Source of the DNA: an uncultured Alphaproteobacteria bacterium | GTDB lineage: Bacteria; Pseudomonadota; Alphaproteobacteria; HIMB59; GCA-002718135 | Reading direction: 5' to 3' | DNA length: 64,000 bases | Assembly: GCA_902560675.1 (NCBI GenBank) | Contig: CACEMP010000004.1 | Span: 2,678 to 66,677 of the forward strand | Shown here: positions 1 through 64,000 of the stretch, piece by piece | Position numbering within the stretch: the stretch's first letter is position 1 | Layout of the letters: each line of letters begins with the position of its first letter | Notes under the pieces: generated by a model | What the model saw: only the letters and a program-made list of their open reading frames with translations | What the model was told of the DNA's origin: nothing | Databases searched by the model: none | Translations under genes and position numbers: made by a program

Positions 1-937
1 TATGAAATTTCGATACCCTGAACCAGGGTTCCGGAAATTCAATAGTAATAGATTTAATATTTTTTTTTATAAAAATTTTTTGATTTAAAATTAACCCTCC
101 TTGTATTACTCTTTGAGAATAACTGCAAACTGGCCAAAACTTTATAAAGTTTGGATATTTAATTACAGAATTTCCAAAATCTGATTTTTTAAAATTATTA
201 TTTAATTTTTTAGAAAATTTACTACCATACAATTCAATAAATCCTCTTTCAATATTCCAAATATCCTGTTTCGCTGTCCCTCCATTTTTAGCAAGTAAGG
301 CTGATTGCACTCCTGCCTGGGCAGCAAACCCAATATGAAAAGCTTTTGTATCTTTGCCAAATTGTTGTTTTAAACCAGATGAAAAACTTGTTGCAATAGA
401 AATTGCATTTGCCATTTGAAACGCATTTAATTTTAACACTTTAGATACTGCGGCAGCAGTGCCAACCACACCTATTGTATTTGCAGAATGCCACCCTTTA
501 TAATAATGATCATAAGTAAGTGATTGTCCCAATTTTATTATTAATTCATATCCTACCACCCATCCATGATATGTTTCTTCAATTGAGATATTTTTCATTT
601 GGGCGATAGATATAAGGGCTGAAAAAATTGGGGCACTAGGATGAGATCCTGCTACGTATTCGTAATCATCAAAGTCTATAGACGCTGATCTGACTCCAAG
701 TAAAAAACATGCAGCAGAAATAGATAATCTTTTTCCTCCTCCAAAAATCATAATTTTTCCTGAATTATTATTTTCTAAACAGTATTTTAAGGCAACCTTT
801 GATTGTTTTTCTTTAACACCTGATAATATACAAGCAAGGGTATCTATGAATGCATTTTCTGCTCTTTTATAAGTTGCCTTATTTATTTTAATTTTTTTTT
901 GTGATGCCCAATTACAAAATTTTTTGTGAAAACTCAT
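1..937 (-). CDS. MmgE/PrpD-family protein (2-methylcitrate dehydratase superfamily). The N-terminal ~312 aa are present and the C-terminus lies beyond the window edge.
   Basis: My own minus-strand translation from the ATG at 937..935 gives MSFHKKFCNWASQ...IDFDDYEYVAGSHPSAPIF...KGWHSANTIGVVGTAAA...KAFHIGFAAQAGVQSALLA. The frame stays open to position 1, so it is absent from the ORF track. Its start overlaps the stop of the upstream gene (ATGA). Confidence 0.75.
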   Translation of the reverse strand, partial: MSFHKKFCNWASQKKIKINKATYKRAENAFIDTLACILSGVKEKQSKVALKYCLENNNSGKIMIFGGGKRLSISAACFLLGVRSASIDFDDYEYVAGSHPSAPIFSALISIAQMKNISIEETYHGWVVGYELIIKLGQSLTYDHYYKGWHSANTIGVVGTAAAVSKVLKLNAFQMANAISIATSFSSGLKQQFGKDTKAFHIGFAAQAGVQSALLAKNGGTAKQDIWNIERGFIELYGSKFSKKLNNNFKKSDFGNSVIKYPNFIKFWPVCSYSQRVIQGGLILNQKIFIKKNIKSITIEFPEPWFRVSKFH

Positions 938-1752
938 TTTTTAAATTTTGCAATCATTGTAATTTCTTGTTTTTCATTAAGTATTCTTCCAATAATTTCA
1001 TCTTCTGCATTTTCACCAATTTCTAAAAAGAAATTATAGTTGTATACAAGAGGCGCTGTAGCTTTATATTCAAAAGAATTGAACTCAATCTCATTTTTTC
1101 TTGCAAGATTTAAAAGATAAGTTGCTTGAAGAGGTGCATGGACTAATAATCCCATATGTCCCTCATAATTTTTTGTATAATCATTATCATAATGAATCTT
1201 ATGTCCATTAAAAGTTAAAGCAGAATATCTAAATAGCAAAGTTGATGAACTAAAAATTTCTACTTTATCAATTAAATTTAATTCATCTTTTATTTTAGCA
1301 GTAGTGGAGTTTTTATTTATTTTTTCTCTATAAACAGCAGTTTGATCTTCTGATACTATTAATTTATTTTTATTTAAATATTCATGATTAATATTCACGA
1401 AACATAGATTGCCTGATCTACCTTCTTTAAATTCAATACTTGAAATTGTTGAATTTTTTTCAATTTCAGATCCAATTTCAAATTCATCAAATATTTTTAT
1501 TTTACCACCAGCCCACATTCTAATTTTATAAGGTAACTCTGGTAAGAAAATTCCTAATTTTGTATTTCCATCTTTGTCTAGATCATTTATTGAAGCTACT
1601 TCTGGGCATAAGCATAAAAAAATTCCCTCAGGCACAGTTTGATCACTTAAACAATTTTGATCAATTGTTTTTTTTAAATGATCAACTAATCGAGGAGTAA
1701 TAATATCACTTCTTGAAATTTTCTTTCCAATCCAATCTTTATAATTATTCAT
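934..1752 (-). CDS. Double hotdog-fold (MaoC-like / FAS1-like) acyl dehydratase-hydratase, similar to HTD2 / itaconyl- or mesaconyl-CoA hydratases
   Basis: 272-aa ORF with an RMWAGG motif and a C-terminal hotdog half (FNGHKIHYDNDY...GLLVHAPL). It is translationally coupled to the PrpD-like gene. Confidence 0.55.
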   Translation of the reverse strand: MNNYKDWIGKKISRSDIITPRLVDHLKKTIDQNCLSDQTVPEGIFLCLCPEVASINDLDKDGNTKLGIFLPELPYKIRMWAGGKIKIFDEFEIGSEIEKNSTISSIEFKEGRSGNLCFVNINHEYLNKNKLIVSEDQTAVYREKINKNSTTAKIKDELNLIDKVEIFSSSTLLFRYSALTFNGHKIHYDNDYTKNYEGHMGLLVHAPLQATYLLNLARKNEIEFNSFEYKATAPLVYNYNFFLEIGENAEDEIIGRILNEKQEITMIAKFKK

Positions 1753-1812
1753 ATTTTATTTACTCGAGTTTACTTATAAATTAATTATTAGTATAATTTA
1801 TATTTTTAAAAA

Positions 1813-3450
1813 ATGAAAAAAACATTTGACTTTATAATAGCAGGAGGAGGTTCTGCTGGCTGTACATTAGCCTCAAGATTATCTGAAAATAAAGATATAA
1901 AGGTATTATTAATAGAAGCGGGGGGGTCAGGAAAAAGTTTATTCACTCAAATGCCCGGTGGTAACGGATACATTTTTGGAAACCCTAAATTTGATTGGGG
2001 TTTTGAGTCAATACCTCAACCTTCTTTAAATAATAGAAAAATCTTATACCCTAGAGGTAAAGGACTAGGAGGATCCTCTCTTTTAAACGGTATGATTTAC
2101 ATGAGAGGTGCTCCGGGTGATTTTAATAGGTGGAGACAAAAAGGCTTAGAGGGCTGGTCATATAATGATGTATTGCCATATTTCAAAAAATCTGCCTCAG
2201 CTTTTCATAGAGAAAAAAATGAATATCATTCACATTCAGGTCCTTTAAAACTTACACCAGCTGGTAATTACAATTCTATAGATAAAGCATTTATTGACGC
2301 ATGTGTTGAAGCTGGGGCAGAAATTAATAATGATTTTTACAATGGTAATCTAAATGGAGTAGGCCGATATGATGTTAAAGTATGGAATGGCAAAAGACAA
2401 TCATCTGCAGAAGCTTATTTGAAATTTAAACCTAGCAACTTAACAATTTATAAAAATACATCTGTAATAAAAATTTTAATTGAGAAAAATAAAGCTAAAG
2501 GATTACTTTTATCAAATGGTGAAGTTTATGCATCATCAGAGGTAATTTTATCTTTAGGAGCATTCGGTAGCCCCAAATGCTTAATGTTATCAGGAATCGG
2601 ACCAGAGGAACATTTAAAAGAAAAAAATATAGATTTATTAATTAATTTACCTGGAGTAGGTGAAAACCTTCACGATCATCCTGTTATGCCAATGAATTGG
2701 GCTTTTCAAAACAACAATTTAAGTTTCTCTAAATATCAAAGGATTGATAGAGCTATTATTGTTGGATTAAAATATATTTTATTCAAAAAGGGATTAGCTG
2801 CAGCTCCTTTTTGGTCAACAAATCTATTTCATGCAATAAGAGAAAAAGAAATGCCTGAAATACAAGTTTTCATGACACCTATGTGTTTTAAAGAAGAAAA
2901 AGATAACTGGTATATGAGTTTAGATAATTTATTAAATTTTGGTTCATTATTTTTTTCTAGAGGTAAAAAAGCTTTTCCAGGATTACACTTTCAAATAAAT
3001 TTATTAAGACCAAAGAGCACAGGAAGTGTAAAACTTAAAAGCTCAAATCCTAATGATGAACTTAATATAAATCCAAATTGGTTCATCGATCCATCTGATA
3101 TGGAAGATATGATCGAAGGAATGAAACATACAAGAGAAGTATTATCAAAACCCAGTTTAGCTAAAATTGTTTCAGAAGAATTACTTCCAGGAAAAAAAAA
3201 CAAAAGTGATCAAGATTTAAAAGAGTCAGTTCGAAATCATGTACAAACCGGCCATCATCCTGCATCTACTTGCGCAATGGGTTCAAGTAATAATAAAATG
3301 GCTGTACTTGATAATCAACTTAAAGTTAGAGGAATAGACAATCTTAGAGTAGTGGATGCTTCTTCTTTCCCAGATATGATAAGTGGTAATATAAATGCAT
3401 CTGTAATAATGTTAGCAGAAAAAGCATCAGATATGATATTAAAAAATTAA
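1813..3450 (+). CDS. GMC-family FAD oxidoreductase (choline/alcohol dehydrogenase-like)
   Basis: 545 aa. N-terminal FAD fold FDFIIAGGGSAGCTLASRLSE, GKGLGGSSLLNGMIY, and C-terminal HPASTCAMG...VVDASSFP active-site region. Confidence 0.85.
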   Translation: MKKTFDFIIAGGGSAGCTLASRLSENKDIKVLLIEAGGSGKSLFTQMPGGNGYIFGNPKFDWGFESIPQPSLNNRKILYPRGKGLGGSSLLNGMIYMRGAPGDFNRWRQKGLEGWSYNDVLPYFKKSASAFHREKNEYHSHSGPLKLTPAGNYNSIDKAFIDACVEAGAEINNDFYNGNLNGVGRYDVKVWNGKRQSSAEAYLKFKPSNLTIYKNTSVIKILIEKNKAKGLLLSNGEVYASSEVILSLGAFGSPKCLMLSGIGPEEHLKEKNIDLLINLPGVGENLHDHPVMPMNWAFQNNNLSFSKYQRIDRAIIVGLKYILFKKGLAAAPFWSTNLFHAIREKEMPEIQVFMTPMCFKEEKDNWYMSLDNLLNFGSLFFSRGKKAFPGLHFQINLLRPKSTGSVKLKSSNPNDELNINPNWFIDPSDMEDMIEGMKHTREVLSKPSLAKIVSEELLPGKKNKSDQDLKESVRNHVQTGHHPASTCAMGSSNNKMAVLDNQLKVRGIDNLRVVDASSFPDMISGNINASVIMLAEKASDMILKN

Positions 3451-3499
3451 TTAATCACAAATAAGTTGACCAATGAAAATATTTAAGTTTAAATAAATT

Positions 3500-4972
3500 A
3501 TGTCTGAAATTTATACTTACAAATTTTATGCAGGAAATAGATGGCATGAACCTTCTTCTGGAAAATATTTTGAAAGTGAGGATCCATCTATAGGAAAAGT
3601 ATGGGCAAGGGTCCCTGATTGTAATGAAAAAGATATTACTCTTGCAGTAACATCTGCTAAACATGCTTACTATGACGGTCCTTATGGTAAAATGCATCCA
3701 GCAGAAAGAGGAAGAATTCTAACTAGAATTGGAGATATAATTTCTAAAAATGCAGAACGTATTGGGCAAATAGAAACTAAAGATAACGGAAAACTTCCAA
3801 AAAATATTACTCCTTCTTTAACTAGCTGGCAAACTGAGAGTTTTTATTATTATGCAGGTATGTGTGACAAGTATGAAGGCAGATTAATACCTTCAGAAGT
3901 TCCAAATATGCATAATTATTTAAAATGGGAACCGTTTGGAGTTGTTGCACTTATTCTTCCTTGGAATTCGCCAATTGGAACATTAATCTGGAAATTAGCG
4001 CCAGCAATAGCAGCAGGCAATACTGTTGTAATAAAACCCTCAGAAAGAGCATCGTGCTCTACATTGGAATTAATGAAAATTTTAGAAGAAGCCGATCTAC
4101 CCGAAGGTTTGATTAATGTTGTTACTGGTTTTGGTCCTACCACTGGTGCGCCTCTTATTGAACATCAAGATGTTAGGATGATAAGTTTTACAGGTGGAAC
4201 AAAAGGGGGTAGTGCAGCAAGTTTAAGCGCATCTAAAAATGTTAAACCTATTATTATGGAGCTAGGAGGAAAATCACCACAAATTGTATTTAAAGACGCT
4301 GATTTAACTTTATCAGTAAATGGAGTTGTATCCGGAATCTTCCCAGTTTCAGGTCATAGTTGTATTTCAGGATCAAGGATACTAGTACATAAAGATATAA
4401 AAGATAAATTTACTCATAATTTATTAGAAGTTGTTAAAAGGGCTAAAGTTGGTCACCCAAATGATACTACAACACAAATTGGCCCTATAGCAAATAAAGA
4501 GCAATATGATTTTATTTTATCTAAGATAGAGGCTGCAGAAAAAAGAGGTTTAAAATTATTAATTGATGGAAGAAAAGATCAAAAATCTGAGGGATACTAC
4601 ATTGGTCCAACTATTTTTGATAATGTTCCAAATGAAGATGATTTAGCTCAAAATGAAGTATTTGGACCTGTCGCCTCAATTCAAACTTGGGATGATGAGG
4701 ATGAAGTAATTAAAATTGCAAACGATAGTATTTATGGTCTTGCAGCAGGTATTTGGACTAAGGATACTAATAAAGCTATACGATTAGCCGATAAGATAGA
4801 AGCCGGAACTGTTTATATAAATAATTATTTTAATGCATCTACTCAATCACCAGTTGGAGGCTTCAAGCAATCAGGATACGGTCGTGAAAATGGATGGGAG
4901 GGAATGCAAAGTTACATGCAGACTAAATCTACTTGGCTAGCTACCAATCCATCTCAACCAAACCCATTTTAA
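3500..4972 (+). CDS. NAD(P)-dependent aldehyde dehydrogenase (betaine-aldehyde dehydrogenase-like)
   Basis: 490 aa. It has the ALDH motifs LPWNSP, MELGGKSP (catalytic Glu) and GHSCISGSR (catalytic Cys). It lies directly downstream of the GMC oxidoreductase, in a betA-betB-like order. Confidence 0.85.
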   Translation: MSEIYTYKFYAGNRWHEPSSGKYFESEDPSIGKVWARVPDCNEKDITLAVTSAKHAYYDGPYGKMHPAERGRILTRIGDIISKNAERIGQIETKDNGKLPKNITPSLTSWQTESFYYYAGMCDKYEGRLIPSEVPNMHNYLKWEPFGVVALILPWNSPIGTLIWKLAPAIAAGNTVVIKPSERASCSTLELMKILEEADLPEGLINVVTGFGPTTGAPLIEHQDVRMISFTGGTKGGSAASLSASKNVKPIIMELGGKSPQIVFKDADLTLSVNGVVSGIFPVSGHSCISGSRILVHKDIKDKFTHNLLEVVKRAKVGHPNDTTTQIGPIANKEQYDFILSKIEAAEKRGLKLLIDGRKDQKSEGYYIGPTIFDNVPNEDDLAQNEVFGPVASIQTWDDEDEVIKIANDSIYGLAAGIWTKDTNKAIRLADKIEAGTVYINNYFNASTQSPVGGFKQSGYGRENGWEGMQSYMQTKSTWLATNPSQPNPF

Positions 4973-4979
4973 GAAGTAA

Positions 4980-5771
4980 TTATTCTTTCCAGTTTGGTTC
5001 TCTTTTTTCTAAAAAAGCTTCAATACCTTCCTTGGAATCATCATGTAACATATTTTCCGTCATTACCTTTGAAGTAAAAGTATATGCGTCTTCTAAATTC
5101 AAATCTTTTTGTTTGTAAAAAGCTTCTTTACCAATTTTAATAATATTAGAAGATTTAGAAGATATTTTTTTAGCAATTTGAAATACATTTTCTTTTAAAC
5201 TATCTTCTTCAAAGACATCATTTATTAAACCAATCCTCAATGCTTTATTTGCATCTATAAGATCTCCAGTGAGAAGCATTTCCATTGCTTGCTTTTTACC
5301 TACTGTTCTTGATAATGGAACCATTGGTGTAGAACAAAATAATCCAATATTAACACCAGGAGTTGCATATTTTGCTCTGCTACTTGAGTAAGCTAAATCA
5401 CAGCTAGAAATTAACTGACAGCCTGCTGCAGTAGCAATACCATCAACCATAGCTATAACTGGTTTATTATTTTTATTAATTTTCAGCATAAGTTGAGAGC
5501 ACATTTGAAATATTTTTTTAAAATAGCTTTCTCCTTTGTCATTTTGCAATCTTTGTGAATTTAAATCTTTTAAATTATGTCCTGCACAAAAAATGTTACC
5601 TTTTGATGATAAAATAATTACTCTTACATCATTATCTTTATCAGCAATGTCTAGCGCTGATGTTAATTCATTGATCATGTTTTCACTTAAAGTATTTTGG
5701 TTTTTCTGGTCATTAAGAATAATATTAAAAATATTATTATTTTTTTCGGTTAATATTAGATTAAAATTCAT
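4980..5771 (-). CDS. Enoyl-CoA hydratase/isomerase (crotonase) family protein, ECHDC3-like
   Basis: 263 aa with the crotonase oxyanion region FCAGHNLKD and VDGIATAAGCQL. It is the last gene of the minus-strand operon, with a 0-nt gap to the OsmC-like gene. Confidence 0.8.
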   Translation of the reverse strand: MNFNLILTEKNNNIFNIILNDQKNQNTLSENMINELTSALDIADKDNDVRVIILSSKGNIFCAGHNLKDLNSQRLQNDKGESYFKKIFQMCSQLMLKINKNNKPVIAMVDGIATAAGCQLISSCDLAYSSSRAKYATPGVNIGLFCSTPMVPLSRTVGKKQAMEMLLTGDLIDANKALRIGLINDVFEEDSLKENVFQIAKKISSKSSNIIKIGKEAFYKQKDLNLEDAYTFTSKVMTENMLHDDSKEGIEAFLEKREPNWKE

Positions 5772-6218
5772 TTAATTGATTTGAATTTCAACATCTTTAG
5801 ATAGTGAATTAGCGATAAAACAATACTTATGCGATCTCTCTTTCATCTTTTTCATTTCTTCATCAGAAATATTAAAATTATCTTCAAATAATATAGCTGG
5901 ATTTAGCTCTATTTTGTTGACGTACATTCTCCCCTCTGCATTTTTTCCTAAATACGAAATTGCTTTATCTTTATAATTAATAACTGGCCATTTCATTTTT
6001 GCAGCTAAAGCTAAGAATGTCATCATAAAACAACTACTTACAGCTGCAGCTAGTTTTTGTTCTGGATTAATATTAGTTTCGCTCCCTCCATAATCTGGAG
6101 ATGATCCCGCATCAATAGATACATTTTCGTTAAGTATTACTTTGTGATCAGTTAAATATTTTCCAAATTCGAGTTTTTGATCTCCTAACTCCCACTTTAA
6201 TTCGATTGAATGACTCAT
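5772..6218 (-). CDS. OsmC/Ohr-family protein
   Basis: The ORF-track frame is 5772..6266. I place the start at the internal Met (MSHSIELKWE...) at 6218 because the longer form would overlap the upstream gene by 47 nt, whereas the shorter form gives a TAAnATG junction. Size and pattern (..AAAVSSCFMMTF..SHKYCFIANS) fit OsmC. Confidence 0.7.
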   Translation of the reverse strand: MSHSIELKWELGDQKLEFGKYLTDHKVILNENVSIDAGSSPDYGGSETNINPEQKLAAAVSSCFMMTFLALAAKMKWPVINYKDKAISYLGKNAEGRMYVNKIELNPAILFEDNFNISDEEMKKMKERSHKYCFIANSLSKDVEIQIN

Positions 6219-6219
6219 T

Positions 6220-7341
6220 TTAAGAATAATTAAAAGGTAGTGAGCACACTTTACCTTTTCTCTCAATATTGTCTGGTGTTAATACGATAACATCCTGCCC
6301 TTCATTCCAATAATCTTTATCAACCATTGATAGCCCAATATTGGTTTTTAAAAATGGTGAATAAATGCCAGAGGTGATGTTACCAATTTGAAATCTATTT
6401 TTTGAGTATACAGGAAAAGGTATTGAGCACGGAGGAGTCGGGGATCCATCAAAAGTAATCCCTTTTATTTTTTTTTCTATTCCATTTTTTAATATTTTTT
6501 TTAATGCATTTTTTCCAATGAAATCATGAGATAAATTTTTACAATAATTATCAAATCCACATTCAATTGGATTATTTTCTAAAGTAAATTCATTACCATA
6601 GGATAATAAACCACCTTCTATTCTATCAATTAAATTTGGACATCCAGGTGAAATATTAAAATCTTTTCCTGCTTCCCAAATAGTTTCCCAAAGCTTTTTT
6701 CCTAAACTAAAACCTTTAAGATAAATCTCAAAACCATCTTGTTTGCTATATCCTGATCTTGCAATTATCTGCTTTGTTCCTTCAAATTCAAAAAAAGAAA
6801 AATGAAAGAATTTTAATTTTTTAATTTTTTCACCAAATATTGATGACATTAATTTTTCTGATTTTGGTCCTTGAATTGCTAGTGGGTAAATATCTGGTTC
6901 TATAATATCAACTTTAAAATTTCTTCCTACAGCCAATCCTTTTGCCCAAAGGAGAACATCTGAGTCTGCAACTGATAACCAATATTTATTTTCACTTAAT
7001 TTTAATAGTACTGGATCATTTATCATTCCTGCATTTTCATCAATCATTGGATAATAGTAACATTTACCAATAGGCATATCTTTTATTGATCTTGGAGACA
7101 TGAGTTGTATCAATTTTGTGGCATCCTCTCCTATTATTTGAACTTGTCGTTGACATGAAACATCCCAAATTTGAGTATCTTTAGATAAGTGCCAATAATC
7201 TTCTTCTACTGTTGCTTTATATGATTTTGGAAGGAGCATATGATTAACTACAGTAAAACCACTTACACCAGCTTCAATTACTTTCTCAGTATAGGGAGTT
7301 CTCCTAATACGTCTAGACATGTTTAATCCTGAATTACTCAT
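6220..7341 (-). CDS. dmdA: GcvT-fold, tetrahydrofolate-dependent aminomethyltransferase of the DmdA (DMSP demethylase) type
   Basis: The N-terminus SRRIRRTPYT..GVSGFTVVNHMLLP..IWDVSCQRQV and later ARSGYSKQDGFEIY and IEGGLLSYGNE match my memory of DmdA sequences much better than GcvT proper. I chose the start at the second Met (MSNSGLNMSRR), 1 nt after the upstream stop. The symbol is tentative, since this could be a paralogue. Confidence 0.55.
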   Translation of the reverse strand: MSNSGLNMSRRIRRTPYTEKVIEAGVSGFTVVNHMLLPKSYKATVEEDYWHLSKDTQIWDVSCQRQVQIIGEDATKLIQLMSPRSIKDMPIGKCYYYPMIDENAGMINDPVLLKLSENKYWLSVADSDVLLWAKGLAVGRNFKVDIIEPDIYPLAIQGPKSEKLMSSIFGEKIKKLKFFHFSFFEFEGTKQIIARSGYSKQDGFEIYLKGFSLGKKLWETIWEAGKDFNISPGCPNLIDRIEGGLLSYGNEFTLENNPIECGFDNYCKNLSHDFIGKNALKKILKNGIEKKIKGITFDGSPTPPCSIPFPVYSKNRFQIGNITSGIYSPFLKTNIGLSMVDKDYWNEGQDVIVLTPDNIERKGKVCSLPFNYS

Positions 7342-7342
7342 T

Positions 7343-7678
7343 TTATTTAGACCACCATATTGAGTACCCATTTGGAGAAATAATTAGAGGTATGTGATAT
7401 TTTTTAAGAGGATCTTTCATTTTAAATTTAACACTGATTGAATTAATTATTTCACTAGTATTTCTAAAATATTTACCAGAATTAATTATCATTTCATAAT
7501 CACTTTCACAATCTTCTTTCGTTAATTCAAATTCTTTGAGCATTCTTCCAGAACTATCTGTTTTTTCTTCTAAAAATACAACTTTGTTATTATTATTTTC
7601 TTTATAAATAACAATTTCTACATCACTTGCATGCGTACCATCTATTGAGTTTAGTAAATGTGTAGAAAAAATTGCCAT
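7343..7678 (-). CDS. Transthyretin-like protein (5-hydroxyisourate hydrolase family fold) with a non-canonical C-terminus
   Basis: 111 aa. The N-terminal STHLLNSIDGTHAS and C-terminal YHIPLIISPNGYS resemble the HIUase/TLP family, but the terminal tetrapeptide is WWSK rather than the YRGS that I recall as the HIUase signature. Confidence 0.7.
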   Translation of the reverse strand: MAIFSTHLLNSIDGTHASDVEIVIYKENNNNKVVFLEEKTDSSGRMLKEFELTKEDCESDYEMIINSGKYFRNTSEIINSISVKFKMKDPLKKYHIPLIISPNGYSIWWSK

Positions 7679-7681
7679 AAC

Positions 7682-9424
7682 TTACTCTATAGAAGCTTTA
7701 TCTCTTTTATCACTAACGGCAGCAACTATTGGACTTATAACACCTTTGGCTTTAACATTTACACATGCAGTTTTACCACTTTCTAACGCTCTTTTTAAAG
7801 CGGGGCCTAAATCTTCTCTTTTAGTAACTAATTCTCCATGCCCTCCAAAACCTTCAAAAATTGAATGAAATGGAATATCTCTAAAATCAGTTGCAAAGTG
7901 TTTCCCGCTTTCAAATAACCTTTCTTGTTGTTGAGAAATACAGTCAAGACCTCCATTATTATCTATAACAACAACAATAGGTTTTTTTTCTTGAAATGCA
8001 GCTTCAATTGACAATCCACCAGATAAAAATGCACCATCTCCACTTATTAAAACAACATTAGATTTAGGATTAAGATTTTTCGCTGATATTGCAAAAGGAA
8101 CTCCAACACCTAACATACTGAAAGTACCTGGGTGCAATATACCTCCAAGTTTTTTACCTTTTGATCCAGCAATATTAATCGCAATCTCAGACCAGAAATG
8201 TGTGTTACCACCATCAATAACCAACCAATCCTTTTCAGTTAATATTTCTTGAACATCTAAAGCTAACTGAAGAGGATGAATTTTTCCACCATTTTTTTTG
8301 GCCTCTTCAGTTTCTTTATTTAAGTCATCTAATGTTTTATCGATCCAATTTTTTTTCTCTTTTTTATTCTTATCAAACCATTCATTTTTCAATTTCCATT
8401 TACTGTTTTTCTTTAACTCAATGAGTTTATTAAAAAAGACTCCGGGATCACAAAGTAAGTTAATATCCGCAGCTCTATTTAATTCTATTTCTTCATGAGA
8501 TCCATTAATACAAACAAGCTTAGTACTTTTTGGAAAAAGTGGAGGATTACCAAAATTCATTTGATTATCAAGACGTGCACCAATCATAAGAACCAAATCT
8601 GATTCATGGAGAGCCATTTTTGATGGGGGATATTGATGAATATCTGCCAGACCCATGTATGTATCTGCCTCTTCCCCTAAAAGCTTTTGATGATATGGTA
8701 TATTAAATATTGGAATATTTAATTCAAAACCAGCTTGCTCCAATTTTTTTTCTGCATTAGACCACCAAACACCATGCCCTCCAATAAAAACTGGTTTTTT
8801 AGCATTAATTGCAAGATCAAATATTTCATTTAAACTCTCAGGATCGGGCCAAGCTTTGGCTAAAGGTTTTTTCTGATGAGTAAATGGCCTTTCTTCTAAA
8901 CCTGCATCATCTGCAAATGATGAAAACATTATATCTACTGGAACACTTAAATGTACTGCACCTGGATAACCATTTGTTGCAATTCTATAAGCTTTATCTA
9001 CGAACTCTCTTATTCTATTACCATCTGTTATACTGGCACTGTATTTTGTTAAAGGTGCTGCAATAGATACATCATCTATTTCCTTAAAACCGCCTGCTCC
9101 TTGTCTTTTTAAGCTGCTTGATCCAGTTAAAAAAATAACAGGGGATCTTTCACCCCAAGCTTCCATCATTGAAGGTACTGCATTTGCAAAACCTTCTGGT
9201 CCAACAATACAAACAGATGGTTTTCTTGATATTCTTGTGTGACCATCAGCTAAATGGCCAGCAATTTGTTCATGAGGACAATTAATTACATCAATTTGAC
9301 ACTCCATAAATCCTTCAAGTGCTGGATTACAAAAACCTCCAGAAAGTGTAAAAACATTATCAATACCTTTGTCTCTAAGAGCTCTTGCAACTAATGCCCC
9401 ACCTCTAATCTTTTTATCACCCAT
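7682..9424 (-). CDS. Thiamine-diphosphate-dependent enzyme (acetolactate synthase / oxalyl-CoA decarboxylase / 2-hydroxyacyl-CoA lyase superfamily); specificity unresolved
   Basis: 580 aa. It has an N-terminal Pyr domain with the catalytic-Glu context CPHEQIAGHLADG and a C-terminal PP-domain motif GDGAFLSGG...IDNNGG. A K/E-rich insertion lies around KKNSKWKLKNEWFDKNKKEKKN. Confidence 0.8.
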   Translation of the reverse strand: MGDKKIRGGALVARALRDKGIDNVFTLSGGFCNPALEGFMECQIDVINCPHEQIAGHLADGHTRISRKPSVCIVGPEGFANAVPSMMEAWGERSPVIFLTGSSSLKRQGAGGFKEIDDVSIAAPLTKYSASITDGNRIREFVDKAYRIATNGYPGAVHLSVPVDIMFSSFADDAGLEERPFTHQKKPLAKAWPDPESLNEIFDLAINAKKPVFIGGHGVWWSNAEKKLEQAGFELNIPIFNIPYHQKLLGEEADTYMGLADIHQYPPSKMALHESDLVLMIGARLDNQMNFGNPPLFPKSTKLVCINGSHEEIELNRAADINLLCDPGVFFNKLIELKKNSKWKLKNEWFDKNKKEKKNWIDKTLDDLNKETEEAKKNGGKIHPLQLALDVQEILTEKDWLVIDGGNTHFWSEIAINIAGSKGKKLGGILHPGTFSMLGVGVPFAISAKNLNPKSNVVLISGDGAFLSGGLSIEAAFQEKKPIVVVIDNNGGLDCISQQQERLFESGKHFATDFRDIPFHSIFEGFGGHGELVTKREDLGPALKRALESGKTACVNVKAKGVISPIVAAVSDKRDKASIE

Positions 9425-9425
9425 T

Positions 9426-10589
9426 TTAATACTTTATATCCTTAAAAAATTTCTCTGCTATAATTTTTTTATCAACTTCATTTATATCGGTTAATCCCAC
9501 TAAGCCAAGATTTGTACTTAACTCTTCTTTAATTAAGTTAATGATTCTTCTAAGACCTTTTGCGCCATCTGCACCAATGGCATACATTAGAGGTCTGCCA
9601 AACATAACAAAGTCAGCTCCCAGAGCTAACGCACGTAAAATATCACTACCACTTCTAATTCCACTATCAAAAAGTATTGGAAAATCGCCTCCCAAAGCTT
9701 TTCGTATTAATGGCAAAGCATTAATAGAAGCAGTAGCACTATCTAATTGTCTTCCACCATGATTTGATACTTGAACTGCATCAGCACCAGCATCTTTAAT
9801 TTTCAAAGCATCTTCAGAATTCATTACTCCTTTGATTATTAATTTTCCTTTCCAAGCGTCTCGAACCCTTTTTAGAGTATTCCAATCAGTTGCCCCTCTA
9901 CTTTCTTTTCGTCTAAAAACTTGATCACCACTTTTGGAGGTAACATAATTCATTGGTTGTGGAGCGCCTTTAAACAAAGTTGTTAAGCTCCATTGAGGAT
10001 GTAGTGCAAAATCTAAAAATTGTTTTGGGCCAATTTTAAATGGATAACCAAAGCCATTTCTATCATCTCTGGCTCTTCTTGAAAGAATAGGAACATCAAC
10101 AGTGAGAATTAAAACCTCATACCCTACGCCTTCTGCTCTTTTTAATAATTCCATAATAAATTCTTCACTTTGAAAAATATATATTTGCATCCACGAATGT
10201 CCTTCTGAAAAAGTAAACATATCTTCAAGCGTAGTACTAGAAGCCATTGAAACACATGTTGGAATATTATTATACGCACTTTCTTTTGCTATCATTTTAT
10301 CTGCTTCAGGCCATGAAAGATTTGTCATTCCCATTGGTGCAAATCCAAATGGATAATCAAAATGAAAATCAAATATTTTTTTACTTAAGTTTCTATTCTC
10401 GACATTTCTGAAAACCTTAGGTTCAAGTCTAATTTGATCTAATGCTTTACTATTAATTTCAGCAAGTTTATCATCTCCTGATGCTCCATCAATGAAATCA
10501 AAGACCAATTTTGGTAATCTCTTTTTTGATAACCTTATTGCATCATCTATTGTATGGATTTTATTGCTAGCTTTAATGAGATCATTCAT
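9426..10589 (-). CDS. FMN-dependent alpha-hydroxy acid dehydrogenase/oxidase (LldD / glycolate oxidase family)
   Basis: 387 aa with the family motifs LTVDVPILSRRARD, VSNHGGRQLD and FDSGIRSGSDILRALALGA. Confidence 0.85.
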   Translation of the reverse strand: MNDLIKASNKIHTIDDAIRLSKKRLPKLVFDFIDGASGDDKLAEINSKALDQIRLEPKVFRNVENRNLSKKIFDFHFDYPFGFAPMGMTNLSWPEADKMIAKESAYNNIPTCVSMASSTTLEDMFTFSEGHSWMQIYIFQSEEFIMELLKRAEGVGYEVLILTVDVPILSRRARDDRNGFGYPFKIGPKQFLDFALHPQWSLTTLFKGAPQPMNYVTSKSGDQVFRRKESRGATDWNTLKRVRDAWKGKLIIKGVMNSEDALKIKDAGADAVQVSNHGGRQLDSATASINALPLIRKALGGDFPILFDSGIRSGSDILRALALGADFVMFGRPLMYAIGADGAKGLRRIINLIKEELSTNLGLVGLTDINEVDKKIIAEKFFKDIKY

Positions 10590-10637
10590 TTTAATATTTG
10601 TATTCTAATATAATTTATAATTCTATTATAAAATATA

Positions 10638-11867
10638 CTAGTTTTTTGAAATACCTTTCCAAGGTATAGGGCTAGATGGAATATCCTCTTTCAAACCTCT
10701 TTGTATTTCGCCTTTCTCATCATACATTGGTAAAGTACAAATTTCACCTTTTTGCAGACTACCATCATCACAACTAACATCTACTATTGTGTCTGGTCCA
10801 AATTTTGCATTATCCATATGAACTATAGCAACACCACAAACTTGAAATGGGGACCATGTACTTGAAGTTACAATTCCAACTTTTTTATTATTAATAGAAA
10901 TTTCAGAATCAACCAACGCAAAGCTATTTTCCACTCTCATACCCCATGTTAAACAATCTTTGCTTGCATTTAGTAAATAATCTTTTCCAATAAAATCCCC
11001 TTTATTAAAATCTATAAATTTTCCTAATCCAACAGCAAATGGAGATCTGTCTCTTGTAAAATCTCTCCCTGCAGATAAGAGACCTGCCTCAATTCTTCTA
11101 CATCTAAATCCTGGTGAGGCTGTTAAGATCATTCCCATTTCTTCGCCTTTACTGAGTATTAAGTCTCCAATTTTTTTTGAATCATTTTCTGGTCTTAAAT
11201 AAATTTCCCAACCCAGTTCATTCGTAAACCCTGTTCTACTTATAATTACTTTTTCTGAAGCAATTGAAGTTTCAATCCAATCAAAGTAATTAAAATTATT
11301 TTTTAATGGTTGATCAATTAGTTTTTCTAACAGTTTTAGAGATTTAGGTCCTTGTATTTGACTTACCCAAACATTTGGATCTTTAATTTCAACATCTAAA
11401 TTTTTCGAATGAGCTTTGTACCAACTGTATAAATGTCCATCACCTTGAGCAAACCAAAATTTATTTTTTTCTAATCTCAATAATAATCCATCTGAAATCA
11501 TCCCTCCATCATGGTAGCATGCAAATTGATAGGAGCATCGTCCTATTTTTACTTTTGAAATATCTCTAGGAAATATTTGTTGAAGTAAATTTTCAGCATC
11601 TGGTCCAGATATTTCGTATGGATGTTCACCTGTATGACGTAAAATTATTTCTTGTCTAGCTTTCCAATACATTTCATCTGCTGTAGCATGAGATAATTTT
11701 TCAAGTGTAAATCTCCCATCAGCGTAGTTAGTATATTCTGGGTTGAGTGGTAACTCCTGATAAGTAAGAGGATGTATTTTCATGGGTCTAGCCAAATCTA
11801 GAGATCTACCAGTTTCTTTAATAACTGGCTTTACAACAAATCTGTAATTACTAACTAAATCTCCCAT
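10638..11867 (-). CDS. GcvT-like folate-binding aminomethyltransferase/demethylase family protein (second paralogue, longer N-terminus)
   Basis: 409 aa. It shows the pattern EISGPDAENLLQ..CYHDGGMISDGLLLRL..IQGPKS..SRTGFTNELGWEIY..IEAGLLSAG, typical of GcvT/DmdA/LigM-type THF-dependent methyl transferases. Confidence 0.7.
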   Translation of the reverse strand: MGDLVSNYRFVVKPVIKETGRSLDLARPMKIHPLTYQELPLNPEYTNYADGRFTLEKLSHATADEMYWKARQEIILRHTGEHPYEISGPDAENLLQQIFPRDISKVKIGRCSYQFACYHDGGMISDGLLLRLEKNKFWFAQGDGHLYSWYKAHSKNLDVEIKDPNVWVSQIQGPKSLKLLEKLIDQPLKNNFNYFDWIETSIASEKVIISRTGFTNELGWEIYLRPENDSKKIGDLILSKGEEMGMILTASPGFRCRRIEAGLLSAGRDFTRDRSPFAVGLGKFIDFNKGDFIGKDYLLNASKDCLTWGMRVENSFALVDSEISINNKKVGIVTSSTWSPFQVCGVAIVHMDNAKFGPDTIVDVSCDDGSLQKGEICTLPMYDEKGEIQRGLKEDIPSSPIPWKGISKN

Positions 11868-11908
11868 AAAATTTATTCAACTTATCACAAAATAATGAAA
11901 AAAAAATT

Positions 11909-12832
11909 TTAAAATAAATTCTTAATAGCTTCAATATGTCGTGGCTTTACCTCACAGCATCCACCAACTAGAGTAACACCTTCATTTAATGAATTTAAAA
12001 CAAACTTTTTATATTTTTCTTCTCCAAATTCTTCATTTCGAGTTCCAAGTAACTCTACGGGATCAATATAATCATAATGTCCTTCAAAACCTTCTGAATT
12101 AAATTTTTCTTCATTACTAGTAGGCAATTCTTTAAATAAATTCATTTTATAACCAAAAGGAAGCTTTTGTTTATTAAACATAGGAATACTCAAATTAACA
12201 ATTTCAGGTGATACGCAGGCAGATACTATGCCACAACAATCAAATTTTTGAATAGTTTCAAAAAGTTCATCAAGACTTTCTCCAGATGGTAATTTTCCAT
12301 CGTAACGTAAGTGTACACCTACAAGAACTTGTTTATTAAATTCTTGTGAAGCTTCTAAAGCAATTTTTATTTCTTTGATGGAACACAAAACATCTAAGTA
12401 AAAAATGTCGACGTAATCTTTTAATATTTTTGCAATTTCATGAAAATAATTAAACATGGTTTCATCAGTTTCAAAATGTATTGGGGAATATGTATTACCT
12501 TGATTTGGCAATGAGCCTGCAACAATAACTTTTTTATCACTTTCATTTTTTGCTTTTAATGCTAGTGCTCCAGCAGATTGTATTCCAAATTCAAATCTAT
12601 CAAGTAAATTATATTTTTTTAATAGTCTTCTTCTAACACTAAAATTTGAAGTAACGATTAATTGTGATCCTGCATTTATAAAATTTTTGTGCATTTCTAC
12701 TACCATTGGGTGATTATTTTCATCTAATAAAGCTTGTGCAGACCAAAGATCACCGGTTGTTTCTAAACCCATTTCCATTAAAGTTTGACCTGAACCTCCA
12801 TCAAAGAGATATTTCTTATTTTTTAAAAACAT
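11909..12832 (-). CDS. Homocysteine S-methyltransferase-domain protein (betaine-homocysteine methyltransferase-like)
   Basis: 307 aa. It has an N-terminal DGGSGQTL, a Cys in ACVSPE plus GGCCEV (the Zn-binding Cys triad pattern of the Pfam S-methyl_trans family). Confidence 0.75.
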   Translation of the reverse strand: MFLKNKKYLFDGGSGQTLMEMGLETTGDLWSAQALLDENNHPMVVEMHKNFINAGSQLIVTSNFSVRRRLLKKYNLLDRFEFGIQSAGALALKAKNESDKKVIVAGSLPNQGNTYSPIHFETDETMFNYFHEIAKILKDYVDIFYLDVLCSIKEIKIALEASQEFNKQVLVGVHLRYDGKLPSGESLDELFETIQKFDCCGIVSACVSPEIVNLSIPMFNKQKLPFGYKMNLFKELPTSNEEKFNSEGFEGHYDYIDPVELLGTRNEEFGEEKYKKFVLNSLNEGVTLVGGCCEVKPRHIEAIKNLF

Positions 12833-12850
12833 TTTTTTGGAAGATTAGAG

Positions 12851-12881
12851 GAAAAAGTGTGGCGCATTTAAATGCGCCACA
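12851..12881 (-). terminator. Rho-independent terminator (probably partial) after the SBP gene
   Basis: A perfect 24-nt palindrome TGTGGCGCATTTAAATGCGCCACA sits at 12858..12881. On the minus strand it is followed by C-TTTTT-CC. It begins 16 nt downstream of the SBP stop codon. Confidence 0.7.
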
Positions 12882-12896
12882 AAGAAAATTAATATT

Positions 12897-14525
12897 TTAT
12901 GCAAACCACCAACGTTCAGAAAGTTTGTTACCATCACTTTCCCAGTTACCAGCAACATCTTCACCGTGCGCAAGTTTTTTAGAACCAGCACCAACATATT
13001 GGTTAAATGCATAGACAATTGCACCACCATCGTAGTTACAAAGAGCTTGTGCTTCCCAGTACATTGATTTTCTTTTTTCTGCATCAAGTTCTGATCTAGC
13101 AGCTCTAACAAGTTCATTGAAACGAACAGTTGAATCAGTTTGAACTAGATTACCCCAAGCAGCTTCATTCCACTCAGTATCATCTGTGAATGCAGCAGAC
13201 CACATCATATCTTCTGTAGGTCTTCCACCCCAAGAACTCATACTGAAACCTTTAGTGTTCCATACGTTACTCCAGTAACCATCTTCTGGTTCTTTTTTAA
13301 CTCGAAGATCGATACCACATTCTTGAGCAGATGCTGCTATTAAGTTAGTTGCATCTGTACATCCTGCATAAGGAACCTCAGAAGTACTAATTTCAATTGG
13401 TCCACTTACTCCAGATTTTTTCCAGTGATAAGCAGCTTTATCAGCATCGAACTCTCTCTGCTCTAAAGCATTGTTGTGGTAAGGGTGAGCAGTTGAGATC
13501 GGGTGATCATTACCAACTGTTCCATATCCTAGCATTATCTTATCAACAATTTCTTGTCTTTTGATTGCAAACTTCATTGCCATACGAACATCAAAATTAT
13601 CAAATGGCGGCACATTTAATCTCATTGGAGCTGTATAATGTGCATATCCAGATGCTGCAGTAATTTCAACATTTGGATCTCTTGTTAGTAAATTTGCAGT
13701 TCTTAAGTCAACACCGTTCATCCAGTCTATTTCACCATTCAATAATGCCGCTTGTCTAGTAGCAGGATCATTAATTCCGATTACTTCAACTGAATCAAAG
13801 TGTGCAACACTATCACCTTTGAAATAATTTGGATTTCTTTTTCCAAATTTTGCTCCAACACCTGGATTAAATTCATCCATAATGTAAGGACCAGTTCCAA
13901 CAGTAGATTGAGCATCAACAACTCCATCTTTTGTTGGTTTAATCATAATGTGATAGTCAGTAGTTATTGCAGGCCAGTCAGCGTTTGCACCTTTTAGCTT
14001 GAAAATAACTCTATCATTTCCATCAGCAGAAATTGTATCAATTTGAGATAACAACCCACCTGCTGCTGAAGCGGTGTCTGGATTCATGTGATACTGATAG
14101 TTAAGTACAACGTCTTCTGCAGTCATTGATTTTCCATTATGGAATTCAACTCCTTTACGAAGATTATATACCCAAGTTTGAGCATCATCAGATTCAATTG
14201 ACTCAGCAAGCTCTCCAACAATAGTATGGTCTGAGTCAACAACCGTTAAACAGTTTTGATATGACCAAGCTGTAGCTTGCATGAATGAACTTTGATAAGT
14301 TGCAGGATCAAGTGTATCTGTAGTATCAGCTGCACCATTACCCCATCTTAAATGTCCGCCTTTTTTTGGAGTAGCAGCAACAGCTTTATCAGCGAGTGAT
14401 AGTGCTATTGGTAAAGTTACACCAGTTGCAAGAACAGACATCATGAACTGTCTTCTGTCAATTAGCCCTTTAGTGAGCTTTGAAGACTGCTCTTTAATAT
14501 ATTTGTCTATTTTCTTATCTTTCAT
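12897..14525 (-). CDS. ABC transporter substrate-binding protein, family 5 (peptide/opine/nickel, DppA/OppA-like) with a Tat-like signal peptide
   Basis: 542 aa. The signal is IDRRQFMMSVLATGVTLPIALSLADKAVA-AT, and a strong RBS (GGGAGGACAAATG) precedes the start. GC content is noticeably higher than in neighbouring genes (about 38% in the lines I counted by hand). Confidence 0.85.
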   Translation of the reverse strand: MKDKKIDKYIKEQSSKLTKGLIDRRQFMMSVLATGVTLPIALSLADKAVAATPKKGGHLRWGNGAADTTDTLDPATYQSSFMQATAWSYQNCLTVVDSDHTIVGELAESIESDDAQTWVYNLRKGVEFHNGKSMTAEDVVLNYQYHMNPDTASAAGGLLSQIDTISADGNDRVIFKLKGANADWPAITTDYHIMIKPTKDGVVDAQSTVGTGPYIMDEFNPGVGAKFGKRNPNYFKGDSVAHFDSVEVIGINDPATRQAALLNGEIDWMNGVDLRTANLLTRDPNVEITAASGYAHYTAPMRLNVPPFDNFDVRMAMKFAIKRQEIVDKIMLGYGTVGNDHPISTAHPYHNNALEQREFDADKAAYHWKKSGVSGPIEISTSEVPYAGCTDATNLIAASAQECGIDLRVKKEPEDGYWSNVWNTKGFSMSSWGGRPTEDMMWSAAFTDDTEWNEAAWGNLVQTDSTVRFNELVRAARSELDAEKRKSMYWEAQALCNYDGGAIVYAFNQYVGAGSKKLAHGEDVAGNWESDGNKLSERWWFA

Positions 14526-14541
14526 TTGTCCTCCCTTTTAT

Positions 14542-14567
14542 TGAACAAAAACCTATATTTTTGTTCA
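14542..14567. promoter_or_regulatory. Perfect 10-bp inverted repeat (TGAACAAAAA-N6-TTTTTGTTCA) in the SBP leader / divergent promoter region
   Basis: Read directly from the sequence. It lies 17-42 nt upstream of the SBP start codon, within the 191-nt divergent intergenic region. Confidence 0.4.
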
Positions 14568-14716
14568 TTATTTCTAGAAATTTAACAAAAAACAAACTTA
14601 AGTTAATTAACATACAAACATATAAATTATTTAAATTCAACGGATAATTTATGAAATTTAGGTTGCATAATGATCTAATTAAGTAATAACAAAATTAAAA
14701 TATTTAGGAGGACAAT

Positions 14717-15715
14717 ATTAGCCAAATTCACCCAATATTTAGAACAATTTTTTTAAGAATTGGCCTTGGATTAATTACTGTATTCGCTTTTTCAGTAATT
14801 ATTTTTAGCTGTTTTTCTTTTTTGCCAGGAGATTTTGCAACTGAGATTCTAGGACAATCAGCTACAAAATCGTCCGTAGAGGCCCTTAGATCAGAATTAG
14901 GTTTAGATAAACATCCAATCCCAAGATATTTCGAATGGTTGTCCAATGTATTTCAGGGAGATTTTGGAAGTTCTTTCTCAGGCAGATCAAAAGTACAAGG
15001 TGATCAAGGTGATAGATCAAGACTTGTTGTGGAACTAATTATTCCCAGACTCAAAAATACACTTTTTTTAACCGGAGTAAGTGCTCTTGTAGCTATTCCA
15101 CTGGCATTACTTCTAGGTATTTCAGCTGCCTTATACAGAAATAGTGTTTACGATAGATCGGCAACTGGTTTTAGTTTAATTACTGTTTCTTCTCCCGAGT
15201 TTTTTACTGGATATATTTTTATTCTTTTATTAGCTACCTTGTTTCCAGTTTTTCCTACTATAGCAAATGTCAATGAGGACACATCCTTAATTGATAGGTT
15301 TTATTTAACTGCTTTACCTGTTTTTACTTTAACGCTTGTAACAATGGGTCATATGATGAGAATGACTCGATCTGCAATAATCAATATTTTATCAAGTGAA
15401 TATATCGAAATGGCAAAATTATCTGGCGCTACCAGATATGAAGTAATTGTGAAACATGCTTTGCCTAATGCTTGGGCTCCAATTGCTCAAGTAATAACTA
15501 TAAATCTTGCCTACATGTTAATTGGTTCAGTTGTTGTCGAGTTTGTATTTAATTATCAAGGCATAGGAAGATTAATGGTTGGATCCGTTTATAATAGAGA
15601 TATTCCTGTTGTTCAGGCTTGCGCTTTAATATTTGCATCAACTTACGTTATATTAAATTTACTAGCTGATTTAATTGGCATAATTTCAAACCCTAGACTT
15701 TTGTATCCTAAATGA
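14717..15715 (+). CDS. ABC transporter permease (DppB/OppB-like), proposed non-canonical ATT start
   Basis: The ORF track starts at TTG 14822 (MPGDFATEILGQ), which would delete the first TM helix that normally precedes the LPGD motif. The frame is open back to the TAG at 14705. It contains no ATG, GTG or TTG, but ATT at 14717 lies 5 nt after AGGAGG (14706..14711). The extension reads ISQIHPIFRTIFLRIGLGLITVFAFSVIIFSCFSF. Confidence 0.7.
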   Translation: MSQIHPIFRTIFLRIGLGLITVFAFSVIIFSCFSFLPGDFATEILGQSATKSSVEALRSELGLDKHPIPRYFEWLSNVFQGDFGSSFSGRSKVQGDQGDRSRLVVELIIPRLKNTLFLTGVSALVAIPLALLLGISAALYRNSVYDRSATGFSLITVSSPEFFTGYIFILLLATLFPVFPTIANVNEDTSLIDRFYLTALPVFTLTLVTMGHMMRMTRSAIINILSSEYIEMAKLSGATRYEVIVKHALPNAWAPIAQVITINLAYMLIGSVVVEFVFNYQGIGRLMVGSVYNRDIPVVQACALIFASTYVILNLLADLIGIISNPRLLYPK

Positions 15716-16635
15716 GTGAAAATACACAATCATATTCAGCAAAAGGTGAAGTTAGTAATATAACTAAAAGAAGAACTAGATTTGAAAGAATTAAAATAGC
15801 ATTTTCTAAAGCTCCTTTATCTGCTTGGTTTGGAATGATTGTTCTTTCTATCTATCTTATTGCTGCATTTTTTGCTCCTTTTATTGCGCCACATGGTGAG
15901 GCTGAAGTTTTCCCAGTAGCATATGCGCCATGGGGTGGAGAACACTTATTAGGAACAGATCAAATTGGAAGAGATATTCTTTCTAGATTAATATTTGCTT
16001 CAAGAAATACACTAGGAATTTGTTTTTTAGCCTGTACCATTGCTTTATTTATAGGAACAATATTTGGAATAATTGCTGCAATAGATAGAAGTTACATTGA
16101 TCAAATTTTAAGTAGATCTATTGATACTTTAATGGCAATTCCCGTAATGATTTTTACTTTTATACTTTTATCTGTTTTTGGGCCAAGTAACTTAAACTTA
16201 ATTTTAATTCTAGGGGTATTAGAATCAACGAGGTTTTTTAGAATTTCAAGATCTGTAGCTGTTGGTCAAGTTGTATTAGAATATGTTGAGGTAGCTAAAT
16301 TAAGAGGAGAAAAACTTTCTTATATAATTTTTAGAGAAATTTTACCAAATATAGCATCTCCACTAATCGTAGAATTTGGAGTGAGATTCATTTTTATTAT
16401 TTTCACAGTTTCAAGTTTAAGTTTTTTAGGCTTAGGAATTCAACCGCCAGCTGCTGATTGGGCTGCAATGGTTAGAGAAAATGCAATTTTAATTCAATAT
16501 GCCCAATATGATATTACTGCAGGATTAACACCACTAATACCTGCTGCAATAATTGCTTTATTAGCTCTTGCAATTAATTTTGTTATTGATTGGTATTTAT
16601 ACATAACAAGCGGATTAAAAGATGACATCAAATAA
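15712..16635 (+). CDS. ABC transporter permease (DppC/OppC-like)
   Basis: 307 aa with multiple TM segments. It has an ATGA overlap with the upstream permease and the family motif region EYVEVAKLRGEK. Confidence 0.85.
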   Translation: MSENTQSYSAKGEVSNITKRRTRFERIKIAFSKAPLSAWFGMIVLSIYLIAAFFAPFIAPHGEAEVFPVAYAPWGGEHLLGTDQIGRDILSRLIFASRNTLGICFLACTIALFIGTIFGIIAAIDRSYIDQILSRSIDTLMAIPVMIFTFILLSVFGPSNLNLILILGVLESTRFFRISRSVAVGQVVLEYVEVAKLRGEKLSYIIFREILPNIASPLIVEFGVRFIFIIFTVSSLSFLGLGIQPPAADWAAMVRENAILIQYAQYDITAGLTPLIPAAIIALLALAINFVIDWYLYITSGLKDDIK

Positions 16636-18235
16636 TAAAAAAGAACTTCTTTTAGAAATGAAGAATATTCATATTGATGGATTTTCAGATGAGAGATGGC
16701 ATAAAATATTAAAAGGTGTTGATCTAAATTTATACAGAGGTGAGATTTTAGGTTTAATTGGAGAAAGTGGTGCTGGAAAATCGACTATGGGAAAAGCAGC
16801 AATGGGTTATACTCAACCAGGTTGCAAAATTATTAAAGGTGAAATACTCTTTAATGGCACAGATCTTGCAAAATTGACGGAATTCGAAAAAAGAAAAATA
16901 TGGGGTACGAAAATTTCATATGTTGCACAATCGGCTGCAGCATCTTTTAATCCTGCACACAGATTAATGGATCAAACCATTAGTGCAGCTAATAGAGCAA
17001 AGATAAATCCTACTGAAGTTTTAAGAAAAGATGCAGTGCAACTTTATGAGTCACTGCAACTACCAGATGCGGAAAATATTGGTGAGAGATATCCCCATCA
17101 AGTCTCTGGAGGCCAACTACAAAGAATTATGACTGCTATGGCTATGTCACCAAGACCAGAACTAATAATTTTTGATGAACCAACAACTGCTCTTGATGTA
17201 ACTACTCAAGTTGAAGTTTTGTCTGCTATGAGATCAATAGTAGATAAATTTAATACTGCAGCAATTTATATTACTCATGATTTAGCTGTAGTTGCTCAAA
17301 TGGCTGATAGAATTAAAGTTCTTAGATATGGAGAAGAAGTTGAAGAGTCTGAAACGAGAGAGATGCTCTCAAACCCTAAAGAAGAATATACTAAATCACT
17401 ATGGTCAGTAAGATCACTTATCAAGCCTGAAGAAACGAATGAAGATTATATGTTGTCCATTAAAAATATTGATGCAGCTTATGGCTCATCAAAAGTTCTG
17501 CATAATGTTTCTGTTAATATTCCTAGAGGTAAAACTGTAGCAATAGTGGGAGAAAGTGGATCAGGAAAATCAACAACTGCAAGAGTGATAACAGGCTTAC
17601 TGCCTCAAACCAAAGGAGAAATAATATTTGATGGAAAAAAATTATCTCCAAAACTTGAGCAAAGATCAAAAGAAGAATTAAGAAGAATTCAAATAATTTT
17701 TCAAATGCCTGATACAGCAATGAATCCTAAACAAACTGTTGATGAAATAATTGGAAGACCAATTGAATTTTACCATGGAGTAAAAGGAAAAGAGCGTGAG
17801 GCTAAAGTAATTGAATTGTTAAAAATGATTGAATTAGATGAATCTTTTTTAGATAGACTGCCATCTGAATTATCAGGAGGTCAAAAACAAAGAATTTGTA
17901 TTGCTAGAGCTCTAGCTGCTAATCCAGATCTAATTATTTGTGACGAGGTTACTTCAGCATTGGATCAAATTGTTCAAGAAGGAATTTTAAAACTCTTACA
18001 AAAACTTCAAAAAGATCTTGGAGTGACTTACATTTTTATTACTCACGATATTGCTACTGTTAAAGCTATTTCGGATGAAATAGTAGTTATGTATCAAGGC
18101 GAAGTAGTTGAGCAAGGCTTAAAAAGTAAAATTTTAAACCCTCCATACCCTGATTATACTGAGTTGTTGTTATCATCAGTTCCAGAAATGGATCCTGATT
18201 GGCTAACAAATCTTTTAAATAAAAGATCTGATTAA
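16622..18235 (+). CDS. ABC transporter ATP-binding protein with two fused ATPase domains (DppD/DppF-like fusion)
   Basis: 537 aa with two Walker A motifs (GESGAGKST, GESGSGKST), two signature motifs (VSGGQLQR, LSGGQKQR) and two Walker B motifs. Confidence 0.9.
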   Translation: MTSNNKKELLLEMKNIHIDGFSDERWHKILKGVDLNLYRGEILGLIGESGAGKSTMGKAAMGYTQPGCKIIKGEILFNGTDLAKLTEFEKRKIWGTKISYVAQSAAASFNPAHRLMDQTISAANRAKINPTEVLRKDAVQLYESLQLPDAENIGERYPHQVSGGQLQRIMTAMAMSPRPELIIFDEPTTALDVTTQVEVLSAMRSIVDKFNTAAIYITHDLAVVAQMADRIKVLRYGEEVEESETREMLSNPKEEYTKSLWSVRSLIKPEETNEDYMLSIKNIDAAYGSSKVLHNVSVNIPRGKTVAIVGESGSGKSTTARVITGLLPQTKGEIIFDGKKLSPKLEQRSKEELRRIQIIFQMPDTAMNPKQTVDEIIGRPIEFYHGVKGKEREAKVIELLKMIELDESFLDRLPSELSGGQKQRICIARALAANPDLIICDEVTSALDQIVQEGILKLLQKLQKDLGVTYIFITHDIATVKAISDEIVVMYQGEVVEQGLKSKILNPPYPDYTELLLSSVPEMDPDWLTNLLNKRSD

Positions 18236-18237
18236 TT

Positions 18238-18501
18238 TTGAATATTTTCAAAGCAATTTTTAATTTTTTTATCAGTAAAGAAAGCATATTTAATAATCTT
18301 GAGGCAAGAAAGATAATGATAGATGAGAGCAACTTTAATAAAATGAATTTAACTTTAGGAAATACTTTTAAAGTTAATGAAAATATCAAAATTAAAAATT
18401 TTAAAGAAAAAATTATAAAAGACAATCTAACGGTAGTAGTTACTAATAATAAAGGTAAAACAATTGGCTATATTACAAAAAATGAATTAATTAATTATTA
18501 A
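18238..18501 (+). CDS. Small hypothetical protein with a single CBS-motif-like C-terminal half; start uncertain (TTG 18238 or ATG 18316)
   Basis: 87-aa ORF filling an otherwise 270-nt gap in a very compact genome. The C-terminal LTVVVTNNKGKTIGYITKNELI resembles the lpVvd..gklvGiiT..Dl end of a CBS motif. Confidence 0.4.
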   Translation: MNIFKAIFNFFISKESIFNNLEARKIMIDESNFNKMNLTLGNTFKVNENIKIKNFKEKIIKDNLTVVVTNNKGKTIGYITKNELINY

Positions 18502-18506
18502 ATTTT

Positions 18507-19283
18507 ATGAAAGTAAATTTAAAAAATAAAAATTATGTAATTTCAGCTGCTGCAGATGGTATAGGTTTTGCAATTGCTAAGAAGATTATCAGTGCAGGTG
18601 GAAAAGTATATATTTCTGATATTAACAAAAAAAAAGTTAATGAAATAAATAAAAAATATAAGAATAAAATTTATGCAACAGCTATGGATTGTACAAATCC
18701 AGCTGAAATTAAAAATTATTTTCATAAAATAAAATCTCTTAAAAAAATTGATGGTCTAATAAATAACATAGGAATAGCAGGTCCAACCAAAAGTCTCGAA
18801 AATATAAAAATCGAAGAATGGGAAGAGACAATAAATACAAACTTAAATAGTCATTTTTATTATACAAAATATTCTATTCCATTCTTAAAAAAAGCAAAAA
18901 AATCATCAATAATTAACCTTTCTTCAACTGCGGGACTTTATGGTTTTGCTCAACGTTCACCTTATACTGCTAGTAAATGGGCAATAATAGGTCTGACCAA
19001 AACTTTAGCAATGGAACTTGGTAAATATAAAATTAGAGTTAACGCAATTTGTCCTGGATCAGTGGAGGGAGATCGAATGAAACGAGTAGTTGATGCAAAA
19101 GCCTCTTTAACAAAAACTAATCCCAAAAAAATAAAACAACAGTTTGAATCAATGGTATCTCTACAAACATTTGTTAATAAAGAAGATATTGCTTCAATGG
19201 CTTTATTTTTATTAAGCGATGAAAGTCAGAATATATCTGGTCAGGCTATGACAGTAGATGGAAATACTGAAAGAATGAATTAG
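18507..19283 (+). CDS. Short-chain dehydrogenase/reductase (SDR)
   Basis: 258 aa. It has a Gly-rich NAD(P) site (ISAAADGIGFAI), NNIG, and the catalytic YTASK. Confidence 0.85.
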   Translation: MKVNLKNKNYVISAAADGIGFAIAKKIISAGGKVYISDINKKKVNEINKKYKNKIYATAMDCTNPAEIKNYFHKIKSLKKIDGLINNIGIAGPTKSLENIKIEEWEETINTNLNSHFYYTKYSIPFLKKAKKSSIINLSSTAGLYGFAQRSPYTASKWAIIGLTKTLAMELGKYKIRVNAICPGSVEGDRMKRVVDAKASLTKTNPKKIKQQFESMVSLQTFVNKEDIASMALFLLSDESQNISGQAMTVDGNTERMN

Positions 19284-20875
19284 TGTCTCAATACACTGAT
19301 TATATAATAATTGGTGCTGGTTCAGCTGGTTGTGTACTAGCAAATAGACTATCATCTCATTCAAAAAATAATGTAACTTTATTTGAAGCTGGCCCTTCTA
19401 ATAATACTTGGAAAGTTGATATGCCAAGTGCATTACTTTATGTAATGCATGACCCAAAATATAATTGGAAATATTATACTGAGCCTGAACCTTATTTAAA
19501 TAACAGATCTTTATATTGTCCTAGAGGTAAAATGTTAGGCGGTTGTTCCTCTCATAATGGAATGGTTTTTGCTAGAGGTCATAAAGAGGATTTTGATAGA
19601 TGGGAGTCTTATGGTTTAGATCAATGGAGCTATAATAAAGTTTTACCGTATTATAAAAAACTAGAAACATGGTCTGGAAAAAATAGCCTAAGAGGTAAAA
19701 ACGGCCCATTAAAAGTAAATAAATCTCAAATAGATAAAAAGTTTCCATTATTTAATGCAGTTCTTAAAGCTGCAAAAGAAGCTGGCTATAATATCTTTGA
19801 TGATTCAAATAGTACTAATAATGAAGGATTTGGTACATTTGATGTAACAATTGATAAAGGAGTTCGGCAAAGTATACCAAAAGCTTATTTAGATCCTATA
19901 AAGAACAGAAAAAATCTTCAAATAATAAAAAAAACATATGTAAAAAAAATAATTTTTAAAGACAAAGTTGCAATAGGAATAGAATATGTAAAAAATAATA
20001 AGACACATTATTTTTATGCAAATAAAGAAGTAATACTTAGTGCAGGCTCAATTAATTCTCCAAAAATACTGCAACTCTCAGGAATAGGTAATGCTGCACA
20101 TCTTAAAGATTTTGGAATTCCCATAATTAATGATTTAAAAGGAGTTGGTGAAAATCTTCAAGATCATTTAGAAATATATATTCAATATAAATCAAAGAAA
20201 AAAGAAACATTATATGATTTATCAACCAATTTTATTTCTCAAGGTATTGAAGGAAGCAAATGGTTTACTTTCAAGAAAGGTAAATTAGCTCACTCACACT
20301 TAGAGTTAGGTGGTTTTGTAAAAACAAATAAAAATTACTCACATCCAAATTTACAATTTCATTTTTTTCCATCATTAGTAATCAATCATGGTTTAACAAA
20401 TCCTGAATTTGATGCTTTTCAATTTCACGCATGTCCTAACAGGCCAAAGAGTAGGGGGTTTGTTAAAATAAAGTCAAATGATTTTAATATATCACCTCAA
20501 ATCCAATTTAATTACTTACAAAATCAAGAGGACTTAATTCAAATGAGAGACAGTGTGAAAATTGCAAAAAATATTTGCTCTCAGAAATCACTCTTAGATT
20601 ATGTTGATTACGAAATAAGGCCTGGAATTGATATTAAATCTAATGAAGAATTAGACGAAATTATTAGAAACACTGCTGAGTCGGCATATCACCCCTCTTG
20701 TACTAACAAAATGGGTACAGATCATTATTCAGTTGTTGATCAAAAAACAAAAGTACACGGCATTGAAAATTTAAGAATTATTGATGCATCAATTATGCCT
20801 GATATTGTTAGTGCCAATTTAAATGCTAGTGTAGTAATGATCGCAGAGAGAGCCGCTGATTTTTTGATAAATTAA
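19283..20875 (+). CDS. GMC-family FAD oxidoreductase (choline dehydrogenase-like), second paralogue
   Basis: 530 aa with DYIIIGAGSAGCVLANRLS, GKMLGGCSSHNGMVF and C-terminal HPSCTNKMG...IIDASIMP. The GTG start overlaps the SDR stop by 1 nt. Confidence 0.85.
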   Translation: MSQYTDYIIIGAGSAGCVLANRLSSHSKNNVTLFEAGPSNNTWKVDMPSALLYVMHDPKYNWKYYTEPEPYLNNRSLYCPRGKMLGGCSSHNGMVFARGHKEDFDRWESYGLDQWSYNKVLPYYKKLETWSGKNSLRGKNGPLKVNKSQIDKKFPLFNAVLKAAKEAGYNIFDDSNSTNNEGFGTFDVTIDKGVRQSIPKAYLDPIKNRKNLQIIKKTYVKKIIFKDKVAIGIEYVKNNKTHYFYANKEVILSAGSINSPKILQLSGIGNAAHLKDFGIPIINDLKGVGENLQDHLEIYIQYKSKKKETLYDLSTNFISQGIEGSKWFTFKKGKLAHSHLELGGFVKTNKNYSHPNLQFHFFPSLVINHGLTNPEFDAFQFHACPNRPKSRGFVKIKSNDFNISPQIQFNYLQNQEDLIQMRDSVKIAKNICSQKSLLDYVDYEIRPGIDIKSNEELDEIIRNTAESAYHPSCTNKMGTDHYSVVDQKTKVHGIENLRIIDASIMPDIVSANLNASVVMIAERAADFLIN

Positions 20876-20945
20876 AACAAAAACTTAGACCGTTTCTAGC
20901 CTAAGTATATTGTTGTTATTTATTCTTAAAGTAAGGAAAGTCATA

Positions 20946-20973
20946 TATTTAAGGATGAAATAAACCTTAAATA
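20946..20973. terminator. Hairpin between convergent genes (9-bp perfect stem TATTTAAGG / CCTTAAATA, 10-nt loop); weak terminator candidate
   Basis: Read directly from the sequence. There is no clear U-tract on either strand, so confidence is low. Confidence 0.3.
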
Positions 20974-20984
20974 ATGTCTAAGAA

Positions 20985-21164
20985 TTAGATAGATTTTCTT
21001 CTGAGTGTCCAACCGTATCTTTCACTGTAATAAGCCTCAATTCCTTCAGCTAAATTAAGATCGTAGTTGGAGTCTATAGATCCCTCAAGGACCTTATTCT
21101 CAATTGAAATCTGTTCTAAACCTTCTTTTTGGTTATTGATATTTTCTGTTAATTTACTATTCAT
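20985..21164 (-). CDS. Small hypothetical protein (59 aa), divergent from the ScfR-type regulator
   Basis: My own translation is MNSKLTENINNQKEGLEQISIENKVLEGSIDSNYDLNLAEGIEAYYSERYGWTLRRKSI. The ORF is below the apparent size cutoff of the track. By eye it is distinctly more GC-rich than the flanking non-coding DNA. I recognise no homology. Confidence 0.4.
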   Translation of the reverse strand: MNSKLTENINNQKEGLEQISIENKVLEGSIDSNYDLNLAEGIEAYYSERYGWTLRRKSI

Positions 21165-21165
21165 A

Positions 21166-21184
21166 ATTTACAATATTTACATTT
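21166..21184. promoter_or_regulatory. Left operator candidate: two TGTAAAT-core repeats (minus-strand orientation, 9-nt register) abutting the small-ORF start
   Basis: The plus strand reads ATTTACAATATTTACATTT, which on the minus strand is AAATGTAAATATTGTAAAT immediately followed by T-ATG. Confidence 0.45.
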
Positions 21185-21257
21185 ATATAAAAGTTATAAA
21201 AAAAACTAGTAAATAAGTCATTTCTAATGTAAAGATAATTACTTGATAAAATTTTAA

Positions 21258-21275
21258 TTTGTAAATTTTGTAAAT
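21258..21275. promoter_or_regulatory. Right operator candidate: perfect tandem TTTGTAAAT x2 overlapping the regulator start codon
   Basis: TTTGTAAATTTTGTAAAT spans 21258..21275 and the ATG is at 21274. This mirrors the left site about 75 bp away. The core resembles the TTTGCAAA motif that I recall for RamB/PrpR-family regulators. Confidence 0.45.
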
Positions 21276-22713
21276 GAATATAGAAGCTGATATAAATTTA
21301 GGTCCAAGATTAAAAAAACAAAGGATTAACAAGGGTTTTTCCCAAGCTAAACTATCTAAATCAATCGGAATATCACCAAGTTATTTAAATTTAATAGAAA
21401 GTGGGAAACGTAAAATACCTCTTTCGTTGTTAATAAAAGCTTCCGATGAACTAGATTTATCAATAAAGGACTTCTCTGCAGAATCGAACAAACGACTACT
21501 TTCAGATGTTATGGATGTTTTGAGTAATGAAATTTTTGATGATCTTAAAATTACTAACCATGACACTAGTAATTTTATTGGATCCAATCCGAACATTGCA
21601 AAAGCATTACTAACAATAAATGATTCATTTAAAAGTTATAAAGAAGATATGCAGAATCGTCTTGAAACAATGGATGTTAATTCTGGCACTATAGAAAAAC
21701 CAACAAGACTACCAGTTGAAATAGTTTCAGATATTTTGCAAGAGAATAAAAATTATTTTCATGATCTAGAAATAAGTTCAGAAAAATTAAGAAAAGAAAT
21801 AGGACTTAAAATAGGTCCAAATATTGGATCTGGCTCAAAACTAACACAGTATCTTCAATCAAAGCATGGTATCAAAGTTACAATAGTAACGATTGATCAA
21901 GATGAAAAAATAGTCAAACGCTATGATGAAAAAAGTAAAACTTATTATTTGTCTGAAATGCTAACATACACTTCAAGAAACTTTCATTTAGCTTCTCAAG
22001 TTGCTTATTTAGAAGCTACTGACATTATAAATAAGGTAATCAAAGAAAATAATGTTGAGTCGGAGGAGGTTGTTCCTTTGCTTAAACTTTCATTATTAAA
22101 TTACTATGCAGCCGCATTTATGATGCCTTATGATGATTTTTTAAAAAGTGCAAAACTTCACAGATATGATGTAGAAATTTTAATGCACCATTATGCATGT
22201 AGCTTTGAGCAAGTTACTCATAGACTCACAAATCTACAGAGACCTGGTAATGCTGGTGTTCCATTTCATTTTTTAAAAACAGATATTGCAGGAAATGTTT
22301 CTAAAAGATTTTCTCTTTCAGGAATCCATATTCCCAGGCATGGAGGATCATGTCCAAGATGGAATGTTTACACTGCATTTTTAAATCCAGGAAAGATTCA
22401 CCCACAAATTTCAAAAATGCCTGATGGAAAAGTCTATTTTTGTATAGCAAGAGCATTTGAAAAGGGGATTGAAAAACATGGCATGCCAAAAAGTTTTGTT
22501 TCTATTGGCTTAGGATGTGACATGAAATATGCAAAAGATTTGGTTTATTCTGAAGGAATTGACCTTACAAATAAGAAATTACAAATGCCAATTGGTGTTT
22601 CTTGTAGAATTTGTCCGAGGGTCGAGTGTCAACAAAGAGCATTTCCACCAATCGACAAAGAGTTGAAGCTTGATATCAAGTATAGAGGAACGTCTCCATA
22701 CGTAACGATTTAG
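21274..22713 (+). CDS. XRE-family HTH regulator with DUF955/DUF2083-type C-terminal domains (ScfR / RamB / PrpR short-chain acyl-CoA regulator family)
   Basis: 479 aa with an N-terminal HTH (LGPRLKKQRINKGFSQAKLSKSIGISPSYLNLIESGKR). The C-terminal pattern is AAAFMMPYDDF..RYDVE..SFEQVTHRLTNLQRPGNAGVPFHFLKTDIAGNVSKR..GGSCPRWNV..GLGCD..CRICPRVECQQRAFPP, including a Cys cluster. Confidence 0.8.
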   Translation: MNIEADINLGPRLKKQRINKGFSQAKLSKSIGISPSYLNLIESGKRKIPLSLLIKASDELDLSIKDFSAESNKRLLSDVMDVLSNEIFDDLKITNHDTSNFIGSNPNIAKALLTINDSFKSYKEDMQNRLETMDVNSGTIEKPTRLPVEIVSDILQENKNYFHDLEISSEKLRKEIGLKIGPNIGSGSKLTQYLQSKHGIKVTIVTIDQDEKIVKRYDEKSKTYYLSEMLTYTSRNFHLASQVAYLEATDIINKVIKENNVESEEVVPLLKLSLLNYYAAAFMMPYDDFLKSAKLHRYDVEILMHHYACSFEQVTHRLTNLQRPGNAGVPFHFLKTDIAGNVSKRFSLSGIHIPRHGGSCPRWNVYTAFLNPGKIHPQISKMPDGKVYFCIARAFEKGIEKHGMPKSFVSIGLGCDMKYAKDLVYSEGIDLTNKKLQMPIGVSCRICPRVECQQRAFPPIDKELKLDIKYRGTSPYVTI

Positions 22714-23717
22714 ATCTTTACTAACATTTTCCCTATATTTTTTCCATTAAGTAAATCAATAAATGCTTTAGGAGCATTTTCTAAACCTTCATAAACTGTC
22801 TCTTTAAATTTTATTTTGTTATTTTTTAACCAATCTTTCATATCGGTTTCAAATGGCTCATTATCATTTTCATGATCAAATATTAAAAATCCTTTTATGG
22901 TTAATCTTTTCACAAGCACATGAGCCATATTTTTTAAACCACTTGGGGGTGATGTTACATTCATTTGAGATATTCTGCCACAAATGACAATTCTTCCAAA
23001 GTTTTTCATTCTGAATATTGCAGACTCTAAAAAATCACCACCAACGTTATCAAAATATAAATCAAAACCTTCTGGACATATTTCTTTAAAATACAGAACA
23101 AGATTTTCAACTTTATTATAATTAAATGCGTGATCTACATTGAGTTCATTTTTTAACCACTTAACTTTTTCATCAGAGCCAGTACTTGCATAAACAGTGC
23201 AACCTAAATTTTTAGCAATTTGACATACTGTAGATCCAACACTACCACCAGCTGATGAAACAAGTACGGATTGTCCAGCTTTCAATTTCCCATAATTAAA
23301 TAGACCTATATAAGCTGTTTGTCCTGTCATACCTAATGGACCTAAGTAAGACTGAATAGGTAAATCTGTAGAATGAATTTTTTTTATTTGACCACTATTA
23401 CAAACAAAATTATCTCTCATTCCAAAATTGCTAAAAACAGTATCACCTATTTTAAAATAATCATCATCTGACTCTTGAACTGAACCAATTGCATAACCCT
23501 CCATTTCCTCACCTAATTTAAATGGTGGTTTATAATTTTTTCTCTCTGTCATTCTCGCTCTCATATAAGGATCAACAGAGATCCAAGAATTTAAAACGTG
23601 AATATTATTTTTGTTATTTAATTTAATTTCTTTTGTTTTTATTTCAAAATCATCTTCTGTTGGCAATCCTTGGGGGATATAATTTTTTAAAGCAACATAT
23701 TTACAAGTTTTTGTCAT
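22710..23717 (-). CDS. NADP-dependent medium-chain reductase (zinc-independent MDR, alkenal/enone reductase PTGR1/YncB/CurA-like)
   Basis: 335 aa with the nucleotide-binding motif VSSAGGSVGSTVCQIAK and no Zn-ligand Cys cluster. It overlaps the convergent regulator gene by 4 nt. Confidence 0.75.
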   Translation of the reverse strand: MTKTCKYVALKNYIPQGLPTEDDFEIKTKEIKLNNKNNIHVLNSWISVDPYMRARMTERKNYKPPFKLGEEMEGYAIGSVQESDDDYFKIGDTVFSNFGMRDNFVCNSGQIKKIHSTDLPIQSYLGPLGMTGQTAYIGLFNYGKLKAGQSVLVSSAGGSVGSTVCQIAKNLGCTVYASTGSDEKVKWLKNELNVDHAFNYNKVENLVLYFKEICPEGFDLYFDNVGGDFLESAIFRMKNFGRIVICGRISQMNVTSPPSGLKNMAHVLVKRLTIKGFLIFDHENDNEPFETDMKDWLKNNKIKFKETVYEGLENAPKAFIDLLNGKNIGKMLVKI

Positions 23718-23719
23718 AT

Positions 23720-24649
23720 TTATAACTTATATTTTTTCTTTAATTCAATCAAATCAATTAAAAAGTTATCTCTTATATTACTTAGTTTATTAATAGATAA
23801 TTTTTTTGATTGTATAGCAGTGCCTTTAATTATTTTTTGTTTTAATTCTTTACTTAATTTAGGTGATTTTAATTTTGTCCAAGGAAACTTTAAAGCTGGC
23901 CCAAACTGATCTAACATATGTTTCATACCTAATTCACCACCAGCTAAATGAAATGTCAGAAATGTTCCCATTAAAGCCCAACGCATACCAGGTCCGTAAG
24001 TAATCGCATCATCTAAATCTTTTGTTGTACCATAGCCATCATTAATTATATGCAATCCCTCTCTCCATAATGCTTCTTGCAATCTATCAGATAGAAATCC
24101 CGGTAATTCTTTTTCCACCAACAGAGTTTTCATTTTAATATTTTTATAAAATGTATTTGCTCTCTTAAAATAAATATTACTTGTCTTATTGCCTTTAACT
24201 ATTTCAACTAAAGGCAAAATATAAACAGGATTAAAGGGGTGAGCAATAATAAACCTTTGTGGATTAATACATTCTGATTGCAATTTTGAAGGTAACAATC
24301 CAGAAGAACTTGAAGCTATAATTGATTGTTTTGGCGCAAATTTACTAATATTTTTGATAACTAGTTTTTTTAATTCTAATCTTTCAGGAATATTTTCTTG
24401 AATTAGATCAGAATCCTTAACTGCCTCATCTAAATTATTTGTAATATTAAGATTTTTTAAGTTAATTTTTCTTTTATATAATTTTTGAACAACTGGTTTA
24501 GTTCTAACTATTTCTTTTTTAAGATATTCTATTTGTTTTTTATTTTTATCAAAAGCTGTAACTTTTTTATTGCATGCTAAAAAACGCAATATCCAACCAG
24601 TGCCTATAACGCCAGTTCCTATTACAGAAATATTTTTGATATTTTTCAA
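23720..24649 (-). CDS. 3-hydroxyacyl-CoA dehydrogenase-fold NAD enzyme of the L-carnitine dehydrogenase type
   Basis: 309 aa with VIGTGVIGTGW, SGLLPS, HPFNPVYILPLVEIV, LPGFLSDRLQEALWREGLH and GPGMRWALMGTFLTFHLAGGELGMKHMLDQFGPALKFPWTKL. These match my recollection of LcdH/CDH sequences. It is adjacent to a BKACE. Confidence 0.7.
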   Translation of the reverse strand: MKNIKNISVIGTGVIGTGWILRFLACNKKVTAFDKNKKQIEYLKKEIVRTKPVVQKLYKRKINLKNLNITNNLDEAVKDSDLIQENIPERLELKKLVIKNISKFAPKQSIIASSSSGLLPSKLQSECINPQRFIIAHPFNPVYILPLVEIVKGNKTSNIYFKRANTFYKNIKMKTLLVEKELPGFLSDRLQEALWREGLHIINDGYGTTKDLDDAITYGPGMRWALMGTFLTFHLAGGELGMKHMLDQFGPALKFPWTKLKSPKLSKELKQKIIKGTAIQSKKLSINKLSNIRDNFLIDLIELKKKYKL

Positions 24650-24650
24650 A

Positions 24651-25541
24651 CTAAAAATGTTTTTTTAATTTTAATTTTTCTCTAACTTGTTCTGGATTAA
24701 GTATAGATGATCCTAAGTCTTCAACAATGCATCTAGCTTTTTCAACAAGTTGAGCATTAGAAGCAAAAACACCTTTTTTAAGATAAAGATTGTCTTCTAG
24801 TCCTACTCTTACATTTCCGCCTAAAATCACTGCCTGTGCTGCCATTGGCATTTGTGTTCTTCCAATACCAAATCCAGCCCAGAAACCTTCTTTAGGAACC
24901 ATTTCTGCCATTGCTTTCATTGCGGTTGTTGTAGCAGGTGATCCCCAGGGGATACCAAGGCATATTTGATATAAAGGTGGCCCATCAATTAAACCTTCTT
25001 TATAAAGTTGATTTGCAAACCATAAGTGACCCATTTCAAAAGCTTCCATTTCTGGTTTAACCCCAAGTTCTTGCATTTTTTTTGCTGCAGATCGAAGTTG
25101 CATTGGAGTATGAACGAAAGTCATATTTGAATCACCAAAGTTGAGTGTTCCACAATCTAAAGTACACATTTCAGGGAGCAATTCTTCTACATGCTCCAAC
25201 CTACTTAAAGCGTCAATCATATCTGTATTTGGACCGACAGGATTAAGAGGATCTTTTTCTGTTCCAACTTCAAAATCTCCACCCATTCCTGTAGTAAAGT
25301 TTAGAACTACATCTGTATCTGAAGATCTTATTCGATCTGCAACTTCTTTATAATATTCCAATTTTCTTGATGGTTTTCCATCTGGCTCTCTTACATGAAT
25401 GTGAGCTATTGCAGCCCCCGCCTTTGCTGCTTCAATAGAAGCATCTGCTATTTGTTTTGGTGTTATAGGTAATTCTGGGTGTTTATTCGCTGTATCTCCA
25501 GAGCCAGTAACAGCACAAGAAATTATTACTTCATTATTCAT
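24651..25541 (-). CDS. BKACE-family enzyme (3-keto-5-aminohexanoate cleavage enzyme family, DUF849), probable dehydrocarnitine cleavage enzyme
   Basis: 296 aa with an N-terminal [12 protein letters not shown]...[26 protein letters not shown] typical of the BKACE TIM barrel. It has a 1-nt gap to the carnitine-dehydrogenase-like gene. Confidence 0.75.
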
Positions 25542-25583
25542 TTTTTTAATCTACTAGTATATTTATAATTATAAAAGAAAATT

Positions 25584-26051
25584 ATGAAAATATACTTAAA
25601 TTCTGGAAAAGTTAAAAAAGAATGGACTGATTATAATGGTCACATGAATCTTGCTTTTTATATTCATTTATTTGATGCAGGTTGGGAAGTGTTACTTCAA
25701 AAATTTAATATGGGAGAAGATTCAGCAAAAATAGAAAAGAAAACTACCTTTGCAGTTGAGTCTCATACAACTTATGACAAAGAAGTTAAAGAAGGAGATG
25801 AAGTAGATATAAACTTATTATTTTTAGATAGAGATAAAAAAAGATTAATCTACAAGTTGGAGATGACCCATAAAGAGGAAGGTTATAGAGCTGCAACAAC
25901 AGAAGTATGCTCATTATATGTAGATCTAAATATTAGGAAAGTAGCAGAAATAGAAAAAGAAAAGCAAAGCAGAATAGATAATTTTATTGAAAATAAAAAA
26001 AGTAGTTTTAATCCAGGTAATTTATCCTTAATTCATAAATTAAAAAAATAA
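25584..26051 (+). CDS. 4HBT/YbgC-type hotdog acyl-CoA thioesterase (candidate betainyl-CoA thioesterase)
   Basis: 155 aa with the N-terminal catalytic region EWTDYNGHMNLAFY. It is divergent from the BKACE operon, separated by a 42-nt intergenic region. Confidence 0.65.
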   Translation: MKIYLNSGKVKKEWTDYNGHMNLAFYIHLFDAGWEVLLQKFNMGEDSAKIEKKTTFAVESHTTYDKEVKEGDEVDINLLFLDRDKKRLIYKLEMTHKEEGYRAATTEVCSLYVDLNIRKVAEIEKEKQSRIDNFIENKKSSFNPGNLSLIHKLKK

Positions 26052-26615
26052 TTATAAATTTCTATAGGGAGTTCTATTAAAAATTCTTTGAACCATTGGA
26101 ACAAATTCTTTTAACGGTATTGTATCGTAGTTCGGATCAAAAGATGCTTGATCCCATCTTTCACAAAAATTGATTGTATCTTGAAAGTGTTCATGACCTT
26201 TGAATTTATCTCTAAGATTTCTATCTTTACCATAATGATGATTATAGTAATAAGCTTGAAATAAACCGTGTTGCTCGACTATCCATCTTGTTTTTTCAGA
26301 GACAAACGGTTTTAAAACTGCTGCTGCAAGTTCAGAATGATTAAGAGGCGCTATCTCATCTCCAATATCATGCAATAAAGATGCAACTATCATTTCTTCA
26401 GAAGCTTCCTCTCGTAAAGCTCTAGATGCAGTTTGAAGTGAATGTTCTAATCTTGAAACTTGATAACCACCAAGAGATTTATCTAGGCCTTCTAAAACTC
26501 TTACTATCCTATCCGCAGTACCTTCTATGAATTTATCCTCAAAATTAGCCAAAAGTTCATAGTCTTCTTTATCGCCATGTTTCATTTCAGTGAATTTTAC
26601 TTCATCTTTAGTCAT
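26052..26615 (-). CDS. HD-domain protein of the PhnZ/TmpB-like (mixed-valent diiron oxygenase) type
   Basis: 187 aa. RLEHSLQTA, ASLLHDIGD, NHSE, EQHG and RWDQ supply an H, HD, H, H, D ligand pattern. The first two motifs closely resemble QLEHSLQCA and AALLHDLGH as I recall them from PhnZ. Confidence 0.5.
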   Translation of the reverse strand: MTKDEVKFTEMKHGDKEDYELLANFEDKFIEGTADRIVRVLEGLDKSLGGYQVSRLEHSLQTASRALREEASEEMIVASLLHDIGDEIAPLNHSELAAAVLKPFVSEKTRWIVEQHGLFQAYYYNHHYGKDRNLRDKFKGHEHFQDTINFCERWDQASFDPNYDTIPLKEFVPMVQRIFNRTPYRNL

Positions 26616-26643
26616 GTTCTAATTATACATATTTTCAATTAAT

Positions 26644-27627
26644 ATGAAACTAATTCCTGAATGGTATGATCACCAATATTGTCTTATTGCTTGGCCATGC
26701 AATAAAGACCTGTATGGTAAAATAATTAATAAAGCGAGAGATGAAGTTGCTAATGTTATTAACGAAATTGCAAAAACTGAACATGTAATTGTCTTATCAA
26801 ACAAAGAAAACATAAACGAAATTCAAAATAAAACTGATCATAAAAATATAGATATTGTAGAATGTAAATTAGATGATTCTTGGATGCGAGATATAGCACC
26901 AATTTTTTATAATGAAGATCAAAAATTAAAATCAATCAGTTTTGAATTTAATGGTTATGGAAAGTATCCAGATTATTTTAATGATAATAAAATATCAAAA
27001 TTTATTTCAAACTATTTAAATATTCCAACAAAAACATCCGAACTTGTTATTGAGGGAGGGGCAATCACCTATGATGACAAAAAAAATTTATTTAGTACCA
27101 AAAATGTAATATTTAATAAAAATAGAAAACAAAAACATAGTAATGAATATATAATTGAAGAATTAAAATTCTTGTTTGACTTAAATCATATTTTTTTGTT
27201 TGAAAATGGACTAAAGGATGACGATACTGATGGGCATGTAGATAATTTATTATGCCCTATTGGAAAAAATAAATATTTAATAGCTACAACTGACAAATTA
27301 GATCCTAATTATGAAATATTAAAAAAAAACAAAACTGATCTTATTAATTTTTTTAGAAATTCTAATCAGATATTTGATTTAATTGAAATTCCTTTGCCTG
27401 CAAGAAAGACGATTAATAATAAAAATATTATTAGTTCATATATAAATTTTTATTTCAGTAAAAATAAAATTATTCTACCTAAATTTAATGTTGACGAAGA
27501 CAAAGAGGTAAAAATTATTTTTGAAGAATTATTCCCAAATCGAGAAATTATTATGTTGCAAACTGAAAATATTAATTATGGTGGAGGAAATATTCATTGT
27601 ATAACGATGAATGTTCCAAAAGTATGA
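26644..27627 (+). CDS. aguA: Agmatine deiminase
   Basis: 327 aa with DSWMRDIAP, EGGAI, DTDGHVDN, SYINFY and the C-terminal GGGNIHCITMNVP. Confidence 0.85.
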   Translation: MKLIPEWYDHQYCLIAWPCNKDLYGKIINKARDEVANVINEIAKTEHVIVLSNKENINEIQNKTDHKNIDIVECKLDDSWMRDIAPIFYNEDQKLKSISFEFNGYGKYPDYFNDNKISKFISNYLNIPTKTSELVIEGGAITYDDKKNLFSTKNVIFNKNRKQKHSNEYIIEELKFLFDLNHIFLFENGLKDDDTDGHVDNLLCPIGKNKYLIATTDKLDPNYEILKKNKTDLINFFRNSNQIFDLIEIPLPARKTINNKNIISSYINFYFSKNKIILPKFNVDEDKEVKIIFEELFPNREIIMLQTENINYGGGNIHCITMNVPKV

Positions 27628-28481
27628 AAGTAAAAGTAGCAACATCACAATTTAGAGCTGTTAAGGGAGATTTTGATGCTAACTTAAATAAAGCAATTAG
27701 TTTAGTTGAAAAAGCTTCTAAAGAAAATGTTGATATTTTACTTCTGCAAGAATTATTTCAAGGTTATTATTTTTGTTCAACAAAAAATGATAAATTTTTC
27801 AACTTTGCAATTGATTATCCTTCTAATCCAATGTTTGAAAAATTATCTAACATCTGTAAAGAAAAAAAAATTTCATTACCAATTAGTTTTTTTCAAAAGA
27901 AAGAAAATAAGTATTTCAATTCTTTAGTTATGATTGACTCTTTTGGTAAAATAAGTGACGTATATAATAAATCACATATCCCTGAAGGACCTGGATATAA
28001 TGAGAAATATTATTTTGAAAAAGGTAATACGGGCTTTATGGTTTTTGATACACCAAAAGCAAAAGTTGGCTGTGCAATTTGTTGGGATCAGTGGTTCCCT
28101 GAATGTGCAAGAATATTAACATTGAAGGGTGCAGATATAATTTTATATCCATCGGCAATTGGTTCTGAACCACACATCCCTGAATTAGATTCAAAGGATC
28201 ATTGGATTAATACAATGATTGGACATGCTGCTGCAAATCAAATTCCCATAATAGCTTCAAATAGAATAGGGAAGGAGACCGAAGCTAATATTGAATTAAA
28301 TTTTTATGGTAATTCATTTATTTTGGATCATCTTGGAAATGTAATAAATCAGATGAATGACAAGGATGAGGGCATAATAACTGCGACTTTAGATTTGTTA
28401 ATTTCAAGAGAATATAGAAAATCATGGGGTAACTTTAGAGATAGAAGGCCTGATCTATATAAAAAAATTCTCGATTTTTAA
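27624..28481 (+). CDS. aguB: N-carbamoylputrescine amidase (CN-hydrolase/nitrilase superfamily)
   Basis: I place the start at MKVKVATSQF (ATGA overlap with the aguA stop) rather than at the track's 27597. The CN-hydrolase catalytic triad context is LLQELF, NKSHIP and CAICWDQWFPE. Confidence 0.85.
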   Translation: MKVKVATSQFRAVKGDFDANLNKAISLVEKASKENVDILLLQELFQGYYFCSTKNDKFFNFAIDYPSNPMFEKLSNICKEKKISLPISFFQKKENKYFNSLVMIDSFGKISDVYNKSHIPEGPGYNEKYYFEKGNTGFMVFDTPKAKVGCAICWDQWFPECARILTLKGADIILYPSAIGSEPHIPELDSKDHWINTMIGHAAANQIPIIASNRIGKETEANIELNFYGNSFILDHLGNVINQMNDKDEGIITATLDLLISREYRKSWGNFRDRRPDLYKKILDF

Positions 28482-28521
28482 TTTATTTTATTTAATGTAT
28501 TTTATATTTAGGAGGGGAATA

Positions 28522-29568
28522 ATGCTTAAGTATTTTATATCTCTATTAGTTTTAATTTCTTTTTCGGCTCAGGCTAAAGAAGAATTATTTATTTACAATT
28601 GGTCTGACTATATTGCTGAAGATACAATTGAAAATTTTGAAAATGAATTTGGCATTGATGTAACTTATGATGTTTTCGATTCAAATGAAGTTCTTGAAGC
28701 TAAACTTTTAGCAGGCGGTTCCGGCTATGATATTGTTGTGCCTTCAGGTTCTTTCTTAGAAAACCAAATCAAGGCTGGTGTTTTTCAAAAACTTGACAAA
28801 TCAGAATTATCAAATCTAGGAAACCTAGATCCTGAAGTTCTATCTAAGATAGATGCACATGATCCAGGAGGTCAATATTCAGTAAACTATATGTATGGTA
28901 CCACTGGTATTGGTTATAATACTGATAAGGTTGATGAAGATGAAGTTACTAGTTGGAGTGTTTTATTTGATCCAGCTATAGCGTCCAAATATGAAGATTG
29001 CGGTATAGCAATGTTAGATGCACCATCTGAAGTAATGGAAATAGCCCTAAAATATGTAGGTAAAGATCCTAATACTGAAGATGAGAATGATTATAAGGCA
29101 GCTCTTTCAATGTTAGAGGAAATTAGACCTTTCATTAGGTACTTTGATTCCTCTCAATACATTGATGATCTTGCTAATGGTGAAATTTGTCTAGCTATGG
29201 GATGGTCAGGTGATGTTTTTATTGCTGCTTACGAAGAAATAGAACCAGTTTGGTATTCTATTCCTTCAGAGGGAACTGTAATTTGGTTTGATATGATGGC
29301 AATTCCAACTGACGCAAAAAATGTTTTAAACGCTCATAAGTTTATAAATTATATTTTGAGACCTGAAGTTGCTGCAGATATCACTAACTATGTTTGGTAT
29401 TCTAATCCAAACAAAGCAGCAAATGAGCTAGTTGATCCAGAAATTTTAGGAGATCCAGCTATTTATCCAGATGAAGCAACTTTAAGTATGCTTTTTGCTG
29501 ATACCGCTGACTCGCCTAAAAAAGCACAATTATCAACTAAATATTTTAATAAATTTAAATCAAATTAA
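28522..29568 (+). CDS. potF: Polyamine (putrescine/spermidine) ABC transporter substrate-binding protein
   Basis: I chose the start at MLKYFISLLVLISFSAQA (signal peptide), preceded by AGGAGGGG. The PotD/PotF pattern is IYNWSDYI...MYGTTGIGYN. The SBP-ATPase-permease-permease order matches potFGHI. Confidence 0.8.
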   Translation: MLKYFISLLVLISFSAQAKEELFIYNWSDYIAEDTIENFENEFGIDVTYDVFDSNEVLEAKLLAGGSGYDIVVPSGSFLENQIKAGVFQKLDKSELSNLGNLDPEVLSKIDAHDPGGQYSVNYMYGTTGIGYNTDKVDEDEVTSWSVLFDPAIASKYEDCGIAMLDAPSEVMEIALKYVGKDPNTEDENDYKAALSMLEEIRPFIRYFDSSQYIDDLANGEICLAMGWSGDVFIAAYEEIEPVWYSIPSEGTVIWFDMMAIPTDAKNVLNAHKFINYILRPEVAADITNYVWYSNPNKAANELVDPEILGDPAIYPDEATLSMLFADTADSPKKAQLSTKYFNKFKSN

Positions 29569-29584
29569 AAAATATACTTCAATT

Positions 29585-29616
29585 CAGCACTAATATATTA
29601 ATATTAGTGCTGTTTT
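29585..29616 (+). terminator. Intra-operon rho-independent terminator/attenuator between the SBP and ATPase genes
   Basis: A perfect 12-bp stem CAGCACTAATAT / ATATTAGTGCTG with an ATTA loop is followed by TTTT. It ends 4 nt before the potG-like start. Confidence 0.7.
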
Positions 29617-29619
29617 AAG

Positions 29620-30687
29620 ATGGATAAAAATTTTCTTGTAATTGAAAATATTTCTAAAACATTTGGAGAAAACAAAGTTTTAGAAAATATTAATTTAGAA
29701 ATTTCAAAGTCTGAATTTTTTGGTCTCTTGGGATCTTCAGGCTCAGGTAAGACTACCTTATTAAGAATATTAGGTGGCTTTGAGAAACCAGATACGGGAC
29801 GAGTAATTCTAGATGGAGTCGATATAACAAATCTCGAACCTTTTGATAGACCATTGAATTACATGTTTCAGTCATACGCTTTATTTCCTCACTTAAATGT
29901 ATTTAATAATTTAGCTTTTGGAATAAAAGAAAATTCCTCTCAAAAAGAAATTGAAAGAAATGTAAGAGATATTGCTAATCTTTTATCGATTGAAAATTTA
30001 TTAAATAGAAGAATTAAGCAACTTTCAGGTGGAGAGCAACAAAGAGTTGCTCTTGGAAGGTGCTTAATAAAAAAACCTAAATTATTATTATTAGATGAAC
30101 CTCTTGCAGCACTAGATAAAAAACTAAGATCAAAAACACAATTAGAGTTAACAACACTCCAAAAGAAACTGCAGATAACATTTGTTTTTGTTACACATGA
30201 CCAAGAAGAGGCAATGTCATTGTCTGATAGGATGGCAATTATGAAGAATGGTATTATTTTAGAATGTTCAAGTCCTGAAGAAATTTATGAAAATCCTAAA
30301 AGTCTTTATACTGCTAATTTTATAGGAATTGCTAATATAATTGAAATTTATAAGAAAGGTGAAAATATTTATTCTGATGATTTAGGTATAAATTTTAAAT
30401 TAAATAAAGAATTTAAAAATATAAAAACTAATATTTTGCTTAGACCAGAGAAAATAAAAATACAATCAATAAATAATTCTAAGATAAGTTCATTAAATTC
30501 CTTCAATGGAGAAATTTTAGAAAAATCATATTTAGGAAGTTTTACACGTTATGAAATCAAAATTAAGAATAAGATTATTTCAGTTTTAGATCAGAATTCT
30601 CACTCCAACTCAAATTATAATTTTTTAAAAGGTGAAAAAGTCATTTGCAGTTGGGAAAGTGAATCAATCAAAGTTTTAGAGGATTAA
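29620..30687 (+). CDS. potG: Polyamine ABC transporter ATP-binding protein
   Basis: 355 aa with Walker A GSSGSGKTT, signature LSGGEQQR, Walker B LLLLDEP and a C-terminal TOBE-like region. Confidence 0.85.
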   Translation: MDKNFLVIENISKTFGENKVLENINLEISKSEFFGLLGSSGSGKTTLLRILGGFEKPDTGRVILDGVDITNLEPFDRPLNYMFQSYALFPHLNVFNNLAFGIKENSSQKEIERNVRDIANLLSIENLLNRRIKQLSGGEQQRVALGRCLIKKPKLLLLDEPLAALDKKLRSKTQLELTTLQKKLQITFVFVTHDQEEAMSLSDRMAIMKNGIILECSSPEEIYENPKSLYTANFIGIANIIEIYKKGENIYSDDLGINFKLNKEFKNIKTNILLRPEKIKIQSINNSKISSLNSFNGEILEKSYLGSFTRYEIKIKNKIISVLDQNSHSNSNYNFLKGEKVICSWESESIKVLED

Positions 30688-31575
30688 TTGAACAATAAAT
30701 TATTTGAAAAATATTTTGTATTCAGTCCATATTTCTGGCTTGTTTTATTTTTTTTTATTCCATTGGCAATAATCTTTAAAATATCAATATCGGTATCTGA
30801 ATGGGGTATGCCTCCTTATCAAGATATTTTTCTTTTTGATAATGGATTAAACATCAATACTACATTTGAAAACTATGTTTATATATTTAGTGATTATTAT
30901 TACATTAGATCTTTTGTAAACTCTTTAATTTTAGCTCTAATATCTACTTTTTTTTGCCTGCTCATTGGTTTTCCATTAGCTTTTTATATTGCAACTTCAA
31001 ATATTAGATTAAGAAATATCTTATTAGTTTTAGTAGTTATTCCTTTCTGGTCATCATTTTTATTAAGAGTATATGCATGGAAAATAATTTTACAGAATAA
31101 TGGAATTTTAAATTTAATACTTTTAAATCTTGGGATAACATCAGAACCACTTCAATTACTATACAATCAATATGCAGTTATTATGGGGATTGTATATACC
31201 TATTTACCTTTGATGATTTTACCACTTTACGGATACTTAAATAAGTTTGATTTGAATTTAATTGATGCATCAAAAGATTTAGGACTAAATCGTTTTAAAA
31301 CCTTTTTTAAAGTTATACTTCCTTTGTCTGTTCCAGGAATTGTTGCTGGATCTTTATTAGTTTTTATTCCAGTTGTTGGAGAATTTATTATACCTGAAAT
31401 GTTAGGAGGCAGTGATAGATTGTATTATGGAAAAATTTTGTGGGAGGAATTCTTTGTTAATAGAAATTGGCCAGGCGCTAGTGCTTTAGCTTTTACTGGA
31501 ATTATTATTTTAGTTTTACCAATTGTAATTTTTCAAATACTTTATTCTCGTTGGAGTCAAAGAAATGAAATCTAG
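30688..31575 (+). CDS. potH: Polyamine ABC transporter permease
   Basis: 295 aa with a TTG start abutting the upstream stop. It has multiple TM segments and an EAA-loop region IDASKDLGLNRFKTFFKVILP. Confidence 0.8.
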   Translation: MNNKLFEKYFVFSPYFWLVLFFFIPLAIIFKISISVSEWGMPPYQDIFLFDNGLNINTTFENYVYIFSDYYYIRSFVNSLILALISTFFCLLIGFPLAFYIATSNIRLRNILLVLVVIPFWSSFLLRVYAWKIILQNNGILNLILLNLGITSEPLQLLYNQYAVIMGIVYTYLPLMILPLYGYLNKFDLNLIDASKDLGLNRFKTFFKVILPLSVPGIVAGSLLVFIPVVGEFIIPEMLGGSDRLYYGKILWEEFFVNRNWPGASALAFTGIIILVLPIVIFQILYSRWSQRNEI

Positions 31576-32359
31576 CATAATCAAAATCACTGTTATTTTT
31601 TTAGGTTTATTTTTTTTATATTTTCCAATCTTAGTTCTAATTTTTTATTCATTTAATGAAAATAAGAGAGTAATGGTCTGGAAGGGTTTTTCTATAAGAT
31701 GGTACGCTGAATTATTTAAAAATGAACAAATAATAGAAGCGTTTATAATTAGTATGAAAATTGCAGCTTTATCCGCAACTTTGGCTACTATTTTAGGAGT
31801 TATGATAGGTTATTCACTAGTAAGAATAAGGAAGATACCATTTAAATCTTTCTATATTTTTCTTTCTTCAACACCTTTGGTTTTGCCAGAATTAATTTTA
31901 GGCCTATCGATGCTTCTTTTTTTTATAAGTTTAAATAATATAATTGGATTTCCATCATCAAGAGGACAATTAACCATTTTTATATCGCATGTTACTTTTT
32001 GTATTGCTTTTGTCGCAATTATAATTCAAGCAAGATTAACTGACTTCAACAAAAATATTGAAGAAGCTGCTATGGATCTTGGCTATAATTATACAAAGGT
32101 GCTCTATAAAATAACTTTACCGATAATTTTACCTTCTATCATTGCTGGTTGGTTATTAGCTTTTACAATCTCTTTAGATGATCTAGTAGTTGCAAGTTTT
32201 ACTACAGGGCCCGGAGCAAATACACTTCCAATTGTAGTTTTTTCTAAAGTAAGATTAGGATTGAGTCCTGAAGTAAATGCGTTATCGGCAATTTTAATGT
32301 TTGCTTTAATTATAATTGGTTTATTTTATTTTTATTTTAATAAAAAATTTAAACATTAA
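31565..32359 (+). CDS. potI: Polyamine ABC transporter permease
   Basis: 264 aa with an 11-nt overlap with the upstream permease and an EAA loop EEAAMDLGYNYTKVLYKITLP. Confidence 0.8.
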   Translation: MKSSIIKITVIFLGLFFLYFPILVLIFYSFNENKRVMVWKGFSIRWYAELFKNEQIIEAFIISMKIAALSATLATILGVMIGYSLVRIRKIPFKSFYIFLSSTPLVLPELILGLSMLLFFISLNNIIGFPSSRGQLTIFISHVTFCIAFVAIIIQARLTDFNKNIEEAAMDLGYNYTKVLYKITLPIILPSIIAGWLLAFTISLDDLVVASFTTGPGANTLPIVVFSKVRLGLSPEVNALSAILMFALIIIGLFYFYFNKKFKH

Positions 32360-33716
32360 GTAATAAATATTCACGTTCCCAAGAACTTATTACTGATAGA
32401 TATGCTTGGTACTCTACTCTTCTTATAGCAGCAATTGATCTAACAAATTTTTCATTAAATATAGATTTTATATCTTCGTCATTTTCAAAAAGCATTAATG
32501 ATTCATCCATGTTTTTTGGTAAATTAGAACTTTTATCTTTAAATGCACTATCTTTAGTCTCTGGACTTGGTTTTATATTATTTTTCATTCCTAAATATCC
32601 AGAAGCTAAATTAGCTGCAAAAACTAGATATGGATTAGTATCTGATCCAGGAATTCTATTTTCAATTCGCATATTTTTTTCCTCAATCGATGGAATTCTA
32701 AAACCACAACTTCTATTTCCTATTCCCCACTTTACATTTTTTGGAGTGCCCCAGGTTGCAAATAATCTCCTAAAAGAGTTTATATTTGGGGCGTATATTG
32801 GCATTAATAATGGAGTATATTTTTCTAAACCACCAAGATAATTTTTCATTTTTTTTGAAATTTTTGATGATTTATTAAAAAAAATATTTTTATTTTTTTC
32901 ATTATAGACTGACTGATGAATATGCATTGCACTGCCAGGCTGATTCTCCATAGGTTTTGCCATAAATGTTGCATGAAGTTTATGTTTCAAGGCCGATTGT
33001 CTTAGAGTTCGTTTAAATAAAAATACTTGATCTGCTAGATCTAAAGGATCACCATGCTGGAAATTTATTTCCATTTGAGCTGAACCAGATTCATGATTAA
33101 TTGTATCAATTTCAATATTTTGATCTTCACAATAATTGTATACATCTTCAAAAAGATGATCGAATTCGTTTACAGCATCTATACCTAAGGCTTGTTTCCC
33201 CATTTCTTGCCTACCTGATTGTCCAACTGGCACTTCTAGAGGATAATCTGAGTCAGCATTAGGTTTAACTAAGTAGAATTCTAATTCTGGAGAGACAATT
33301 GGTGTTAATTTTTCTTTTTTATAAAGTTTCAGAATATTTTTTAGAGCATTTCTGCTTGAATTTATAACTTCATCACCATTAAGATTTATTGCGTCACAGA
33401 TAATTTGCGCAGTAGGATCTTCGTACCATGGAACTATTCTCATTGTATCAAAATCTGGTTTTAAAATAACATCAATATCAGTTGGATTATAAACACTTCT
33501 TGGTAACGCACCTGCTGAATCCTCAGTTGCATAATCTCCTGATATAGTTTGAATGAAAGTTGATTGTGGCAATCTATGACTTTCATCCTCTAGGCCTTTC
33601 AGGAATTTATTAGTTGGCAAAATTTTACCTCTTGCAATACCTCCTAGATCTGGAACTAAACATTCAACTTCTGTAATAGAATATTCCTGAAACCAATTTT
33701 GAAATTTTTCAATCAT
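32349..33716 (-). CDS. puuA: Glutamine synthetase-family ligase (gamma-glutamylputrescine / gamma-glutamyl-amine synthetase-like)
   Basis: 455 aa. The GS catalytic-domain pattern is PELEFYL, NHESGSAQMEINF, MAKP..GSAMHIHQS and NRSCGFRIP. It is divergent from a PuuB-like oxidase and adjacent to pot genes. The symbol is tentative, since gmaS-like is an alternative. Confidence 0.65.
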   Translation of the reverse strand: MIEKFQNWFQEYSITEVECLVPDLGGIARGKILPTNKFLKGLEDESHRLPQSTFIQTISGDYATEDSAGALPRSVYNPTDIDVILKPDFDTMRIVPWYEDPTAQIICDAINLNGDEVINSSRNALKNILKLYKKEKLTPIVSPELEFYLVKPNADSDYPLEVPVGQSGRQEMGKQALGIDAVNEFDHLFEDVYNYCEDQNIEIDTINHESGSAQMEINFQHGDPLDLADQVFLFKRTLRQSALKHKLHATFMAKPMENQPGSAMHIHQSVYNEKNKNIFFNKSSKISKKMKNYLGGLEKYTPLLMPIYAPNINSFRRLFATWGTPKNVKWGIGNRSCGFRIPSIEEKNMRIENRIPGSDTNPYLVFAANLASGYLGMKNNIKPSPETKDSAFKDKSSNLPKNMDESLMLFENDEDIKSIFNEKFVRSIAAIRRVEYQAYLSVISSWEREYLLLNV

Positions 33717-33766
33717 ATTGAGACTGTTTGTTTACTAATTATAATTAAACCATTAATGATAAGTAG

Positions 33767-35089
33767 ATGATTACTACAAAAAAAAGGACTTTTAATCAAC
33801 ATGATAATGAAAAAGAAAGTTTTTATAAATTTTCTGCACCAGTTTTCCCTAATCAAAATATGTTAAATGAGAATATTTCAACAGACGTATGTATTATTGG
33901 AGGAGGACTAACTGGAATTTCTTCTGCATTAAATTTATCTAATAATGGTTTATCTATAACTATTCTTGAAGCAAATAAAGTCGGATCTGGGGCTTCTGGC
34001 AGGAATGGTGGTCAACTAGGTATTGGAATGAGAAAAGATCAATTCTTTTTAGAAAAAAAATTTGGTCTTGAAAAAGCTAAATTTTTTTGGAAAATTGGAT
34101 TAGATGCTGTTTCAAATGTAGTTAATTTAATTGAAAAATACAAAATAGATTGTGCACTTAGACCAGGTGTTCTTCATGTAGGTAATACAAAAAAAGATTA
34201 TAAATATTTTGAAGATGAAATTGAACATATGCAAAAGAATTATAATTACAATAATTATGAATACTTTGATCATACTTCAATAAGAGATGAAGTTAATAGT
34301 GGTAGATATTTTTCAGGAATGCTTTTAAAGGATTCTTATCATTTAAACCCACTAAAATTGGTATATGGATTGGCAAAACAGTGCTTAGCTAAAGGTATAA
34401 AAATATATGAAAATTCTCCTGCAGATAAAATTATAGATAATCAAAAAGAAGTAATAATACATTCTGGAAAGAATGTAATTAAAGCAAAAAAAGTGATTAT
34501 TGGTTGCAATGGTTATCTTGATAATCTTTTGGGATCAAAAAGAAATTATTTCATGCCTATAAATAATTATATTATTGCAACAGAACCATTAGGAAAAGAT
34601 TTAGCAAATAAATTAATTAAAAGAAACTGTGGAGTAATAGACTCTAGATTTATGATTGATTATTACAGATTTTCAGAGGATTATAGACTTTTGTTTGGAG
34701 GGCCTGAAACAATTACTTCCCATTTTGTAAAAGATGCTAGAAGTTTTGTCTCTAAACGAATGTATAAAGTTTTCCCTGAATTAAAAAAATTCAAAATCGA
34801 ATTTTCTTGGGGAGGAACACTAGCAATATCAATTAATAGATTACCTATTTTTGGAACTAGCATGAATCAAAAGTTATATTATGCCCATGCTTACTCTGGT
34901 CACGGATTAGCTATGAGTACTATGGGTGGAAAAATGATAGCTGAAAAAATACTTAATAAATCAAATAAATTTGACATATTTGAGCAAATTAATCATTTAA
35001 AAATTCCAGGGGGAAATACTTTTAGAAGACCTTTGTATTCCTCAGCTATTATTTATTATAGGTTAATGGATTATTTAAATAGATTGTAG
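33767..35089 (+). CDS. puuB: FAD-dependent oxidoreductase (DAO family; gamma-glutamylputrescine oxidase-like)
   Basis: 440 aa with the FAD fold DVCIIGGGLTGISSAL and GASGRNGG. The context with the puuA-like gene supports the call; the symbol is tentative. Confidence 0.6.
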   Translation: MITTKKRTFNQHDNEKESFYKFSAPVFPNQNMLNENISTDVCIIGGGLTGISSALNLSNNGLSITILEANKVGSGASGRNGGQLGIGMRKDQFFLEKKFGLEKAKFFWKIGLDAVSNVVNLIEKYKIDCALRPGVLHVGNTKKDYKYFEDEIEHMQKNYNYNNYEYFDHTSIRDEVNSGRYFSGMLLKDSYHLNPLKLVYGLAKQCLAKGIKIYENSPADKIIDNQKEVIIHSGKNVIKAKKVIIGCNGYLDNLLGSKRNYFMPINNYIIATEPLGKDLANKLIKRNCGVIDSRFMIDYYRFSEDYRLLFGGPETITSHFVKDARSFVSKRMYKVFPELKKFKIEFSWGGTLAISINRLPIFGTSMNQKLYYAHAYSGHGLAMSTMGGKMIAEKILNKSNKFDIFEQINHLKIPGGNTFRRPLYSSAIIYYRLMDYLNRL

Positions 35090-35090
35090 T

Positions 35091-36032
35091 TTATTTAATT
35101 GCTCTTTTTAATCTGTCATTTATAGTTTTACCTAACCCTTTATTTGATATTTTTACTACGGCAATCTTTTTGCATTTGCTTTGATCTAATTTATGTAGAA
35201 AATGATAAAAATTTTTTGCTGCTTCATTTAAGTTTTTTTTATTACTTAAATTTAAATTAATTATTTTAGATTTTAATTTATTATTACCAAAGTTTAACAA
35301 ACCCTCATCTTTAAATATTTTCTTTGCATTCATTCTTATAGGCTTTAAAGTTGAATAGTGTTTTTTTAAATTACCAGGTGAAATAGAGGATTTCTTATTT
35401 ATTTTTACTTTTGCAAATTTATTAAGTTCTTCAACAGTGATGCTGCCATATCTTAATACTTCTATTCTATTTTTATCATCAATTCTAACAACTGTGGATT
35501 CTAGTCCATAAGAAGATTGTCGATCTTTTAAAACAAATATCTTTTTTTCTAAAATAGGATCAATATCCTTTATATTTGTTACTGAAGTTCTTTCTGACAA
35601 ATTAGCACTAGGAGCAGCTATAGGCAAACCAAATGAAGTAATTAATTTAATTGCTAATTTATTGCTTGGAATTCTACAACCAACTAAATTTGAATTATTT
35701 GAAACTAATTTTGATATTTTAGAGTTCTTCTTCTTCTTTAATATTATTGTTAGAGGTCCAGGCCAAAATTTTGAACCTAGTTTTTTTTCAAATTTATTTA
35801 AAGTGAAATATTTTTCTATTTGATTAATATTTTTAAAGTGACAGATAATAGGGTTATTTTTTGGTCTTTTTTTTACTCTAAAAATAGATTTTACAGCTTT
35901 ATTATTTGTTGCATCAGCCCCTAAGCCAAATACAGTTTCTGTGGGAAATATTACAAGTTCTCCACTGCTTAATAATTTTTTTGCAAAATCTAACTTATTT
36001 TTTTTCATATTTTTTTTATAAAATGTTTCCAT
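35091..36032 (-). CDS. tsaC: L-threonylcarbamoyladenylate synthase (Sua5/YrdC/TsaC with C-terminal Sua5 domain)
   Basis: 313 aa with the YrdC motifs VIFPTETVFGLGADA, KKRPKNNPII and LGLPIAAPSAN-like (FGLPIAAPSANLS). Confidence 0.85.
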   Translation of the reverse strand: METFYKKNMKKNKLDFAKKLLSSGELVIFPTETVFGLGADATNNKAVKSIFRVKKRPKNNPIICHFKNINQIEKYFTLNKFEKKLGSKFWPGPLTIILKKKKNSKISKLVSNNSNLVGCRIPSNKLAIKLITSFGLPIAAPSANLSERTSVTNIKDIDPILEKKIFVLKDRQSSYGLESTVVRIDDKNRIEVLRYGSITVEELNKFAKVKINKKSSISPGNLKKHYSTLKPIRMNAKKIFKDEGLLNFGNNKLKSKIINLNLSNKKNLNEAAKNFYHFLHKLDQSKCKKIAVVKISNKGLGKTINDRLKRAIK

Positions 36033-36066
36033 CTACCTTTAAAATAGTTATTATCAATAGTTCTAT

Positions 36067-36699
36067 ATGGGAAAAGTTGTAGCATTTTCTAATCAAAAGG
36101 GTGGTTCTGGAAAATCAACTCTATCAGCCAACATGGCCGTTCTTTGGAGTAACAGTGGCTATAAAGTTGCTGTTATTGATGCAGATGCTCAAAAAAGCCT
36201 GACTTATTGGCTTGAGTCTAGAAAAGGCTATTATGGAGAGGATGATATTGGAATTACAAAGTTAGAATTTGATATTAGAAATCTAATTGAAGATATTAAA
36301 ACTATAAAAAGAAAATATGACTTCATTATTATTGATAGTCCACCCTCTATTACTTTTGAAACTATGCAAGTTGTTAAAGCCTCAGATAAAGTTTTTGTTC
36401 CTGTTCAACCAAGTCCAGTAGACTTAATGGCAACACTACCGTTTTTAAAAATCGCAAAACAAGAAAGAAAGAACCCAATTATAATTTTAAATAGAGTTAT
36501 GCCAAGAGCTAAATTAACTGATGCTATGATTTTAAGATTAAGATATGCTGGCGCAAAGATAGCCCGTTCAAGAATTTCAAGCAAAGTTTTGTTTGCTGAA
36601 ACTTTTTCTGTTGGAAGAGGGGTAGTTGATATAAGTGTTACCTCTGATGCTTCTAAAGAAATAATTAATGTTGGAAACGAAATTTTAAGAAATTTTTAA
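36067..36699 (+). CDS. Small orphan ParA/MinD-like P-loop ATPase
   Basis: 210 aa with a deviant Walker A NQKGGSGKST and Walker B FIIIDSPP. No parB-like gene is adjacent. Confidence 0.75.
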   Translation: MGKVVAFSNQKGGSGKSTLSANMAVLWSNSGYKVAVIDADAQKSLTYWLESRKGYYGEDDIGITKLEFDIRNLIEDIKTIKRKYDFIIIDSPPSITFETMQVVKASDKVFVPVQPSPVDLMATLPFLKIAKQERKNPIIILNRVMPRAKLTDAMILRLRYAGAKIARSRISSKVLFAETFSVGRGVVDISVTSDASKEIINVGNEILRNF

Positions 36700-36704
36700 T
36701 TTTA

Positions 36705-38003
36705 ATGTCTGATATTACAACTGTTATACTCGCTGCAGGTAATAGTACTCGTTTTAAAGCAAGAGAATCAAAACTGGTTTATCCATTATGTGGTTTACCA
36801 ATTGTTTCACATGTTTATAGAATTGCAAAAAAAATATCAGGTAAAAATGTATTAATTGTATGTAATGATAAAAATAAAGAAGAGTTAAGTTCAATATTAA
36901 ATACATCACAATTAATTGTTCAAAAAAAACAAAGTGGTACTGCACATGCAATTGAACAAGTAAAAAAATTTGTTAAATCAAAAAATATTTTAATTTTATT
37001 TGGTGATACGCCTTTAGTTGAAGTTAAAGATATTAGAAAGCTAGTAAGTAAATTTAAAACAAGTAAAGCTAAAGCCTCATTAATTGCATTTAATACTTTA
37101 AAGCCACATGGTTATGGTAGGGTATTATTAAAAAACAATTATGTTAAAGAAATAATTGAGCAAATCAATTTAAAATCTGAGCAAAAAAAAATAAATTTAT
37201 GTAATTCTGGTATTTTAATGGCAAATACAAAATTATTATTTGATAATTTAAAAAATATTAAAGAAAATAAAATTAAAAAGGAAAGATATCTTCCTGATAT
37301 CTGCAAAATTTTTTCCAAAAAAAATATTCCTATCAATTACATTGAATGTAACGAAGAAACAATGTTTGGCATAAATACTTTAGATGATTTTAATCTTGTG
37401 CAAAATATCTTGCAAAAAAAATATGTTAAAAATTTTATAAAAAATGGAGTAAATTTTTTAAAACCTGAAACTTGTTATTTAAGTTATGACACCAAAATTG
37501 AACCTACCGTTACTATAGAAAGCAACGTTACAATCAAGGAAAAAACAATTATAAAAAAAGGTTCAATAGTTAAAAGCAATTCATACTTAGAAGAAGTAAT
37601 CATAGATGAAAATTCCCTTATTGGTCCAAGCGCTAGAATAAGACCTAAAACAAAAATTGGTAAAAAATCAAAGATTGGTAATTTTGTTGAAATTAAAAAT
37701 TCGAAAATTGGTAATAATGTTTCTATTGCTCATCTTTCTTATATTGGAGATTCAAAAATAGGAAACAATGTGAATATAGGTGCTGGAACAATAACCTGTA
37801 ACTATGACGGAAAGAAAAAGTATAAAACAGTAATTAAAGATAATGTATTTATAGGTTCAAACACATCACTTATTGCACCAGTTGTAATTGAGTCTAAGTC
37901 TAGAATTGGCGCAGGTAGTGTTATCACTAAAAATATTCCCAAAAATTCACTTGCTATTGAAAGATCACCCTTAAAAATTCTAAGAAATAAAAGGTCTAAA
38001 TAA
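36705..38003 (+). CDS. glmU: Bifunctional UDP-N-acetylglucosamine pyrophosphorylase / glucosamine-1-phosphate N-acetyltransferase
   Basis: 432 aa with an N-terminal [11 protein letters not shown] nucleotidyltransferase fold and C-terminal hexapeptide repeats ([18 protein letters not shown]). Confidence 0.85.
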
Positions 38004-38050
38004 TAACCCTTGTTTCAAGATATATTAAGGTTTATGAGCCATTCCAAATT

Positions 38051-39424
38051 ATGAGTGAAAAATGGTCACCGAAAAGTTGGAGAAATAAAGATGCTCTTCA
38101 TATGCCAAACTATCAGAACGAAGATCATCTTAATAAAACTCTTAATCAAATCTCCAAATATCCACCTCTTGTTTTTGCTGGAGAGGCGAGGTTATTAAAA
38201 AAGAAACTTGGTGAAGTTGCAAATGGAAATGCTTTTTTATTACAAGGTGGTGATTGTGCAGAAAGTTTTGCAGATTTTCATCCAGATAATATCAGAGATA
38301 CATTTAAAGTTATTTTACAAATGGCTGTTGTTTTGACTTTTGGTGCCTCTTGTCCAATAGTTAAAGTTGGAAGAATTGCTGGACAATTTGCTAAACCAAG
38401 ATCATCTGCCACAGAAGTAATAAATGATATAGAACTTGAGTCATATAAAGGCGATATAATTAATGGGATTGACTTCAATCAAAAAGACAGAGATCCTGAT
38501 CCAGATAGATTGATTCAAGCTTATAATCAGTCTGCATCTACACTAAATTTATTGAGAGCCTTTTCCCAGGGTGGTTTTGCAAATTTAAATAAAATACATC
38601 AATGGAATTTAAATTTTGTTAAAGGTGAGAATGCTACTAAATTTAGAGAGATATCTTCGAGAATTGATGAATGCTTATCTTTTATGGAAGCATGCGGCAT
38701 AAATGGAAACAGTGTAAGACAGTTAAATGAAACAGATTTCTTTACAAGCCATGAAGCATTACTTCTTCAATATGAGGAAGCATTAACAAGAATAGATAGT
38801 ACTTCAGGTAAATGGTATGATGTTTCAGCTCACATGTTATGGGTAGGTGATAGAACACGACAATTGGACGGAGCACATATTGAATTTTTAAGAGGTATTG
38901 AAAACCCTATAGGTATTAAAGTGGGCCCAAGTACAAAGACTGAGGAACTTTTAAAGATATTAGATGTCTTAAATCCAGATAATGAAGCTGGGAAAATAAC
39001 ACTCATATGTAGAATGGGTCATGAAAAAGTTAGTGGAATACTGCCAAAAATAATTAAATTAGTAAATTCTGCTGGTAAAAATGTTGTTTGGACTTGTGAT
39101 CCTATGCACGGAAATACCATCAAGTCTAATACGGGTTTTAAAACTAGACCATTAAAAGATATAATTTCTGAAATTCAGCAGTTTTTTCAAATTCACAGAA
39201 GTGAAGGAACATATCCTGGTGGTGTTCATTTGGAAATGACTGGTCAAGATGTTACAGAATGTATGGGAGGTCTTCAAGAAATAACTGATGAAGATTTAAA
39301 AAATAGATATCATACATATTGTGATCCGAGACTAAATGCCTCGCAGTCTTTAGAATTGGCTTTTTTATTATCAGATTTTTTAAAAGAAGAAAAATTGCTC
39401 TCAAAGCAATCTTCAAATTTATAA
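38051..39424 (+). CDS. 3-deoxy-7-phosphoheptulonate (DAHP) synthase, class II
   Basis: 457 aa with the class II hallmarks [31 protein letters not shown] and DPMHGNT. Confidence 0.9.
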
Positions 39425-39445
39425 ATTTATATTTATATAATACTT

Positions 39446-40186
39446 ATGAATTCAAAAGATAAAATTACATACATTTCTAACTGGATTAAAAAATATGCAT
39501 TGTCTATAAATAACAATGAAACCAAACTAGTAATTGGAGTTTCAGGAGGAGTCGACTCAGCTCTTACAAGCACATTATGTGCTCTTACTGGCTTAAAAAC
39601 TATCGCTGTTTCAATGCCTATTAAGCAAAACTCTTCTCAACATGATTTAAGCTTAAGACATTTAAATTTTTTAAATCAAAATTTCCCAAATGTAGAAACA
39701 AAAATAGTCGAGTTGGATAATGTTTTTAATACTTTTCAAGATACAATGCAAAATTTTGATAGTGAGCTAGCTTTTGCAAATTCAAGATCTAGACTTCGAA
39801 TGGTAACGCTTTATCAGATTGCCCAAAGTAATAACGGAATAGTTGTTGGTACTGGAAATAAAGTTGAAGATTTTGGTGTTGGATTTTATACAAAATATGG
39901 TGATGGAGGAGTAGACATATCACCAATTGCAGATTGTACTAAAACTGAAGTATGGGAATTAGCTAAGGAAATTGGTGTTATAGAAGATATTATTAGCGCT
40001 GCACCTACAGATGGTTTATGGGATGATAGTAGAAATGATGAAAGTCAACTTGGTCTTTCATATAAGCAATTAGAAGACGCAATGGAAAATAAATCTAGTA
40101 AATACTACAGTAGATATGAAGAAATTAGAAAACCAAATCTTCATAAGATGAAACCTATTCCAGTTTGCGAAATTCCAAAAGAATAA
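39446..40186 (+). CDS. nadE: Ammonia-dependent NAD+ synthetase
   Basis: 246 aa with the PP-loop GVSGGVDSA plus GTGNKVEDFGVGFYTKYGDGG. Confidence 0.85.
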   Translation: MNSKDKITYISNWIKKYALSINNNETKLVIGVSGGVDSALTSTLCALTGLKTIAVSMPIKQNSSQHDLSLRHLNFLNQNFPNVETKIVELDNVFNTFQDTMQNFDSELAFANSRSRLRMVTLYQIAQSNNGIVVGTGNKVEDFGVGFYTKYGDGGVDISPIADCTKTEVWELAKEIGVIEDIISAAPTDGLWDDSRNDESQLGLSYKQLEDAMENKSSKYYSRYEEIRKPNLHKMKPIPVCEIPKE

Positions 40187-40187
40187 T

Positions 40188-41522
40188 ATGAAGTGTAGGT
40201 TTGCACCTAGCCCTACAGGAAAAATACACATCGGCAATGCTAGATCAGCAATTTTAAATTGGATTTTTTGTAAAAAAAATCAAGGTGAGTTTGTATTAAG
40301 AATTGATGATACTGATGCCAATAGGAGTACTAAAGAATTTGAGAAAAGTATCAAAAACGATCTTGCATGGCTTGGATTGAATTGGAGTTATTCTTTTAAT
40401 CAATCTTCAAGAAAAAACATTTACAATGAGAAAATCAAAATTCTAAAAGAAAAGAAAAGACTTTATCCATGTTTTGAAACAGAAGAGGAATTAGCTTTAA
40501 AGAAAAAATCTCTTTTATCCTCAGGAAAGCCACCTATTTATGATAGATCATCACTAAATCTAAGTAATGAAGAAGTAGAAAAAAAAATAGAATCTGGAAT
40601 TCAACCTCATTGGAGATTCAAATTAGACGATGAAAATATTAGTTGGAAAGATATTATTAAAGGTAATGTCTCATTTGATGCCAAAAATTTGAGTGATCCT
40701 GTTTTAATTAGAGCTGATGGAACATTGTTATACCATTTACCCTCAGTCATTGATGATATTGAAGAAAAAATCACACATATTATTAGGGGGGAAGATCACA
40801 TAGCTAATACTGCTTATCATATTCAAATTTTTAAGGCTCTTGAATCTACAATTCCATCATTTGCTCATCATCCATTCTTAGTTGATGAAACTGGTAAGGG
40901 TTTTAGCAAAAGGCTTGGAAGTCTTTCAATTGAAAATTTTAGAGACGAGGGATACGAAAATATTACTTTACTTAATTATTTTCTTTTTATTGGTTCGAGT
41001 AGTAACATCGATCCAATCAAAGATTTAAATGAAATAGTAAAAAAATTTGATATTCAAAACTTATCTAAATCTTCTGCAAAATTTTCTATTGAATCCTTAA
41101 GAAACCTTAATGAAAATACCATTAAATTATTTAATTATAATGAGATTAATCATAAGTTAAAAAATATAAAATCTAATTTTCAAAAAGAGAGTTTTTGGCG
41201 TTTTATTAAAAATAATATTTCATTTATTAAACAAGCTAAAGAATGGGAAGAAGTAATCTCAAAAATAAATAATGCTAAAGATTTAAATATTGATGATAAT
41301 TTTATTATTACAGCAATTGATGAATTGCCCGAAGATCCTTTCGATGAAAAAACATGGGATCATTGGACAGCAAAAATTAACAAAAAAACTGGACTTAAAG
41401 GAAAAGATTTATTCATGCCTTTGAGGTTAATTTTGACAGGTAAATCTTATGGACCCGAATTAAAATATCTACTACCATTGTTTGATAGAAACGGAATTTT
41501 GCAAAAACTTGGAAAAATCTAG
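40188..41522 (+). CDS. gltX: Glutamyl-tRNA synthetase
   Basis: 444 aa with RFAPSPTGKIHIGNARSA (HIGH) and a GFSKRLGS (KMSKS-like) motif. Confidence 0.9.
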   Translation: MKCRFAPSPTGKIHIGNARSAILNWIFCKKNQGEFVLRIDDTDANRSTKEFEKSIKNDLAWLGLNWSYSFNQSSRKNIYNEKIKILKEKKRLYPCFETEEELALKKKSLLSSGKPPIYDRSSLNLSNEEVEKKIESGIQPHWRFKLDDENISWKDIIKGNVSFDAKNLSDPVLIRADGTLLYHLPSVIDDIEEKITHIIRGEDHIANTAYHIQIFKALESTIPSFAHHPFLVDETGKGFSKRLGSLSIENFRDEGYENITLLNYFLFIGSSSNIDPIKDLNEIVKKFDIQNLSKSSAKFSIESLRNLNENTIKLFNYNEINHKLKNIKSNFQKESFWRFIKNNISFIKQAKEWEEVISKINNAKDLNIDDNFIITAIDELPEDPFDEKTWDHWTAKINKKTGLKGKDLFMPLRLILTGKSYGPELKYLLPLFDRNGILQKLGKI

Positions 41523-41560
41523 TAAATTTTAATTAATACTCTATTAGCGATCTAGTAATT

Positions 41561-43147
41561 ATGGAAGATAAAGTATATTTATTCGATACCACACTTAGGG
41601 ATGGCCAGCAAACAACAGGAGTTAATTTTTCTGTTAGTGATAAAATGAATATATCCCAACATCTTGATGATTTAGGAATAGACTATATTGAAGGTGGATG
41701 GCCAGGAGCAAATCCTACCGATAATGATTTTTTTTCAAGAAATACAAAATTTTCAAAAAGTAAATTGACTGCCTTTGGTATGACAAGAAGGCCAGGTAGA
41801 AGTGCTGATAACGATCCAGGATTAAATGCACTTATCAATTCAAGTGCAAGTTGTGTTTGCATTGTAGGTAAATCATCATCATTTCACGTAAGAAATGCTT
41901 TAGAAATATCTGAAGATGAAAATTTAAAAATGATAAGTGATAGTATTCACTCAATAAAAAATAAAAACAAAGAACCAATATTTGATGCAGAACATTTTTT
42001 TGATGGCTTTAAAGAAAATAAAGAGTTTGCATTGAGTTGTATTAAAGCAGCGTATAACGCTGGTGCAAGATGGGTTGTTCTTTGTGATACAAATGGGGGA
42101 ACCCTTCCTCATGAAATTTACAATATTGTTTCAGAAGTAGTAAAAGTTATACCAGGTCAAAATGTTGGTATACATGCTCACAATGATACTGATAATGCAG
42201 TTGCAAATGCTTTAGCAGCAATTAATGCTGGAGCAAGACAGATACAGGGAACAATTAATGGTTTAGGAGAAAGATGTGGAAATACAAATTTAATTTCCTT
42301 AATTCCATCTTTGGTTCTAAAAACAAAATATAAAACTAATATTTCAAAAGATAAATTAAAAAATTTAATTCATCTTTCTAGAACATTAAATGATATTCTT
42401 AATATGCCTTCAAGAAAAAATGCTCCATATGTTGGGGATCATGCTTTCTCCCATAAAGGTGGATTGCATGCATCTGCAATAGAAAAAAATTCTTCAACTT
42501 ATGAACATATTGATCCAGAAATAGTTGGTAATTCTAGAAATGTCGTAATTTCTAATCAGGCAGGAAGATCTAATATACTTAATCAATTAAATAAGATTAA
42601 TATTGATCTACCTAAAAATGAAATCAATAATATCTTAGAGATTATCAAGGAAAAGGAATCAGAAGGATATTCATTTGATACTGCTTTAGCAAGTTTTGAA
42701 TTATTAGTTAGACGTCACCTTGGTCATTTTAAGGATTTTTATAACTTAGACAAATTTAGAGTCACAGATGAAAGAAGATGGAATGCCAAAGGTCAAATTG
42801 TTACTGAAGCCGAGGCTACAGTATTTTTAAAAGTCAAAGACTCAAATATGATGACAGTGGGTACTGGAAATGGTCCAGTAAATGCTATTGATAGTGCATT
42901 AAGAAAAGCCCTAATTGATTATTATCCTGATCTTAAAGATTTGAAGTTAACTGATTACAAAGTTATGATTCTTTCATCAGAAAAAGGTACTGGTGCTATT
43001 ACAAGAGTTGTAATTGAATCATCTGATTCTACTAATAAACATTGGACAACTATTGGCGTATCTCCAAATATAATTGATGCATCTTATAGCGCTATTTTTG
43101 ATAGCATTACTTTTAAGCTATTTAATGATTTAAAGAATAAAAATTGA
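41561..43147 (+). CDS. cimA: Citramalate synthase (LeuA/HMGL-like family, long form with LeuA dimerisation domain)
   Basis: 528 aa with LFDTTLRDGQQTTGVNFS...IEGGWPGANPTD and HAHNDTDNAVANALAAINAGA. Size and N-terminal pattern fit the cimA subgroup rather than leuA. Confidence 0.7.
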   Translation: MEDKVYLFDTTLRDGQQTTGVNFSVSDKMNISQHLDDLGIDYIEGGWPGANPTDNDFFSRNTKFSKSKLTAFGMTRRPGRSADNDPGLNALINSSASCVCIVGKSSSFHVRNALEISEDENLKMISDSIHSIKNKNKEPIFDAEHFFDGFKENKEFALSCIKAAYNAGARWVVLCDTNGGTLPHEIYNIVSEVVKVIPGQNVGIHAHNDTDNAVANALAAINAGARQIQGTINGLGERCGNTNLISLIPSLVLKTKYKTNISKDKLKNLIHLSRTLNDILNMPSRKNAPYVGDHAFSHKGGLHASAIEKNSSTYEHIDPEIVGNSRNVVISNQAGRSNILNQLNKINIDLPKNEINNILEIIKEKESEGYSFDTALASFELLVRRHLGHFKDFYNLDKFRVTDERRWNAKGQIVTEAEATVFLKVKDSNMMTVGTGNGPVNAIDSALRKALIDYYPDLKDLKLTDYKVMILSSEKGTGAITRVVIESSDSTNKHWTTIGVSPNIIDASYSAIFDSITFKLFNDLKNKN

Positions 43148-43857
43148 CACCAAAAAATCCAAGCATAATTTTAGTTAGACCTCAACTTCCTGAAAATATT
43201 GGAATGGTTGCTCGCGTAATGCACAACTTCGGTCTAAAAGATCTAATTGTTATTTCACCAAGAGAAAACTGGTTAAATAACAAATCAATAAATGCAGCAA
43301 AAAAAGCAACAAAAATTATTAAGAATATTAAAGTTTATGATGATTTAGAAATTGCACTTTCTAACTTTTCTTATGTTGTGGCCACAACGAATAGAAGAAG
43401 ATATTTGGAAAAAAATTATACTAACAATTTTAAATTTATTAAAAGAAAAATTATTGTTAATAAAAAAACAGCAATACTTTTTGGTCCTGAAAATTCAGGG
43501 CTTTCAAATGAAGATTTGAGATTATCTGATATCATCTTTACTATTGAAACAAGTAGTATAAGTAATTCATTAAACCTTTCTCATGCAGTTACTATTTTAA
43601 GTCATAAATTATTTGAATTGAATAATAATATTAAAATTAATAATTCAACTTCAATTGAAAAAGATAATATTGGTAAATATCAATTATCTAAATTCCTAAA
43701 TTATTTGATTGAGAAACTGGACAATAAAAAATTTTTTACCCCAAGTGAAAAAAAAGAAAGTATGAAAAATAATATTTATAGTATTTTTACAAAAATCCCT
43801 CTCACAAAGAAAGAATTACAGACTTTATGGGGAATTACTAAAAAACTAAACAAATAA
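43144..43857 (+). CDS. trmJ: SpoU/TrmH-family RNA 2'-O-methyltransferase (TrmJ/LasT group)
   Basis: 237 aa with a TTG start overlapping the cimA stop, plus ENIGMVARVMHNFG, LFGPENSGLSNEDL and SLNLSHAV. Confidence 0.7.
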   Translation: MTPKNPSIILVRPQLPENIGMVARVMHNFGLKDLIVISPRENWLNNKSINAAKKATKIIKNIKVYDDLEIALSNFSYVVATTNRRRYLEKNYTNNFKFIKRKIIVNKKTAILFGPENSGLSNEDLRLSDIIFTIETSSISNSLNLSHAVTILSHKLFELNNNIKINNSTSIEKDNIGKYQLSKFLNYLIEKLDNKKFFTPSEKKESMKNNIYSIFTKIPLTKKELQTLWGITKKLNK

Positions 43858-43880
43858 GCCAAAAATTGATTATATTAAAT

Positions 43881-43909
43881 TTGACATAGTACTTTAAATC
43901 ACTATATAC
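43881..43909 (+). promoter_or_regulatory. Sigma70-like promoter candidate for rpsD
   Basis: TTGACA at 43881..43886, a 16-17-nt spacer, then TATATA/ATATAC at 43903..43909, ending 12 nt upstream of the rpsD ATG. Confidence 0.4.
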
Positions 43910-43920
43910 GCTTCATAATA

Positions 43921-44541
43921 ATGACTAAAAGACATAACGCTAAATACAAAATTGATAGAAGGTTAGGTGTTAACTTGTGGGGCAGGCCTAAAAGCCCTTT
44001 TAATAGAAGAAACTCAAAGCCTGGTCAGCATGGCGTTCAGGGACAAAGAAAAAAATTATCAGATTATGGAAACCAGCTTTTTGCTAAGCAAAAACTTAAA
44101 TTTTATTATGGTGATTTAACTGAAAGACAATTTAGAAATATTTTTAAAAAAGCTTCTAATATTAAAGGTGATACAAGTCAGATTTTAATTGAACTTTTAG
44201 AAAGAAGATTAGATGCTACAGTATATAGAATGAAGTTTGTACCTACAATTTTTTCTTCAAGACAGCTAGTTAATCATGGTCATGTAAAGGTTAACGGAAA
44301 AAGAGTTAACATTCCATCTTATAGCGTTAGTGATGGTGATGAAATCTCAATAAGAGATAAAAGTAAAGAAATTAACTTAATTGTAGAATCAGTTAGTTCT
44401 CAAGAAAGAGAAATTCCAGAATACTTAGAAGTTGATGTAAAAGAGTTGAAAGGCCGCTTTTTAAGAGCACCTCTAATTCATGATGTACCTTTCCCTGTAA
44501 CTATGGAACCTAATTTAGTTATTGAGTATTATTCAAGATAA
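43921..44541 (+). CDS. rpsD: 30S ribosomal protein S4
   Basis: 206 aa with the alphaproteobacterial-type N-terminus [16 protein letters not shown] and the S4 domain [11 protein letters not shown]. Confidence 0.95.
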
Positions 44542-45418
44542 TTTCTTTTTTATAACTATCATAAATATAAATTATTATTGCTATCCAAATAATTAAAAAT
44601 GATACTAACTTAATTTGTAATATTTCTTCATTAAGAATAAATACTGAAGTTATAAAATGAAATGTTGGTGCTAAGTAAAATAAAACCCCAGCAAGACCTA
44701 ATTGAATAAATTTTAAACCCAAATTAAAAAAAAATAATGGAAAAATTGTTACAGCTCCAGTCAGAATTAAAAATAATGATGTCTTCAAATCAATACTAAA
44801 GATACTATTTTCATTTTGCCAAAATAAATAAACTAAATATGGGATAGATATTAAAGATATTATGAAAGTCTCATAAAGTAAACCTATTGAAGGATTTACA
44901 TTAACTTGTTTTCTTAACAAACCATATATTGCCCATGAGGTTCCAATCCAAATTATTAGGAATGGAAATTGATTTAAATTAATAAATAAGAATAATATAC
45001 CTGAAAACATTAGACATACAGATGCAAATTTAGGCTTAGTTATTTTCTCATTTAAAAAAAAATAACCGAGAACAATGCTTATCATAGGAGTAATAAAGTA
45101 ACCCATTGATGCATCCTGAACTCTTTCTTGTCCTACAGAATAAATAAAACCAGCCCAGTTACCTGCAATAAGAAAAGCTGTAATTGTCAAAACAGAAATT
45201 TTTTTTCTAGATTTAAATATTTTAATAAAATCACTTATATTTGAAATTAAAATTAATAATAAAAATAAAAAAATAAATGACCAGAAACCTCTATGAGCTA
45301 CTATTTCTATGGTCTCAACGTGATTTAATTCATTAAAAAATAGGGGTTGTGGAAACCCCCAAAAAATTGCTGCAATACAGGAAAATATTACACCTTTAGA
45401 AAATTTATTATTTAACAA
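44519..45418 (-). CDS. rarD: EamA/DMT-family permease, RarD-like
   Basis: 299 aa with about 10 TM segments and the N-terminal WGFPQPLF...IVAHRGFWS pattern. It overlaps the convergent rpsD by 23 nt. Confidence 0.7.
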
Positions 45419-45419
45419 A

Positions 45420-45761
45420 CTAAGATGGATTTATGTCTATTCCATTTGTATTGAACAATTCTAATAATTCCCCACTTTCAAACATTTCAGTTATAATATC
45501 ACAGCCACCTATAAATTCTTTTTTAACATAAAGCTGCGGTATGGTTGGCCAATTAGAATATATTTTAATACCTTCTCTCATTTCGTCACTCTCTAACACA
45601 TTCACACTTCCAAATTTAACACCTACTTTATTTAATATTTCAACTACTCTGGCAGAAAATCCACACATTGGAAATACAGGGGTACCCTTCATGAAAAGTA
45701 TTACATCATTTGAGTTAATTTCATTTTCTATATTTTGAGATACATGGTCGTTATTATTCAT
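45420..45761 (-). CDS. grxD: Monothiol glutaredoxin (Grx4 family)
   Basis: 113 aa with the CGFS active site (PMCGFSARV) and WPTIPQLYV. Confidence 0.9.
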   Translation of the reverse strand: MNNNDHVSQNIENEINSNDVILFMKGTPVFPMCGFSARVVEILNKVGVKFGSVNVLESDEMREGIKIYSNWPTIPQLYVKKEFIGGCDIITEMFESGELLELFNTNGIDINPS

Positions 45762-45763
45762 TA

Positions 45764-45994
45764 TTACTCCGATACAGTTTTTAGCTTAAGTGCGTGCAAA
45801 TCACTACCCATTTTACCATTAAAAGCATCATAAACCATCTTATGTTGTTCTACTCTTGTTTTTCCAGTAAAGGATTTTGATATTACTGTAGCGCTGTAAT
45901 GATCACCATCTCCTTTGAGATCTTCAATTTCAACAGTTGCATCTGGTATAGCTTCTTTAATAAATTGCTCTATTTGTTCAATAGTCATTGGCAT
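45764..45994 (-). CDS. bolA: BolA-family protein
   Basis: 76 aa with the pattern GDGDHYSATVIS..F.GK..VEQHKMVY and HALKLKT. It is adjacent to the monothiol Grx, which is the classic pairing. Confidence 0.85.
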   Translation of the reverse strand: MPMTIEQIEQFIKEAIPDATVEIEDLKGDGDHYSATVISKSFTGKTRVEQHKMVYDAFNGKMGSDLHALKLKTVSE

Positions 45995-46031
45995 AACTAT
46001 AAAATAGTTCAGATATTAAAAAAAATAAAGA

Positions 46032-47324
46032 CTATTTAATTTTATTTTTAAAAATCCAATCTATTTTCTTTAGATCGTTGTCATCTTTAATGATTTTTTC
46101 GATTTCTTTTGAATTTAATATTTTATTTAATTCTCTATTTTTTTGAAAAACTTGGGAAAAATTCTTATTATTATTCCATGTTTCCATGGCACTTTCTTGT
46201 ACAATTTTATAAGCTTGTTGTCTTTTCAGCCCACTTTCAATTAATTTTAACATAATATTGTGAGTTCTATGTAAACCTCCAAGCATATTCACATTTTTCA
46301 ACATATTTTTTGGATAGACTTTTAAATTCTTTATAATGCCATTTAAACGACTCAGTGCAAAATCAGTTGCAATTGTAATTTCTGGCGTCATAATTCTTTC
46401 AACACTAGAATGACTAATATCTCTCTCATGCCAAAGTACTACATTTTCTAGCGAGGGTATTACACCACTCCTAATATATCGAGAGATACCTGTTAAATTC
46501 TCACTCAATACTGGATTACGTTTGTGAGGCATTGCAGAAGAACCTTTTTGCTTAGAAGAAAAACTCTCTTCAACTTCTAACACCTCTGTTTTTTGTAAAT
46601 TTCGAATTTCCACAGCAAATCTCTCAATTGAAGATGCTAAAATTCCCAATACTGAGAAAAAATATGCATGCCTATCTCTTGGAATTACTTGAGTTGATAT
46701 ATCTTCAGAATTTAGTTTAAGTTTTTTTGCTACATAATCTTGAACTCGTGGATCTATAGAATTAAAAGTTCCAACAGGTCCAGAGATAGCACAAACAGAT
46801 ACTTCGTTGATTGCTTGATCAAGTCTTTCTAAATTTCTTTTAAACTCAAAATAAAAGGAAGATAATTTTAATCCAAAAGTAATTGGTTCAGCATGTATAC
46901 CATGACTTCTTCCAATCATTAATGTGTCTTTATATTTTTTAGATTTGATTTTTAAACTTTGAATACACTCTACTAAACTTTTTCTTATTATTTCTGAGGT
47001 TTGCTTAAGTTGTACAGAAAATGAAGTATCAATAATATCACTTGATGTTACACCGAAATGAAAATACTTTGATGAGTCGCCAATATATTTGCTTACATTA
47101 TTAATATAAGCAACAACATCATGTTTTGTTTCTTTTTCAATTTTTTCAATTTCATTAACATTGAATTTTGCTTTATTTCTTATTTCTTTTGCAGCTTTTT
47201 TAGGAATAACTCCAAGCATTGCTTGTTTTTCTGCAATCAAACACTCAATCTCTGTCCAAATTTTAAATTTATTTTTTAATGACCAAATCTTTTCAATCTT
47301 AGGTCTATTATATCTAGGTATCAT
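46032..47324 (-). CDS. purB: Adenylosuccinate lyase
   Basis: 430 aa with the fumarate-lyase signature SSAMPHKRNP and an N-terminal RY..PEI.KIWS-like pattern. Confidence 0.9.
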   Translation of the reverse strand: MIPRYNRPKIEKIWSLKNKFKIWTEIECLIAEKQAMLGVIPKKAAKEIRNKAKFNVNEIEKIEKETKHDVVAYINNVSKYIGDSSKYFHFGVTSSDIIDTSFSVQLKQTSEIIRKSLVECIQSLKIKSKKYKDTLMIGRSHGIHAEPITFGLKLSSFYFEFKRNLERLDQAINEVSVCAISGPVGTFNSIDPRVQDYVAKKLKLNSEDISTQVIPRDRHAYFFSVLGILASSIERFAVEIRNLQKTEVLEVEESFSSKQKGSSAMPHKRNPVLSENLTGISRYIRSGVIPSLENVVLWHERDISHSSVERIMTPEITIATDFALSRLNGIIKNLKVYPKNMLKNVNMLGGLHRTHNIMLKLIESGLKRQQAYKIVQESAMETWNNNKNFSQVFQKNRELNKILNSKEIEKIIKDDNDLKKIDWIFKNKIK

Positions 47325-47333
47325 TTTATCTTC

Positions 47334-48128
47334 TTATACATCCTTTATTGGAAAAGCTGTATTATTTTTAGATAATGTAAATATTTCATTTCCTTCTTCT
47401 GTTATTCCAATTGTATGCTCGAATTGAGCAGATAAAGACTTATCTTTTGTGACAGCTGTCCATCCATCATTTAGTATTTTTGTTTGCCATCCACCTAAAT
47501 TAATCATTGGTTCAATTGTTAAAAACATTCCAGGCTCTAACATTGGTCCTTCACCTGGTTCCCCAAAGTGTAAAACACTAGGTGGAGTGTGAAATTCCTT
47601 CCCAATTCCATGACCACAAAAATCTCTTACTACAGAATAACCTTTTCCCTCTGCAAGTTTCTGAATTTTATTTCCAATATCGCCAATATGTTTGCCGGGT
47701 TTAGCTTCACTTATTCCAATTAATAAAGACTCATACGTAATTTTCAAAAATTCATAATTTTTTTTATTTGTTTTTCCTGCAACAAACATTCTTGAACTAT
47801 CACCATACCAACCATTTAATATAACAGTGACATCCACATTGACTATATCACCATCAGATAAAATTTTTCTTTCAGAAGGAATTCCATGACAAACGACATG
47901 ATTAACAGATGTACATACAGATTTTGGAAAACCTTTATAATTTAGAGGAGCTGGAATAGCGTTGCTTTGAATAATTTGGTTGTGACATATGTCATTTATC
48001 TCTTGAGTACTTATACCTGGAACAATTTTTTCACTTAAAGAATCTAATACATCAGCAGCTAAAGAACCAGCTTTCCTCATGTCCTCAAAATCTTTTTTCG
48101 TATGTATTGGGATATTGTTGTTTCTCAT
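47334..48128 (-). CDS. map: Methionine aminopeptidase, type I
   Basis: 264 aa with the metal-ligand contexts DIVNVDVT, DSSRMF, CGHGIG, TIEPM and QFEHT. Confidence 0.9.
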   Translation of the reverse strand: MRNNNIPIHTKKDFEDMRKAGSLAADVLDSLSEKIVPGISTQEINDICHNQIIQSNAIPAPLNYKGFPKSVCTSVNHVVCHGIPSERKILSDGDIVNVDVTVILNGWYGDSSRMFVAGKTNKKNYEFLKITYESLLIGISEAKPGKHIGDIGNKIQKLAEGKGYSVVRDFCGHGIGKEFHTPPSVLHFGEPGEGPMLEPGMFLTIEPMINLGGWQTKILNDGWTAVTKDKSLSAQFEHTIGITEEGNEIFTLSKNNTAFPIKDV

Positions 48129-48185
48129 TTAAAAAATAATTACTTACGTTTAATAAATAATATATAGAAAATATCAATTAATCAT

Positions 48186-48932
48186 ATGAGTTCTTTTACA
48201 GCAGGCGTTATTGTTATCGGAGATGAAATACTTTCTGGTAGAACTCAAGATACAAACTCAAATTATATTGCAAAAAAACTATTAGAAGCTGGAATTAAGT
48301 TAGAGGAAGTTATTGTTATTCAGGATGATAAAAATACAATTATAGAAAATGTTTTAAAATATAGCTCAAAATACTCTTATGTTTTTACAACAGGAGGAAT
48401 AGGGCCAACTCATGATGATATAACTTCAGAAAGTATATCTGAAGCTTTTAAGTTACAATATGAAACAAATAAAAAAGCTTTTGAAATTCTTGAAAATTAT
48501 TATCCAAAAGGTGAATTTAATGAAAGTAGGCAAAGAATGGCCAAAATGCCATTTGGTTCAGAGCTTATTTTAAATCCAATGACCGCTGCACCAGGATTTA
48601 TTGTAAAAAATATTTATGTTTTACCTGGTGTGCCAGAAATAATGCAAGTTATGTTTGAGGAATTAATAAAAAAAATTAAAAAAGGTAACCCAAAACTTGT
48701 TACAACAATTAATACTAATTTATACGAAAGTAAAATTGCAAAAAATTTAAAAAATATTCAAAAAAATTATACAAACGCATCAATAGGTAGTTACCCATAT
48801 TTTAATCTTGCAGCTAAAACAGGCGGTGTTAACATAGTTGTTTCATCATGGGATATGAAATCTATTCAACCAATAGTTGACGATATAACTCAGATGATTG
48901 AATTAAATGGTGGAAAAAGTTCTATAGTTTGA
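48186..48932 (+). CDS. CinA-like molybdopterin-binding (MoCF_biosynth) domain protein
   Basis: 248 aa with VIGDEILSGRTQDTNSNYIAKKL and TTGGIGPTHDDIT. Confidence 0.75.
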   Translation: MSSFTAGVIVIGDEILSGRTQDTNSNYIAKKLLEAGIKLEEVIVIQDDKNTIIENVLKYSSKYSYVFTTGGIGPTHDDITSESISEAFKLQYETNKKAFEILENYYPKGEFNESRQRMAKMPFGSELILNPMTAAPGFIVKNIYVLPGVPEIMQVMFEELIKKIKKGNPKLVTTINTNLYESKIAKNLKNIQKNYTNASIGSYPYFNLAAKTGGVNIVVSSWDMKSIQPIVDDITQMIELNGGKSSIV

Positions 48933-48948
48933 TATTAGTCCAGAATTA

Positions 48949-49033
48949 GGCCTCGTGGTGGAATGGTAGACACAAAGGACTTAAAATCCTTGCCCTTTTG
49001 GGAGTGCCGGTTCAAGTCCGGCCGAGGCTACCA
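48949..49033 (+). tRNA. tRNA-Leu (anticodon UAA), type II with long variable arm, CCA encoded
   Basis: Manual fold: acceptor GGCCTCG/CGAGGCT (G1-U72 wobble), D stem GTG/CAC, anticodon stem AAGGA/TCCTT with loop CTTAAAA, variable arm GCCCTTTTGGGAGT, T arm GCCGG-TTCAAGT-CCGGC, discriminator A, CCA. Confidence 0.9.
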
Positions 49034-49044
49034 ATCTCTAAATT

Positions 49045-49419
49045 ATGTTTGCTTTTATTACCATTGGAACAAATAATTTAAAAAAATCATCTGCATTTTA
49101 TAGTAAAATTTTAAAACCTCTAAAAATTAAAAAAGTTTTATCTCATAATCGTTATTTTGGTTACGCTAAAAAAGAAACTCCTAAAAAAATAGAATTATAT
49201 TTGATTAGACCACATAACAAAAAAAAAGCAACCATAGGAAATGGTACGATGATTACTTTTAAAGCTAATTCTAAAAAAACTGTTAATGAATTTTATAAAA
49301 TTGGAATTAGTCTAGGAGCAAAAGATGAAGGTATGCCTGGACCCAGACATGGTAAAGATTATTATGCATATTTAAGGGATTTAGATGGTAACAAGATTTG
49401 TATTTTTAAAAAAATTTGA
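49045..49419 (+). CDS. VOC (glyoxalase/bleomycin-resistance/dioxygenase) family protein
   Basis: 124 aa with the typical VOC pattern FITIGTNNLKKSSAFY...YAYLRDLDGNKICI. Confidence 0.7.
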   Translation: MFAFITIGTNNLKKSSAFYSKILKPLKIKKVLSHNRYFGYAKKETPKKIELYLIRPHNKKKATIGNGTMITFKANSKKTVNEFYKIGISLGAKDEGMPGPRHGKDYYAYLRDLDGNKICIFKKI

Positions 49420-49421
49420 TC

Positions 49422-50180
49422 CTAATAATTAAATTGCTCATTCAAAATTTTATCTTCAATAGAGTGCTTACTATCAAATAATACAGTGCATTTATTTTCA
49501 TCTGAAGAAACAATATTCACTTTACTAATATCTCTAAATTCAACATTGTCAGCTGTTACGCTAGATGAGCGTTCATCATTATTTAGTACTTCAAAATCAA
49601 TTTTACTAATTTCAGATAACAGAGCACCTCTCCATCTCCTTGGTCTAAAGGCACTAATTGGAGTTAACGCAAGTATATTTGAGTCTAAAGGTAGAATGCT
49701 ACCGTGCGCGGATAGATTATAAGCTGTACTTCCAGCAGATGTAGATAACAAAACGCCATCACATATCAACTCTTCCATTTTTACTTTCTCATTAATTTTA
49801 ATTTTAATTTTTGATGCCAAATGAGTCTGTCTCATAAGAGAAACTTCATTATAAGCATATGCCTCAAAGATCTCATTATTAATACTTTCCGCAGTCATTT
49901 TTAATGGTTTAAAAGTAGATTTTTTAGCTTTGGCAATCATATCATTTAAATTTTCATTACTTAGATTATTCATTAAAAAACCAATTGAACCAAAGTTTAT
50001 TCCAAAAAATGGTTTGTTTAGTTTATTAAAATTATGTAGCGATTTTAAAAGTAATCCATCGCCTCCAATTGGAATAATGTAGTCGGCATCTTCAACAGAA
50101 TTTTGCCCAAATAATTCTGTTAGTTTTTTTTCTGTATTTTTTGCTTCAGGATTGTTTGATGATAAAAAATGAAATTTCAT
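49422..50180 (-). CDS. nadK: NAD kinase
   Basis: 252 aa with the GGDG motif (IIPIGGDGLLL), NEV and STSAGSTAYNLSAHG. Confidence 0.85.
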   Translation of the reverse strand: MKFHFLSSNNPEAKNTEKKLTELFGQNSVEDADYIIPIGGDGLLLKSLHNFNKLNKPFFGINFGSIGFLMNNLSNENLNDMIAKAKKSTFKPLKMTAESINNEIFEAYAYNEVSLMRQTHLASKIKIKINEKVKMEELICDGVLLSTSAGSTAYNLSAHGSILPLDSNILALTPISAFRPRRWRGALLSEISKIDFEVLNNDERSSSVTADNVEFRDISKVNIVSSDENKCTVLFDSKHSIEDKILNEQFNY

Positions 50181-51172
50181 TATCCACCTGTTACGTTCAT
50201 GTGTCTTTTCATATATTTATTAATCTTTGCTCCTATCATAAAATCATGTTGTTTTGGTTTAATATTAAGAGCAAATTTAATTTTTTCTTTTATATAATCA
50301 TTACTATAATCTTTTCTCATTATATCTCTAAAATCAACAAAGTCATTCTGACCAAGGCACATAAAGAGTTTACCAGTGCTTGATATTCTTACCCTATTGC
50401 AAGAAGCACAAAAATTATCTGTTAAAGGACTTATAAACCCAATTTTATTAGAAACCAAATCACTAGTATAAAATCTAGCTGGACCTCCAGTACTGTAATC
50501 AATTTTAGAAAAATTATATATTTTGTCTAATTTTACAAAAATGTCAGATAATGAGACAAACTGATATTCTCTCAATGTATCTGTTTCTTCCATTGGCATC
50601 ACTTCAATAAATGTAAGATCAATTTTTTTATTACTAGTCCAATTAATTAATTCTTCAATTTCATTCTCATTAAAATCTTTAATTACTACAGTATTAATTT
50701 TAATTTTTATATTTGTATTAAGTGCTTCATTAATTCCATCAAATACTTTTTCAATATTTCCAAATCTTGTTATTTTATTATATTTTTCGGGATTAATTGT
50801 ATCTAGAGAAACATTAATCCTATTAACACCATTTTGCTTAAGTTGTTTTGCATATTTTTTTAATAGCGTTCCATTTGTTGTAAGTGTAATCTCTTTTAGA
50901 TTTGTTTTCTCTTTTTTATTATTAAGTTTTTCGATTAATTTTATAATATCATTTCTTACCAAAGGCTCACCCCCGGTTAATCTAATTTTTTCAACTCCGA
51001 GTTCTATAAAGTTGTCACACAATCTTTCAATTTCTTCTAAAGTCAATATGTCTTTTCTTGGAAGAAATTCCATTTTTTCTTTCATACAATAGACACATCT
51101 CAAATCGCATCTATCTGTAACAGATACTCTTAGGTAATTTACTTTTCTTAGATACTGGTCAATTAGTTGCAT
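50180..51172 (-). CDS. moaA: GTP 3',8-cyclase (molybdenum cofactor biosynthesis, radical SAM)
   Basis: 330 aa with the radical-SAM motif CDLRCVYC, LTGGEPL and a C-terminal CASCNRVRISSTGKLFMCL cluster. Confidence 0.9.
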   Translation of the reverse strand: MQLIDQYLRKVNYLRVSVTDRCDLRCVYCMKEKMEFLPRKDILTLEEIERLCDNFIELGVEKIRLTGGEPLVRNDIIKLIEKLNNKKEKTNLKEITLTTNGTLLKKYAKQLKQNGVNRINVSLDTINPEKYNKITRFGNIEKVFDGINEALNTNIKIKINTVVIKDFNENEIEELINWTSNKKIDLTFIEVMPMEETDTLREYQFVSLSDIFVKLDKIYNFSKIDYSTGGPARFYTSDLVSNKIGFISPLTDNFCASCNRVRISSTGKLFMCLGQNDFVDFRDIMRKDYSNDYIKEKIKFALNIKPKQHDFMIGAKINKYMKRHMNVTGG

Positions 51173-51356
51173 TTATATTAATTATTTTTAATTCAACTTC
51201 TTTAGGGTTAATAGTTTTTTTTCCAACATTTTCAAAATTTATTGTAACGATATTGTTAATACATGATTGCACTTGACCAATTCCCCATTCTTTTTCTTTA
51301 CTGACATTTACAACAAAAGTGCCTGGTGTAAGATCACCTATATAAAAATCTGACAT
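51159..51356 (-). CDS. DUF3553-family small protein
   Basis: 65 aa. EWGIGQVQS...VTINFENVGKK matches the conserved core of the alphaproteobacterial DUF3553 family as I remember it. It overlaps moaA by 14 nt. Confidence 0.65.
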   Translation of the reverse strand: MSDFYIGDLTPGTFVVNVSKEKEWGIGQVQSCINNIVTINFENVGKKTINPKEVELKIININATN

Positions 51357-51367
51357 TTATAATAAAA

Positions 51368-51775
51368 TTAACTAATTCTTTTTTCTGCTTTTTCATGCAT
51401 TTCTTGAGCTTCTAAACTCAATGTTGCGACTGGTCTTGCTTCTAATCTTTTGATACTAATTGGATCACCTGTTTCATCACAATAACCATAAGATCCATCT
51501 TCAATTCTTTGAAGGGCAGCATCAATTTTATTAATTAGTTTTCTTTCTCTATCTCTTGTTCGAAGTTCGAAAGATCTATCTATTTCTTCAGACGCTCTAT
51601 CAGTTATATCTGGTTTTGCTTCATTCTCATTTTGAAGATTATTTAAAGTTTGAGATGACTCCTTGAGTAAATCTTGTTTCCAACTTACTAATTTTTGCCT
51701 AAAATACTCTTTCATTTTGGCATTCATGAATTTTTCTTTCTGAGTTGGTTTATAATTTTTAGGTAATTTTGTCAT
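51368..51775 (-). CDS. dksA: RNA polymerase-binding transcription factor DksA (variant lacking the 4-Cys zinc finger)
   Basis: 135 aa with a coiled-coil tip DxxDxA-like motif (PDITDRASEE) and a C-terminal YGYCDETGDPISIKRLEARPVATLSLEAQ. Only one of the four canonical Cys residues is retained. Confidence 0.85.
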   Translation of the reverse strand: MTKLPKNYKPTQKEKFMNAKMKEYFRQKLVSWKQDLLKESSQTLNNLQNENEAKPDITDRASEEIDRSFELRTRDRERKLINKIDAALQRIEDGSYGYCDETGDPISIKRLEARPVATLSLEAQEMHEKAEKRIS

Positions 51776-51888
51776 ATTTTAAAAAGCTGCTGATTTATCA
51801 AATGATTTTATTTATTCAAGCAATATTGAAATTTTATTAATTATAAATAATTCATAATTTTCAACAAGTTAATCATATTTTTATAAAA

Positions 51889-51903
51889 GAACAAAAATAG
51901 AAC
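51889..51903 (+). promoter_or_regulatory. Alphaproteobacterial-type SOS (LexA) box candidate, GAAC-N7-GAAC
   Basis: GAACAAAAATAGAAC is read directly from the sequence, 86 nt upstream of the recA ATG and immediately downstream of a TATAAA -10-like hexamer. A third GAAC lies at 51915. Confidence 0.5.
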
Positions 51904-51988
51904 TTTTAAAAATAGAACAAAACGTGTACAAGTAAACATGATTTGCAAGAATCTTAATAAAAACATAGTAAATTAATGGAGAAATGTA

Positions 51989-53101
51989 ATGTCTCAAGCT
52001 AAATTAAAAGTAGTAAATAACGAAAATTCAATGGATAAAGAAAACAGAAGTAAATCTCTAGAAGCTGCTGTAAGCCTAATAGAGAAAAATTATGGAAAAG
52101 GCTCAATAATGAAATTGGGCTCCAAAACAAACGTAGATATTGAAGCTATATCTACTGGTTCATTAGGGCTTGATATTGCCCTAGGTATTGGCGGAGTTCC
52201 AAAGGGGAGAATTATTGAAATTTATGGACCTGAAAGTTCTGGTAAAACTACTTTAGCTACTCATATTGTTGCTGAGTCACAAAAACAAGGCGGTAATTGC
52301 GCATTTATAGATGCAGAGCATGCTCTAGATCCAGCATATGCAAAGAAATTAGGTGTAAATTTAGAAGAATTATTAATTTCCCAGCCTGATACAGGTGAGC
52401 AGGGTTTAGAAATTGCTGATTCTTTAATTAAATCTGGAGGTATTGATGTGCTAATTATTGACTCAGTTGCGGCACTAGTTCCAAGAGCTGAACTAGAAGG
52501 CGATATGGGAGATTCATTACCTGGTTTACAAGCTAGATTGATGAGTCAGGCTTTAAGAAAACTCACAAGCTCTATAGCTCAATCAAACACCCTAGTTGTA
52601 TTCATAAATCAACTTAGAATGAAAATTGGCGTTATGTTTGGTAGCCCTGAGACAACTACAGGTGGTAATGCTTTAAAATTTTATTCTTCTGTAAGAATGG
52701 ACATTAGAAGAATTGGTGCAATTAAAGATAAAGATGAAATCATTGGAAATCAAACTAGAGTAAAGATAGTTAAAAATAAAGTTGCGCCTCCATTCAAAGT
52801 TGTTGAATTTGACATAATGTACGGAGAGGGTATATCTAAATTAGGTGAATTAGTTGATTTAGGTGTCAAAGCAGAAATTATTGATAAATCTGGATCATGG
52901 TTTTCTTACAAAAATACTAAAATAGGACAAGGTAGAGAAAACGTTAAAAACTTTCTTAACGACAATCCAACTATAGCTAAAGAAATTGAACATCAAATTC
53001 TGCAAAATGCTGGAATAGTTGAAAAAGCTATGATGGAAGGAAAAGTAGAGAATAAAGTAAAAGAAAAAGAAGCTAAAGAATCTGAAGAAATAAAAGAATA
53101 G
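51989..53101 (+). CDS. recA: Recombinase RecA
   Basis: 370 aa with Walker [19 protein letters not shown] and the L2 region. A GGAG RBS lies 8 nt upstream. Confidence 0.95.
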
Positions 53102-53120
53102 TAAATATTATTTTTGTTTG

Positions 53121-53148
53121 GCGCCTATTTCAAAATAGGCGCTTTTTT
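53121..53148 (+). terminator. Rho-independent terminator after recA
   Basis: GCGCCTATTT / AAATAGGCGC arms (10 nt, perfect) are followed by TTTTTT. The structure starts 20 nt after the recA stop. Confidence 0.8.
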
Positions 53149-53186
53149 ATTTAGACAATAGAGTTTTCAAGTTATAATACCTTTTC

Positions 53187-55859
53187 ATGAATTCAAATCA
53201 GATTAGGTCAACATTTCTCAATTATTTTAAAAAAAATGGACATGAGGTTATTCATTCTAGCTCTCTTGTGCCAGATAATGATCCTACTCTAATGTTTGCT
53301 AACTCTGGAATGGTACAATTTAAAAATATTTTTACAGGTAAAGAAACAAGAGAATATAATAGAGCAACTACTGCTCAGAAATGTGTAAGAGCAGGTGGAA
53401 AGCACAATGATCTAGAAAATGTAGGATACACGACAAGACATCATACTTTTTTTGAAATGTTAGGAAATTTCTCTTTTGGAGATTATTTTAAAGAGTTGGC
53501 CATAGAACTAGCATGGAATCTAATTACTAAAGAATATGCAATAAATAAAGATAGACTTTTGGTAACTGTTTATTCTGATGATCAGGAAGCTTTTGATTTA
53601 TGGAAAAAAATAGCTGGATTGTCTGAAAATAAAATCATTAAAATAAGTACTTCTGATAATTTTTGGTCAATGGGTGAAACTGGTCCTTGCGGTCCTTGTT
53701 CTGAAATATTTTATGATCATGGTGATAAATACGAAGGAGGCCCACCAGGTTCTTTAAACGAAGATGGTGATAGATTTATAGAAATATGGAATTTAGTATT
53801 TATGCAATATGAGCAAATATCTAAATCTGAGAGAATAAACCTACCAAAACCCTCTATAGATACTGGAATGGGATTAGAGAGAATGACAGCTCTTCTAGAT
53901 GGTTCTAACGATAATTATTCAACAGATTTATTTCAACCAATTATAAATGAATCAACAAAACTATGTGGTGATGAAAGTTCAATAACAAATCCTAGTCACA
54001 GAGTAATTGCAGATCACTTAAAATCTTCCTCTTTTTTAATTGCTGATGGAGTAATGCCTTCAAATGAAGGTAGAGGATATGTCTTAAGAAGAATAATGAG
54101 AAGAGGAATGCGACACGCTCATTCTTTAGGTAATAAAGAGCCTGTATTTCATAAGCTATTTCCTATTTTTTTAGATGGAATTAAAAATTCATATCCTGAA
54201 TTAGATAGAGCAAAAGATCTAATTACTAATACATTAATGAATGAAGAAGTTAAATTCAAGGAAACTGTTGAAAAAGGAATAAAAATTTTAGATGAGGAAA
54301 TTTCTAACTCAACAAATATATTTAATGGAGAAGTAGCATTTAAATTATACGATACCTATGGATTCCCCCTAGATTTAACACAAGATTATTTGAAAAGTAA
54401 AAATATTGAAGTCGATATAAAAACATTTGAAAAAAAAATGTTAGATCAAAAGGAAAGAGCGAGACAAAGCTGGAAAGGTACAGGAGACATCGAGGATGAA
54501 GGCATTTGGTTTGAAATAACTTCTAAAATAGAGCCAACAGAATTTTTAGGATATTCTGATATGGAAGCTGATTGTAAAATAATTTCAATCATATCAGACA
54601 GTAAGTCAGTAGATATAATTAAAAAAGATCAAGAAGCAATTATAATATTAAATCAAACACCTTTTTATGGAGAAAGTGGTGGTCAGGTGGGAGATCAGGG
54701 TTTTTTTGAAAATGATAATTTTAAGTTTGAAGTTATCAATACAACAAAAATATTTGGAAACTATTTTCTTCACAAAGGTAAAGTAATTAGAGGTGGATGC
54801 AAAATTGAAGATACCATTAAAGCAAGCATTAATACAGTGAATAGAGATTTTATTACATATAATCATTCTTCAACTCATTTATTACATGCCGCTCTAAGAA
54901 AAATATTGGGCAAGCATGTCACGCAGAAGGGTTCGCTAGTAAATTCAGAAAAACTTAGATTTGATTTTAGTCACAATAATCCAATTGAAAAAGTTCAACT
55001 CATAGATGTTGAAAAAATTGTAAATGATCAAATTCAAAAAAATGGAATTGTTGAAATTAAAATTGTGGATCAAAAAAAAGCTATTGAAGAAGGTGCAATG
55101 GCATTATTTGGAGAAAAATATAGCGATGAAGTAAGAGTAGTAACAATGGGTCAAGAAAATGAATCATTCTTTTCAAAAGAATTATGTGGAGGAACTCATG
55201 TTGTTACATTAGGGGAAATAAGTAAATTTAAAATAACTAATCAATCTAGTGTTGCGTCTGGAATAAGAAGAATAGAGGCTGTATCTAATGTTGCAGTAGA
55301 TAAATATATCAAAGAAATAGAAAGAAATTTATTAGAAAAAAATAAAAACCAAGATAATCAAATTGAAGATTTAAAGAATAAAATTAAAAAGATTAATGCC
55401 GATTATAATTTTAAAAATCAATCTGAAGACAAAGGTTTATTAATTAAAGAATTAATTCAGATACACGAAAAATTAAAACAAAATATGTCTATATCAAAAA
55501 ATATTGGTAATATTGTTGTAAAAAAAATCAAAGAATTAAATTTTATATACTTGATTGCTGAAGATTACCCTAATAAATCTTTGAAAGCATTTATTGATGA
55601 GCAAAAAAAACAATATAATAAAAATAGTGTTTCGTTAATAATTTCAAATAATGAAAACAAACTATCTATAGTGCTAGGAGTTACAGAAGATATTACAGAT
55701 CTTTTTGATGCTTCAAAAGAAATAAGAGAAATTTCGATTATTCTAGGTGGAAAGGGCGGGGGTGGCAGAAAAGATCTTGCTCAAGGAGGAGGATCAGATG
55801 TTAGTCAAATTAATGAAAGTTTAAAATACGTAGAAGATAAATTAAATTCTATAAGTTAA
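53187..55859 (+). CDS. alaS: Alanyl-tRNA synthetase
   Basis: 890 aa with FTNSGM-like ([10 protein letters not shown]), [13 protein letters not shown], the editing-domain HSSTHLLH and a C-terminal DHHA1-like GGKGGGG. Confidence 0.95.
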
Positions 55860-57060
55860 TTTGAAAATTGTTTTTTATTACGCTTAAAAAATCTTGAGTG
55901 TTTAACCATTTCTGATCGTTATTAATTAATATTGCTAAATCTTTTGTCATTTCACCACTTTCTACAGTTTTGATACACGTTTCTTCCAATTTTTTAGCAA
56001 AATTTATTAATTCATTATTACCATCAAATTCTCCTCTAAAACTTAAACCCCTTGTCCAAGCAAAAATTGATGCAATAGGATTAGTTGAAGTCTCTATACC
56101 TTTCTGATGATTTCTATAATGTCTTGTAACAGTTCCATGTGCAGCTTCAGCTTCTACTGTTTTACCATCTGGGGTCATTAACACACTTGTCATTAAACCT
56201 AGTGATCCAAATCCTTGAGCTACAGAATCTGATTGAACATCTCCATCATAATTTTTACAAGCCCAAATAAAATTACCTTCCCATTTTAATGCTGAGGCTA
56301 CCATATCATCAATTAATCTGTGTTCATAAACTATATCTTTTTCTTTAAACTTATTTTTAAATTCTGTATCAAATACATCCTGAAATAAATCTTTAAATCT
56401 TCCGTCATAGATTTTTAAAATAGTATTTTTAGTAGAAAGGTAAACTGGCCAACCAAGGTTAAGTCCATAATTAAAGCAAGCTCTGGCAAAGTCTATAATT
56501 GAATTATCTAAATTATACATTGATAGGGCTACACCAGATTTTTCAAATTCATAAACATCTTTTGTAAATCCCTCAGATCCATCTTTAGGTTCAAAAATCA
56601 TTTTAAGTGTTCCTGGTTTATTAATTAATGTGTCAGTTGCTCTATATTGATCACCAAAGGCATGTCTAGCAACTACAATTGGATGGTTCCAGTTTGTGAT
56701 TATTCTTGGAACATTCTTACATATTATTGGTTGTCTAAATATAGTTCCTCCAAGTATATTTCTTATTGTTCCATTTGGAGATCGCCACATTTGCTTTAAT
56801 TTGAATTCTTCTACTCGATTTTCATCCGGTGTAATTGTTGCACATTTTATTCCTACACCATATTTTTTTACTGCTTTAGCTGCATCTATTGTAATTTGAT
56901 CATTAGTTTCATCTCTTTTTATCACTCCAAGATCAAAATATTTTATATCTATATCAAGATAGGGCAAAATTAATTGTTCTTTGATGTATTCCCAGATAAT
57001 TCTGGTCATCTCATCTCCATCCATTTCAACTACAGGATTTTTAACTTTTATTTTTGCCAT
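55849..57060 (-). CDS. icd: NADP-dependent isocitrate dehydrogenase (eukaryote-like homodimeric subfamily)
   Basis: 403 aa with [34 protein letters not shown] and NYDGDVQSD. It overlaps the convergent alaS by 11 nt. Confidence 0.9.
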
Positions 57061-57599
57061 TTAATTAATATATTTTTTAATTGATCAACCGTATCTATAA
57101 TGTGAAAACTGTTTTGTAAATTTTTATTTGAAAATTTTTCATCTTCAAAAAATTTAAATTGTTTAAATAGATTATCCCAGAAATTATTTTTATTAAAAAA
57201 TATTATTGGCTTATTATGAATTCCCATTATTTTCCAAGATACGACTTCTACTATTTCTTCTAAAGTTCCTGTTCCTCCTGGTAATGCTAAATAAGCATCA
57301 CCTATCTCAAAGAGTAACTTTTTTCTTTCAGACATATTATCCACTATTTTTAAGTCATCTATATTTTCAAAAATTATTTCTTTCTCAGATAAAAAATTTG
57401 GAATTACTCCAATAACTCTATTTTCATATTTTTTTGCTGTCTTAGCAACTACACCCATAATACCGACTTTTGCGCCTCCATAGACAATATTTATTTTAAA
57501 TGATGATATTAATTTACTAATTTCTTCTGCATCTTGATAATATTTATTACTTAATTTATCTGAAGATGAGCAATAGATGGTAATTGATTTTATAGTCAT
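57048..57599 (-). CDS. LOG-family (TIGR00730) Rossmann protein, nucleotide 5'-monophosphate phosphoribohydrolase-like
   Basis: 183 aa with the GGAKVGIMG and PGGTGTLEE motifs. Confidence 0.8.
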
Positions 57600-57625
57600 A
57601 TATTTTATTATTTATTAGAAAAAAT

Positions 57626-60600
57626 TTAACTAGAAATTTTATTCTTATACCAATTCTTTATGTTTTCTCTAAACATTAATGCTGATGGTGTTACAACTAA
57701 TGTAAGAAATGTTGCAAAAAGTAGTCCAAATACTATGGCAGTTGATAATTGAACCCACCACTGGGTATCTGGCGAACCTCTAGTTATTTCTCTAGATATG
57801 AAGTCAACATTTGTCATTGTAACCATTGGTAATAATCCTAGTACTGTTGTAGTTGTTGTAAGTAAAACTGGTCTAAGTCTCTGCGCACCTGTTTTGATAA
57901 TGGCTTCTCTTATACTAGATGTTTTAGTCTTTAAAAAATCAAATGTATCAATCAATATAATATTATTATTTACAACTATTCCAGCAAGAGCAATTACTCC
58001 AACTCCTGACATAACGATACCAAATGGCTGTGCTGTTACCATTAAACCTATAAACACACCAGCTGTGGACATTACTACTGCAAAAAGAATTAAGAATGCA
58101 CTATAAAAACTATTAAACTGCAATAGAAGTATCATTAGCATTAAAAATAAAGCTACACCAAAAGCTCCTGTTAAAAATTCTTGAGCTTCTTTTTGGTCTT
58201 CATTTTCTCCAATAAGTTCAGCCCTTACTTTGTTATCTAATTCATAACGAGGTAAATCTAAAGTTCTTCCTCTCCAAGACGGAGCAGTATCTGAAATTCC
58301 TAATACGTACTCAAGTTCTTTAACTTTTCCGTCAGGATAAGTTCCAGGCTCTACATCTGCCTGAATATTTATAGCATTTTTTGAATCTACTCTAATTATA
58401 TTTCCTGTTCTGCTATTTGGAACAATTTCTACAAAATTTGATATTGGGACTAAACCATTTGAAGTAGTTACTCTTAAGTTATCAATTCTATCCAATGTTC
58501 TTCCTTCGTTTGGATAACGAAGATAAAGTGGTATACTTTCATTGCTATCATCAGGTCTATATTCACCAAGTTTAAGACCATTTGTTGCAAGTTTAATTAC
58601 ATTACCAATTGATGTAATGTTAGCTCCAAATTTAGAAGCTTGTTTTCTATCTACATTAATTTCCCATTCTATACCAGGTGCTGGTAAATTATCTTCTACA
58701 TTCATTAACTTTGGATAACTATCCATAAATTTTTTAAGCTTAATTCCTTCAGCTATTAAAAGTTGTTTATTATCACTGGTTAATTTAATGTTAATTGGTT
58801 TACCTTCACCAGGACCACCTTGTTGTTCTCTTGATTCTACTTTAATCCCATTGATACTTTTTGTTGCTTCCAAAATTTCTGCAAGAATTACTTTTGATTT
58901 TCTTCTTTTATCCCAATCTGTATATTCCAAACTTATTGATCCAATAAAGTCTTCTGATGCCTCTGATTGTTCACTTATATTTCCACTTAAAGAATAAATA
59001 TTTTTAAATTCTTGTCTTTCCGATTGAAGCTTTAAAATAATATTCTCGACTCTTGATACATAATCTTTTTTTTCTTCAACTGAGAGATTACCTCTTGCAA
59101 AGACTACAATTTTTGCAAGATCTGGCTCAACATCTGGGAAAAATTCTACACCTGCTCCTACTTTAGTATAGGTATAGTTTACAGCAATTAATATTACTAA
59201 AGCACTAATCATCACCTTTAAAGGATGAAATAATAAGAAGTTTAATACTTTTGCATAAAATCCAACAAAACCCGTTACGTTTAAAACAGGTTCATTAGAT
59301 TCTGACGATAAGATTTTTGCATTTTTAGAAACTAATTTATCTGTAGAATTTACATTTTCTGAAATTTTATAAACTCTTGGTATAATTCTTATAAATACAA
59401 ATATAAATAAAGCGAAGCTGAGTAAATATTTTCCAATTGTTATAAATAAACTAAATCTTTCAAGATTTAATAATCCAAATCCATAAGATAATAGATTATA
59501 AAAAATTAATGATATTAGTAATGGTACAATAAATTGTAGAAGTATTCTTGAAACAGTATTTAAAATAGATCCTAAAACTGGAACAAACAGTAATGCCATA
59601 AATAAAGAAGAAATAAGAACACATATAAGTGTTATTGGTAAATATTTCATAAATTCACCAGCTATACCAGGCCAGAATATTAAAGGTAAAAAGGCAGCTA
59701 GGGTAGTTGCAGTTGATGATATAATTGGTAGTGACATTTTTTTTGATGCGTTTGCAAAAGCATCTTTTACACCAAGACCTTCTTTCATTTTTCTATCTGC
59801 ATATTCAACAACAACAATTGCTCCATCGACTAATAGTCCTACAGATAAAATTAGAGCAAATAATACTACTATATTAATAGTAAAACCCATTACAGACAGA
59901 GCTAATAAACCTGATAAAAACGATCCTGGAATAGATACACCAACTAATAAACCAGATCTAACGCCTAATGCTCCTAAAATAATAATTAAAACAAGGATTA
60001 TGGCTGCTATGACGTTATTTTGCAGACTATTTAACATAGTTTTAATTCCTTTTGATTGATCGTTTCCAAAAGAGATTTCAACGTTTTCAGGAAAACTTTT
60101 AGCAGTAATTGCAGTTATTCTTTTTACTTCTTCAATAGTATTGATAATATTTTCACCAATTCTTTTGGAAACATCAATAGTTATTGAATTAGATCCATTT
60201 ACATTTGCATAAGATTGCCTATCTTCGAATGTTCTTTTGACTTCAGCAATATCTTTGAAAGTAATAACTGAATCTCCGTTAGTTTTAACAGGAGTATTTA
60301 ATACATCTTCAATAGTTTCGTATAAACCTGGAACTTTAATATCAAAACTTCCGTCACCAGTGTCTTGACCACCAGCAGATACCATTTTATTATTTTCTCT
60401 AACAATATTAATAAGACTCTCAAGATTTATGCCATAGCTATCAACTGCAGTTGGATTAATTAATATATCAACCTGCTCATTTCTTTTACCTCCTATTTTA
60501 GCTTCTAAAACACTAGGAATTGTTTCTATATCATCTTGTAAAATGTCAGCTAAATCCTGAAGAGTTCTATTAGGCACATCTCCACTTAAAGAAATGGATA

Positions 60601-61021
60601 AGATAGGAAATGTACTTATGTTAACTTCGTTAACTGTTGGTTCATCTGCTTCACTAGGTAGGTCACCCTTAGCTCTATCAACTTTATCCCTAATATCAAC
60701 CATAGCTTGATCAGAATCAAATCCAGCATCAAATTCTAATAAAACATTACCTCCACCTGAATAAGCTGTTGATCTTACTTCTCTTACTCCTTCAACAGTT
60801 TTAACTTCGTCTTCAATTGGTTTAACTAAAAGCCTTTCAGAATCTTGTGCAGAGATACCATTTTGACTTAGTGAAATATAAACTATTGGTATGCTTACAT
60901 CAGGAGATGATTCTTTGGGCATTGTGATGTAAGTAGATGCACCTGAAAAAATAATAAAAATAAGTATTCCCATGAAAACTCGGGAATGGGTTATTGCATA
61001 GTCTATAATATTTATTTTCAT
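57626..61021 (-). CDS. RND-family efflux transporter permease (AcrB/AcrD/AcrF-like) with an enlarged central loop
   Basis: 1131 aa with a TM1-large loop-TM2-6 / TM7-large loop-TM8-12 layout recognisable in the translation. About 75 extra residues lie between TM6 and TM7. Confidence 0.85.
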   Translation of the reverse strand: MKINIIDYAITHSRVFMGILIFIIFSGASTYITMPKESSPDVSIPIVYISLSQNGISAQDSERLLVKPIEDEVKTVEGVREVRSTAYSGGGNVLLEFDAGFDSDQAMVDIRDKVDRAKGDLPSEADEPTVNEVNISTFPILSISLSGDVPNRTLQDLADILQDDIETIPSVLEAKIGGKRNEQVDILINPTAVDSYGINLESLINIVRENNKMVSAGGQDTGDGSFDIKVPGLYETIEDVLNTPVKTNGDSVITFKDIAEVKRTFEDRQSYANVNGSNSITIDVSKRIGENIINTIEEVKRITAITAKSFPENVEISFGNDQSKGIKTMLNSLQNNVIAAIILVLIIILGALGVRSGLLVGVSIPGSFLSGLLALSVMGFTINIVVLFALILSVGLLVDGAIVVVEYADRKMKEGLGVKDAFANASKKMSLPIISSTATTLAAFLPLIFWPGIAGEFMKYLPITLICVLISSLFMALLFVPVLGSILNTVSRILLQFIVPLLISLIFYNLLSYGFGLLNLERFSLFITIGKYLLSFALFIFVFIRIIPRVYKISENVNSTDKLVSKNAKILSSESNEPVLNVTGFVGFYAKVLNFLLFHPLKVMISALVILIAVNYTYTKVGAGVEFFPDVEPDLAKIVVFARGNLSVEEKKDYVSRVENIILKLQSERQEFKNIYSLSGNISEQSEASEDFIGSISLEYTDWDKRRKSKVILAEILEATKSINGIKVESREQQGGPGEGKPINIKLTSDNKQLLIAEGIKLKKFMDSYPKLMNVEDNLPAPGIEWEINVDRKQASKFGANITSIGNVIKLATNGLKLGEYRPDDSNESIPLYLRYPNEGRTLDRIDNLRVTTSNGLVPISNFVEIVPNSRTGNIIRVDSKNAINIQADVEPGTYPDGKVKELEYVLGISDTAPSWRGRTLDLPRYELDNKVRAELIGENEDQKEAQEFLTGAFGVALFLMLMILLLQFNSFYSAFLILFAVVMSTAGVFIGLMVTAQPFGIVMSGVGVIALAGIVVNNNIILIDTFDFLKTKTSSIREAIIKTGAQRLRPVLLTTTTTVLGLLPMVTMTNVDFISREITRGSPDTQWWVQLSTAIVFGLLFATFLTLVVTPSALMFRENIKNWYKNKISS

Positions 61022-61026
61022 TTAGA

Positions 61027-62268
61027 TTAGTTTATTGTTTCACCAATACTTATATATTCTTGTCCGCTTACAATTAAATTTACTGTCTCAGGTAATCCAG
61101 AAACCCACATGCCATCTATTGTATCCTTAATTGTTTTGGTCGGATAGAAAGTAACTTTATTATCATTACCTACAGCTTTAACACCAACAGTCCCATCGTC
61201 TAATAAAGTTAATATAGATGGTGGTATTTTGTGAGCTTTAAGTTCTGAACCTTTGATAACAATTTTAGTCGTTATACCACTTTTATAAGAGAGATCTTTG
61301 TTATCAGCTTCAATAGTAATTTCGAATGTTCTAGTACTAGTTTCAGCTGATGGAGAAATAAAAGATATTATTCCATTTTTTTTAATACCATTACTATCTT
61401 CGATCAAAGCTTTAGTACCAACACTCACTTTATTTACATCAAATTCAGATAAATAACCCTCTATCTTGATAGGGTCTAAATCAATTATAGTAAATAGGGG
61501 AGTGCCTATTGAGATGAATTCAGTTTCCTCAACCATTTTTTCTGAAATAATTCCATCAAATGGCGCCTTGATAGTAGTTTTTTCTATATCAAGTTTTATG
61601 TTCTTTAAAATTGATTTTACATTTGAAATTTGAGCCTCAAGGTTTGCTAAGGTAGATTCAAATTTTATTTTAATATCTTCTCTATCAGCTTGAGCATTGG
61701 CAAGATTAAAAGATGCTAAACTTAATTTTGATTTTGAACTTAAACCTTTATCAATTAGCTGTTTTGCAGATGCATATTCAATTTCATACAACTCAATTCT
61801 TTCAACATTTTGTCTAAGTAGATTATCTCTGTTTTTTTCATTTAAAATTAGTTCTTTATTAAGTCTTTCTAAATCTTTTTTTGCACTAGAAAGTTTTTCA
61901 TTTCTATCCTCTAGTGAGATTGTAATCATTTCAACATTCTGAGATACTCTATCTCCTCTTGCAAATTCAATATTATCTATGTTGCCAGATGTTTCAGATT
62001 TAACATCAATTTTTTTATTATGAATAGTTTGACCTTGTAATTCAATAGATTGATCAATTAAACTGGAAGTAAATACCTTTGTTTCAACAGAAAATGTAAA
62101 TTCTTCATTATCATTATTTTCTGTATCTTGAGAATATGAAGTTTCTGATTCAGTGCTATTTTCTGTATCATCGTCTTGAGCAACAACATTGTTTGAAAAT
62201 TGCCCAGAACCAATCCATCCAACAACAGCGGCAAGTATTATGAGAGCTATAAATATTGATCTTTTCAT
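61027..62268 (-). CDS. RND efflux periplasmic adaptor (membrane fusion protein, HlyD family)
   Basis: 413 aa with an N-terminal membrane anchor, an acidic low-complexity linker, a coiled-coil hairpin and beta-barrel domains. It ends 5 nt upstream of the RND gene. Confidence 0.8.
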   Translation of the reverse strand: MKRSIFIALIILAAVVGWIGSGQFSNNVVAQDDDTENSTESETSYSQDTENNDNEEFTFSVETKVFTSSLIDQSIELQGQTIHNKKIDVKSETSGNIDNIEFARGDRVSQNVEMITISLEDRNEKLSSAKKDLERLNKELILNEKNRDNLLRQNVERIELYEIEYASAKQLIDKGLSSKSKLSLASFNLANAQADREDIKIKFESTLANLEAQISNVKSILKNIKLDIEKTTIKAPFDGIISEKMVEETEFISIGTPLFTIIDLDPIKIEGYLSEFDVNKVSVGTKALIEDSNGIKKNGIISFISPSAETSTRTFEITIEADNKDLSYKSGITTKIVIKGSELKAHKIPPSILTLLDDGTVGVKAVGNDNKVTFYPTKTIKDTIDGMWVSGLPETVNLIVSGQEYISIGETIN

Positions 62269-62295
62269 TAAATATCGTACATGTCATATATATTA

Positions 62296-62326
62296 AAGTT
62301 AATAAAAAACAATTTTTTGTTAACTT
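62296..62326. promoter_or_regulatory. Imperfect 15-nt-arm palindrome in the MFP/rlmE divergent promoter region
   Basis: AAGTTAATAAAAAAC-A-ATTTTTTGTTAACTT, with 13 of 15 Watson-Crick matches plus one G-T. The A/T runs are low-complexity, which weakens its significance. Confidence 0.25.
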
Positions 62327-62337
62327 TATTATCTTTT

Positions 62338-62937
62338 ATGAAATCAAAAAACTGGGTTAATAGACAAAAAAATGATCAGTTTGTAAAGAAAGCTAAACAG
62401 TTAGGCTATATAAATCGAGCTTCGTTTAAACTGGAAGAGATTGAGCAAAAATATAAAATTATTGAAAATTCAAAAGAAATACTAGAACTTGGTTCTTCTC
62501 CAGGAGGTTGGACTCAAGTCATCTTAAATTATAATCCAAAGACTAATATAACCTGTTTTGATTTATTAGATATGAAAATAAATAATCAATTTATAACTTT
62601 CTATAGAGAAGATTTTTTAAAATATAATTTTATTAATTTAAAAAATAAATTTGATTTAGTTTTATCTGATGTAGCTCCTAATACAACTGGTCATCAATCA
62701 ACAGATCATCTGAGGATAAGCCAATTAATATATCAAGTTATAGACAGATTAGAAATAATATTAAAAAATCAAGGATCATTTATATTCAAAATTTGGAAGG
62801 GAGAGGAAGAAAAGGAAATTATAAAGATTCTAAAAAAAATTTTTGATAAAGTTGAGTATTTTAAGCCAAAATCATCAAGACAAGAATCAAGTGAAATATT
62901 TATAATATCTAGAGGATTTAGATTGAATGAAGAGTGA
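62338..62937 (+). CDS. rlmE: 23S rRNA (uridine2552-2'-O)-methyltransferase RlmE/FtsJ
   Basis: I place the start at MKSKNWVNRQKNDQFVKKAK (the usual RlmE N-terminus) rather than at 62281. It has the SAM motif LELGSSPGGWTQV and DVAPNTTG. Confidence 0.85.
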   Translation: MKSKNWVNRQKNDQFVKKAKQLGYINRASFKLEEIEQKYKIIENSKEILELGSSPGGWTQVILNYNPKTNITCFDLLDMKINNQFITFYREDFLKYNFINLKNKFDLVLSDVAPNTTGHQSTDHLRISQLIYQVIDRLEIILKNQGSFIFKIWKGEEEKEIIKILKKIFDKVEYFKPKSSRQESSEIFIISRGFRLNEE

Positions 62938-64000
62938 AACAGAAACTATTTTAATTGTTGATTATGGATCACAATATACGCAATTAATAGCAAGAAGAAT
63001 CAGAGAGTTAGAAGTCTTTTGTCTTGTATATCCTTTTAATAAAATTACAAAAAAAATTTTAGATGAAATCAAACCATCTGCTTTTATATTATCTGGAGGT
63101 CCTAGATCAGTTCTAGATAAAAATGCTCCTAAATTAAATCAAGAAATTTTAAAAATGAAAAAACCAGTCTTAGCCATTTGTTATGGTATGCAATTAGTAA
63201 CAAAAAATTTGAAAGGTGTAGTAAAACGTTCCACACATAGAGAGTATGGTCATACCATTATAAATATTAAAAAAAAATCACTATTATTTAAAGGAATTAT
63301 TAAAAAGAAAATTAAAGTATGGATGTCTCATGGAGATAATATCAATAAAATACCCAAACTTTTTTCAATAACATCTTTATCAAATAATAGAATTATTTCA
63401 TCTATTGAAAATATTCAAAATAAAATTTATTGCCTTCAATTTCATCCTGAGGTCTATCATACAGATTTTGGTTCAAAAATAATTAATAATTTTGTTTTTA
63501 ATATTGTAACTATAAAAAATAAGTTCAAAATTCAAAAATTTATTGAAAATAAAGTATCAGAATTAAAAAATGAAATTAAGAATAAAAAAATAATTTGTGG
63601 TTTATCAGGAGGTGTAGATTCTACAGTTACTGCATATTTATTAAGCAGAGCTGTTAACAAAAATCTTCATTGTATTTTTGTTGACCATGGTCTTTTAAGA
63701 AAAAATGAAGCTAACGAAGTGTCAAAAATATTTTCCAAAAAATTTGGCAAAAACTTTACTAAAATTAATGCTTCTAATATTTTTTTAAAAAATTTAAAAA
63801 ATGTTTCCGATCCTGAGAAAAAAAGAAAAATAATTGGAAAAACATTTATAGAAGTTTTCGATAAAGCAGCTAAAAAAATATCAAATGTAGATTATTTAGG
63901 ACAGGGGACTCTTTATCCTGATATTATAGAAAGTATTCCATTTTTTGGAGGTCCAACAGCTAAAATAAAAAGTCACCATAATGTTGGGGGGTTACCAAAA
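62927..64000 (+). CDS. guaA: GMP synthase (glutamine-hydrolysing); N-terminal 358 codons, truncated by the window edge
   Basis: My own translation is MKSETETILIVDYGSQYTQLIARRIRELEVF.., with the GATase Cys in LAICYGMQL and the PP-loop GLSGGVDSTV. The frame is open to the window end. It overlaps rlmE by 11 nt. Confidence 0.9.
   Translation, partial: MKSETETILIVDYGSQYTQLIARRIRELEVFCLVYPFNKITKKILDEIKPSAFILSGGPRSVLDKNAPKLNQEILKMKKPVLAICYGMQLVTKNLKGVVKRSTHREYGHTIINIKKKSLLFKGIIKKKIKVWMSHGDNINKIPKLFSITSLSNNRIISSIENIQNKIYCLQFHPEVYHTDFGSKIINNFVFNIVTIKNKFKIQKFIENKVSELKNEIKNKKIICGLSGGVDSTVTAYLLSRAVNKNLHCIFVDHGLLRKNEANEVSKIFSKKFGKNFTKINASNIFLKNLKNVSDPEKKRKIIGKTFIEVFDKAAKKISNVDYLGQGTLYPDIIESIPFFGGPTAKIKSHHNVGGLPK

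Follow-up and report, generated by a model that had tools for sequence, protein, structure and literature searches.

The first 26.6 kb of the window (the whole 64-kb stretch of DNA analysed here) hold a series of catabolic genes, and they raise the question whether these genes form one accessory island that converges on glycine betaine and its methyl groups, as proposed in an initial annotation, or a native neighbourhood of more than one pathway. The host belongs to a SAR11 (Pelagibacterales) lineage outside the genus Pelagibacter; Pelagibacterales and Pelagibacteraceae are the names of the clusters holding the RecA, thiamine-diphosphate (TPP) enzyme, homocysteine S-methyltransferase-family and binding proteins of the window. 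The block comprises 25 genes with a coding density of 96% and tiny intergenic gaps, and is followed by housekeeping genes in the remainder of the window. All gene functions are predicted from homology and context; most of the specific models are missed (CDH, both BADH, betA, BHMT, MmuM, TmpB). We favour, as a joint explanation that we consider reasonably probable, a catabolic neighbourhood that is native and passed on vertically, with two older modules next to each other about a single Dpp/Opp-type ABC importer. The features are as follows (where two scores are given, the second is the cut-off of the model):

2..937, minus strand: MmgE/PrpD-family protein, N-terminal 312 aa of a gene that runs past the window start (PrpD models weak, 44 bits)
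934..1752, minus strand: 272-aa protein, weakly hotdog/dehydratase-like (Pfam FAS1_DH_region 20.7 bits vs 22; no NCBIfam match)
1813..3450, plus strand: GMC oxidoreductase 1 (GMC1), choline-dehydrogenase-like, sub-threshold (GMC_oxred_N and GMC_oxred_C; PRK02106 515 bits vs 605, betA TIGR01810 451 vs 732)
3500..4972, plus strand: aldehyde dehydrogenase (ALDH), nearest betaine-aldehyde dehydrogenase (Aldedh 525 bits; BADH TIGR01804 459 bits vs 668.6, PRK13252 431 vs 593)
4980..5771, minus strand: enoyl-CoA hydratase, ECHDC3-like crotonase (ECH_1; passes NF006008, 367 bits vs 313)
5772..6218, minus strand: OsmC/Ohr-family protein (OsmC 55.9 bits; 148 aa as called in relatives)
6220..7341, minus strand: DmdA-family GcvT-fold methyltransferase, DmdA-like (NF009133 533 bits vs 410)
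7343..7678, minus strand: transthyretin/HIUase-like protein with altered C-terminus (Transthyretin 71 bits; TIGR02962 71 bits vs 87.45)
7682..9424, minus strand: TPP enzyme, nearest 2-hydroxyacyl-CoA lyase / oxalyl-CoA decarboxylase (three TPP domains)
9426..10589, minus strand: FMN-dependent 2-hydroxy-acid dehydrogenase/oxidase (FMN_dh 395 bits; LldD models below cut-off)
10638..11867, minus strand: orphan GcvT-fold protein, GcvT2 (GCV_T and GCV_T_C)
11909..12832, minus strand: homocysteine S-methyltransferase-family protein, SMT (S-methyl_trans 137 bits)
12897..14525, minus strand: family 5 periplasmic binding protein of the peptide/nickel/opine type; its twin-arginine leader, DRRQFMM, is read straight off the sequence (SBP_bac_5 227 bits)
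14822..18235, plus strand: ABC importer permeases (14822-15715 and 15712-16635) and fused double ATPase (16622-18235) (BPD_transp_1 twice and ABC_tran twice in orthologous genes)
18238..18501, plus strand: conserved 87-aa ORF, with an 87-aa gene also called at this position in relatives (no family match)
18507..19283, plus strand: short-chain dehydrogenase/reductase, SDR (adh_short_C2 189 bits)
19283..20875, plus strand: GMC oxidoreductase 2 (GMC2), best choline-dehydrogenase candidate (passes subfamily model PRK02106, 698 bits vs 605; fails the betA equivalog, 626 vs 732)
21274..22713, plus strand: RamB/ScfR-type regulator with XRE-HTH, M78-like and ScfR C-terminal parts (ScfRs 210 bits, Peptidase_M78, HTH_3; RamB NF038139 417 bits vs 700)
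22710..23717, minus strand: MDR-family NADPH enone reductase, CurA/PTGR1-like (ADH_N_2 and ADH_zinc_N; CurA NF058644 304 bits vs 440)
23720..24649, minus strand: 3-hydroxyacyl-CoA-dehydrogenase-family enzyme (CDH), best match L-carnitine dehydrogenase (3HCDH_N and 3HCDH; PRK07066 323 bits vs 414, PRK07531 319 vs 592)
24651..25541, minus strand: BKACE (BKACE 324 bits)
25584..26051, plus strand: 4HBT-type thioesterase, proposed betainyl-CoA thioesterase (4HBT_2 74 bits)
26052..26615, minus strand: HD-domain protein of PhnZ/TmpB oxygenase fold, new subfamily (TmpB NF049941 43.8 bits vs 300)

The genes named in the initial annotation are all present at the positions given there, including the order GMC oxidoreductase (1813-3450) then ALDH (3500-4972), but its scheme covers only 14 of the 25. 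The other eleven are the PrpD-like fragment, the 272-aa protein, the enoyl-CoA hydratase, OsmC, the transthyretin-like protein, the TPP enzyme, the FMN 2-hydroxyacid dehydrogenase, the 87-aa ORF, the SDR, the second GMC enzyme and the MDR enone reductase.

In composition the block resembles its surroundings. The profiling of GC, GC3 and tetranucleotides called for earlier gives a GC3 of 0.163 in the block and 0.158 in the rest of the window (p = 0.42), GC likewise does not differ, and no clear tetranucleotide break is found at the block. The domain search of the block finds no integrase or transposase, and the search of the window no meaningful direct repeats or riboswitch; no tRNA lies in or beside the block, the sole one of the window being tRNA-Leu at 48949. 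All four absences listed in the initial annotation (integrase, transposase, flanking tRNA, direct repeat) are thus borne out. About 50 species-level genomes of relatives keep the order from the 272-aa protein through GMC2, their proteins being 93-100% identical; this sample was retrieved via GcvT2, so that clade genomes without the block would escape it. GORG single-cell genomes are the nearest relatives. L085 carries the same order on through regulator, MDR reductase, CDH, BKACE, thioesterase and HD protein into the polyamine genes beyond the block, so the block does not stand as a unit of its own. With synteny in these relatives, native composition and no boundary features, the framing as an accessory island fails.

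The relatives differ through allele blocks exchanged by homologous recombination and through small gene indels; insertion of a mobile element does not account for their differences. Nucleotide identity to single relatives leaps among about 77%, 95% and 99% at module borders. SMT is the most divergent gene (67-76% where its flanks reach 95-98%), and the membrane and ATPase parts of the importer are 99-100% identical in L006, L008-L011, L016 and L080. At the left edge, the PrpD-like gene is missing in L001/L002, where an EamA gene takes its place; for the 272-aa protein, conservation is 90-95% in many of the relatives and 66% in those of the L001 type.

Module A (1.8-18.2 kb) consists of the importer, SMT, GcvT2, the FMN 2-hydroxyacid dehydrogenase, the HACL-like TPP enzyme, the transthyretin-like protein and the DmdA-family enzyme, to which the clade of the window adds OsmC and the enoyl-CoA hydratase, with GMC1 and ALDH alongside. 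This operon is conserved across SAR11. The series from binding protein through SMT, GcvT2, FMN dehydrogenase, TPP enzyme and transthyretin-like protein to DmdA-like is found again in L089-L092 with other flanks, and L089 also has a GMC and ALDH pair beside it, in a different position. The core (GcvT2 plus the four genes from FMN dehydrogenase to DmdA-like) also occurs in the genus Pelagibacter, with 79-85% identity for the TPP enzyme. L053 has the importer-SMT-GcvT2 unit alone, adjoining a DddP-like gene (367 bits, well under the cut-off of 600), with a short MetE-like gene near. GcvT2 neighbours an SBP_bac_5 ABC system in all contexts examined, and the transthyretin-like C-terminus reads YSIWWS[KEQ] in every lineage examined.

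From its enzymes, Module A suggests sulfonium compounds no less than betaine. Two GcvT-fold proteins had been noted and both are there (6220-7341 and 10638-11867). The first scores 533 bits against the NCBIfam equivalog cut-off of 410, the characterised DmdA reaching 637; this membership in the DmdA family bears out the earlier remark that such enzymes can act on sulfonium donors with no oxidase. GcvT2 lies about equally far from DmdA (177 bits) and from the C-terminal half of Tdm (182 bits), both far under cut-off, with PDB matches of about 123 bits and 3788 homologues at E <= 1e-20. The protein earlier called a BHMT-like methyltransferase does belong to the homocysteine S-methyltransferase family and carries the conserved motifs DGG, SACVSPE and GGCCE, but matches the BHMT and MmuM models equally poorly (PRK07534 84 bits vs 338; NF007020 86 vs 215). 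For the TPP enzyme every NCBIfam equivalog stays below cut-off and the top solved relatives are HACL/HACS/OXC (189 bits); for the FMN dehydrogenase the top full-length one is (S)-mandelate dehydrogenase (239 bits). The importer named earlier as dedicated is present (12897-18235), but is of the SBP_bac_5 peptide/nickel/opine type and not a known betaine transporter; the top solved relative of its binding protein, a nickel-binding protein, reaches just 85 bits, and SBP_bac_5 importers are not known to have a betaine or sulfonium ligand.

Module A may harvest the methyl groups of onium osmolytes with no need of an oxidase. Tetrahydrofolate would receive a methyl group from a sulfonium or ammonium cation through the DmdA-family enzyme, probably also through GcvT2, and homocysteine would receive one through SMT, yielding methionine. 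As donors, DMSP-type sulfonium compounds are no less likely than glycine betaine. Neither the block nor the rest of the 64 kb encodes a dimethylglycine or sarcosine oxidase or dehydrogenase, as had been noted for the FAD-dependent enzymes; the sole DAO-family protein (33767-35089) is part of the polyamine cluster and reaches 48 bits with soxB against a cut-off of 529. The later demethylations of betaine, via dimethylglycine and sarcosine, would be encoded elsewhere in the genome or be absent.

Module B (18.2-26.6 kb) comprises the 87-aa ORF, SDR, GMC2, the ScfR/RamB-type regulator (the one regulator of the initial annotation), MDR reductase, CDH, BKACE, thioesterase and HD protein. With different flanks, and at 55-81% identity, the module is found again in L086, L087 and L088. 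The SDR accompanies it in L085, L086 and L087 (55-74% identity), in L085, L087 and L088 GMC2 (66-81%) goes with the carnitine genes and the regulator, the regulator is kept beside CDH/MDR in the same three, and the MDR reductase follows CDH in L085, L086 and L087; MDR is absent in L088, regulator and GMC2 in L086. CDH, BKACE and thioesterase stand together in five contexts, and homologues 80% identical to BKACE adjoin CDH in other lineages. The only NCBIfam match of the thioesterase is to residues 345-484, the C-terminal domain, of the long-form carnitine 3-dehydrogenase PRK07531. Near its carnitine genes L086 further has an OpuAC ABC transporter and a gamma-butyrobetaine-hydroxylase (GBBH)-like TauD gene. 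This recurrence, with the L086 neighbours, supports conversion of carnitine and choline to glycine betaine; the carnitine route is the role proposed earlier for CDH, BKACE and thioesterase. By homology and conserved context, CDH would oxidise carnitine to 3-dehydrocarnitine, BKACE would convert this to betainyl-CoA plus acetoacetate, the thioesterase would release glycine betaine, and GMC2, which travels with the carnitine module under the same regulator, would lead from choline to betaine. The role of BKACE in a route from carnitine to glycine betaine is documented (PMC12482172).

The HD protein adjoins the thioesterase in five of five contexts and is a putative PhnZ/TmpB-type diiron oxygenase of Module B. 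Its family profile matches nothing but PhnZ (E 2e-8) and TmpB (E 7e-5), the top ten Foldseek hits of its AF2 model (mean pLDDT 76.7) are all PhnZ/TmpB (TM 0.53-0.64), and H58, H82, D83, H93, H116 and D155 are invariant. The TmpB-like fold and the constant place beside the carnitine genes hold, but orthology with TmpB is rejected: the score is 43.8 bits against 300, other residues stand in place of the YxxE loop of PhnZ/TmpB, and the 64-kb window has no 2OG hydroxylase to partner it. Predicted fold and position fit several routes ending in glycine betaine.

That the entire 26.6 kb is one accessory island, all modules feeding glycine betaine for stepwise demethylation by the BHMT-like and two GcvT-fold proteins, appears quite unlikely. 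It would account for the company of GMC2, CDH-BKACE-thioesterase and the HD protein, which co-occur in other lineages and whose nearest characterised relatives each make glycine betaine, and for a homocysteine S-methyltransferase together with two THF-binding enzymes; a comparable betaine island has also been published (PMC12421898). Against it stand the about 50 relatives, in which the block is not accessory, the missing compositional break or boundary, the sulfonium-type DmdA family of one GcvT-fold enzyme, eleven unexplained genes and, in L053, the DddP-like neighbour of the importer-SMT-GcvT2 unit. DMGDH and SoxA require a flavin partner, and since neither dimethylglycine nor sarcosine is an onium compound, direct methyl transfer from them by GcvT-fold-only proteins is chemically unfavourable. 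The betaine scheme does not account for the central operon, with its DmdA-family, FMN 2-hydroxyacid dehydrogenase, HACL-like TPP and transthyretin-like genes. The opposite view, that functional unity is absent and the common theme an effect of reading densely packed, strongly syntenic streamlined genomes, is very unlikely. It draws on the coding density with its tiny gaps, on the generic annotations of SDR, MDR, ECH and OsmC, and on the general conservation of SAR11 gene order over long evolutionary distances; adjacency is therefore weaker evidence of shared function here than in other bacteria. Passive synteny, however, does not predict that identical sub-modules recur in other lineages with entirely different flanks, because of which the clustering is no chance effect, and start and stop codons abut or overlap inside each module.

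As a further possibility, which we regard as unlikely, Module A could be an operon that salvages sulfur and methionine from a sulfonium 2-hydroxy acid or a related compound, e.g. 4-dimethylsulfonio-2-hydroxybutyrate (DMSHB), S-methylmethionine or dimethylsulfonioacetate. After uptake by the importer and demethylation by SMT, GcvT2 or DmdA-like, the FMN dehydrogenase would convert the 2-hydroxy to a 2-oxo acid, the TPP enzyme remove one carbon and the BADH-like ALDH oxidise the aldehyde, ending in DMSP/MMPA or methionine precursors. FMN dehydrogenase (nearest mandelate dehydrogenase), TPP enzyme and ALDH parallel the mandelate pathway in their logic, a DmdA-family gene shares the operon, the DddP-like and short MetE-like genes lie near the unit in L053, and SAR11 needs reduced organic sulfur, with OsmC of P. 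ubique co-induced with bhmT under sulfur limitation (PMC5069961). The scheme is pure inference, however, and the literature search found no paper linking these genes; the TPP enzyme is nearest to CoA-dependent lyases rather than 2-oxoacid decarboxylases, a CoA ligase is absent, the transthyretin-like protein has no role, and the DddP-like score is well under its cut-off.

The favoured reading of two modules around one importer gives no step to the FMN dehydrogenase, TPP enzyme, transthyretin-like protein, OsmC, MDR reductase, SDR and 87-aa ORF. DmdA-like is 48% identical to P. ubique DmdA (PDB 3tfh), and the gene at the same position in the genus Pelagibacter is 67% identical to the window protein and 47% to 3tfh. 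No dmdB or dmdC lies near the gene, and the top solved relative of the hydratase is human ECHDC3 (238 bits), DmdD not being among its matches; the gene belongs to a paralogue group whose genomic context differs from the known dmdA-dmdB-dmdC cluster. In P. ubique HTCC1062, osmC adjoins bhmT and is the most strongly induced gene under sulfur limitation (PMC5069961). A similar gene set has been described as a SAR11 island, the comparable betaine island being that of Arctic SAR11 (PMC12421898).

The first 26.6 kb of the window are composed of two separately conserved modules, which lie side by side in this clade: module A (1.8-18.2 kb) and module B (18.2-26.6 kb). According to Pfam and NCBIfam scans of these 26.6 kb, the block possesses 25 tightly packed genes with a coding density of 96%, arranged as follows:

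2-1752, minus strand: truncated MmgE/PrpD-like gene and a gene for a 272-aa protein
1813-4972, plus strand: GMC oxidoreductase (GMC1) and aldehyde dehydrogenase (ALDH)
14525 down to 4980, minus strand: nine-gene operon
Operon genes 1-5, minus strand: family-5 binding protein, homocysteine S-methyltransferase-family protein (SMT), orphan GcvT-fold protein (GcvT2), FMN-dependent 2-hydroxyacid dehydrogenase, TPP enzyme
Operon genes 6-9, minus strand: transthyretin-like protein, second GcvT-fold protein (DmdA-like), OsmC, enoyl-CoA hydratase
14822-20875, plus strand: two permeases, fused double ATPase, 87-aa ORF, SDR and a second GMC oxidoreductase (GMC2)
21274-22713, plus strand: XRE/M78/ScfR-type regulator
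22710-25541, minus strand: MDR enone reductase, 3HCDH-type dehydrogenase, BKACE
25584-26051, plus strand: 4HBT thioesterase
26052-26615, minus strand: HD protein

All genes listed in the initial annotation are present, but the scheme built on them accounts for just 14 of the 25. Beyond the block, the window continues with a polyamine cluster, followed by Sua5, GlmU, DAHP synthase, GltX, rpsD, purB, recA, alaS, icd and an AcrB-type pump. The polyamine cluster (26644-35089) lies directly after the block and contains agmatine deiminase, N-carbamoylputrescine amidase, a PotD/A/B/C-like transporter, a GlnA-like ligase and a DAO-family oxidase; the GlnA-like ligase matches the gamma-glutamylputrescine synthetase model with 177 bits. 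The position of the HD gene next to this cluster is kept in two loci of related genomes (L085 and L088). The conserved 87-aa ORF (18238-18501), with the ABC ATPase on one side and the SDR on the other, is annotated in the corresponding position in three such loci (L001, L002, L085); neither this ORF nor a PhyH protein encoded in relatives has a match in NCBIfam. Riboswitches of the kinds that precede bhmT and osmC in SAR11 (SAM-II, SAM-V) were found neither at gathering thresholds over the 64 kb nor at E <= 1 over 12.7-21.4 kb, and a scan for promoters and terminators yielded a number of sites not above that in shuffled sequence.

The exact RecA, TPP enzyme, SMT and binding protein of the window fall into 90%-identity clusters, whose named members are Pelagibacterales or Pelagibacteraceae. 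Of nine such clusters, five hold more than 600 members, and that of the TPP enzyme holds 16. For sequences of GcvT2, SMT, the binding protein, the HD protein and the transthyretin-like protein, 90%-identity clusters comprise 489-1334 members. Relatives were collected by scanning one genome per species with a GcvT2 alignment, which resulted in 248 genomes, and every protein of the window was compared with their loci. The best 80 of these 248 are made up of about 50 single-cell genomes with 78-99% identity in GcvT2, and 29 'Pelagibacteraceae' genomes with 65-66%. The genes from the 272-aa protein through GMC2 are found in the same order and at 93-100% identity wherever the contig covers them, i.e. 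in about 50 species-level genomes with the exception of L008, in a sample that is biased by its recovery through GcvT2, as genomes lacking this gene are invisible to the search. The right-hand part is represented in L085, which contains the ATPase, 87-aa ORF, SDR, GMC2, regulator, MDR, carnitine-dehydrogenase-like gene (CDH, the 3HCDH-type dehydrogenase), BKACE, thioesterase and HD gene in the order of the window, and then runs on into agmatine deiminase, N-carbamoylputrescine amidase and PotD, as does the window. In L008, the TPP gene stops at codon 345 (from 13481) and is followed by folC, accD, trpA/B/F, pyrF and rpsA-like genes; either the assembly is chimeric here, or this genome has truly lost the block's left half.

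The initial annotation had treated the block as an island, possibly an accessory one. Its observation that integrase, transposase, flanking tRNA and direct repeats are missing holds on checking: the block contains no integrase or transposase domains, no tRNA lies beside it (the sole tRNA of the 64 kb is a tRNA-Leu at 48949), and the repeat families detected are AT-rich chance matches of 67-91% identity, with no meaningful direct repeat among them. The island itself finds no such backing, as both the synteny in about 50 species-level genomes and the host-like composition speak against it. GC3 of the genes is 0.163 in the block and 0.158 outside (p = 0.42), and mildly atypical tetranucleotides are confined to a single 5-kb bin at the binding-protein gene; the comparisons of synteny and of GC3 and tetranucleotide profiles thus revealed neither a compositional difference of the block nor a patchy presence. 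Horizontal acquisition as an island was rejected after these composition and synteny tests. Because the synteny extends into the polyamine genes and GC3 does not differ from that of the rest, the block is native, and it lacks a boundary on the right.

Nucleotide identity to single relatives shifts abruptly at module borders. Compared with L010, it rises from 95-96% at 1.5-12.7 kb to 99% in the importer and then falls to 77% in the 87-aa ORF, SDR and GMC2; compared with L001, it is 77% at SMT and 92-96% over the importer, SDR and GMC2. The resulting picture is a mosaic, with the contrast between the importer and its neighbours inverted in L001 relative to L010, and the SDR/GMC2 pair and the permeases each occur in two allele classes in the population (window 12700-21000 against L010 and L001). 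The most divergent pair consists of SMT (67-76%) and GcvT2 (78-93%), with neighbours at 95-98% (window 10638-12832 against L001, L046, L050 and L053). Nucleotide identity drops to 73-77% exactly at these two genes, which diverge together and much faster than their neighbours. Small insertions include a PhyH-family dioxygenase gene between the ATPase and the 87-aa ORF in L001 and L002 (2746-3576), and, in the L007 type, a gene for a 311-aa membrane protein that separates the hydratase from the ALDH (16892-17827). With its abrupt identity changes at module borders and its small indels, the variation among relatives is characteristic of allele blocks exchanged by homologous recombination. This answers the question of mobility that the initial annotation had left open, without the involvement of a mobile element. 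Homologous recombination has been proposed also by the authors of the SAR11 betaine island (PMC12421898).

Module B would funnel carnitine and choline into glycine betaine. The best models for the 3HCDH enzyme are those of L-carnitine dehydrogenase, both scoring below cut-off (323 bits against 414, and 319 against 592). BKACE (24651-25541) abuts this dehydrogenase (23720-24649), and the pair is present also in L085-L088. The sole NCBIfam match of the thioesterase is to positions 345-484 of PRK07531 (67 bits), i.e. the C-terminal domain of the long-form carnitine dehydrogenase. A look-up of the exact BKACE of the window in the database gave no match, and further contexts were reached through BKACE and HD homologues. 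In three further lineages (L086-L088) the HD, thioesterase, BKACE and CDH genes recur at 52-81% identity with quite different flanks; L088 lacks the MDR gene, L086 lacks the regulator and GMC2, and the SDR recurs in L086 and L087. The MDR-family NADPH enone reductase (CurA/PTGR1-like, 22710-23717) follows the carnitine dehydrogenase in L085, L086 and L087; we know of no role for such an enzyme in the textbook carnitine pathway. L086, whose BKACE is 80% identical to that of the window, possesses an OpuAC-type ABC transporter and a GBBH-like TauD gene near the carnitine genes. Its positions 1-5789 contain two amine-oxidase/DAO genes, a further GcvT-fold gene and a Rieske oxygenase of GbcA/CntA-like architecture; lying a few kb from the carnitine module, these genes represent an oxidase-plus-GcvT arrangement absent from the window.

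Based on the CDH and thioesterase models, the published route from carnitine by way of 3-dehydrocarnitine and then betainyl-CoA to glycine betaine through carnitine dehydrogenase, BKACE and a betainyl-CoA-cleaving activity (PMC12482172; PMC9321204), the recurrence in other lineages and the neighbours in L086, module B is likely to convert carnitine to glycine betaine. Conversion of choline to betaine by GMC2 is plausible from its sequence: the enzyme passes the PRK02106 subfamily model (698 bits against 605) and stays below the betA equivalog (626 against 732), and choline-dehydrogenase-like GMC genes are present in L085, L087 and L088. GMC1 remains below both models (515 against 605, 451 against 732), as does the ALDH for the two BADH models (459 against 668.6, 431 against 593). 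Partners of BetI or BetT type are missing, with no TetR, BCCT or OpuAC domain among the proteins of the block. The funnel into glycine betaine proposed in the initial annotation is therefore plausible for module B, given the model matches, the recurring module and the L086 neighbours.

The HD protein had been suggested to be TmpB-like and to convert a phosphonate to glycine betaine. It scores 43.8 bits with the TmpB model (cut-off 300) and 41 bits with Phn-HD (cut-off 215), and its sequence matches to TmpB and PhnZ are low and limited to the H...HD core. The AlphaFold (AF2) model, with a mean pLDDT of 76.7, retrieves exclusively PhnZ and TmpB structures as the best ten Foldseek matches in the PDB (TM 0.53-0.64, E 5e-5 to 2e-4, about 180 columns); the next match has E > 0.1. 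Six residues (H58, H82, D83, H93, H116 and D155) are invariant in 18 homologues and are candidate iron ligands, of which H58, H82 and D83 align with H34, H58 and D59 of PhnZ, the other three being assigned by spacing only. Together, the six agree with the H...HD...H...H...D pattern, which is the diiron motif of HD oxygenases (PMC8177086). The YxxE gating loop is not kept, as Y24 and E27 of PhnZ align with L48 and Y51, and the family has [LMFI]GGY instead. A 2-oxoglutarate-dependent hydroxylase partner (TmpA/PhnY) was not detected either, as the 64 kb encode neither a TauD nor a PhyH protein; in relatives, a PhyH gene lies eight genes away (L001 and L002) and a GBBH-like TauD gene 11 kb away (L086). 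The HD gene adjoins the thioesterase in five of five contexts. The TmpB-like label is consequently right for the predicted fold, but the YxxE loop, the hydroxylase partner and the TmpB equivalog score are all missing. The protein is best described, by its modelled structure, as a predicted new subfamily of PhnZ/TmpB-type enzymes and a member of the carnitine/choline module; by analogy, a reaction from a phosphonate to betaine is possible.

Module A would transfer the methyl groups of onium compounds to THF and homocysteine. The DmdA-like protein (6220-7341) has the architecture GCV_T + GCV_T_C and reaches 533 bits with NF009133 (cut-off 410), a model that gives 637 bits for the characterised P. 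ubique enzyme and 556 bits for the genus-Pelagibacter counterpart. Scoring above this DmdA equivalog cut-off, it should not need an oxidase partner. The initial annotation had allowed for oxidase-independent GcvT-fold proteins on sulfonium donors, and one of the two is thus a predicted DmdA-family enzyme. It is 48% identical to the DmdA of P. ubique (SAR11_0246, PDB 3tfh), and genes at the same position in the genus Pelagibacter share 67% identity with it and 46-47% with 3tfh; these identities place the DmdA-like protein in a group distinct from SAR11_0246. The designation as a true DmdA orthologue was rejected on identities of 48% and 47% to 3tfh. Acyl-CoA ligase and acyl-CoA dehydrogenase genes (dmdB, dmdC) are not present in the block. 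A second DmdA-like paralogue is known from HTCC1062 (Sun et al.).

On the models, GcvT2 (10638-11867) is about as far from DmdA as it is from TMAO demethylase's C-terminal half (about 180 bits), and it matches solved structures with about 123 bits. SMT (11909-12832) contains an S-methyl_trans domain (137 bits) with DGG, SACVSPE and GGCCE conserved in three lineages, which we take to be the homocysteine and zinc motifs known from BHMT and MetH structures. It matches the BHMT model PRK07534 (83.7 bits against 338) and the MmuM model NF007020 (86.2 against 215) equally poorly, and solved BHMTs with merely 33 bits. The methyltransferase domain of the former BHMT-like assignment therefore stands, but the protein is below the BHMT threshold and no closer to BHMT than to MmuM.

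A lineage of 76-77% GcvT2 identity contains, between different flanks, the series binding protein - SMT - GcvT2 - FMN dehydrogenase - TPP enzyme - transthyretin-like protein - DmdA-like protein; in this lineage, a GMC + ALDH pair is located across the importer on the opposite side. The genus Pelagibacter keeps the core, i.e. GcvT2 by a different family-5 ABC system together with the FMN dehydrogenase, TPP enzyme, transthyretin-like and DmdA-like genes; its TPP enzymes are 79-85% identical to that of the window. The four-gene cluster from the FMN dehydrogenase to the DmdA-like gene occupies 6220-10589 (minus strand) in the window, 12705-17072 in L003 and 11929-16333 in L056. The importer-SMT-GcvT2 unit alone is found in a different context in L053, where it adjoins a DddP-like M24 protein (2343-3605; NCBIfam DddP 367 bits, cut-off 600) and is near a 355-aa MetE-like gene (14698-15765). 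These two neighbours hint that the unit may handle sulfonium compounds.

Among the remaining members of the operon, the FMN enzyme is nearest to (S)-mandelate dehydrogenase, the TPP enzyme to 2-hydroxyacyl-CoA lyase and oxalyl-CoA decarboxylase, and the hydratase to ECHDC3. A DmdD-like hydratase was ruled out, DmdD being absent from its solved relatives. In each of the five lineages examined, the transthyretin-like protein (7343-7678) keeps the N-terminal HLL motif known from hydroxyisourate hydrolases but has YSIWWS[KEQ] as its C-terminus; it scores 71 bits with TIGR02962 (87.45 required). Hydroxyisourate hydrolase function was rejected on this score and on the C-terminus, the signature of that family being a C-terminal YRGS. 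The best match of the binding protein (12897-14525) among solved structures is a nickel-binding protein (85 bits); its N-terminus possesses a twin-arginine-type leader, DRRQFMM, which makes export in the folded state by the Tat system probable. A literature search on dmdA neighbours, a transthyretin link and a THF-dependent betaine demethylase retrieved no paper treating these genes together.

The DmdA-family enzyme, the DddP-like neighbour and OsmC point to sulfonium compounds and methionine supply as donors and purpose of module A at least as strongly as to betaine, the compound on which the initial annotation had its modules converge. A dimethylglycine or sarcosine oxidase or dehydrogenase is found nowhere in the 64 kb, in agreement with that annotation. 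Direct demethylation of dimethylglycine and sarcosine by the GcvT-fold-only proteins, which had been considered in its place, is unlikely on chemical grounds; the respective steps are probably encoded elsewhere, or absent. In subgroup Ia, they are encoded elsewhere in the genome. A more far-reaching combination, which we regard as rather doubtful in its entirety, is that module A encodes a pathway not described so far, whose substrate would be an abundant onium osmolyte distinct from DMSP and glycine betaine, with GcvT2 as a new THF methyltransferase and the HD protein as a third kind of oxygenase. In this combination, the osmolyte may be, for example, a sulfonium or ammonium 2-hydroxy acid such as DMSHB, GcvT2 may act as an oxidase-independent onium:THF methyltransferase, and the HD protein may be a third PhnZ/TmpB-type oxygenase kind, acting in quaternary-amine catabolism.

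SAR11 are the most abundant heterotrophs of the ocean and live largely on methylated osmolytes from phytoplankton. Models of marine carbon, nitrogen and sulfur flow are influenced by knowledge of the genes that yield methyl groups, methionine and glycine betaine from carnitine, choline and DMSP-type compounds, and this knowledge also bears on the share of DMSP that escapes as climate-active DMS. New in the present block relative to the published Arctic SAR11 island are the GcvT-fold, methyltransferase, FMN, TPP and HD genes beside the known set of CHDH, ALDH, CDH, BKACE and thioesterase. Four conserved families without a known reaction, i.e. GcvT2, the DmdA-like paralogue with its FMN, TPP and transthyretin-like partners, SMT and the HD protein, are very abundant in ocean metagenomes, and a conserved gene set is now available for testing in non-Ia SAR11. 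The osmolyte capacity is inherited and reshuffled by recombination, and is not borne by a mobile island.

Several known systems resemble parts of the block. The mandelate pathway comprises an FMN mandelate dehydrogenase, a TPP benzoylformate decarboxylase and an ALDH, and alpha-oxidation comprises PhyH, 2-hydroxyacyl-CoA lyase and an ALDH. The block shares with them, at the level of enzyme classes only, an FMN 2-hydroxyacid dehydrogenase, a TPP enzyme and an ALDH, with PhyH in L001 and L002; in contrast, it has no aromatic or fatty-acid genes, and a link to GcvT-fold proteins is unprecedented in those pathways. With P. ubique DmdA, the DmdA-like protein has in common the two-domain GcvT fold and the equivalog model passed, but its group is always linked to the FMN dehydrogenase, TPP and transthyretin-like genes and not to dmdB/dmdC. 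Unlike PhnY/PhnZ and TmpA/TmpB, the HD protein has carnitine genes and not phosphonate genes as its fixed neighbours. The enzyme logic of Pseudomonas aeruginosa cdhCAB and of the long-form carnitine dehydrogenase of Sinorhizobium meliloti (3HCDH dehydrogenase, BKACE, betainyl-CoA thioesterase) is shared; however, the block encodes the thioesterase in a gene of its own that is transcribed divergently, has a ScfR/RamB-type regulator in place of CdhR, and contains an MDR enone reductase, an SDR and the HD protein as additional conserved members. The bhmT-osmC-ordL region of P. ubique HTCC1062 (HVR3), which is associated with methyl and sulfur metabolism, likewise combines homocysteine S-methyltransferase-family and osmC genes, the latter being co-induced with bhmT under sulfur limitation (PMC5069961); the block differs by the lack of SAM-II and SAM-V, and its SMT and OsmC genes are about 5.7 kb apart within one operon. 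The closest published system is the betaine/choline/carnitine island of Arctic SAR11 (PMC12421898). Like the block, it contains an ABC transporter, choline, aldehyde and carnitine dehydrogenases, BKACE and an acyl-CoA thioesterase, and is free of mobility genes; unlike the block, it occurs in only half of the isolates, with a phylogeny that conflicts with that of the core genome. The Arctic island possesses a betaine-type transporter and two BBOX genes where the block has a Dpp-type importer, and the GcvT-fold, homocysteine methyltransferase, FMN dehydrogenase, TPP and HD genes, which that island lacks, are all present in the block.

Follow-up and report, generated by a model that had tools for sequence, protein, structure and literature searches.

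A four-gene unit encoding an FMN-dependent 2-hydroxyacid dehydrogenase, a novel ThDP enzyme, a transthyretin-like protein (TLP) and a DmdA-family methyltransferase recurs in hundreds of SAR11 species and in a few other marine bacteria, and points to an undescribed breakdown route for a methylated sulfur compound. We analysed one such locus within a stretch of 64,000 nucleotides, here called the window. Its cluster may be the form taken in SAR11 by a conserved module that degrades an imported 2-hydroxy-carboxylate of the methylated organosulfur type. The best candidate substrate is the DMSP precursor 4-dimethylsulfonio-2-hydroxybutyrate (DMSHB) or a close analogue; we hold this reading tentatively and at somewhat less than even confidence. 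No published description of the cluster was found in the literature. The features concerned are the following.

1813-3450, plus strand: choline-dehydrogenase-like GMC oxidoreductase (PRK02106, 515; cutoff 605)
3500-4972, plus strand: betaine-aldehyde-dehydrogenase-like ALDH (BADH model, 459; cutoff 669)
4980-5771, minus strand: crotonase/enoyl-CoA hydratase, accessory (NF006008, 367 bits; cutoff 313)
5772-6218, minus strand: OsmC/Ohr-family two-cysteine protein, accessory (PF02566, 56 bits; both Cys visible)
6220-7341, minus strand: DmdA-family tetrahydrofolate (THF) methyltransferase, 373 aa (NF009133, 533 bits; cutoff 410)
7343-7678, minus strand: TLP of the 'WWS' subtype, core (PF00576, 71 bits)
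7682-9424, minus strand: novel ThDP enzyme, core (three ThDP domains)
9426-10589, minus strand: FMN-dependent L-2-hydroxyacid dehydrogenase, core (PF01070, 395 bits)
10638-11867, minus strand: GcvT-fold protein, 409 aa (PF01571 and PF08669)
11909-12832, minus strand: BHMT/MmuM-like homocysteine S-methyltransferase, accessory (PF02574, 137 bits)
12858-12881, minus strand: G+C-rich hairpin GTGGCGCAT-ttaa-ATGCGCCAC (10-bp stem, 6 G-C pairs) with a weak T-tract
12897-14525, minus strand: family-5 (peptide/opine/nickel type) solute-binding protein (SBP) with a Tat-like signal peptide (PF00496, 227 bits)
14822-15715 and 15712-16635, plus strand: two ABC permeases, divergent from the SBP gene
16622-18235, plus strand: fused double ATPase

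The ORFs confirm that eight genes run head-to-tail on the minus strand from 4980 to 12832 with gaps of 41, 48, 1, 3, 1, 1 and 0 nt, as a preliminary description of this DNA had stated, and the TAAnATG junctions that it placed at 7342 and 6219 both read TAAaATG. Its choice of shorter start codons is also supported, at 7341 because the Pelagibius and Arenicellales orthologues share the N-terminus ..SGL.MSRR.RRTPYT, and at 6218 because the OsmC gene of Phaeobacter is about as long (450 nt there and 447 nt here, stop codon included). Pfam and NCBIfam model scores bear out all eight of its family assignments: a PF02574 methyltransferase, two GCV_T folds, FMN_dh, a protein with three ThDP domains, PF00576, OsmC and a crotonase. 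Gaps of 0-40 nt or overlaps also separate most co-directional neighbours elsewhere in the window, and the tight spacing of the eight genes is no more than chance for this genome. It is conservation across lineages, rather than spacing, that makes the observation non-trivial.

That conservation was assessed in the 67 SAR11 loci that span 15 kb or more. The GcvT-like, FMN, ThDP, TLP and DmdA genes occur in identical order in every one of them, with differing flanks, whereas the exact eight-gene set is confined to the window's subclade (26/67 loci). Synteny holds strongly for the central genes of the set but not for the whole, and the row is layered rather than one indivisible operon. The core consists of the FMN dehydrogenase, the ThDP enzyme and the WWS TLP, and a transporter adjoins it in every case. 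Directly after the core stands a DmdA-family gene, in every SAR11 locus and in three of five non-SAR11 lineages. Among the loci examined, the GcvT-like gene accompanies the core only in SAR11. The BHMT-like gene, which had been counted as an integral member, is accessory and restricted to some subclades (31/67 SAR11 loci, 46-97% identity); OsmC and crotonase, likewise counted as members, follow DmdA beside the core in the window's subclade only. The GMC and ALDH genes, convergent with the row, are lineage-specific neighbours, kept beside the cluster in L002-4 on its opposite side and absent from the remaining subclades. Carnitine-dehydrogenase-like and BKACE genes are also present in the window.

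Outside SAR11, the FMN-ThDP-TLP(-DmdA) row is found in high-GC Alpha- and Gammaproteobacteria, in non-streamlined genomes of other orders (49-65% GC) with different transporters. Pelagibius, Arenicellales and one 63% GC genome carry all four genes; in the Arenicellales locus a D-2-hydroxyacid dehydrogenase gene lies directly upstream. Two further lineages (L096; L099/L100; three loci) carry the trio with LysR and a TRAP transporter and without an adjacent DmdA. In several non-SAR11 loci, the FMN gene and the ThDP gene share a 4-nt overlap. Close relatives of the ThDP enzyme occur in at least 562 species-level genomes, and the 80 of these that were inspected are Pelagibacterales (one contig is labelled Rhodobacterales).

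As the preliminary description had it, the SBP gene and the hairpin lie upstream of the row, with the hairpin in the spacer that separates the SBP gene from the BHMT-like gene. The hairpin has a folding energy of -16.9 kcal/mol, and its stem is kept in all type-A loci, including those with a different spacer sequence; it probably acts as a partial terminator or stabilises the mRNA. The permease and ATPase genes (82-100% identity within the window's subclade and in L002-4; orthologues matching Pfam BPD_transp_1 and ABC_tran plus oligo_HPY) are predicted to encode the importer of the module. The SBP met no NCBIfam cutoff, and its closest solved structures are generic NikA/GsiB/AppA-like proteins. 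Other SAR11 subclades and L095 have a different SBP5 beside the same enzymes, ∼30% identical to that of the window and 59% identical mutually.

Cluster copies of the DmdA-family protein score 533-580 bits on the NCBIfam DmdA equivalog model (HTCC1062 DmdA, 637; Phaeobacter DmdA, 600) and, together with the Pelagibius and Arenicellales copies, form one clade inside the DmdA group in an NJ tree. At 48% identity to HTCC1062 DmdA (3tfh) and 45-47% to Roseobacter DmdA, the protein represents a second lineage, separate from the characterised SAR11 DmdA. Its passing of the model and its branching inside the DmdA group suggest the sulfonium link. The 409-aa GcvT-like protein is neither GcvT nor DmdA; among its partial matches, the C-terminal domain of Tdm (182 bits) and DmdA (177) score best, and none reaches its cutoff. 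It carries the invariant motif R[ST]GF[ST]NELGWE, and orthologues with 57% identity occur on Phaeobacter/Tritonibacter plasmids as solitary genes next to LysR and GlxA-type regulators. Since both GcvT-fold proteins fall below every GcvT cutoff, neither is an ordinary glycine-cleavage T protein, in line with the earlier expectation. The BHMT-like sequence contains the GGCC motif and scores below the cutoffs of all NCBIfam models (86 against 215; 84 against 338).

The FMN enzyme is placed by its sequence as the sister group of sulfolactate dehydrogenase SlcD, being 48-50% identical to the enzyme that ends the Roseobacter hpsKLM-hpsNOP-comDE clusters. The closest non-SAR11 homologues found lie on Roseobacter plasmids, where they adjoin the sulfopyruvate decarboxylase genes comDE in DHPS clusters, a direct precedent for the proposed passage from 2-hydroxyacid to 2-oxoacid to ThDP enzyme. 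The catalytic Tyr, Asp, Arg, Lys, His and Arg are all kept, Gly occupies the GOX-79 position, and the protein looks like a quinone-linked dehydrogenase rather than the oxidase first named. It has an insert in common with SlcD. The His residues characteristic of SlcD have given way to others, and there is a conserved Trp. The SlcD-like insert and the small residue at GOX position 108 speak for a larger substrate that carries a substituent.

The ThDP enzyme is related to the HACL/OXC/BAL branch. Of the solved structures, those of 2-hydroxyacyl-CoA lyase/synthase, oxalyl-CoA decarboxylase and benzaldehyde lyase come closest (160-189 bits), and none of the best 25 NCBIfam ThDP models reached its cutoff (the top score was 271 bits, where 587 was required). 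A comparison with 1.84 billion representatives gave no more than three full-length clusters above 33% identity, and the SAR11 and high-GC Alpha/Gamma proteins are 67-72% identical. The TLP retains the His/Arg/His residues of HIUases, but in all copies from the clusters, those of Pelagibius and Arenicellales among them, it ends in WWS[KQES] where HIUases have YRGS.

With gene content, family placements and co-conservation established, we infer all chemical steps, their order and the substrate. The compound would enter through a binding-protein-dependent importer, of the SBP5-type ABC class here and TRAP in other bacteria. The DmdA-family enzyme would transfer an S-methyl group to THF, the GcvT-like enzyme in SAR11 would presumably also pass a methyl group to THF, and the BHMT-like enzyme would pass one to homocysteine. 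The SlcD-like dehydrogenase would then oxidise the C2 hydroxyl to a 2-oxo acid, delivering electrons to the respiratory chain, and the ThDP enzyme would decarboxylate or cleave this acid to an aldehyde one carbon shorter, by the logic of mandelate dehydrogenase and benzoylformate decarboxylase, or of SlcD and sulfopyruvate decarboxylase. The WWS TLP, derived from an HIU hydrolase, would hydrolyse an onium-bearing intermediate or handle it in some other way. Lineage-specific genes would finish the route (ALDH and OsmC-crotonase here, thiolase in most other SAR11), and the DmdA-like-OsmC-ECH-acyl-CoA synthetase row of Phaeobacter suggests finishing at the CoA level. The replaced SlcD His and conserved Trp of the FMN enzyme, and the exchange of YRGS for aromatic WWS in the TLP, hint at an onium rather than a sulfonate substrate. 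The methylated-osmolyte neighbourhood in several lineages is consistent with the module: BHMT-like, GMC/BADH-like, carnitine-dehydrogenase-like and BKACE genes here, MttB-family genes near the L093 and L095 clusters, and the GlxA-type regulator beside the GcvT-like orthologue on Phaeobacter plasmids. This scheme keeps the families, the co-conservation and the hydroxyacid-oxoacid-ThDP logic of the preliminary description, and abandons its indivisible eight-gene set, its DmdD-like crotonase and its FMN oxidase.

Several points weigh against this scheme. Algal DMSHB is reportedly the D enantiomer (Summers et al. 1998), whereas FMN 2-hydroxyacid enzymes are L-specific, which poses a stereochemical problem. 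SBP5 or TRAP importers are not the usual carriers for DMSP-type zwitterions, and the enzymes structurally nearest to the ThDP enzyme take CoA esters or aromatic acyloins as substrates rather than aliphatic 2-oxo acids in free form. An aldehyde dehydrogenase would be needed after non-oxidative decarboxylation, yet the ALDH at 3500-4972, earlier assigned this step, is accessory and not conserved with the core. The TLP has no explained role, and the three loci without an adjacent DmdA also count against the module; the DmdA of the cluster could be no more than a DMSP demethylase that is regulated together with an unrelated trio.

In an alternative that we consider unlikely, two independent organosulfur functions lie side by side: the trio would degrade a sulfonate 2-hydroxy acid such as (R)-sulfolactate, and an ordinary DMSP demethylase would share its operon. 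The SlcD-like enzyme would yield sulfopyruvate, and the ThDP enzyme would replace ComDE or decarboxylate and desulfonate in one step. The sister relationship to SlcD with its shared insert fits this explanation, as do the match of the cluster DmdA to the DmdA model and the DmdA-free trio with LysR and TRAP, TRAP carriers being typical for sulfonates. Xsc models do appear among the ThDP matches, but far under cutoff (189 against 620), and the SlcD-specific His is replaced. No xsc, pta, cuyA or recognisable sulfite exporter gene lay next to the trio in any context read; in L096, a SulP-type sulfate transporter gene is ∼5 kb away. Moreover, DmdA follows the trio in all SAR11 loci and three of five other lineages, more than shared regulation needs, and the TLP is likewise left without a role.

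It is quite improbable that the substrate is a plain small hydroxy acid, with lactate, glycerate or glycolate converted to pyruvate, hydroxypyruvate or glyoxylate for an acetolactate-synthase or carboligase reaction and the methyl-removal genes unrelated. SAR11 uses small organic acids, and among curated models the FMN enzyme matches L-lactate dehydrogenase best (271 bits) and the ThDP enzyme 'acetolactate synthase' PRK05858 (271 bits), but all these models score well below their cutoffs (376, 550, 587). In favour of the preliminary description, the FMN enzyme scores below the LldD cutoffs, and glyoxylate carboligase is not among the best 25 ThDP models; its structures match weakly and partially (94 bits). 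The GOX-108 residue and the insert favour a larger substrate, and lactate would hardly call for a high-affinity importer and a TLP of its own.

Very unlikely, too, is the absence of any common pathway, the genes being adjacent only through the compact, highly syntenic nature of SAR11 genomes. Gene order is conserved in SAR11, tight spacing is the rule across the window, and the outer genes (BHMT-like, OsmC, crotonase, ALDH) vary between subclades; against this, the core persists while its flanks change, and it recurs in the non-streamlined genomes described above. In addition, the module appears to be absent as a block from HTCC1062, judging from the four aminomethyltransferases and neighbours described there (PMC3160333). 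Conservation across classes has already largely refuted this explanation. That the TLP is a true 5-hydroxyisourate hydrolase, tying the cluster to purine/ureide breakdown with glyoxylate passing to a ThDP carboligase, is scarcely credible: the protein does match PF00576, with HIU hydrolase as its top named hit and His/Arg/His retained, but TIGR02962 is below cutoff (71 against 87), YRGS is replaced in every copy, and no uricase, OHCU decarboxylase or allantoinase gene lay in the neighbourhoods read.

The candidate organosulfur module can be compared with five known systems. It resembles the dmdA-dmdB-dmdC-dmdD (Ruegeria/Phaeobacter) and dmdC-dmdB-hydrolase-dmdA ('Ca. Pelagibacter ubique' HTCC1062) clusters in its GcvT-fold THF methyltransferase that passes the curated DmdA model, and in the crotonase that follows DmdA in the window's subclade as DmdD does in Roseobacters. 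However, its DmdA is of a separate lineage, the window genes that were scanned include neither dmdB nor dmdC, and the crotonase has only 24% identity to a DmdD, contrary to the DmdD-like role first suggested. The conserved HTCC1062-type context also differs (acyl-CoA dehydrogenase, AMP-binding ligase, hydrolase, dmdA, then asd, sdh).

With the Roseobacter DHPS/sulfolactate pathway (hpsKLM-hpsNOP-comDE-slcD), the cluster shares an FMN dehydrogenase of the same subfamily, a ThDP 2-oxoacid enzyme and a dedicated binding-protein importer; it differs in its 580-aa ALS/HACL-type ThDP partner in place of the split ComDE, its lack of hps genes, the replaced SlcD-specific His and the attached TLP and DmdA. 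The mandelate pathway (FMN dehydrogenase MdlB, benzoylformate decarboxylase MdlC, aldehyde dehydrogenase MdlD) follows the same logic from 2-hydroxy acid to 2-oxo acid, aldehyde and acid, and the FMN enzyme has (S)-mandelate dehydrogenase as one of its best matches among solved structures (239 bits). Here, however, nothing indicates an aromatic substrate, the ThDP enzyme is nearer to HACL/OXC/BAL than to benzoylformate decarboxylase, and the ALDH lies outside the conserved core. The TLP is like 5-hydroxyisourate hydrolase (PucM/HiuH) in fold, length (111 aa) and active-site His/Arg/His, but not in its C-terminus, its sub-cutoff score or its context, which is not purine-catabolic.

Finally, the row on P. 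inhibens plasmid pP51_d (Lrp, DmdA-like, OsmC, enoyl-CoA hydratase, acyl-CoA synthetase) has an acyl-CoA synthetase that is absent here and lacks the FMN/ThDP/TLP trio. Its demethylase-like protein is related more distantly, as a paralogue with 40% identity that scores 365 bits, below the DmdA cutoff of 410. The order is nevertheless the same, with 49% identity for OsmC and 51% for the hydratase; the DmdA-OsmC-crotonase triad, which recurs on this plasmid, is not accidental.

Eight minus-strand genes run head-to-tail between 12832 and 4980, separated by 41, 48, 1, 3, 1, 1 and 0 nt, and two TAAaATG junctions among them were read directly in the sequence. This confirms the layout given in the preliminary description, and the gene families named there were upheld by Pfam and NCBIfam. 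From the upstream end, the genes are:

11909-12832, minus strand, PF02574 homocysteine methyltransferase, BHMT-like (Pfam/NCBIfam)
10638-11867, minus strand, GcvT-fold protein of 409 aa (Pfam/NCBIfam)
9426-10589, minus strand, FMN 2-hydroxyacid enzyme (Pfam/NCBIfam)
7682-9424, minus strand, ThDP enzyme with three domains (Pfam/NCBIfam)
7343-7678, minus strand, transthyretin-like protein (TLP) of 111 aa (Pfam/NCBIfam)
6220-7341, minus strand, DmdA-model protein of 373 aa (curated DmdA model, 533 bits against a cutoff of 410)
5772-6218, minus strand, OsmC (Pfam/NCBIfam)
4980-5771, minus strand, crotonase (Pfam/NCBIfam)

The window has a G+C content of about 30%, and its nearest relatives are single-cell and metagenome-assembled genomes of the Pelagibacterales (SAR11). 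Upstream of the operon lies a gene for a family-5 solute-binding protein (SBP5; 12897-14525), from which the permease and ATPase genes diverge, followed by a 10-bp G+C-rich hairpin that is kept in related loci even where the surrounding spacer differs. Since the remainder of the window is equally packed, the close spacing within the operon is by itself weak evidence. A promoter scan was uninformative (54 sites observed, 54.8 expected), and terminator-like sites other than the SBP hairpin all fell within coding sequence, their total number being at chance level. An Rfam scan of the window matched one tRNA and no riboswitch, SAM or other, such as that of the bhmT-osmC operon of the SAR11 strain HTCC1062. 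At the downstream end, the ALDH and crotonase genes converge with their ends 7 nt apart (4973-4979), leaving no space for a terminator between them.

Conservation was assessed with the ThDP protein, for which a scan of one genome per species gave at least 562 close relatives. The best 80 of these at least 562 loci belong to the Pelagibacterales, one contig among the 80 being labelled Rhodobacterales. These 80 loci and four from protein look-ups were compared with the window proteins, and the SAR11 counts refer to the 67 that span 15 kb or more. All 67 show the order GcvT-like, FMN, ThDP, TLP, DmdA-type, so that the expected co-conservation holds for the central genes but not for the eight genes as a unit: OsmC and crotonase accompany the cluster only in the window's own subclade (26 of the 67 loci), and the BHMT-like gene varies (31 of 67). 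Most other subclades carry an S51 peptidase gene between the GcvT-like and FMN genes, a thiolase gene following DmdA and another SBP5 transporter that is oriented divergently and has ∼30% identity. The GMC oxidoreductase and ALDH genes beside the operon are shared solely by the window's subclade and its nearest relatives, in which they flank the cluster on one side or the other. Seven SAR11 loci carry, on the opposite strand between the GcvT-like and S51 peptidase genes, a gene for a 242-aa SBP_bac_3-like protein (L046, 7372-8100, minus strand; likewise L040, L047, L049, L050 and L052). The contig labelled 'uncultured Rhodobacterales' (L076) holds a SAR11-like copy of the cluster, with a ThDP protein 83% and an SBP 51% identical to those of the window, and may be either mis-binned or a third transporter variant. 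HTCC1062 itself lacks the module, as judged from its four aminomethyltransferases and their neighbours (PMC3160333). Cultured strains with the cluster include HIMB1709 and Uisw_090.

The ThDP enzyme forms an isolated family: among 1.84 billion representative proteins, only three full-length clusters exceed 33% identity (68%, 48% and 36%), and a plasmid search gave no orthologue above 30% identity. Non-SAR11 members were retrieved using the 48% relative as query. Pelagibius sp. carries FMN-ThDP-TLP-DmdA beside a TRAP transporter and a LysR gene; in Arenicellales the same four genes follow a D-2-hydroxyacid dehydrogenase gene; and in a 63% GC genome they follow an SBP5 ABC transporter whose SBP shares 59% identity with the type found in most SAR11. 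Two more lineages have LysR, TRAP and FMN-ThDP-TLP with no adjoining DmdA gene, and several of the non-SAR11 loci show a 4-nt overlap between the FMN and ThDP genes. Since these neighbourhoods keep them, the minimal conserved unit is a transporter plus FMN-ThDP-TLP, mostly together with a DmdA-family gene; within the set of loci examined, SAR11 alone combines this core with the GcvT-like gene. Searches of solved structures with the SBP5 and TRAP binding proteins returned generic matches and no clue to the ligand. Besides that of the window, an SBP5 gene lies at 4508-5995 in L046, and a TRAP DctP gene at 13952-14992 in L093. Between the 30% GC SAR11 window and the 49–65% GC Alpha- and Gammaproteobacteria (L093-L100), the ThDP protein is 67–72% identical, far above its partners (FMN enzyme, 43–54%; TLP, 27–34%), reflecting either unusually strong constraint or recent transfer. 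The 48% relative itself (P0123, on a JGI 3300056388 contig) was set aside as a basis for inference: it lies among genes for an SDR, a 4HBT thioesterase, a split transketolase and a TauA/NMT1-type ABC system, with neither FMN enzyme nor TLP, and this neighbourhood is a different pathway, also uncharacterised.

As the preliminary description had supposed, neither GcvT-fold protein is an ordinary glycine-cleavage T protein. Both score under the TIGR00528 cutoff of 236 (136 for the 373-aa and 107 for the 409-aa protein) and the PRK00389 cutoff of 300 (160 and 135), and neither gcvH nor gcvP occurs among the cluster's flanking genes or the remaining scanned ORFs of the window. The 373-aa protein has the GcvT fold (PF01571 and PF08669), and its 533 bits with the DmdA equivalog model NF009133 compare with 537–580 for cluster copies elsewhere, all above the cutoff, 637 for HTCC1062 DmdA and 600 for P. 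inhibens DmdA. Cluster-type DmdA is 48% identical to the characterised HTCC1062 enzyme (PDB 3tfh) and 45–47% to Roseobacter DmdA; the latter two share 42–44%. In a distance-based neighbour-joining tree, a small sample of 14 sequences without support values, the cluster copies of SAR11, Pelagibius and Arenicellales formed their own clade in a trichotomy with the HTCC1062 and Roseobacter types, and a DmdA-like protein of Phaeobacter fell outside. HTCC1062-type dmdA is a separate abundant lineage (80–94% identity), preceded everywhere it was read by genes for an acyl-CoA dehydrogenase, an AMP-binding ligase and a hydrolase and lying next to asd, with sdh genes past asd where the contig extends. 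No such dmdB/dmdC-type company, that is, no AMP-binding ligase or acyl-CoA dehydrogenase, was present among the window ORFs scanned. Since the HTCC1062-type row is constant and the cluster type lies beside the trio of FMN, ThDP and TLP genes, SAR11 has two DmdA lineages, each in a fixed gene context, as sampled from two sets of assemblies without overlap. A tyrosine at the position of the DMSP-contacting Trp of HTCC1062 DmdA ('W171') was considered as a sign against DMSP demethylation and dropped, because the canonical Phaeobacter DmdA, from a dmdC-D-B-A row, carries the same RSGYSKQGGFE motif.

The FMN enzyme keeps all catalytic residues, and a Gly stands where oxidases have Ala, which, by analogy with mandelate dehydrogenase, we take to indicate a dehydrogenase-like enzyme. 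It falls short of both LldD cutoffs (NF033901, 228 against 550; PRK11197, 271 against 376). Its closest non-SAR11 relatives, 48–50% identical, are encoded by the last gene of Roseobacter hpsKLM-hpsNOP-comDE clusters, and from this hps/comDE context we read them as the sulfolactate dehydrogenase SlcD. Both groups have an HPxWSLxTL insert. The histidines specific to SlcD (PHG, RHGF) give way to other residues in the cluster enzyme, most copies of which have Phe for Tyr24, and a conserved Trp is present. No curated model for SlcD exists.

For the ThDP enzyme, the closest solved structures are 2-hydroxyacyl-CoA lyase/synthase, oxalyl-CoA decarboxylase and benzaldehyde lyase. It fell below the cutoff of each of the 25 best NCBIfam models (HACL, 236 against 600; OXC, 202 against 557; Xsc, 189 against 620; acetolactate synthase-type ALS models, at most 271 against at least 509) and is at most 33% identical to any representative outside its own family. 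The TLP matches PF00576 with 71 bits, can be aligned with the enzymes of E. coli, Salmonella and B. subtilis at its STH.., ..GR.. and YHIPL motifs, and keeps the His/Arg/His of hydroxyisourate hydrolases. Its score with the hydroxyisourate (HIU) hydrolase model TIGR02962 is 71, under the cutoff of 87.45. The window protein ends in ..GYSIWWSK, and a WWS[KQES] C-terminus, not YRGS, occurs in all SAR11-locus copies and in the two non-SAR11 copies read. On this C-terminus and the lack of purine genes in the neighbourhoods read, the reading as a true HIU hydrolase was rejected; judged from these residues, the cluster TLP is a re-tooled hydroxyisourate-hydrolase fold.

The 409-aa GcvT-like protein is 27–29% identical to DmdA and lies under every curated cutoff. 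Orthologues of 57% identity occur on Phaeobacter and Tritonibacter plasmids, near genes for an ALDH, a TRAP system, a crotonase, an AMP-binding ligase and a molybdopterin S/N-oxide reductase, which may constitute another demethylation route, also uncharacterised. On P. inhibens pP66_d (L085, 10964-25185) and in L086, the orthologue stands alone between LysR and GlxA-type (GbdR-like) regulators. The BHMT-like protein (PF02574, 137 bits; GGCC motif and upstream Cys seen by eye) scores 86 against 215 for MmuM and 84 against 338 for BHMT. OsmC (PF02566, 56 bits) has the two cysteines of OsmC/Ohr peroxiredoxins, in ..SSCF.. and ..KYCF.., and falls under the cutoffs of all subfamily models. The window crotonase matches the generic hydratase model NF006008 (367 against 313); being only 24% identical to the P. 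inhibens dmdD product, it does not bear out the DmdD-like step once proposed for it. A compact row on P. inhibens pP51_d (L092, 5338-10078) encodes Lrp, a DmdA-like protein (365 bits, under the DmdA cutoff of 410), OsmC, an enoyl-CoA hydratase and an acyl-CoA synthetase. Because the OsmC and crotonase of the window match the OsmC (49% identity) and enoyl-CoA hydratase (51%) of this Phaeobacter row, the triad of DmdA-family protein, OsmC and crotonase is a recurring unit. Given this row and the HTCC1062 bhmT-osmC operon (PMC5069961), OsmC is repeatedly tied to methyl-sulfur genes.

Several neighbouring genes in the window were also recorded. A carnitine-type catabolic trio at 22710-25541 (minus strand), which fits the quaternary-amine theme of the region, comprises an MDR alcohol dehydrogenase gene and:

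24651-25541, minus strand, BKACE (beta-keto acid cleavage enzyme)
23720-24649, minus strand, carnitine-dehydrogenase-like 3HCDH (323 bits against a cutoff of 414)

Next to it lies an ScfR-type (HTH-Peptidase_M78-ScfRs) regulator gene (21274-22713, plus strand). Directly after the ABC ATPase gene, at 18507-20875 (plus strand), are an SDR gene and a second gene for a GMC (choline-dehydrogenase-like) oxidoreductase; within the window's subclade the SDR is conserved at ∼74% identity. A polyamine block at 26644-35089 encodes agmatine deiminase, an N-carbamoylputrescine amidase-like CN hydrolase and an SBP_bac_8 ABC transporter, and continues with a glutamine-synthetase-like gene and a DAO oxidoreductase gene (a PuuA/PuuB-like pair).

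Gene content, family placements and co-conservation are observed directly; from them we infer the following chemistry. An SlcD-type dehydrogenase and the ThDP enzyme would convert a 2-hydroxy acid to the 2-oxo acid and then to an aldehyde one carbon shorter. The substrate would be a methyl-onium, most likely sulfonium, hydroxy acid, because attachment of the DmdA-family enzyme is fixed and because several lineages have methylated-osmolyte genes around the module: in the window these are the BHMT-like gene, the GMC/BADH-like pair and the carnitine-dehydrogenase-like and BKACE genes, and elsewhere MttB-family genes and, beside the plasmid GcvT-like orthologue, a GlxA-type regulator. We therefore lean, tentatively, towards catabolism of a methylated sulfonium hydroxy acid, with the algal DMSP precursor 4-dimethylsulfonio-2-hydroxybutyrate (DMSHB), already named in the preliminary description, as the best-fitting candidate. 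One conceivable route starts with demethylation of DMSHB, giving 2-hydroxy-4-methylthiobutyrate, whose oxidation would yield the keto acid of methionine; in the other, oxidation and decarboxylation would give DMSP-aldehyde and from it DMSP, on which DmdA would act. A cationic head group would be compatible with two features: the TLP pocket has two Trp in place of a Tyr-Arg pair, and the FMN enzyme has lost basic residues. Against this reading, the transporter types are unusual for such a zwitterion, the ALDH is not conserved with the core, some trio versions lack DmdA and the TLP is given no explained role; algal DMSHB, moreover, has the D configuration, which counts against it as the substrate. 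The preliminary description thus stands in its gene families and core co-conservation; its exact gene set is lineage-specific, and its substrate is a candidate.

A bolder form of the sulfonium reading, which we regard as unlikely in its entirety, is that FMN-ThDP-TLP(WWS)-DmdA2, DmdA2 being the cluster type, is a pathway new to science by which SAR11 and other marine bacteria consume a phytoplankton sulfonium hydroxy acid (e.g. DMSHB), yielding DMSP, MMPA or a methionine precursor. The cluster 'DmdA' would then be specialised for it, not for DMSP, and the TLP would be an onium-binding enzyme derived from a hydrolase of the purine pathway. Alternatively, a sulfolactate-type trio may stand beside an independent DMSP demethylase, a combination that we likewise consider unlikely: the shared insert and the loci without DmdA speak for it, the replaced SlcD histidines against it. 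A plain lactate or glycerate route, against which the sub-cutoff LldD scores of the FMN enzyme speak, seems improbable. That the adjacency is accidental is very improbable: tight packing is general in the window, but the core persists where its flanks change and recurs outside SAR11. A purine link, suggested by the TLP fold, is scarcely credible given the C-terminus described.

We conclude that three parts make up the lineage-specific eight-gene set: the core of the trio and DmdA, which is deeply conserved and joined in SAR11 by the GcvT-like gene; the recurring DmdA-OsmC-crotonase unit; and optional genes for methyl harvesting and aldehyde oxidation. SAR11, the most abundant heterotroph of the surface ocean, needs organic sulfur in reduced form, and dmdA serves as the marker by which the amount of DMSP sulfur that escapes conversion to DMS is estimated. 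Hundreds of SAR11 species carry a second DmdA lineage, one that scores above the annotation threshold and lies within a conserved module beside three uncharacterised enzymes, not beside dmdB/dmdC. If the sulfonium-specialised reading is true, 'dmdA' gene counts from the ocean mix two different functions. If the module consumes another algal sulfonium or sulfonate, it would add a phytoplankton–SAR11 link to the sulfur and one-carbon cycles, environmental dmdA counts would have to be read differently, and two new enzyme activities would be at hand, in the isolated ThDP family and in a hydroxyisourate-hydrolase fold with a new pocket.

In the literature, no paper was found that describes or mentions this gene combination. 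Since all of the families are already known, it is not a new sort of system; the cluster is a new, widespread, uncharacterised and putative form of organosulfur/osmolyte catabolism built around DmdA, with the isolated ThDP family and what appears to be the re-tooled hydroxyisourate-hydrolase fold. The same dehydrogenase-ThDP logic is found in two known schemes, those of sulfolactate with ComDE and of mandelate with benzoylformate decarboxylase.

Follow-up and report, generated by a model that had tools for sequence, protein, structure and literature searches.

Paired TGTAAA boxes as putative operators between an ScfR-family regulator gene and a conserved small protein gene in uncultured Alphaproteobacteria

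Introduction

Do short repeats that stand between a transcription regulator gene and a divergent small open reading frame serve as operators of that regulator, and is the small open reading frame itself a gene? The question is raised by a 64-kb stretch of DNA from an uncultured alphaproteobacterium (64,000 nucleotides, hereafter the window), in which copies of a TGTAAAT-containing repeat lie at both ends of one spacer. To our knowledge, SAR11 genomes possess very few transcription factors and almost none with a defined binding site. The repeats were first noticed from the letters of the sequence alone, without database searches (the sequence-only reading).

The ScfR family offers a precedent for such an arrangement. 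PrpR of Mycobacterium tuberculosis binds a 17-bp site, TTTGCAAA-N1-TTTGCgAA, whereas the sites of RamB contain TTTGC(A/G)AA (PMC6765138). More generally, it is common for ScfR sites to be built of two near-identical boxes (PMC10370305). The family motif that the sequence-only reading had given for PrpR and RamB matches these published sites (PMC6765138).

Layout of the spacer and its repeats

The window has a GC content of 28-34%. The small open reading frame (sORF-A) and the regulator gene are separated by a spacer of 109 bp, which contains both tandem pairs of the repeat. The features of the locus are the following:

20883..20906, minus strand: terminator-like hairpin, a 9-bp stem followed by the T-run TTTTGTTTTA; 0.1 expected in shuffles
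20985..21164, minus strand: sORF-A, a small protein gene of 59 aa with the conserved C-terminal AYYSERYGWTLRR
21166..21183, minus strand: left putative operator pair, AATGTAAAT ATTGTAAAT, with TTTACA cores at 21167-21172 and 21176-21181
21199..21209, no strand assigned: A-run and CTAG block AAAAAAACTAG, invariant in close orthologues
21228..21233, plus strand: middle (fifth) TGTAAA box; after it comes the conserved block GATAATTACTT, in which TTACTT (21239-21244) is invariant
21258..21275, plus strand: right putative operator pair, TTTGTAAAT TTTGTAAAT, with cores at 21260-21265 and 21269-21274
21274..22713, plus strand: ScfR-family (PrpR/RamB-like) transcription regulator of 479 aa, here called type A

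The tandem of TTTGTAAAT that had been reported over the regulator start can be read directly in the sequence, with copies at 21258-21266 and 21267-21275, the second of which overlaps the regulator ATG (21274-21276). Because an in-frame TAA (21271-21273) directly precedes this ATG and there is no alternative start ahead of the helix-turn-helix domain, the start codon of the regulator is fixed. Two reverse-complement copies, ATTTACAAT (21166-21174) and ATTTACATT (21175-21183), lie beside the start of sORF-A (CAT at 21162-21164, minus strand), and this left pair ends 2 nt from it. The pair is thus present as described, but it stops at 21183, one base less than the 21184 that had been given. Likewise, each gene is preceded by the repeats in its own orientation, as claimed, but the register to the two ATGs is not equal; the junctions are TGTAA/ATG (overlapping) for the regulator and TGTAAATT/ATG for sORF-A, a difference of 3 nt.

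In terms of 8-bp boxes, the right pair is TTTGTAAA-T-TTTGTAAA (21258-21274), an arrangement of 8+1+8, and the left pair has the same 9-nt register. The boxes are short and AT-rich, a property that was counted against reading them as operators. All four boxes of the sequence-only reading are there, but its count was incomplete, as a fifth TGTAAA lies at 21228-21233. The conserved blocks AAAAAAACTAG and TTACTT had also been missed.

Rarity of the boxes and search for further sites

The sequence-only reading had held the repeats to be improbable by chance because the heptamer TGTAAAT should be rare at this base composition. That reason fails, as the window, at 29% GC, contains 26 matches to the heptamer against 29.0 expected. 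The improbability itself stands for the tandem: TGTAAA-N3-TGTAAA is seen twice against 0.03 expected, and none of 100 shuffles reached two. No exact tandem was found outside the homologous spacer in 580 kb of type A loci, and all exact tandems among the fetched loci sit in spacers between a regulator and a small open reading frame, so that such tandems are not common in the background.

Further sites were sought across the intergenic DNA of the 64-kb window, using the 17-mer with up to three mismatches and the core tandem with up to one mismatch, and none was found beyond the sORF-A/regulator spacer. The boxes are absent from the promoters of the BKACE-3HCDH-ADH operon, the SDR-GMC genes and the ABC transporter of the window, and the scan of its 64 kb yielded no additional regulon member.

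The small protein gene sORF-A

The small open reading frame had been put forward as an unannotated gene. All 66 sequences compared keep it intact, with a length of exactly 59 codons, variable sites distributed 20/12/50 by codon position and a pN/pS of 0.09, and both alternative frames contain stops in every one of the 66. Judged by these patterns of substitution, sORF-A is a real gene under purifying selection, which upholds the earlier proposal. The word unannotated needs qualifying, given that several Pelagibacteraceae records list a hypothetical protein. Matches comprise 237 protein clusters in a large protein database, and neither Pfam nor NCBIfam returned a match.

An exhaustive HMMER search reached members of sORF-A down to 37% identity, and all that is common to them is the C-terminal AYYSERYGWTL(R/K)(R/K); the window protein carries the peptide AYYSERYGWTLR. 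In the AlphaFold model the N-terminus is disordered and a beta-hairpin is predicted with confidence at the C-terminus, and a Foldseek comparison of this model with the PDB gave no match with an E-value below 1. The 47-aa conserved peptide of the 'Pelagibacter, resolved' preprint was considered as a possible identity of sORF-A and rejected; its context is UDG, histidine phosphatase and thioesterase.

The terminator-like hairpin follows the stop codon of sORF-A at a distance of about 80 nt, between sORF-A and a convergent GMC oxidoreductase gene. In the lineage of the window, sORF-A is therefore likely to be monocistronic.

The regulator

The gene on the other side of the spacer had been assigned to an ScfR-type regulator, and its domains and structural relatives agree with this. 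Pfam places an XRE-type helix-turn-helix at the N-terminus (HTH_3, residues 13-66, E 4e-12), a Peptidase_M78-like (IrrE/M78-like) domain at residues 196-319 and an ScfRs domain (PF09856) at residues 321-476 (E 2.9e-62). Residues 67-476 align to the structure of M. tuberculosis PrpR (PDB 6cz6) with an E-value of 5.4e-76. The [4Fe-4S] ligands of PrpR are a C-X2-C-X4-C motif plus one further cysteine in a GAF-like domain (PMC6765138), and all four cysteines are conserved, in CRICPRVEC and GGSCPRW of the window regulator versus CKICNRTSC and GGSCPLW of PrpR.

The window contains this one ScfR gene only. Against the NCBIfam equivalog for RamB (NF038139), its product scores 417 bits, which is below the cut-off of 700; its orthologue in the related locus L071 scores 421 bits, and paralogues linked to isocitrate lyase (ICL) score 370-395 bits. 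By the NCBIfam criterion, and as far as its sequence can tell, the window regulator is a member of the ScfR family and not a RamB orthologue.

Conservation and fixed geometry of the boxes

A close set of 65 loci, with regulators 90-99% identical, was drawn from single-cell or metagenome-assembled genomes labelled as uncultured Alphaproteobacteria or Pelagibacteraceae, and 55 distinct spacers from these loci were aligned with MAFFT. The labels of these genomes, which carry the closest relatives of the regulator gene, place the window in SAR11. Invariant positions account for 34 of 42 in the boxes and 21 of 69 elsewhere (Fisher p = 2e-7, with the caution that these are related genomes and not independent samples). 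Positions 21259-21276 are invariant in all 55 spacers, and TTGTAAATTTTGTAAATG does not vary among the 65 close loci. The left pair occurs in the close loci as two sequence variants, CATAATTTACAATATTTACA and CATATTTACAGATTTTACA, and its TTTACA cores and 9-nt register are retained in 63 of 65 SAG loci and in distant lineages. The bases between the elements vary freely, with the exception of three further conserved islands, namely the middle TGTAAA, TTACTT (21239-21244) and AAAAAAACTAG (21199-21209). The last of these is retained in L066 and absent from more distant lineages; one of the two genes may use it as part of its promoter.

Since the genomes of the close set are near relatives, distant loci were sought by means of sORF-A. 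Members of 37-55% identity stand back to back with an orthologous ScfR gene in L066, L067, L069, L070, L074-L076, L077 and L079, while the upstream DNA of L073 (P0141) was too short to judge this adjacency. Eight lineages were then compared: the window, three variants among the close loci, L066, L074, L077 and L071. Their spacers are otherwise unalignable, and identity falls to 37% for sORF-A and to about 50-70% for the regulator. All eight nevertheless have TGTAAA-N3-TGTAAA on the regulator side, either overlapping the ATG or up to 3 nt away from it (3 nt in L077, TGTAAAtttATG), and a mirror-image pair on the sORF-A side. Two distances are shared by all eight as well: 93-94 bp between the first cores of the left and right pairs, and exactly 32 bp from the middle TGTAAA to the right pair downstream of it. 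In the L071 lineage a Shine-Dalgarno sequence intervenes between the boxes and sORF-A, the ATG of which is 15 nt further off, and the distance between the pairs is still 94 bp. The repeats are thus present, with fixed geometry, at all orthologous loci examined.

The constraint thus acts on the geometry from box to box (about nine and about three helical turns) and not on the distance to the start codons. This constant spacing of the boxes despite shifting ATGs favours a DNA-bound protein complex over a translational or purely promoter role. It also bears on the idea that the repeats are functionless products of chance or of replication slippage in AT-rich intergenic DNA. A single heptamer is indeed as common as expected and duplication by slippage is easy, but the excess of tandems over expectation, their invariance where the flanks vary, the retention of the geometry across unalignable spacers and the recurrence of the boxes at a paralogous locus leave this idea with a negligible likelihood.

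Promoter and RNA readings of the repeats

A sigma-70 consensus scan found no credible promoter for the regulator or for sORF-A. Two sequences could act as -10 boxes for the regulator. TAAATT at 21262-21267, 12 to 7 nt upstream of the regulator ATG, fits TAnnnT and could be the -10 box of a leaderless mRNA; GATAAT at 21234-21239 could be the -10 box instead, and the right pair would then fall within a 28-nt leader. Either candidate would be compatible with repression.

The same observations allow the TGTAAAT repeats to be read as core promoters, with TAAAT(T) at 7-12 nt before each ATG as the -10 element of leaderless or very short-leader mRNAs. The fit of TAAATT to TAnnnT, the lack of any other promoter-like site in the scan and the position of the left boxes in L071, just upstream of the Shine-Dalgarno sequence, are in keeping with this. 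A promoter, however, would have no need of a duplicated box, an extra box at 32 bp or a fixed 93-94 bp between pairs, TGTAAAT is not enriched upstream of the other genes of the window, and the 8+1+8 match to ScfR sites would have to be a coincidence. This makes promoter function a decidedly unlikely sole explanation, and it would be compatible with operators if these overlap the -10 elements.

At the RNA level, the UGUAAAU repeats might form a 5'-UTR element, bound by an RNA-binding protein or by the ribosome, that controls translation of both genes, and the window does present them in the sense orientation immediately before both start codons. We regard this as very improbable, given that the regulator-side pair is often antisense to the regulator gene at the paralogous (type B) loci described below, that the middle box and the constant distance between pairs are features of DNA geometry, and that the distance to the ATG varies, from overlap to 3 nt on the regulator side and to 15 nt on the side of the small open reading frame. 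There was also no Rfam match; a scan of 20700-21500 returned one sub-threshold miRNA match only, which was taken as chance.

The isocitrate lyase link and a paralogous system

One lineage (L070, L071 and L080-L082) has a 65-aa sORF-A and, on the same strand about 100 bp beyond it, the gene for ICL. The locus L071, on an 89-kb contig, has the same flanking synteny as the window: a 4HBT thioesterase gene and BKACE-3HCDH-ADH_N_2 genes, the latter convergent on the regulator, on one side, and the GMC oxidoreductase and SDR genes on the other. Between sORF-A and the GMC gene L071 carries about 7 kb that is absent from the window, with genes for ICL, an FAD oxidase, a hydrolase, a luciferase-like protein, a CoA-binding protein, ECH and an aldo-keto reductase. 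Neither the window nor any of the 65 close loci contains ICL. A type A regulator adjoining ICL or malate synthase, the arrangement taken as the sign of glyoxylate-shunt control, was seen only in the lineage of L071 and L080-L082 and not in the window.

This distribution bears on the reading of sORF-A as a mere leader peptide of ICL, which was rejected as a general explanation: ICL lies downstream in one lineage only, and in the window sORF-A precedes a hairpin and a convergent gene, yet has the low pN/pS given above. Both sORF-A and its boxes are kept under strong selection even without an enzyme gene downstream.

A metagenome scan with the ICL protein was used to gather ICL loci, and in most of the AT-rich ones a second ScfR regulator (type B), 37-49% identical to that of the window, is divergent from ICL. 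In about 41 AT-rich SAR11-type loci, the type B spacers measure 103-113 bp and contain TGTAAA/TTTACA boxes in the 9-nt register, with one pair abutting the regulator ATG and another abutting the ATG of a second small open reading frame (sORF-B). The distance between pairs is 73-74 bp (about seven helical turns) in 17 of the 18 loci with two exact tandems, and 92 bp in the remaining one (L091). In two type B loci, L150 and L152, the canonical TTTGCAAA stands beside the boxes. Type B loci differ in how the pairs are oriented with respect to the genes, and so mirror symmetry itself may not matter.

The product of sORF-B has 42-58 aa with the core G-x-Y-x-(R/K/N)-(D/E)-D-x-x-D-W-G-S-x-G-M-N and no Pfam match. 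The reading frame ends 25-80 bp before ICL, has a pN/pS of about 0.25 and, from this arrangement, appears to head the ICL transcription unit in most SAR11. Homology of sORF-A and sORF-B was considered and rejected (hhalign probability 0.2). Two paralogous ScfR regulators are thus each found back to back with a different, unrelated conserved small open reading frame, and in both types this is the first gene behind the box array.

Given that type A and type B use the same core, the adjacent regulator may not be the only or the main protein to bind the boxes. The recognition-helix segment IS(P/S/A)SYLNL(I/L)ESG(K/R)R hardly differs between the two types of regulator, which fits a common box for both paralogues and raises the possibility of crosstalk. 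The boxes of the window could then be bound by another protein, be it a type B, ICL-linked paralogue, if the genome has one, or an unrelated factor. Besides the near-identical helices, the core TGTAAA-N3-TGTAAA does not distinguish type A from type B loci, and crosstalk of PrpR and RamB through common sites has been proposed in M. tuberculosis, which is a precedent (PMC6765138). Conversely, the boxes were found beside an ScfR gene in all lineages examined, with a separate set for each paralogue, just one ScfR gene lies in the window, and ICL is present in only 99 of 135 complete Pelagibacter genomes (preprint 10.64898/2026.04.03.716430). About a quarter of these genomes thus lack ICL, presumably together with its regulator, and boxes of the window type are still invariant. 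On balance, binding by another protein in place of the adjacent regulator seems unlikely.

Proposed mechanism

The reading preferred here is that the TGTAAA boxes are operators of the adjacent ScfR-family regulator. The sequence-only reading had likewise taken them for likely autoregulatory operators, and this view is supported by all of its points that could be checked, apart from the corrections given above. They are non-random, conserved and of fixed geometry, they have a precedent in the family and they recur at paralogous loci; on these grounds we infer binding by the regulator with a probability of about 0.75.

The 109-bp spacer would then be a divergent control region for the regulator gene and sORF-A, with each TGTAAA box as the AT-rich equivalent of the family TTTGCAAA box. 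The regulator is expected to sense acyl-CoA through its bound Fe-S cluster. PrpR is a D2 tetramer with four helix-turn-helix domains (PMC6765138), and an oligomeric regulator of this kind could occupy both pairs at once. Less confidently than binding itself, it is proposed that the bound tetramer probably loops the spacer, and that occupancy holds down transcription of the regulator gene and of sORF-A. Repression is preferred to activation on account of the position of the boxes, over or next to the start codons, although this is a guess. A change of CoA or acyl-CoA ligand would alter the oligomeric state of the regulator or its binding; CoA esters are known to alter the oligomeric state of Paracoccus RamB (PMC10370305). 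In the lineage of the window, the local targets would be the regulator gene and sORF-A only, whereas in the related lineage the same control region would also drive the ICL gene directly downstream of sORF-A.

Comparison with known systems

PrpR (Rv1129c) of M. tuberculosis resembles the window regulator in its architecture and in the conserved Fe-S cysteines, although the solved structure of PrpR is without the helix-turn-helix, so that the comparison excludes the details of DNA recognition. The sites are also alike, each with two 8-bp near-palindromic boxes 1 bp apart, in a spacer that separates the regulator gene from a divergent target. The PrpR site lies between prpR and prpD, and is also found upstream of icl1 in mycobacteria (PMC6765138). 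From TTTGCAAA to TTTGTAAA there is one central C-to-T change per box. Unlike PrpR, the window has two mirror-image pairs and a fifth box at fixed helical-turn distances, its boxes abut or overlap both start codons, and its divergent target encodes a 59-aa protein in place of prpDC.

RamB, which regulates acetate metabolism and the glyoxylate shunt in Corynebacterium glutamicum and M. tuberculosis, is another member of the family and is linked to ICL; the window has no ICL gene, and the link is found only in the related lineage and for the type B paralogue. RamB negatively autoregulates its own gene. Closer in taxonomy, RamB of Paracoccus denitrificans (class 2) and PccR of Rhodobacter sphaeroides are, like the window regulator, ScfR regulators of Alphaproteobacteria. 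Paracoccus RamB is an activator whose boxes are separated by 18 bp and lie 82 bp ahead of the target (PMC10370305). The boxes of the window are instead 1 bp apart, at start codons and in two pairs, and this difference from the placement seen for an activator suggests repression.

CI and Cro of the lambda type offer an analogy only. They too are XRE-type helix-turn-helix proteins with an array of quasi-palindromic operators between divergent genes, including their own, and cooperative binding or looping between operator sets is likewise plausible. In contrast to these phage repressors, the window regulator is of a large, metabolite-sensing tetramer type and has no mobile-element context.

Significance

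Literature searches returned no paper linking Pelagibacter with RamB or ScfR, and none on an operator of the form TTTGTAAA. The AT-shifted ScfR box, the architecture of two pairs plus one at start codons and a regulator clade outside the RamB equivalog would accordingly be new, and the pairing of ScfR paralogues with microproteins is, as far as we found, undescribed. The GC-containing TTTGCAAA of actinobacterial and rhodobacterial ScfR regulators would have become, at 29% GC, the all-AT-flanked TTTGTAAA with the 8+1+8 arrangement kept.

The TGTAAA-N3-TGTAAA pairs at helical-turn spacings provide a testable candidate operator for two ScfR paralogues, in a motif that can be used for regulon scans of complete Pelagibacter genomes. 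One of these paralogues adjoins isocitrate lyase, the entry point of the glyoxylate shunt, which is variable and has drawn ecological discussion.

Two conserved microproteins are proposed as the primary outputs of both ScfR circuits. A more tentative suggestion, and one that we consider possible but doubtful, is that the products of sORF-A and sORF-B, instead of being leader peptides or bystanders, are functional partners of the ScfR circuit, which might modulate the regulator or else the enzymes of acyl-CoA metabolism or the glyoxylate shunt. If this is true, the microproteins would add an unrecognised protein layer to the control of carbon flux in the most abundant heterotroph of the ocean.

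Constraint Within the Regulator Spacer

The TGTAAA boxes between the ScfR-family regulator gene and the divergent 59-aa small gene (sORF-A) are predicted operators of the regulator, and their two pairs differ in conservation across the 65 close SAG loci. One left-pair core carries a single-base change in each of two loci (TTTGACA in L013 and TTTACT in L027), whereas no core of the right pair, which overlaps the regulator ATG, is changed in any of the 65, so that the regulator-side pair seems to be under tighter constraint than the left pair. The operator model leaves two further blocks of the spacer unaccounted for, both invariant among close orthologues:

21199-21209, AAAAAAACTAG block
21239-21244, TTACTT block

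These blocks may be promoter elements, although a sigma-70 consensus scan returned no match.

Box Spellings and a Second Small ORF Family at Isocitrate Lyase Loci

In one lineage of isocitrate lyase-linked loci, a canonical TTTGCAAA box immediately follows a TTTACAaaaTTTACA pair (L150:2079-2229; L152), so that SAR11-type DNA contains the box in both spellings. Among loci L083-L159, another family of conserved small ORFs (sORF-B, 42-58 aa) occurs upstream of isocitrate lyase; in 43 AT-rich loci, sORF-B separates the isocitrate lyase gene from that of a paralogous ScfR regulator. Examples of sORF-B are:

L090:2302-2454
L101:2286-2450
L130:2251-2412

The family shares the core motif GxYx(R/K/N)(D/E)Dxx DWGSxGMN and has a pN/pS of ~0.25. 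A Pfam search with sORF-B gave no match, and its comparison with sORF-A revealed no detectable relation.

Gene Neighbourhood of the Regulator

On the other side of the regulator lies an operon whose synteny with the regulator is kept in three compared loci (L071, L072, and L077):

22710-26051, convergent on the regulator, BKACE / 3-hydroxyacyl-CoA-dehydrogenase-like / ADH_N_2 oxidoreductase operon

A 4HBT thioesterase gene is divergent from this operon at a distance of 42 bp, and together they resemble carnitine or beta-keto-acid cleavage pathways consuming acetyl-CoA. No TGTAAA boxes were found in the operon promoter region. Separately, genes for an agmatine deiminase-like protein (PAD_porph), a carbon-nitrogen hydrolase, and a polyamine-type solute-binding protein follow one another at 26644-29568 and resemble a cluster for the utilisation of putrescine/agmatine.

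Beside sORF-A, 20875-20985 was compared with L071:7900-15000, on an 89-kb contig from a related lineage; ~7 kb that separates sORF-A from the GMC oxidoreductase gene in L071 is missing from the window. In L071 this segment encodes isocitrate lyase, an FAD-linked oxidase, a hydrolase, a luciferase-like protein, a CoA-binding protein, an enoyl-CoA hydratase, and an aldo-keto reductase; L073 is intermediate in gene content. The interval from sORF-A to the GMC oxidoreductase gene is a spot of variable content adjoining a fixed regulator/sORF pair.
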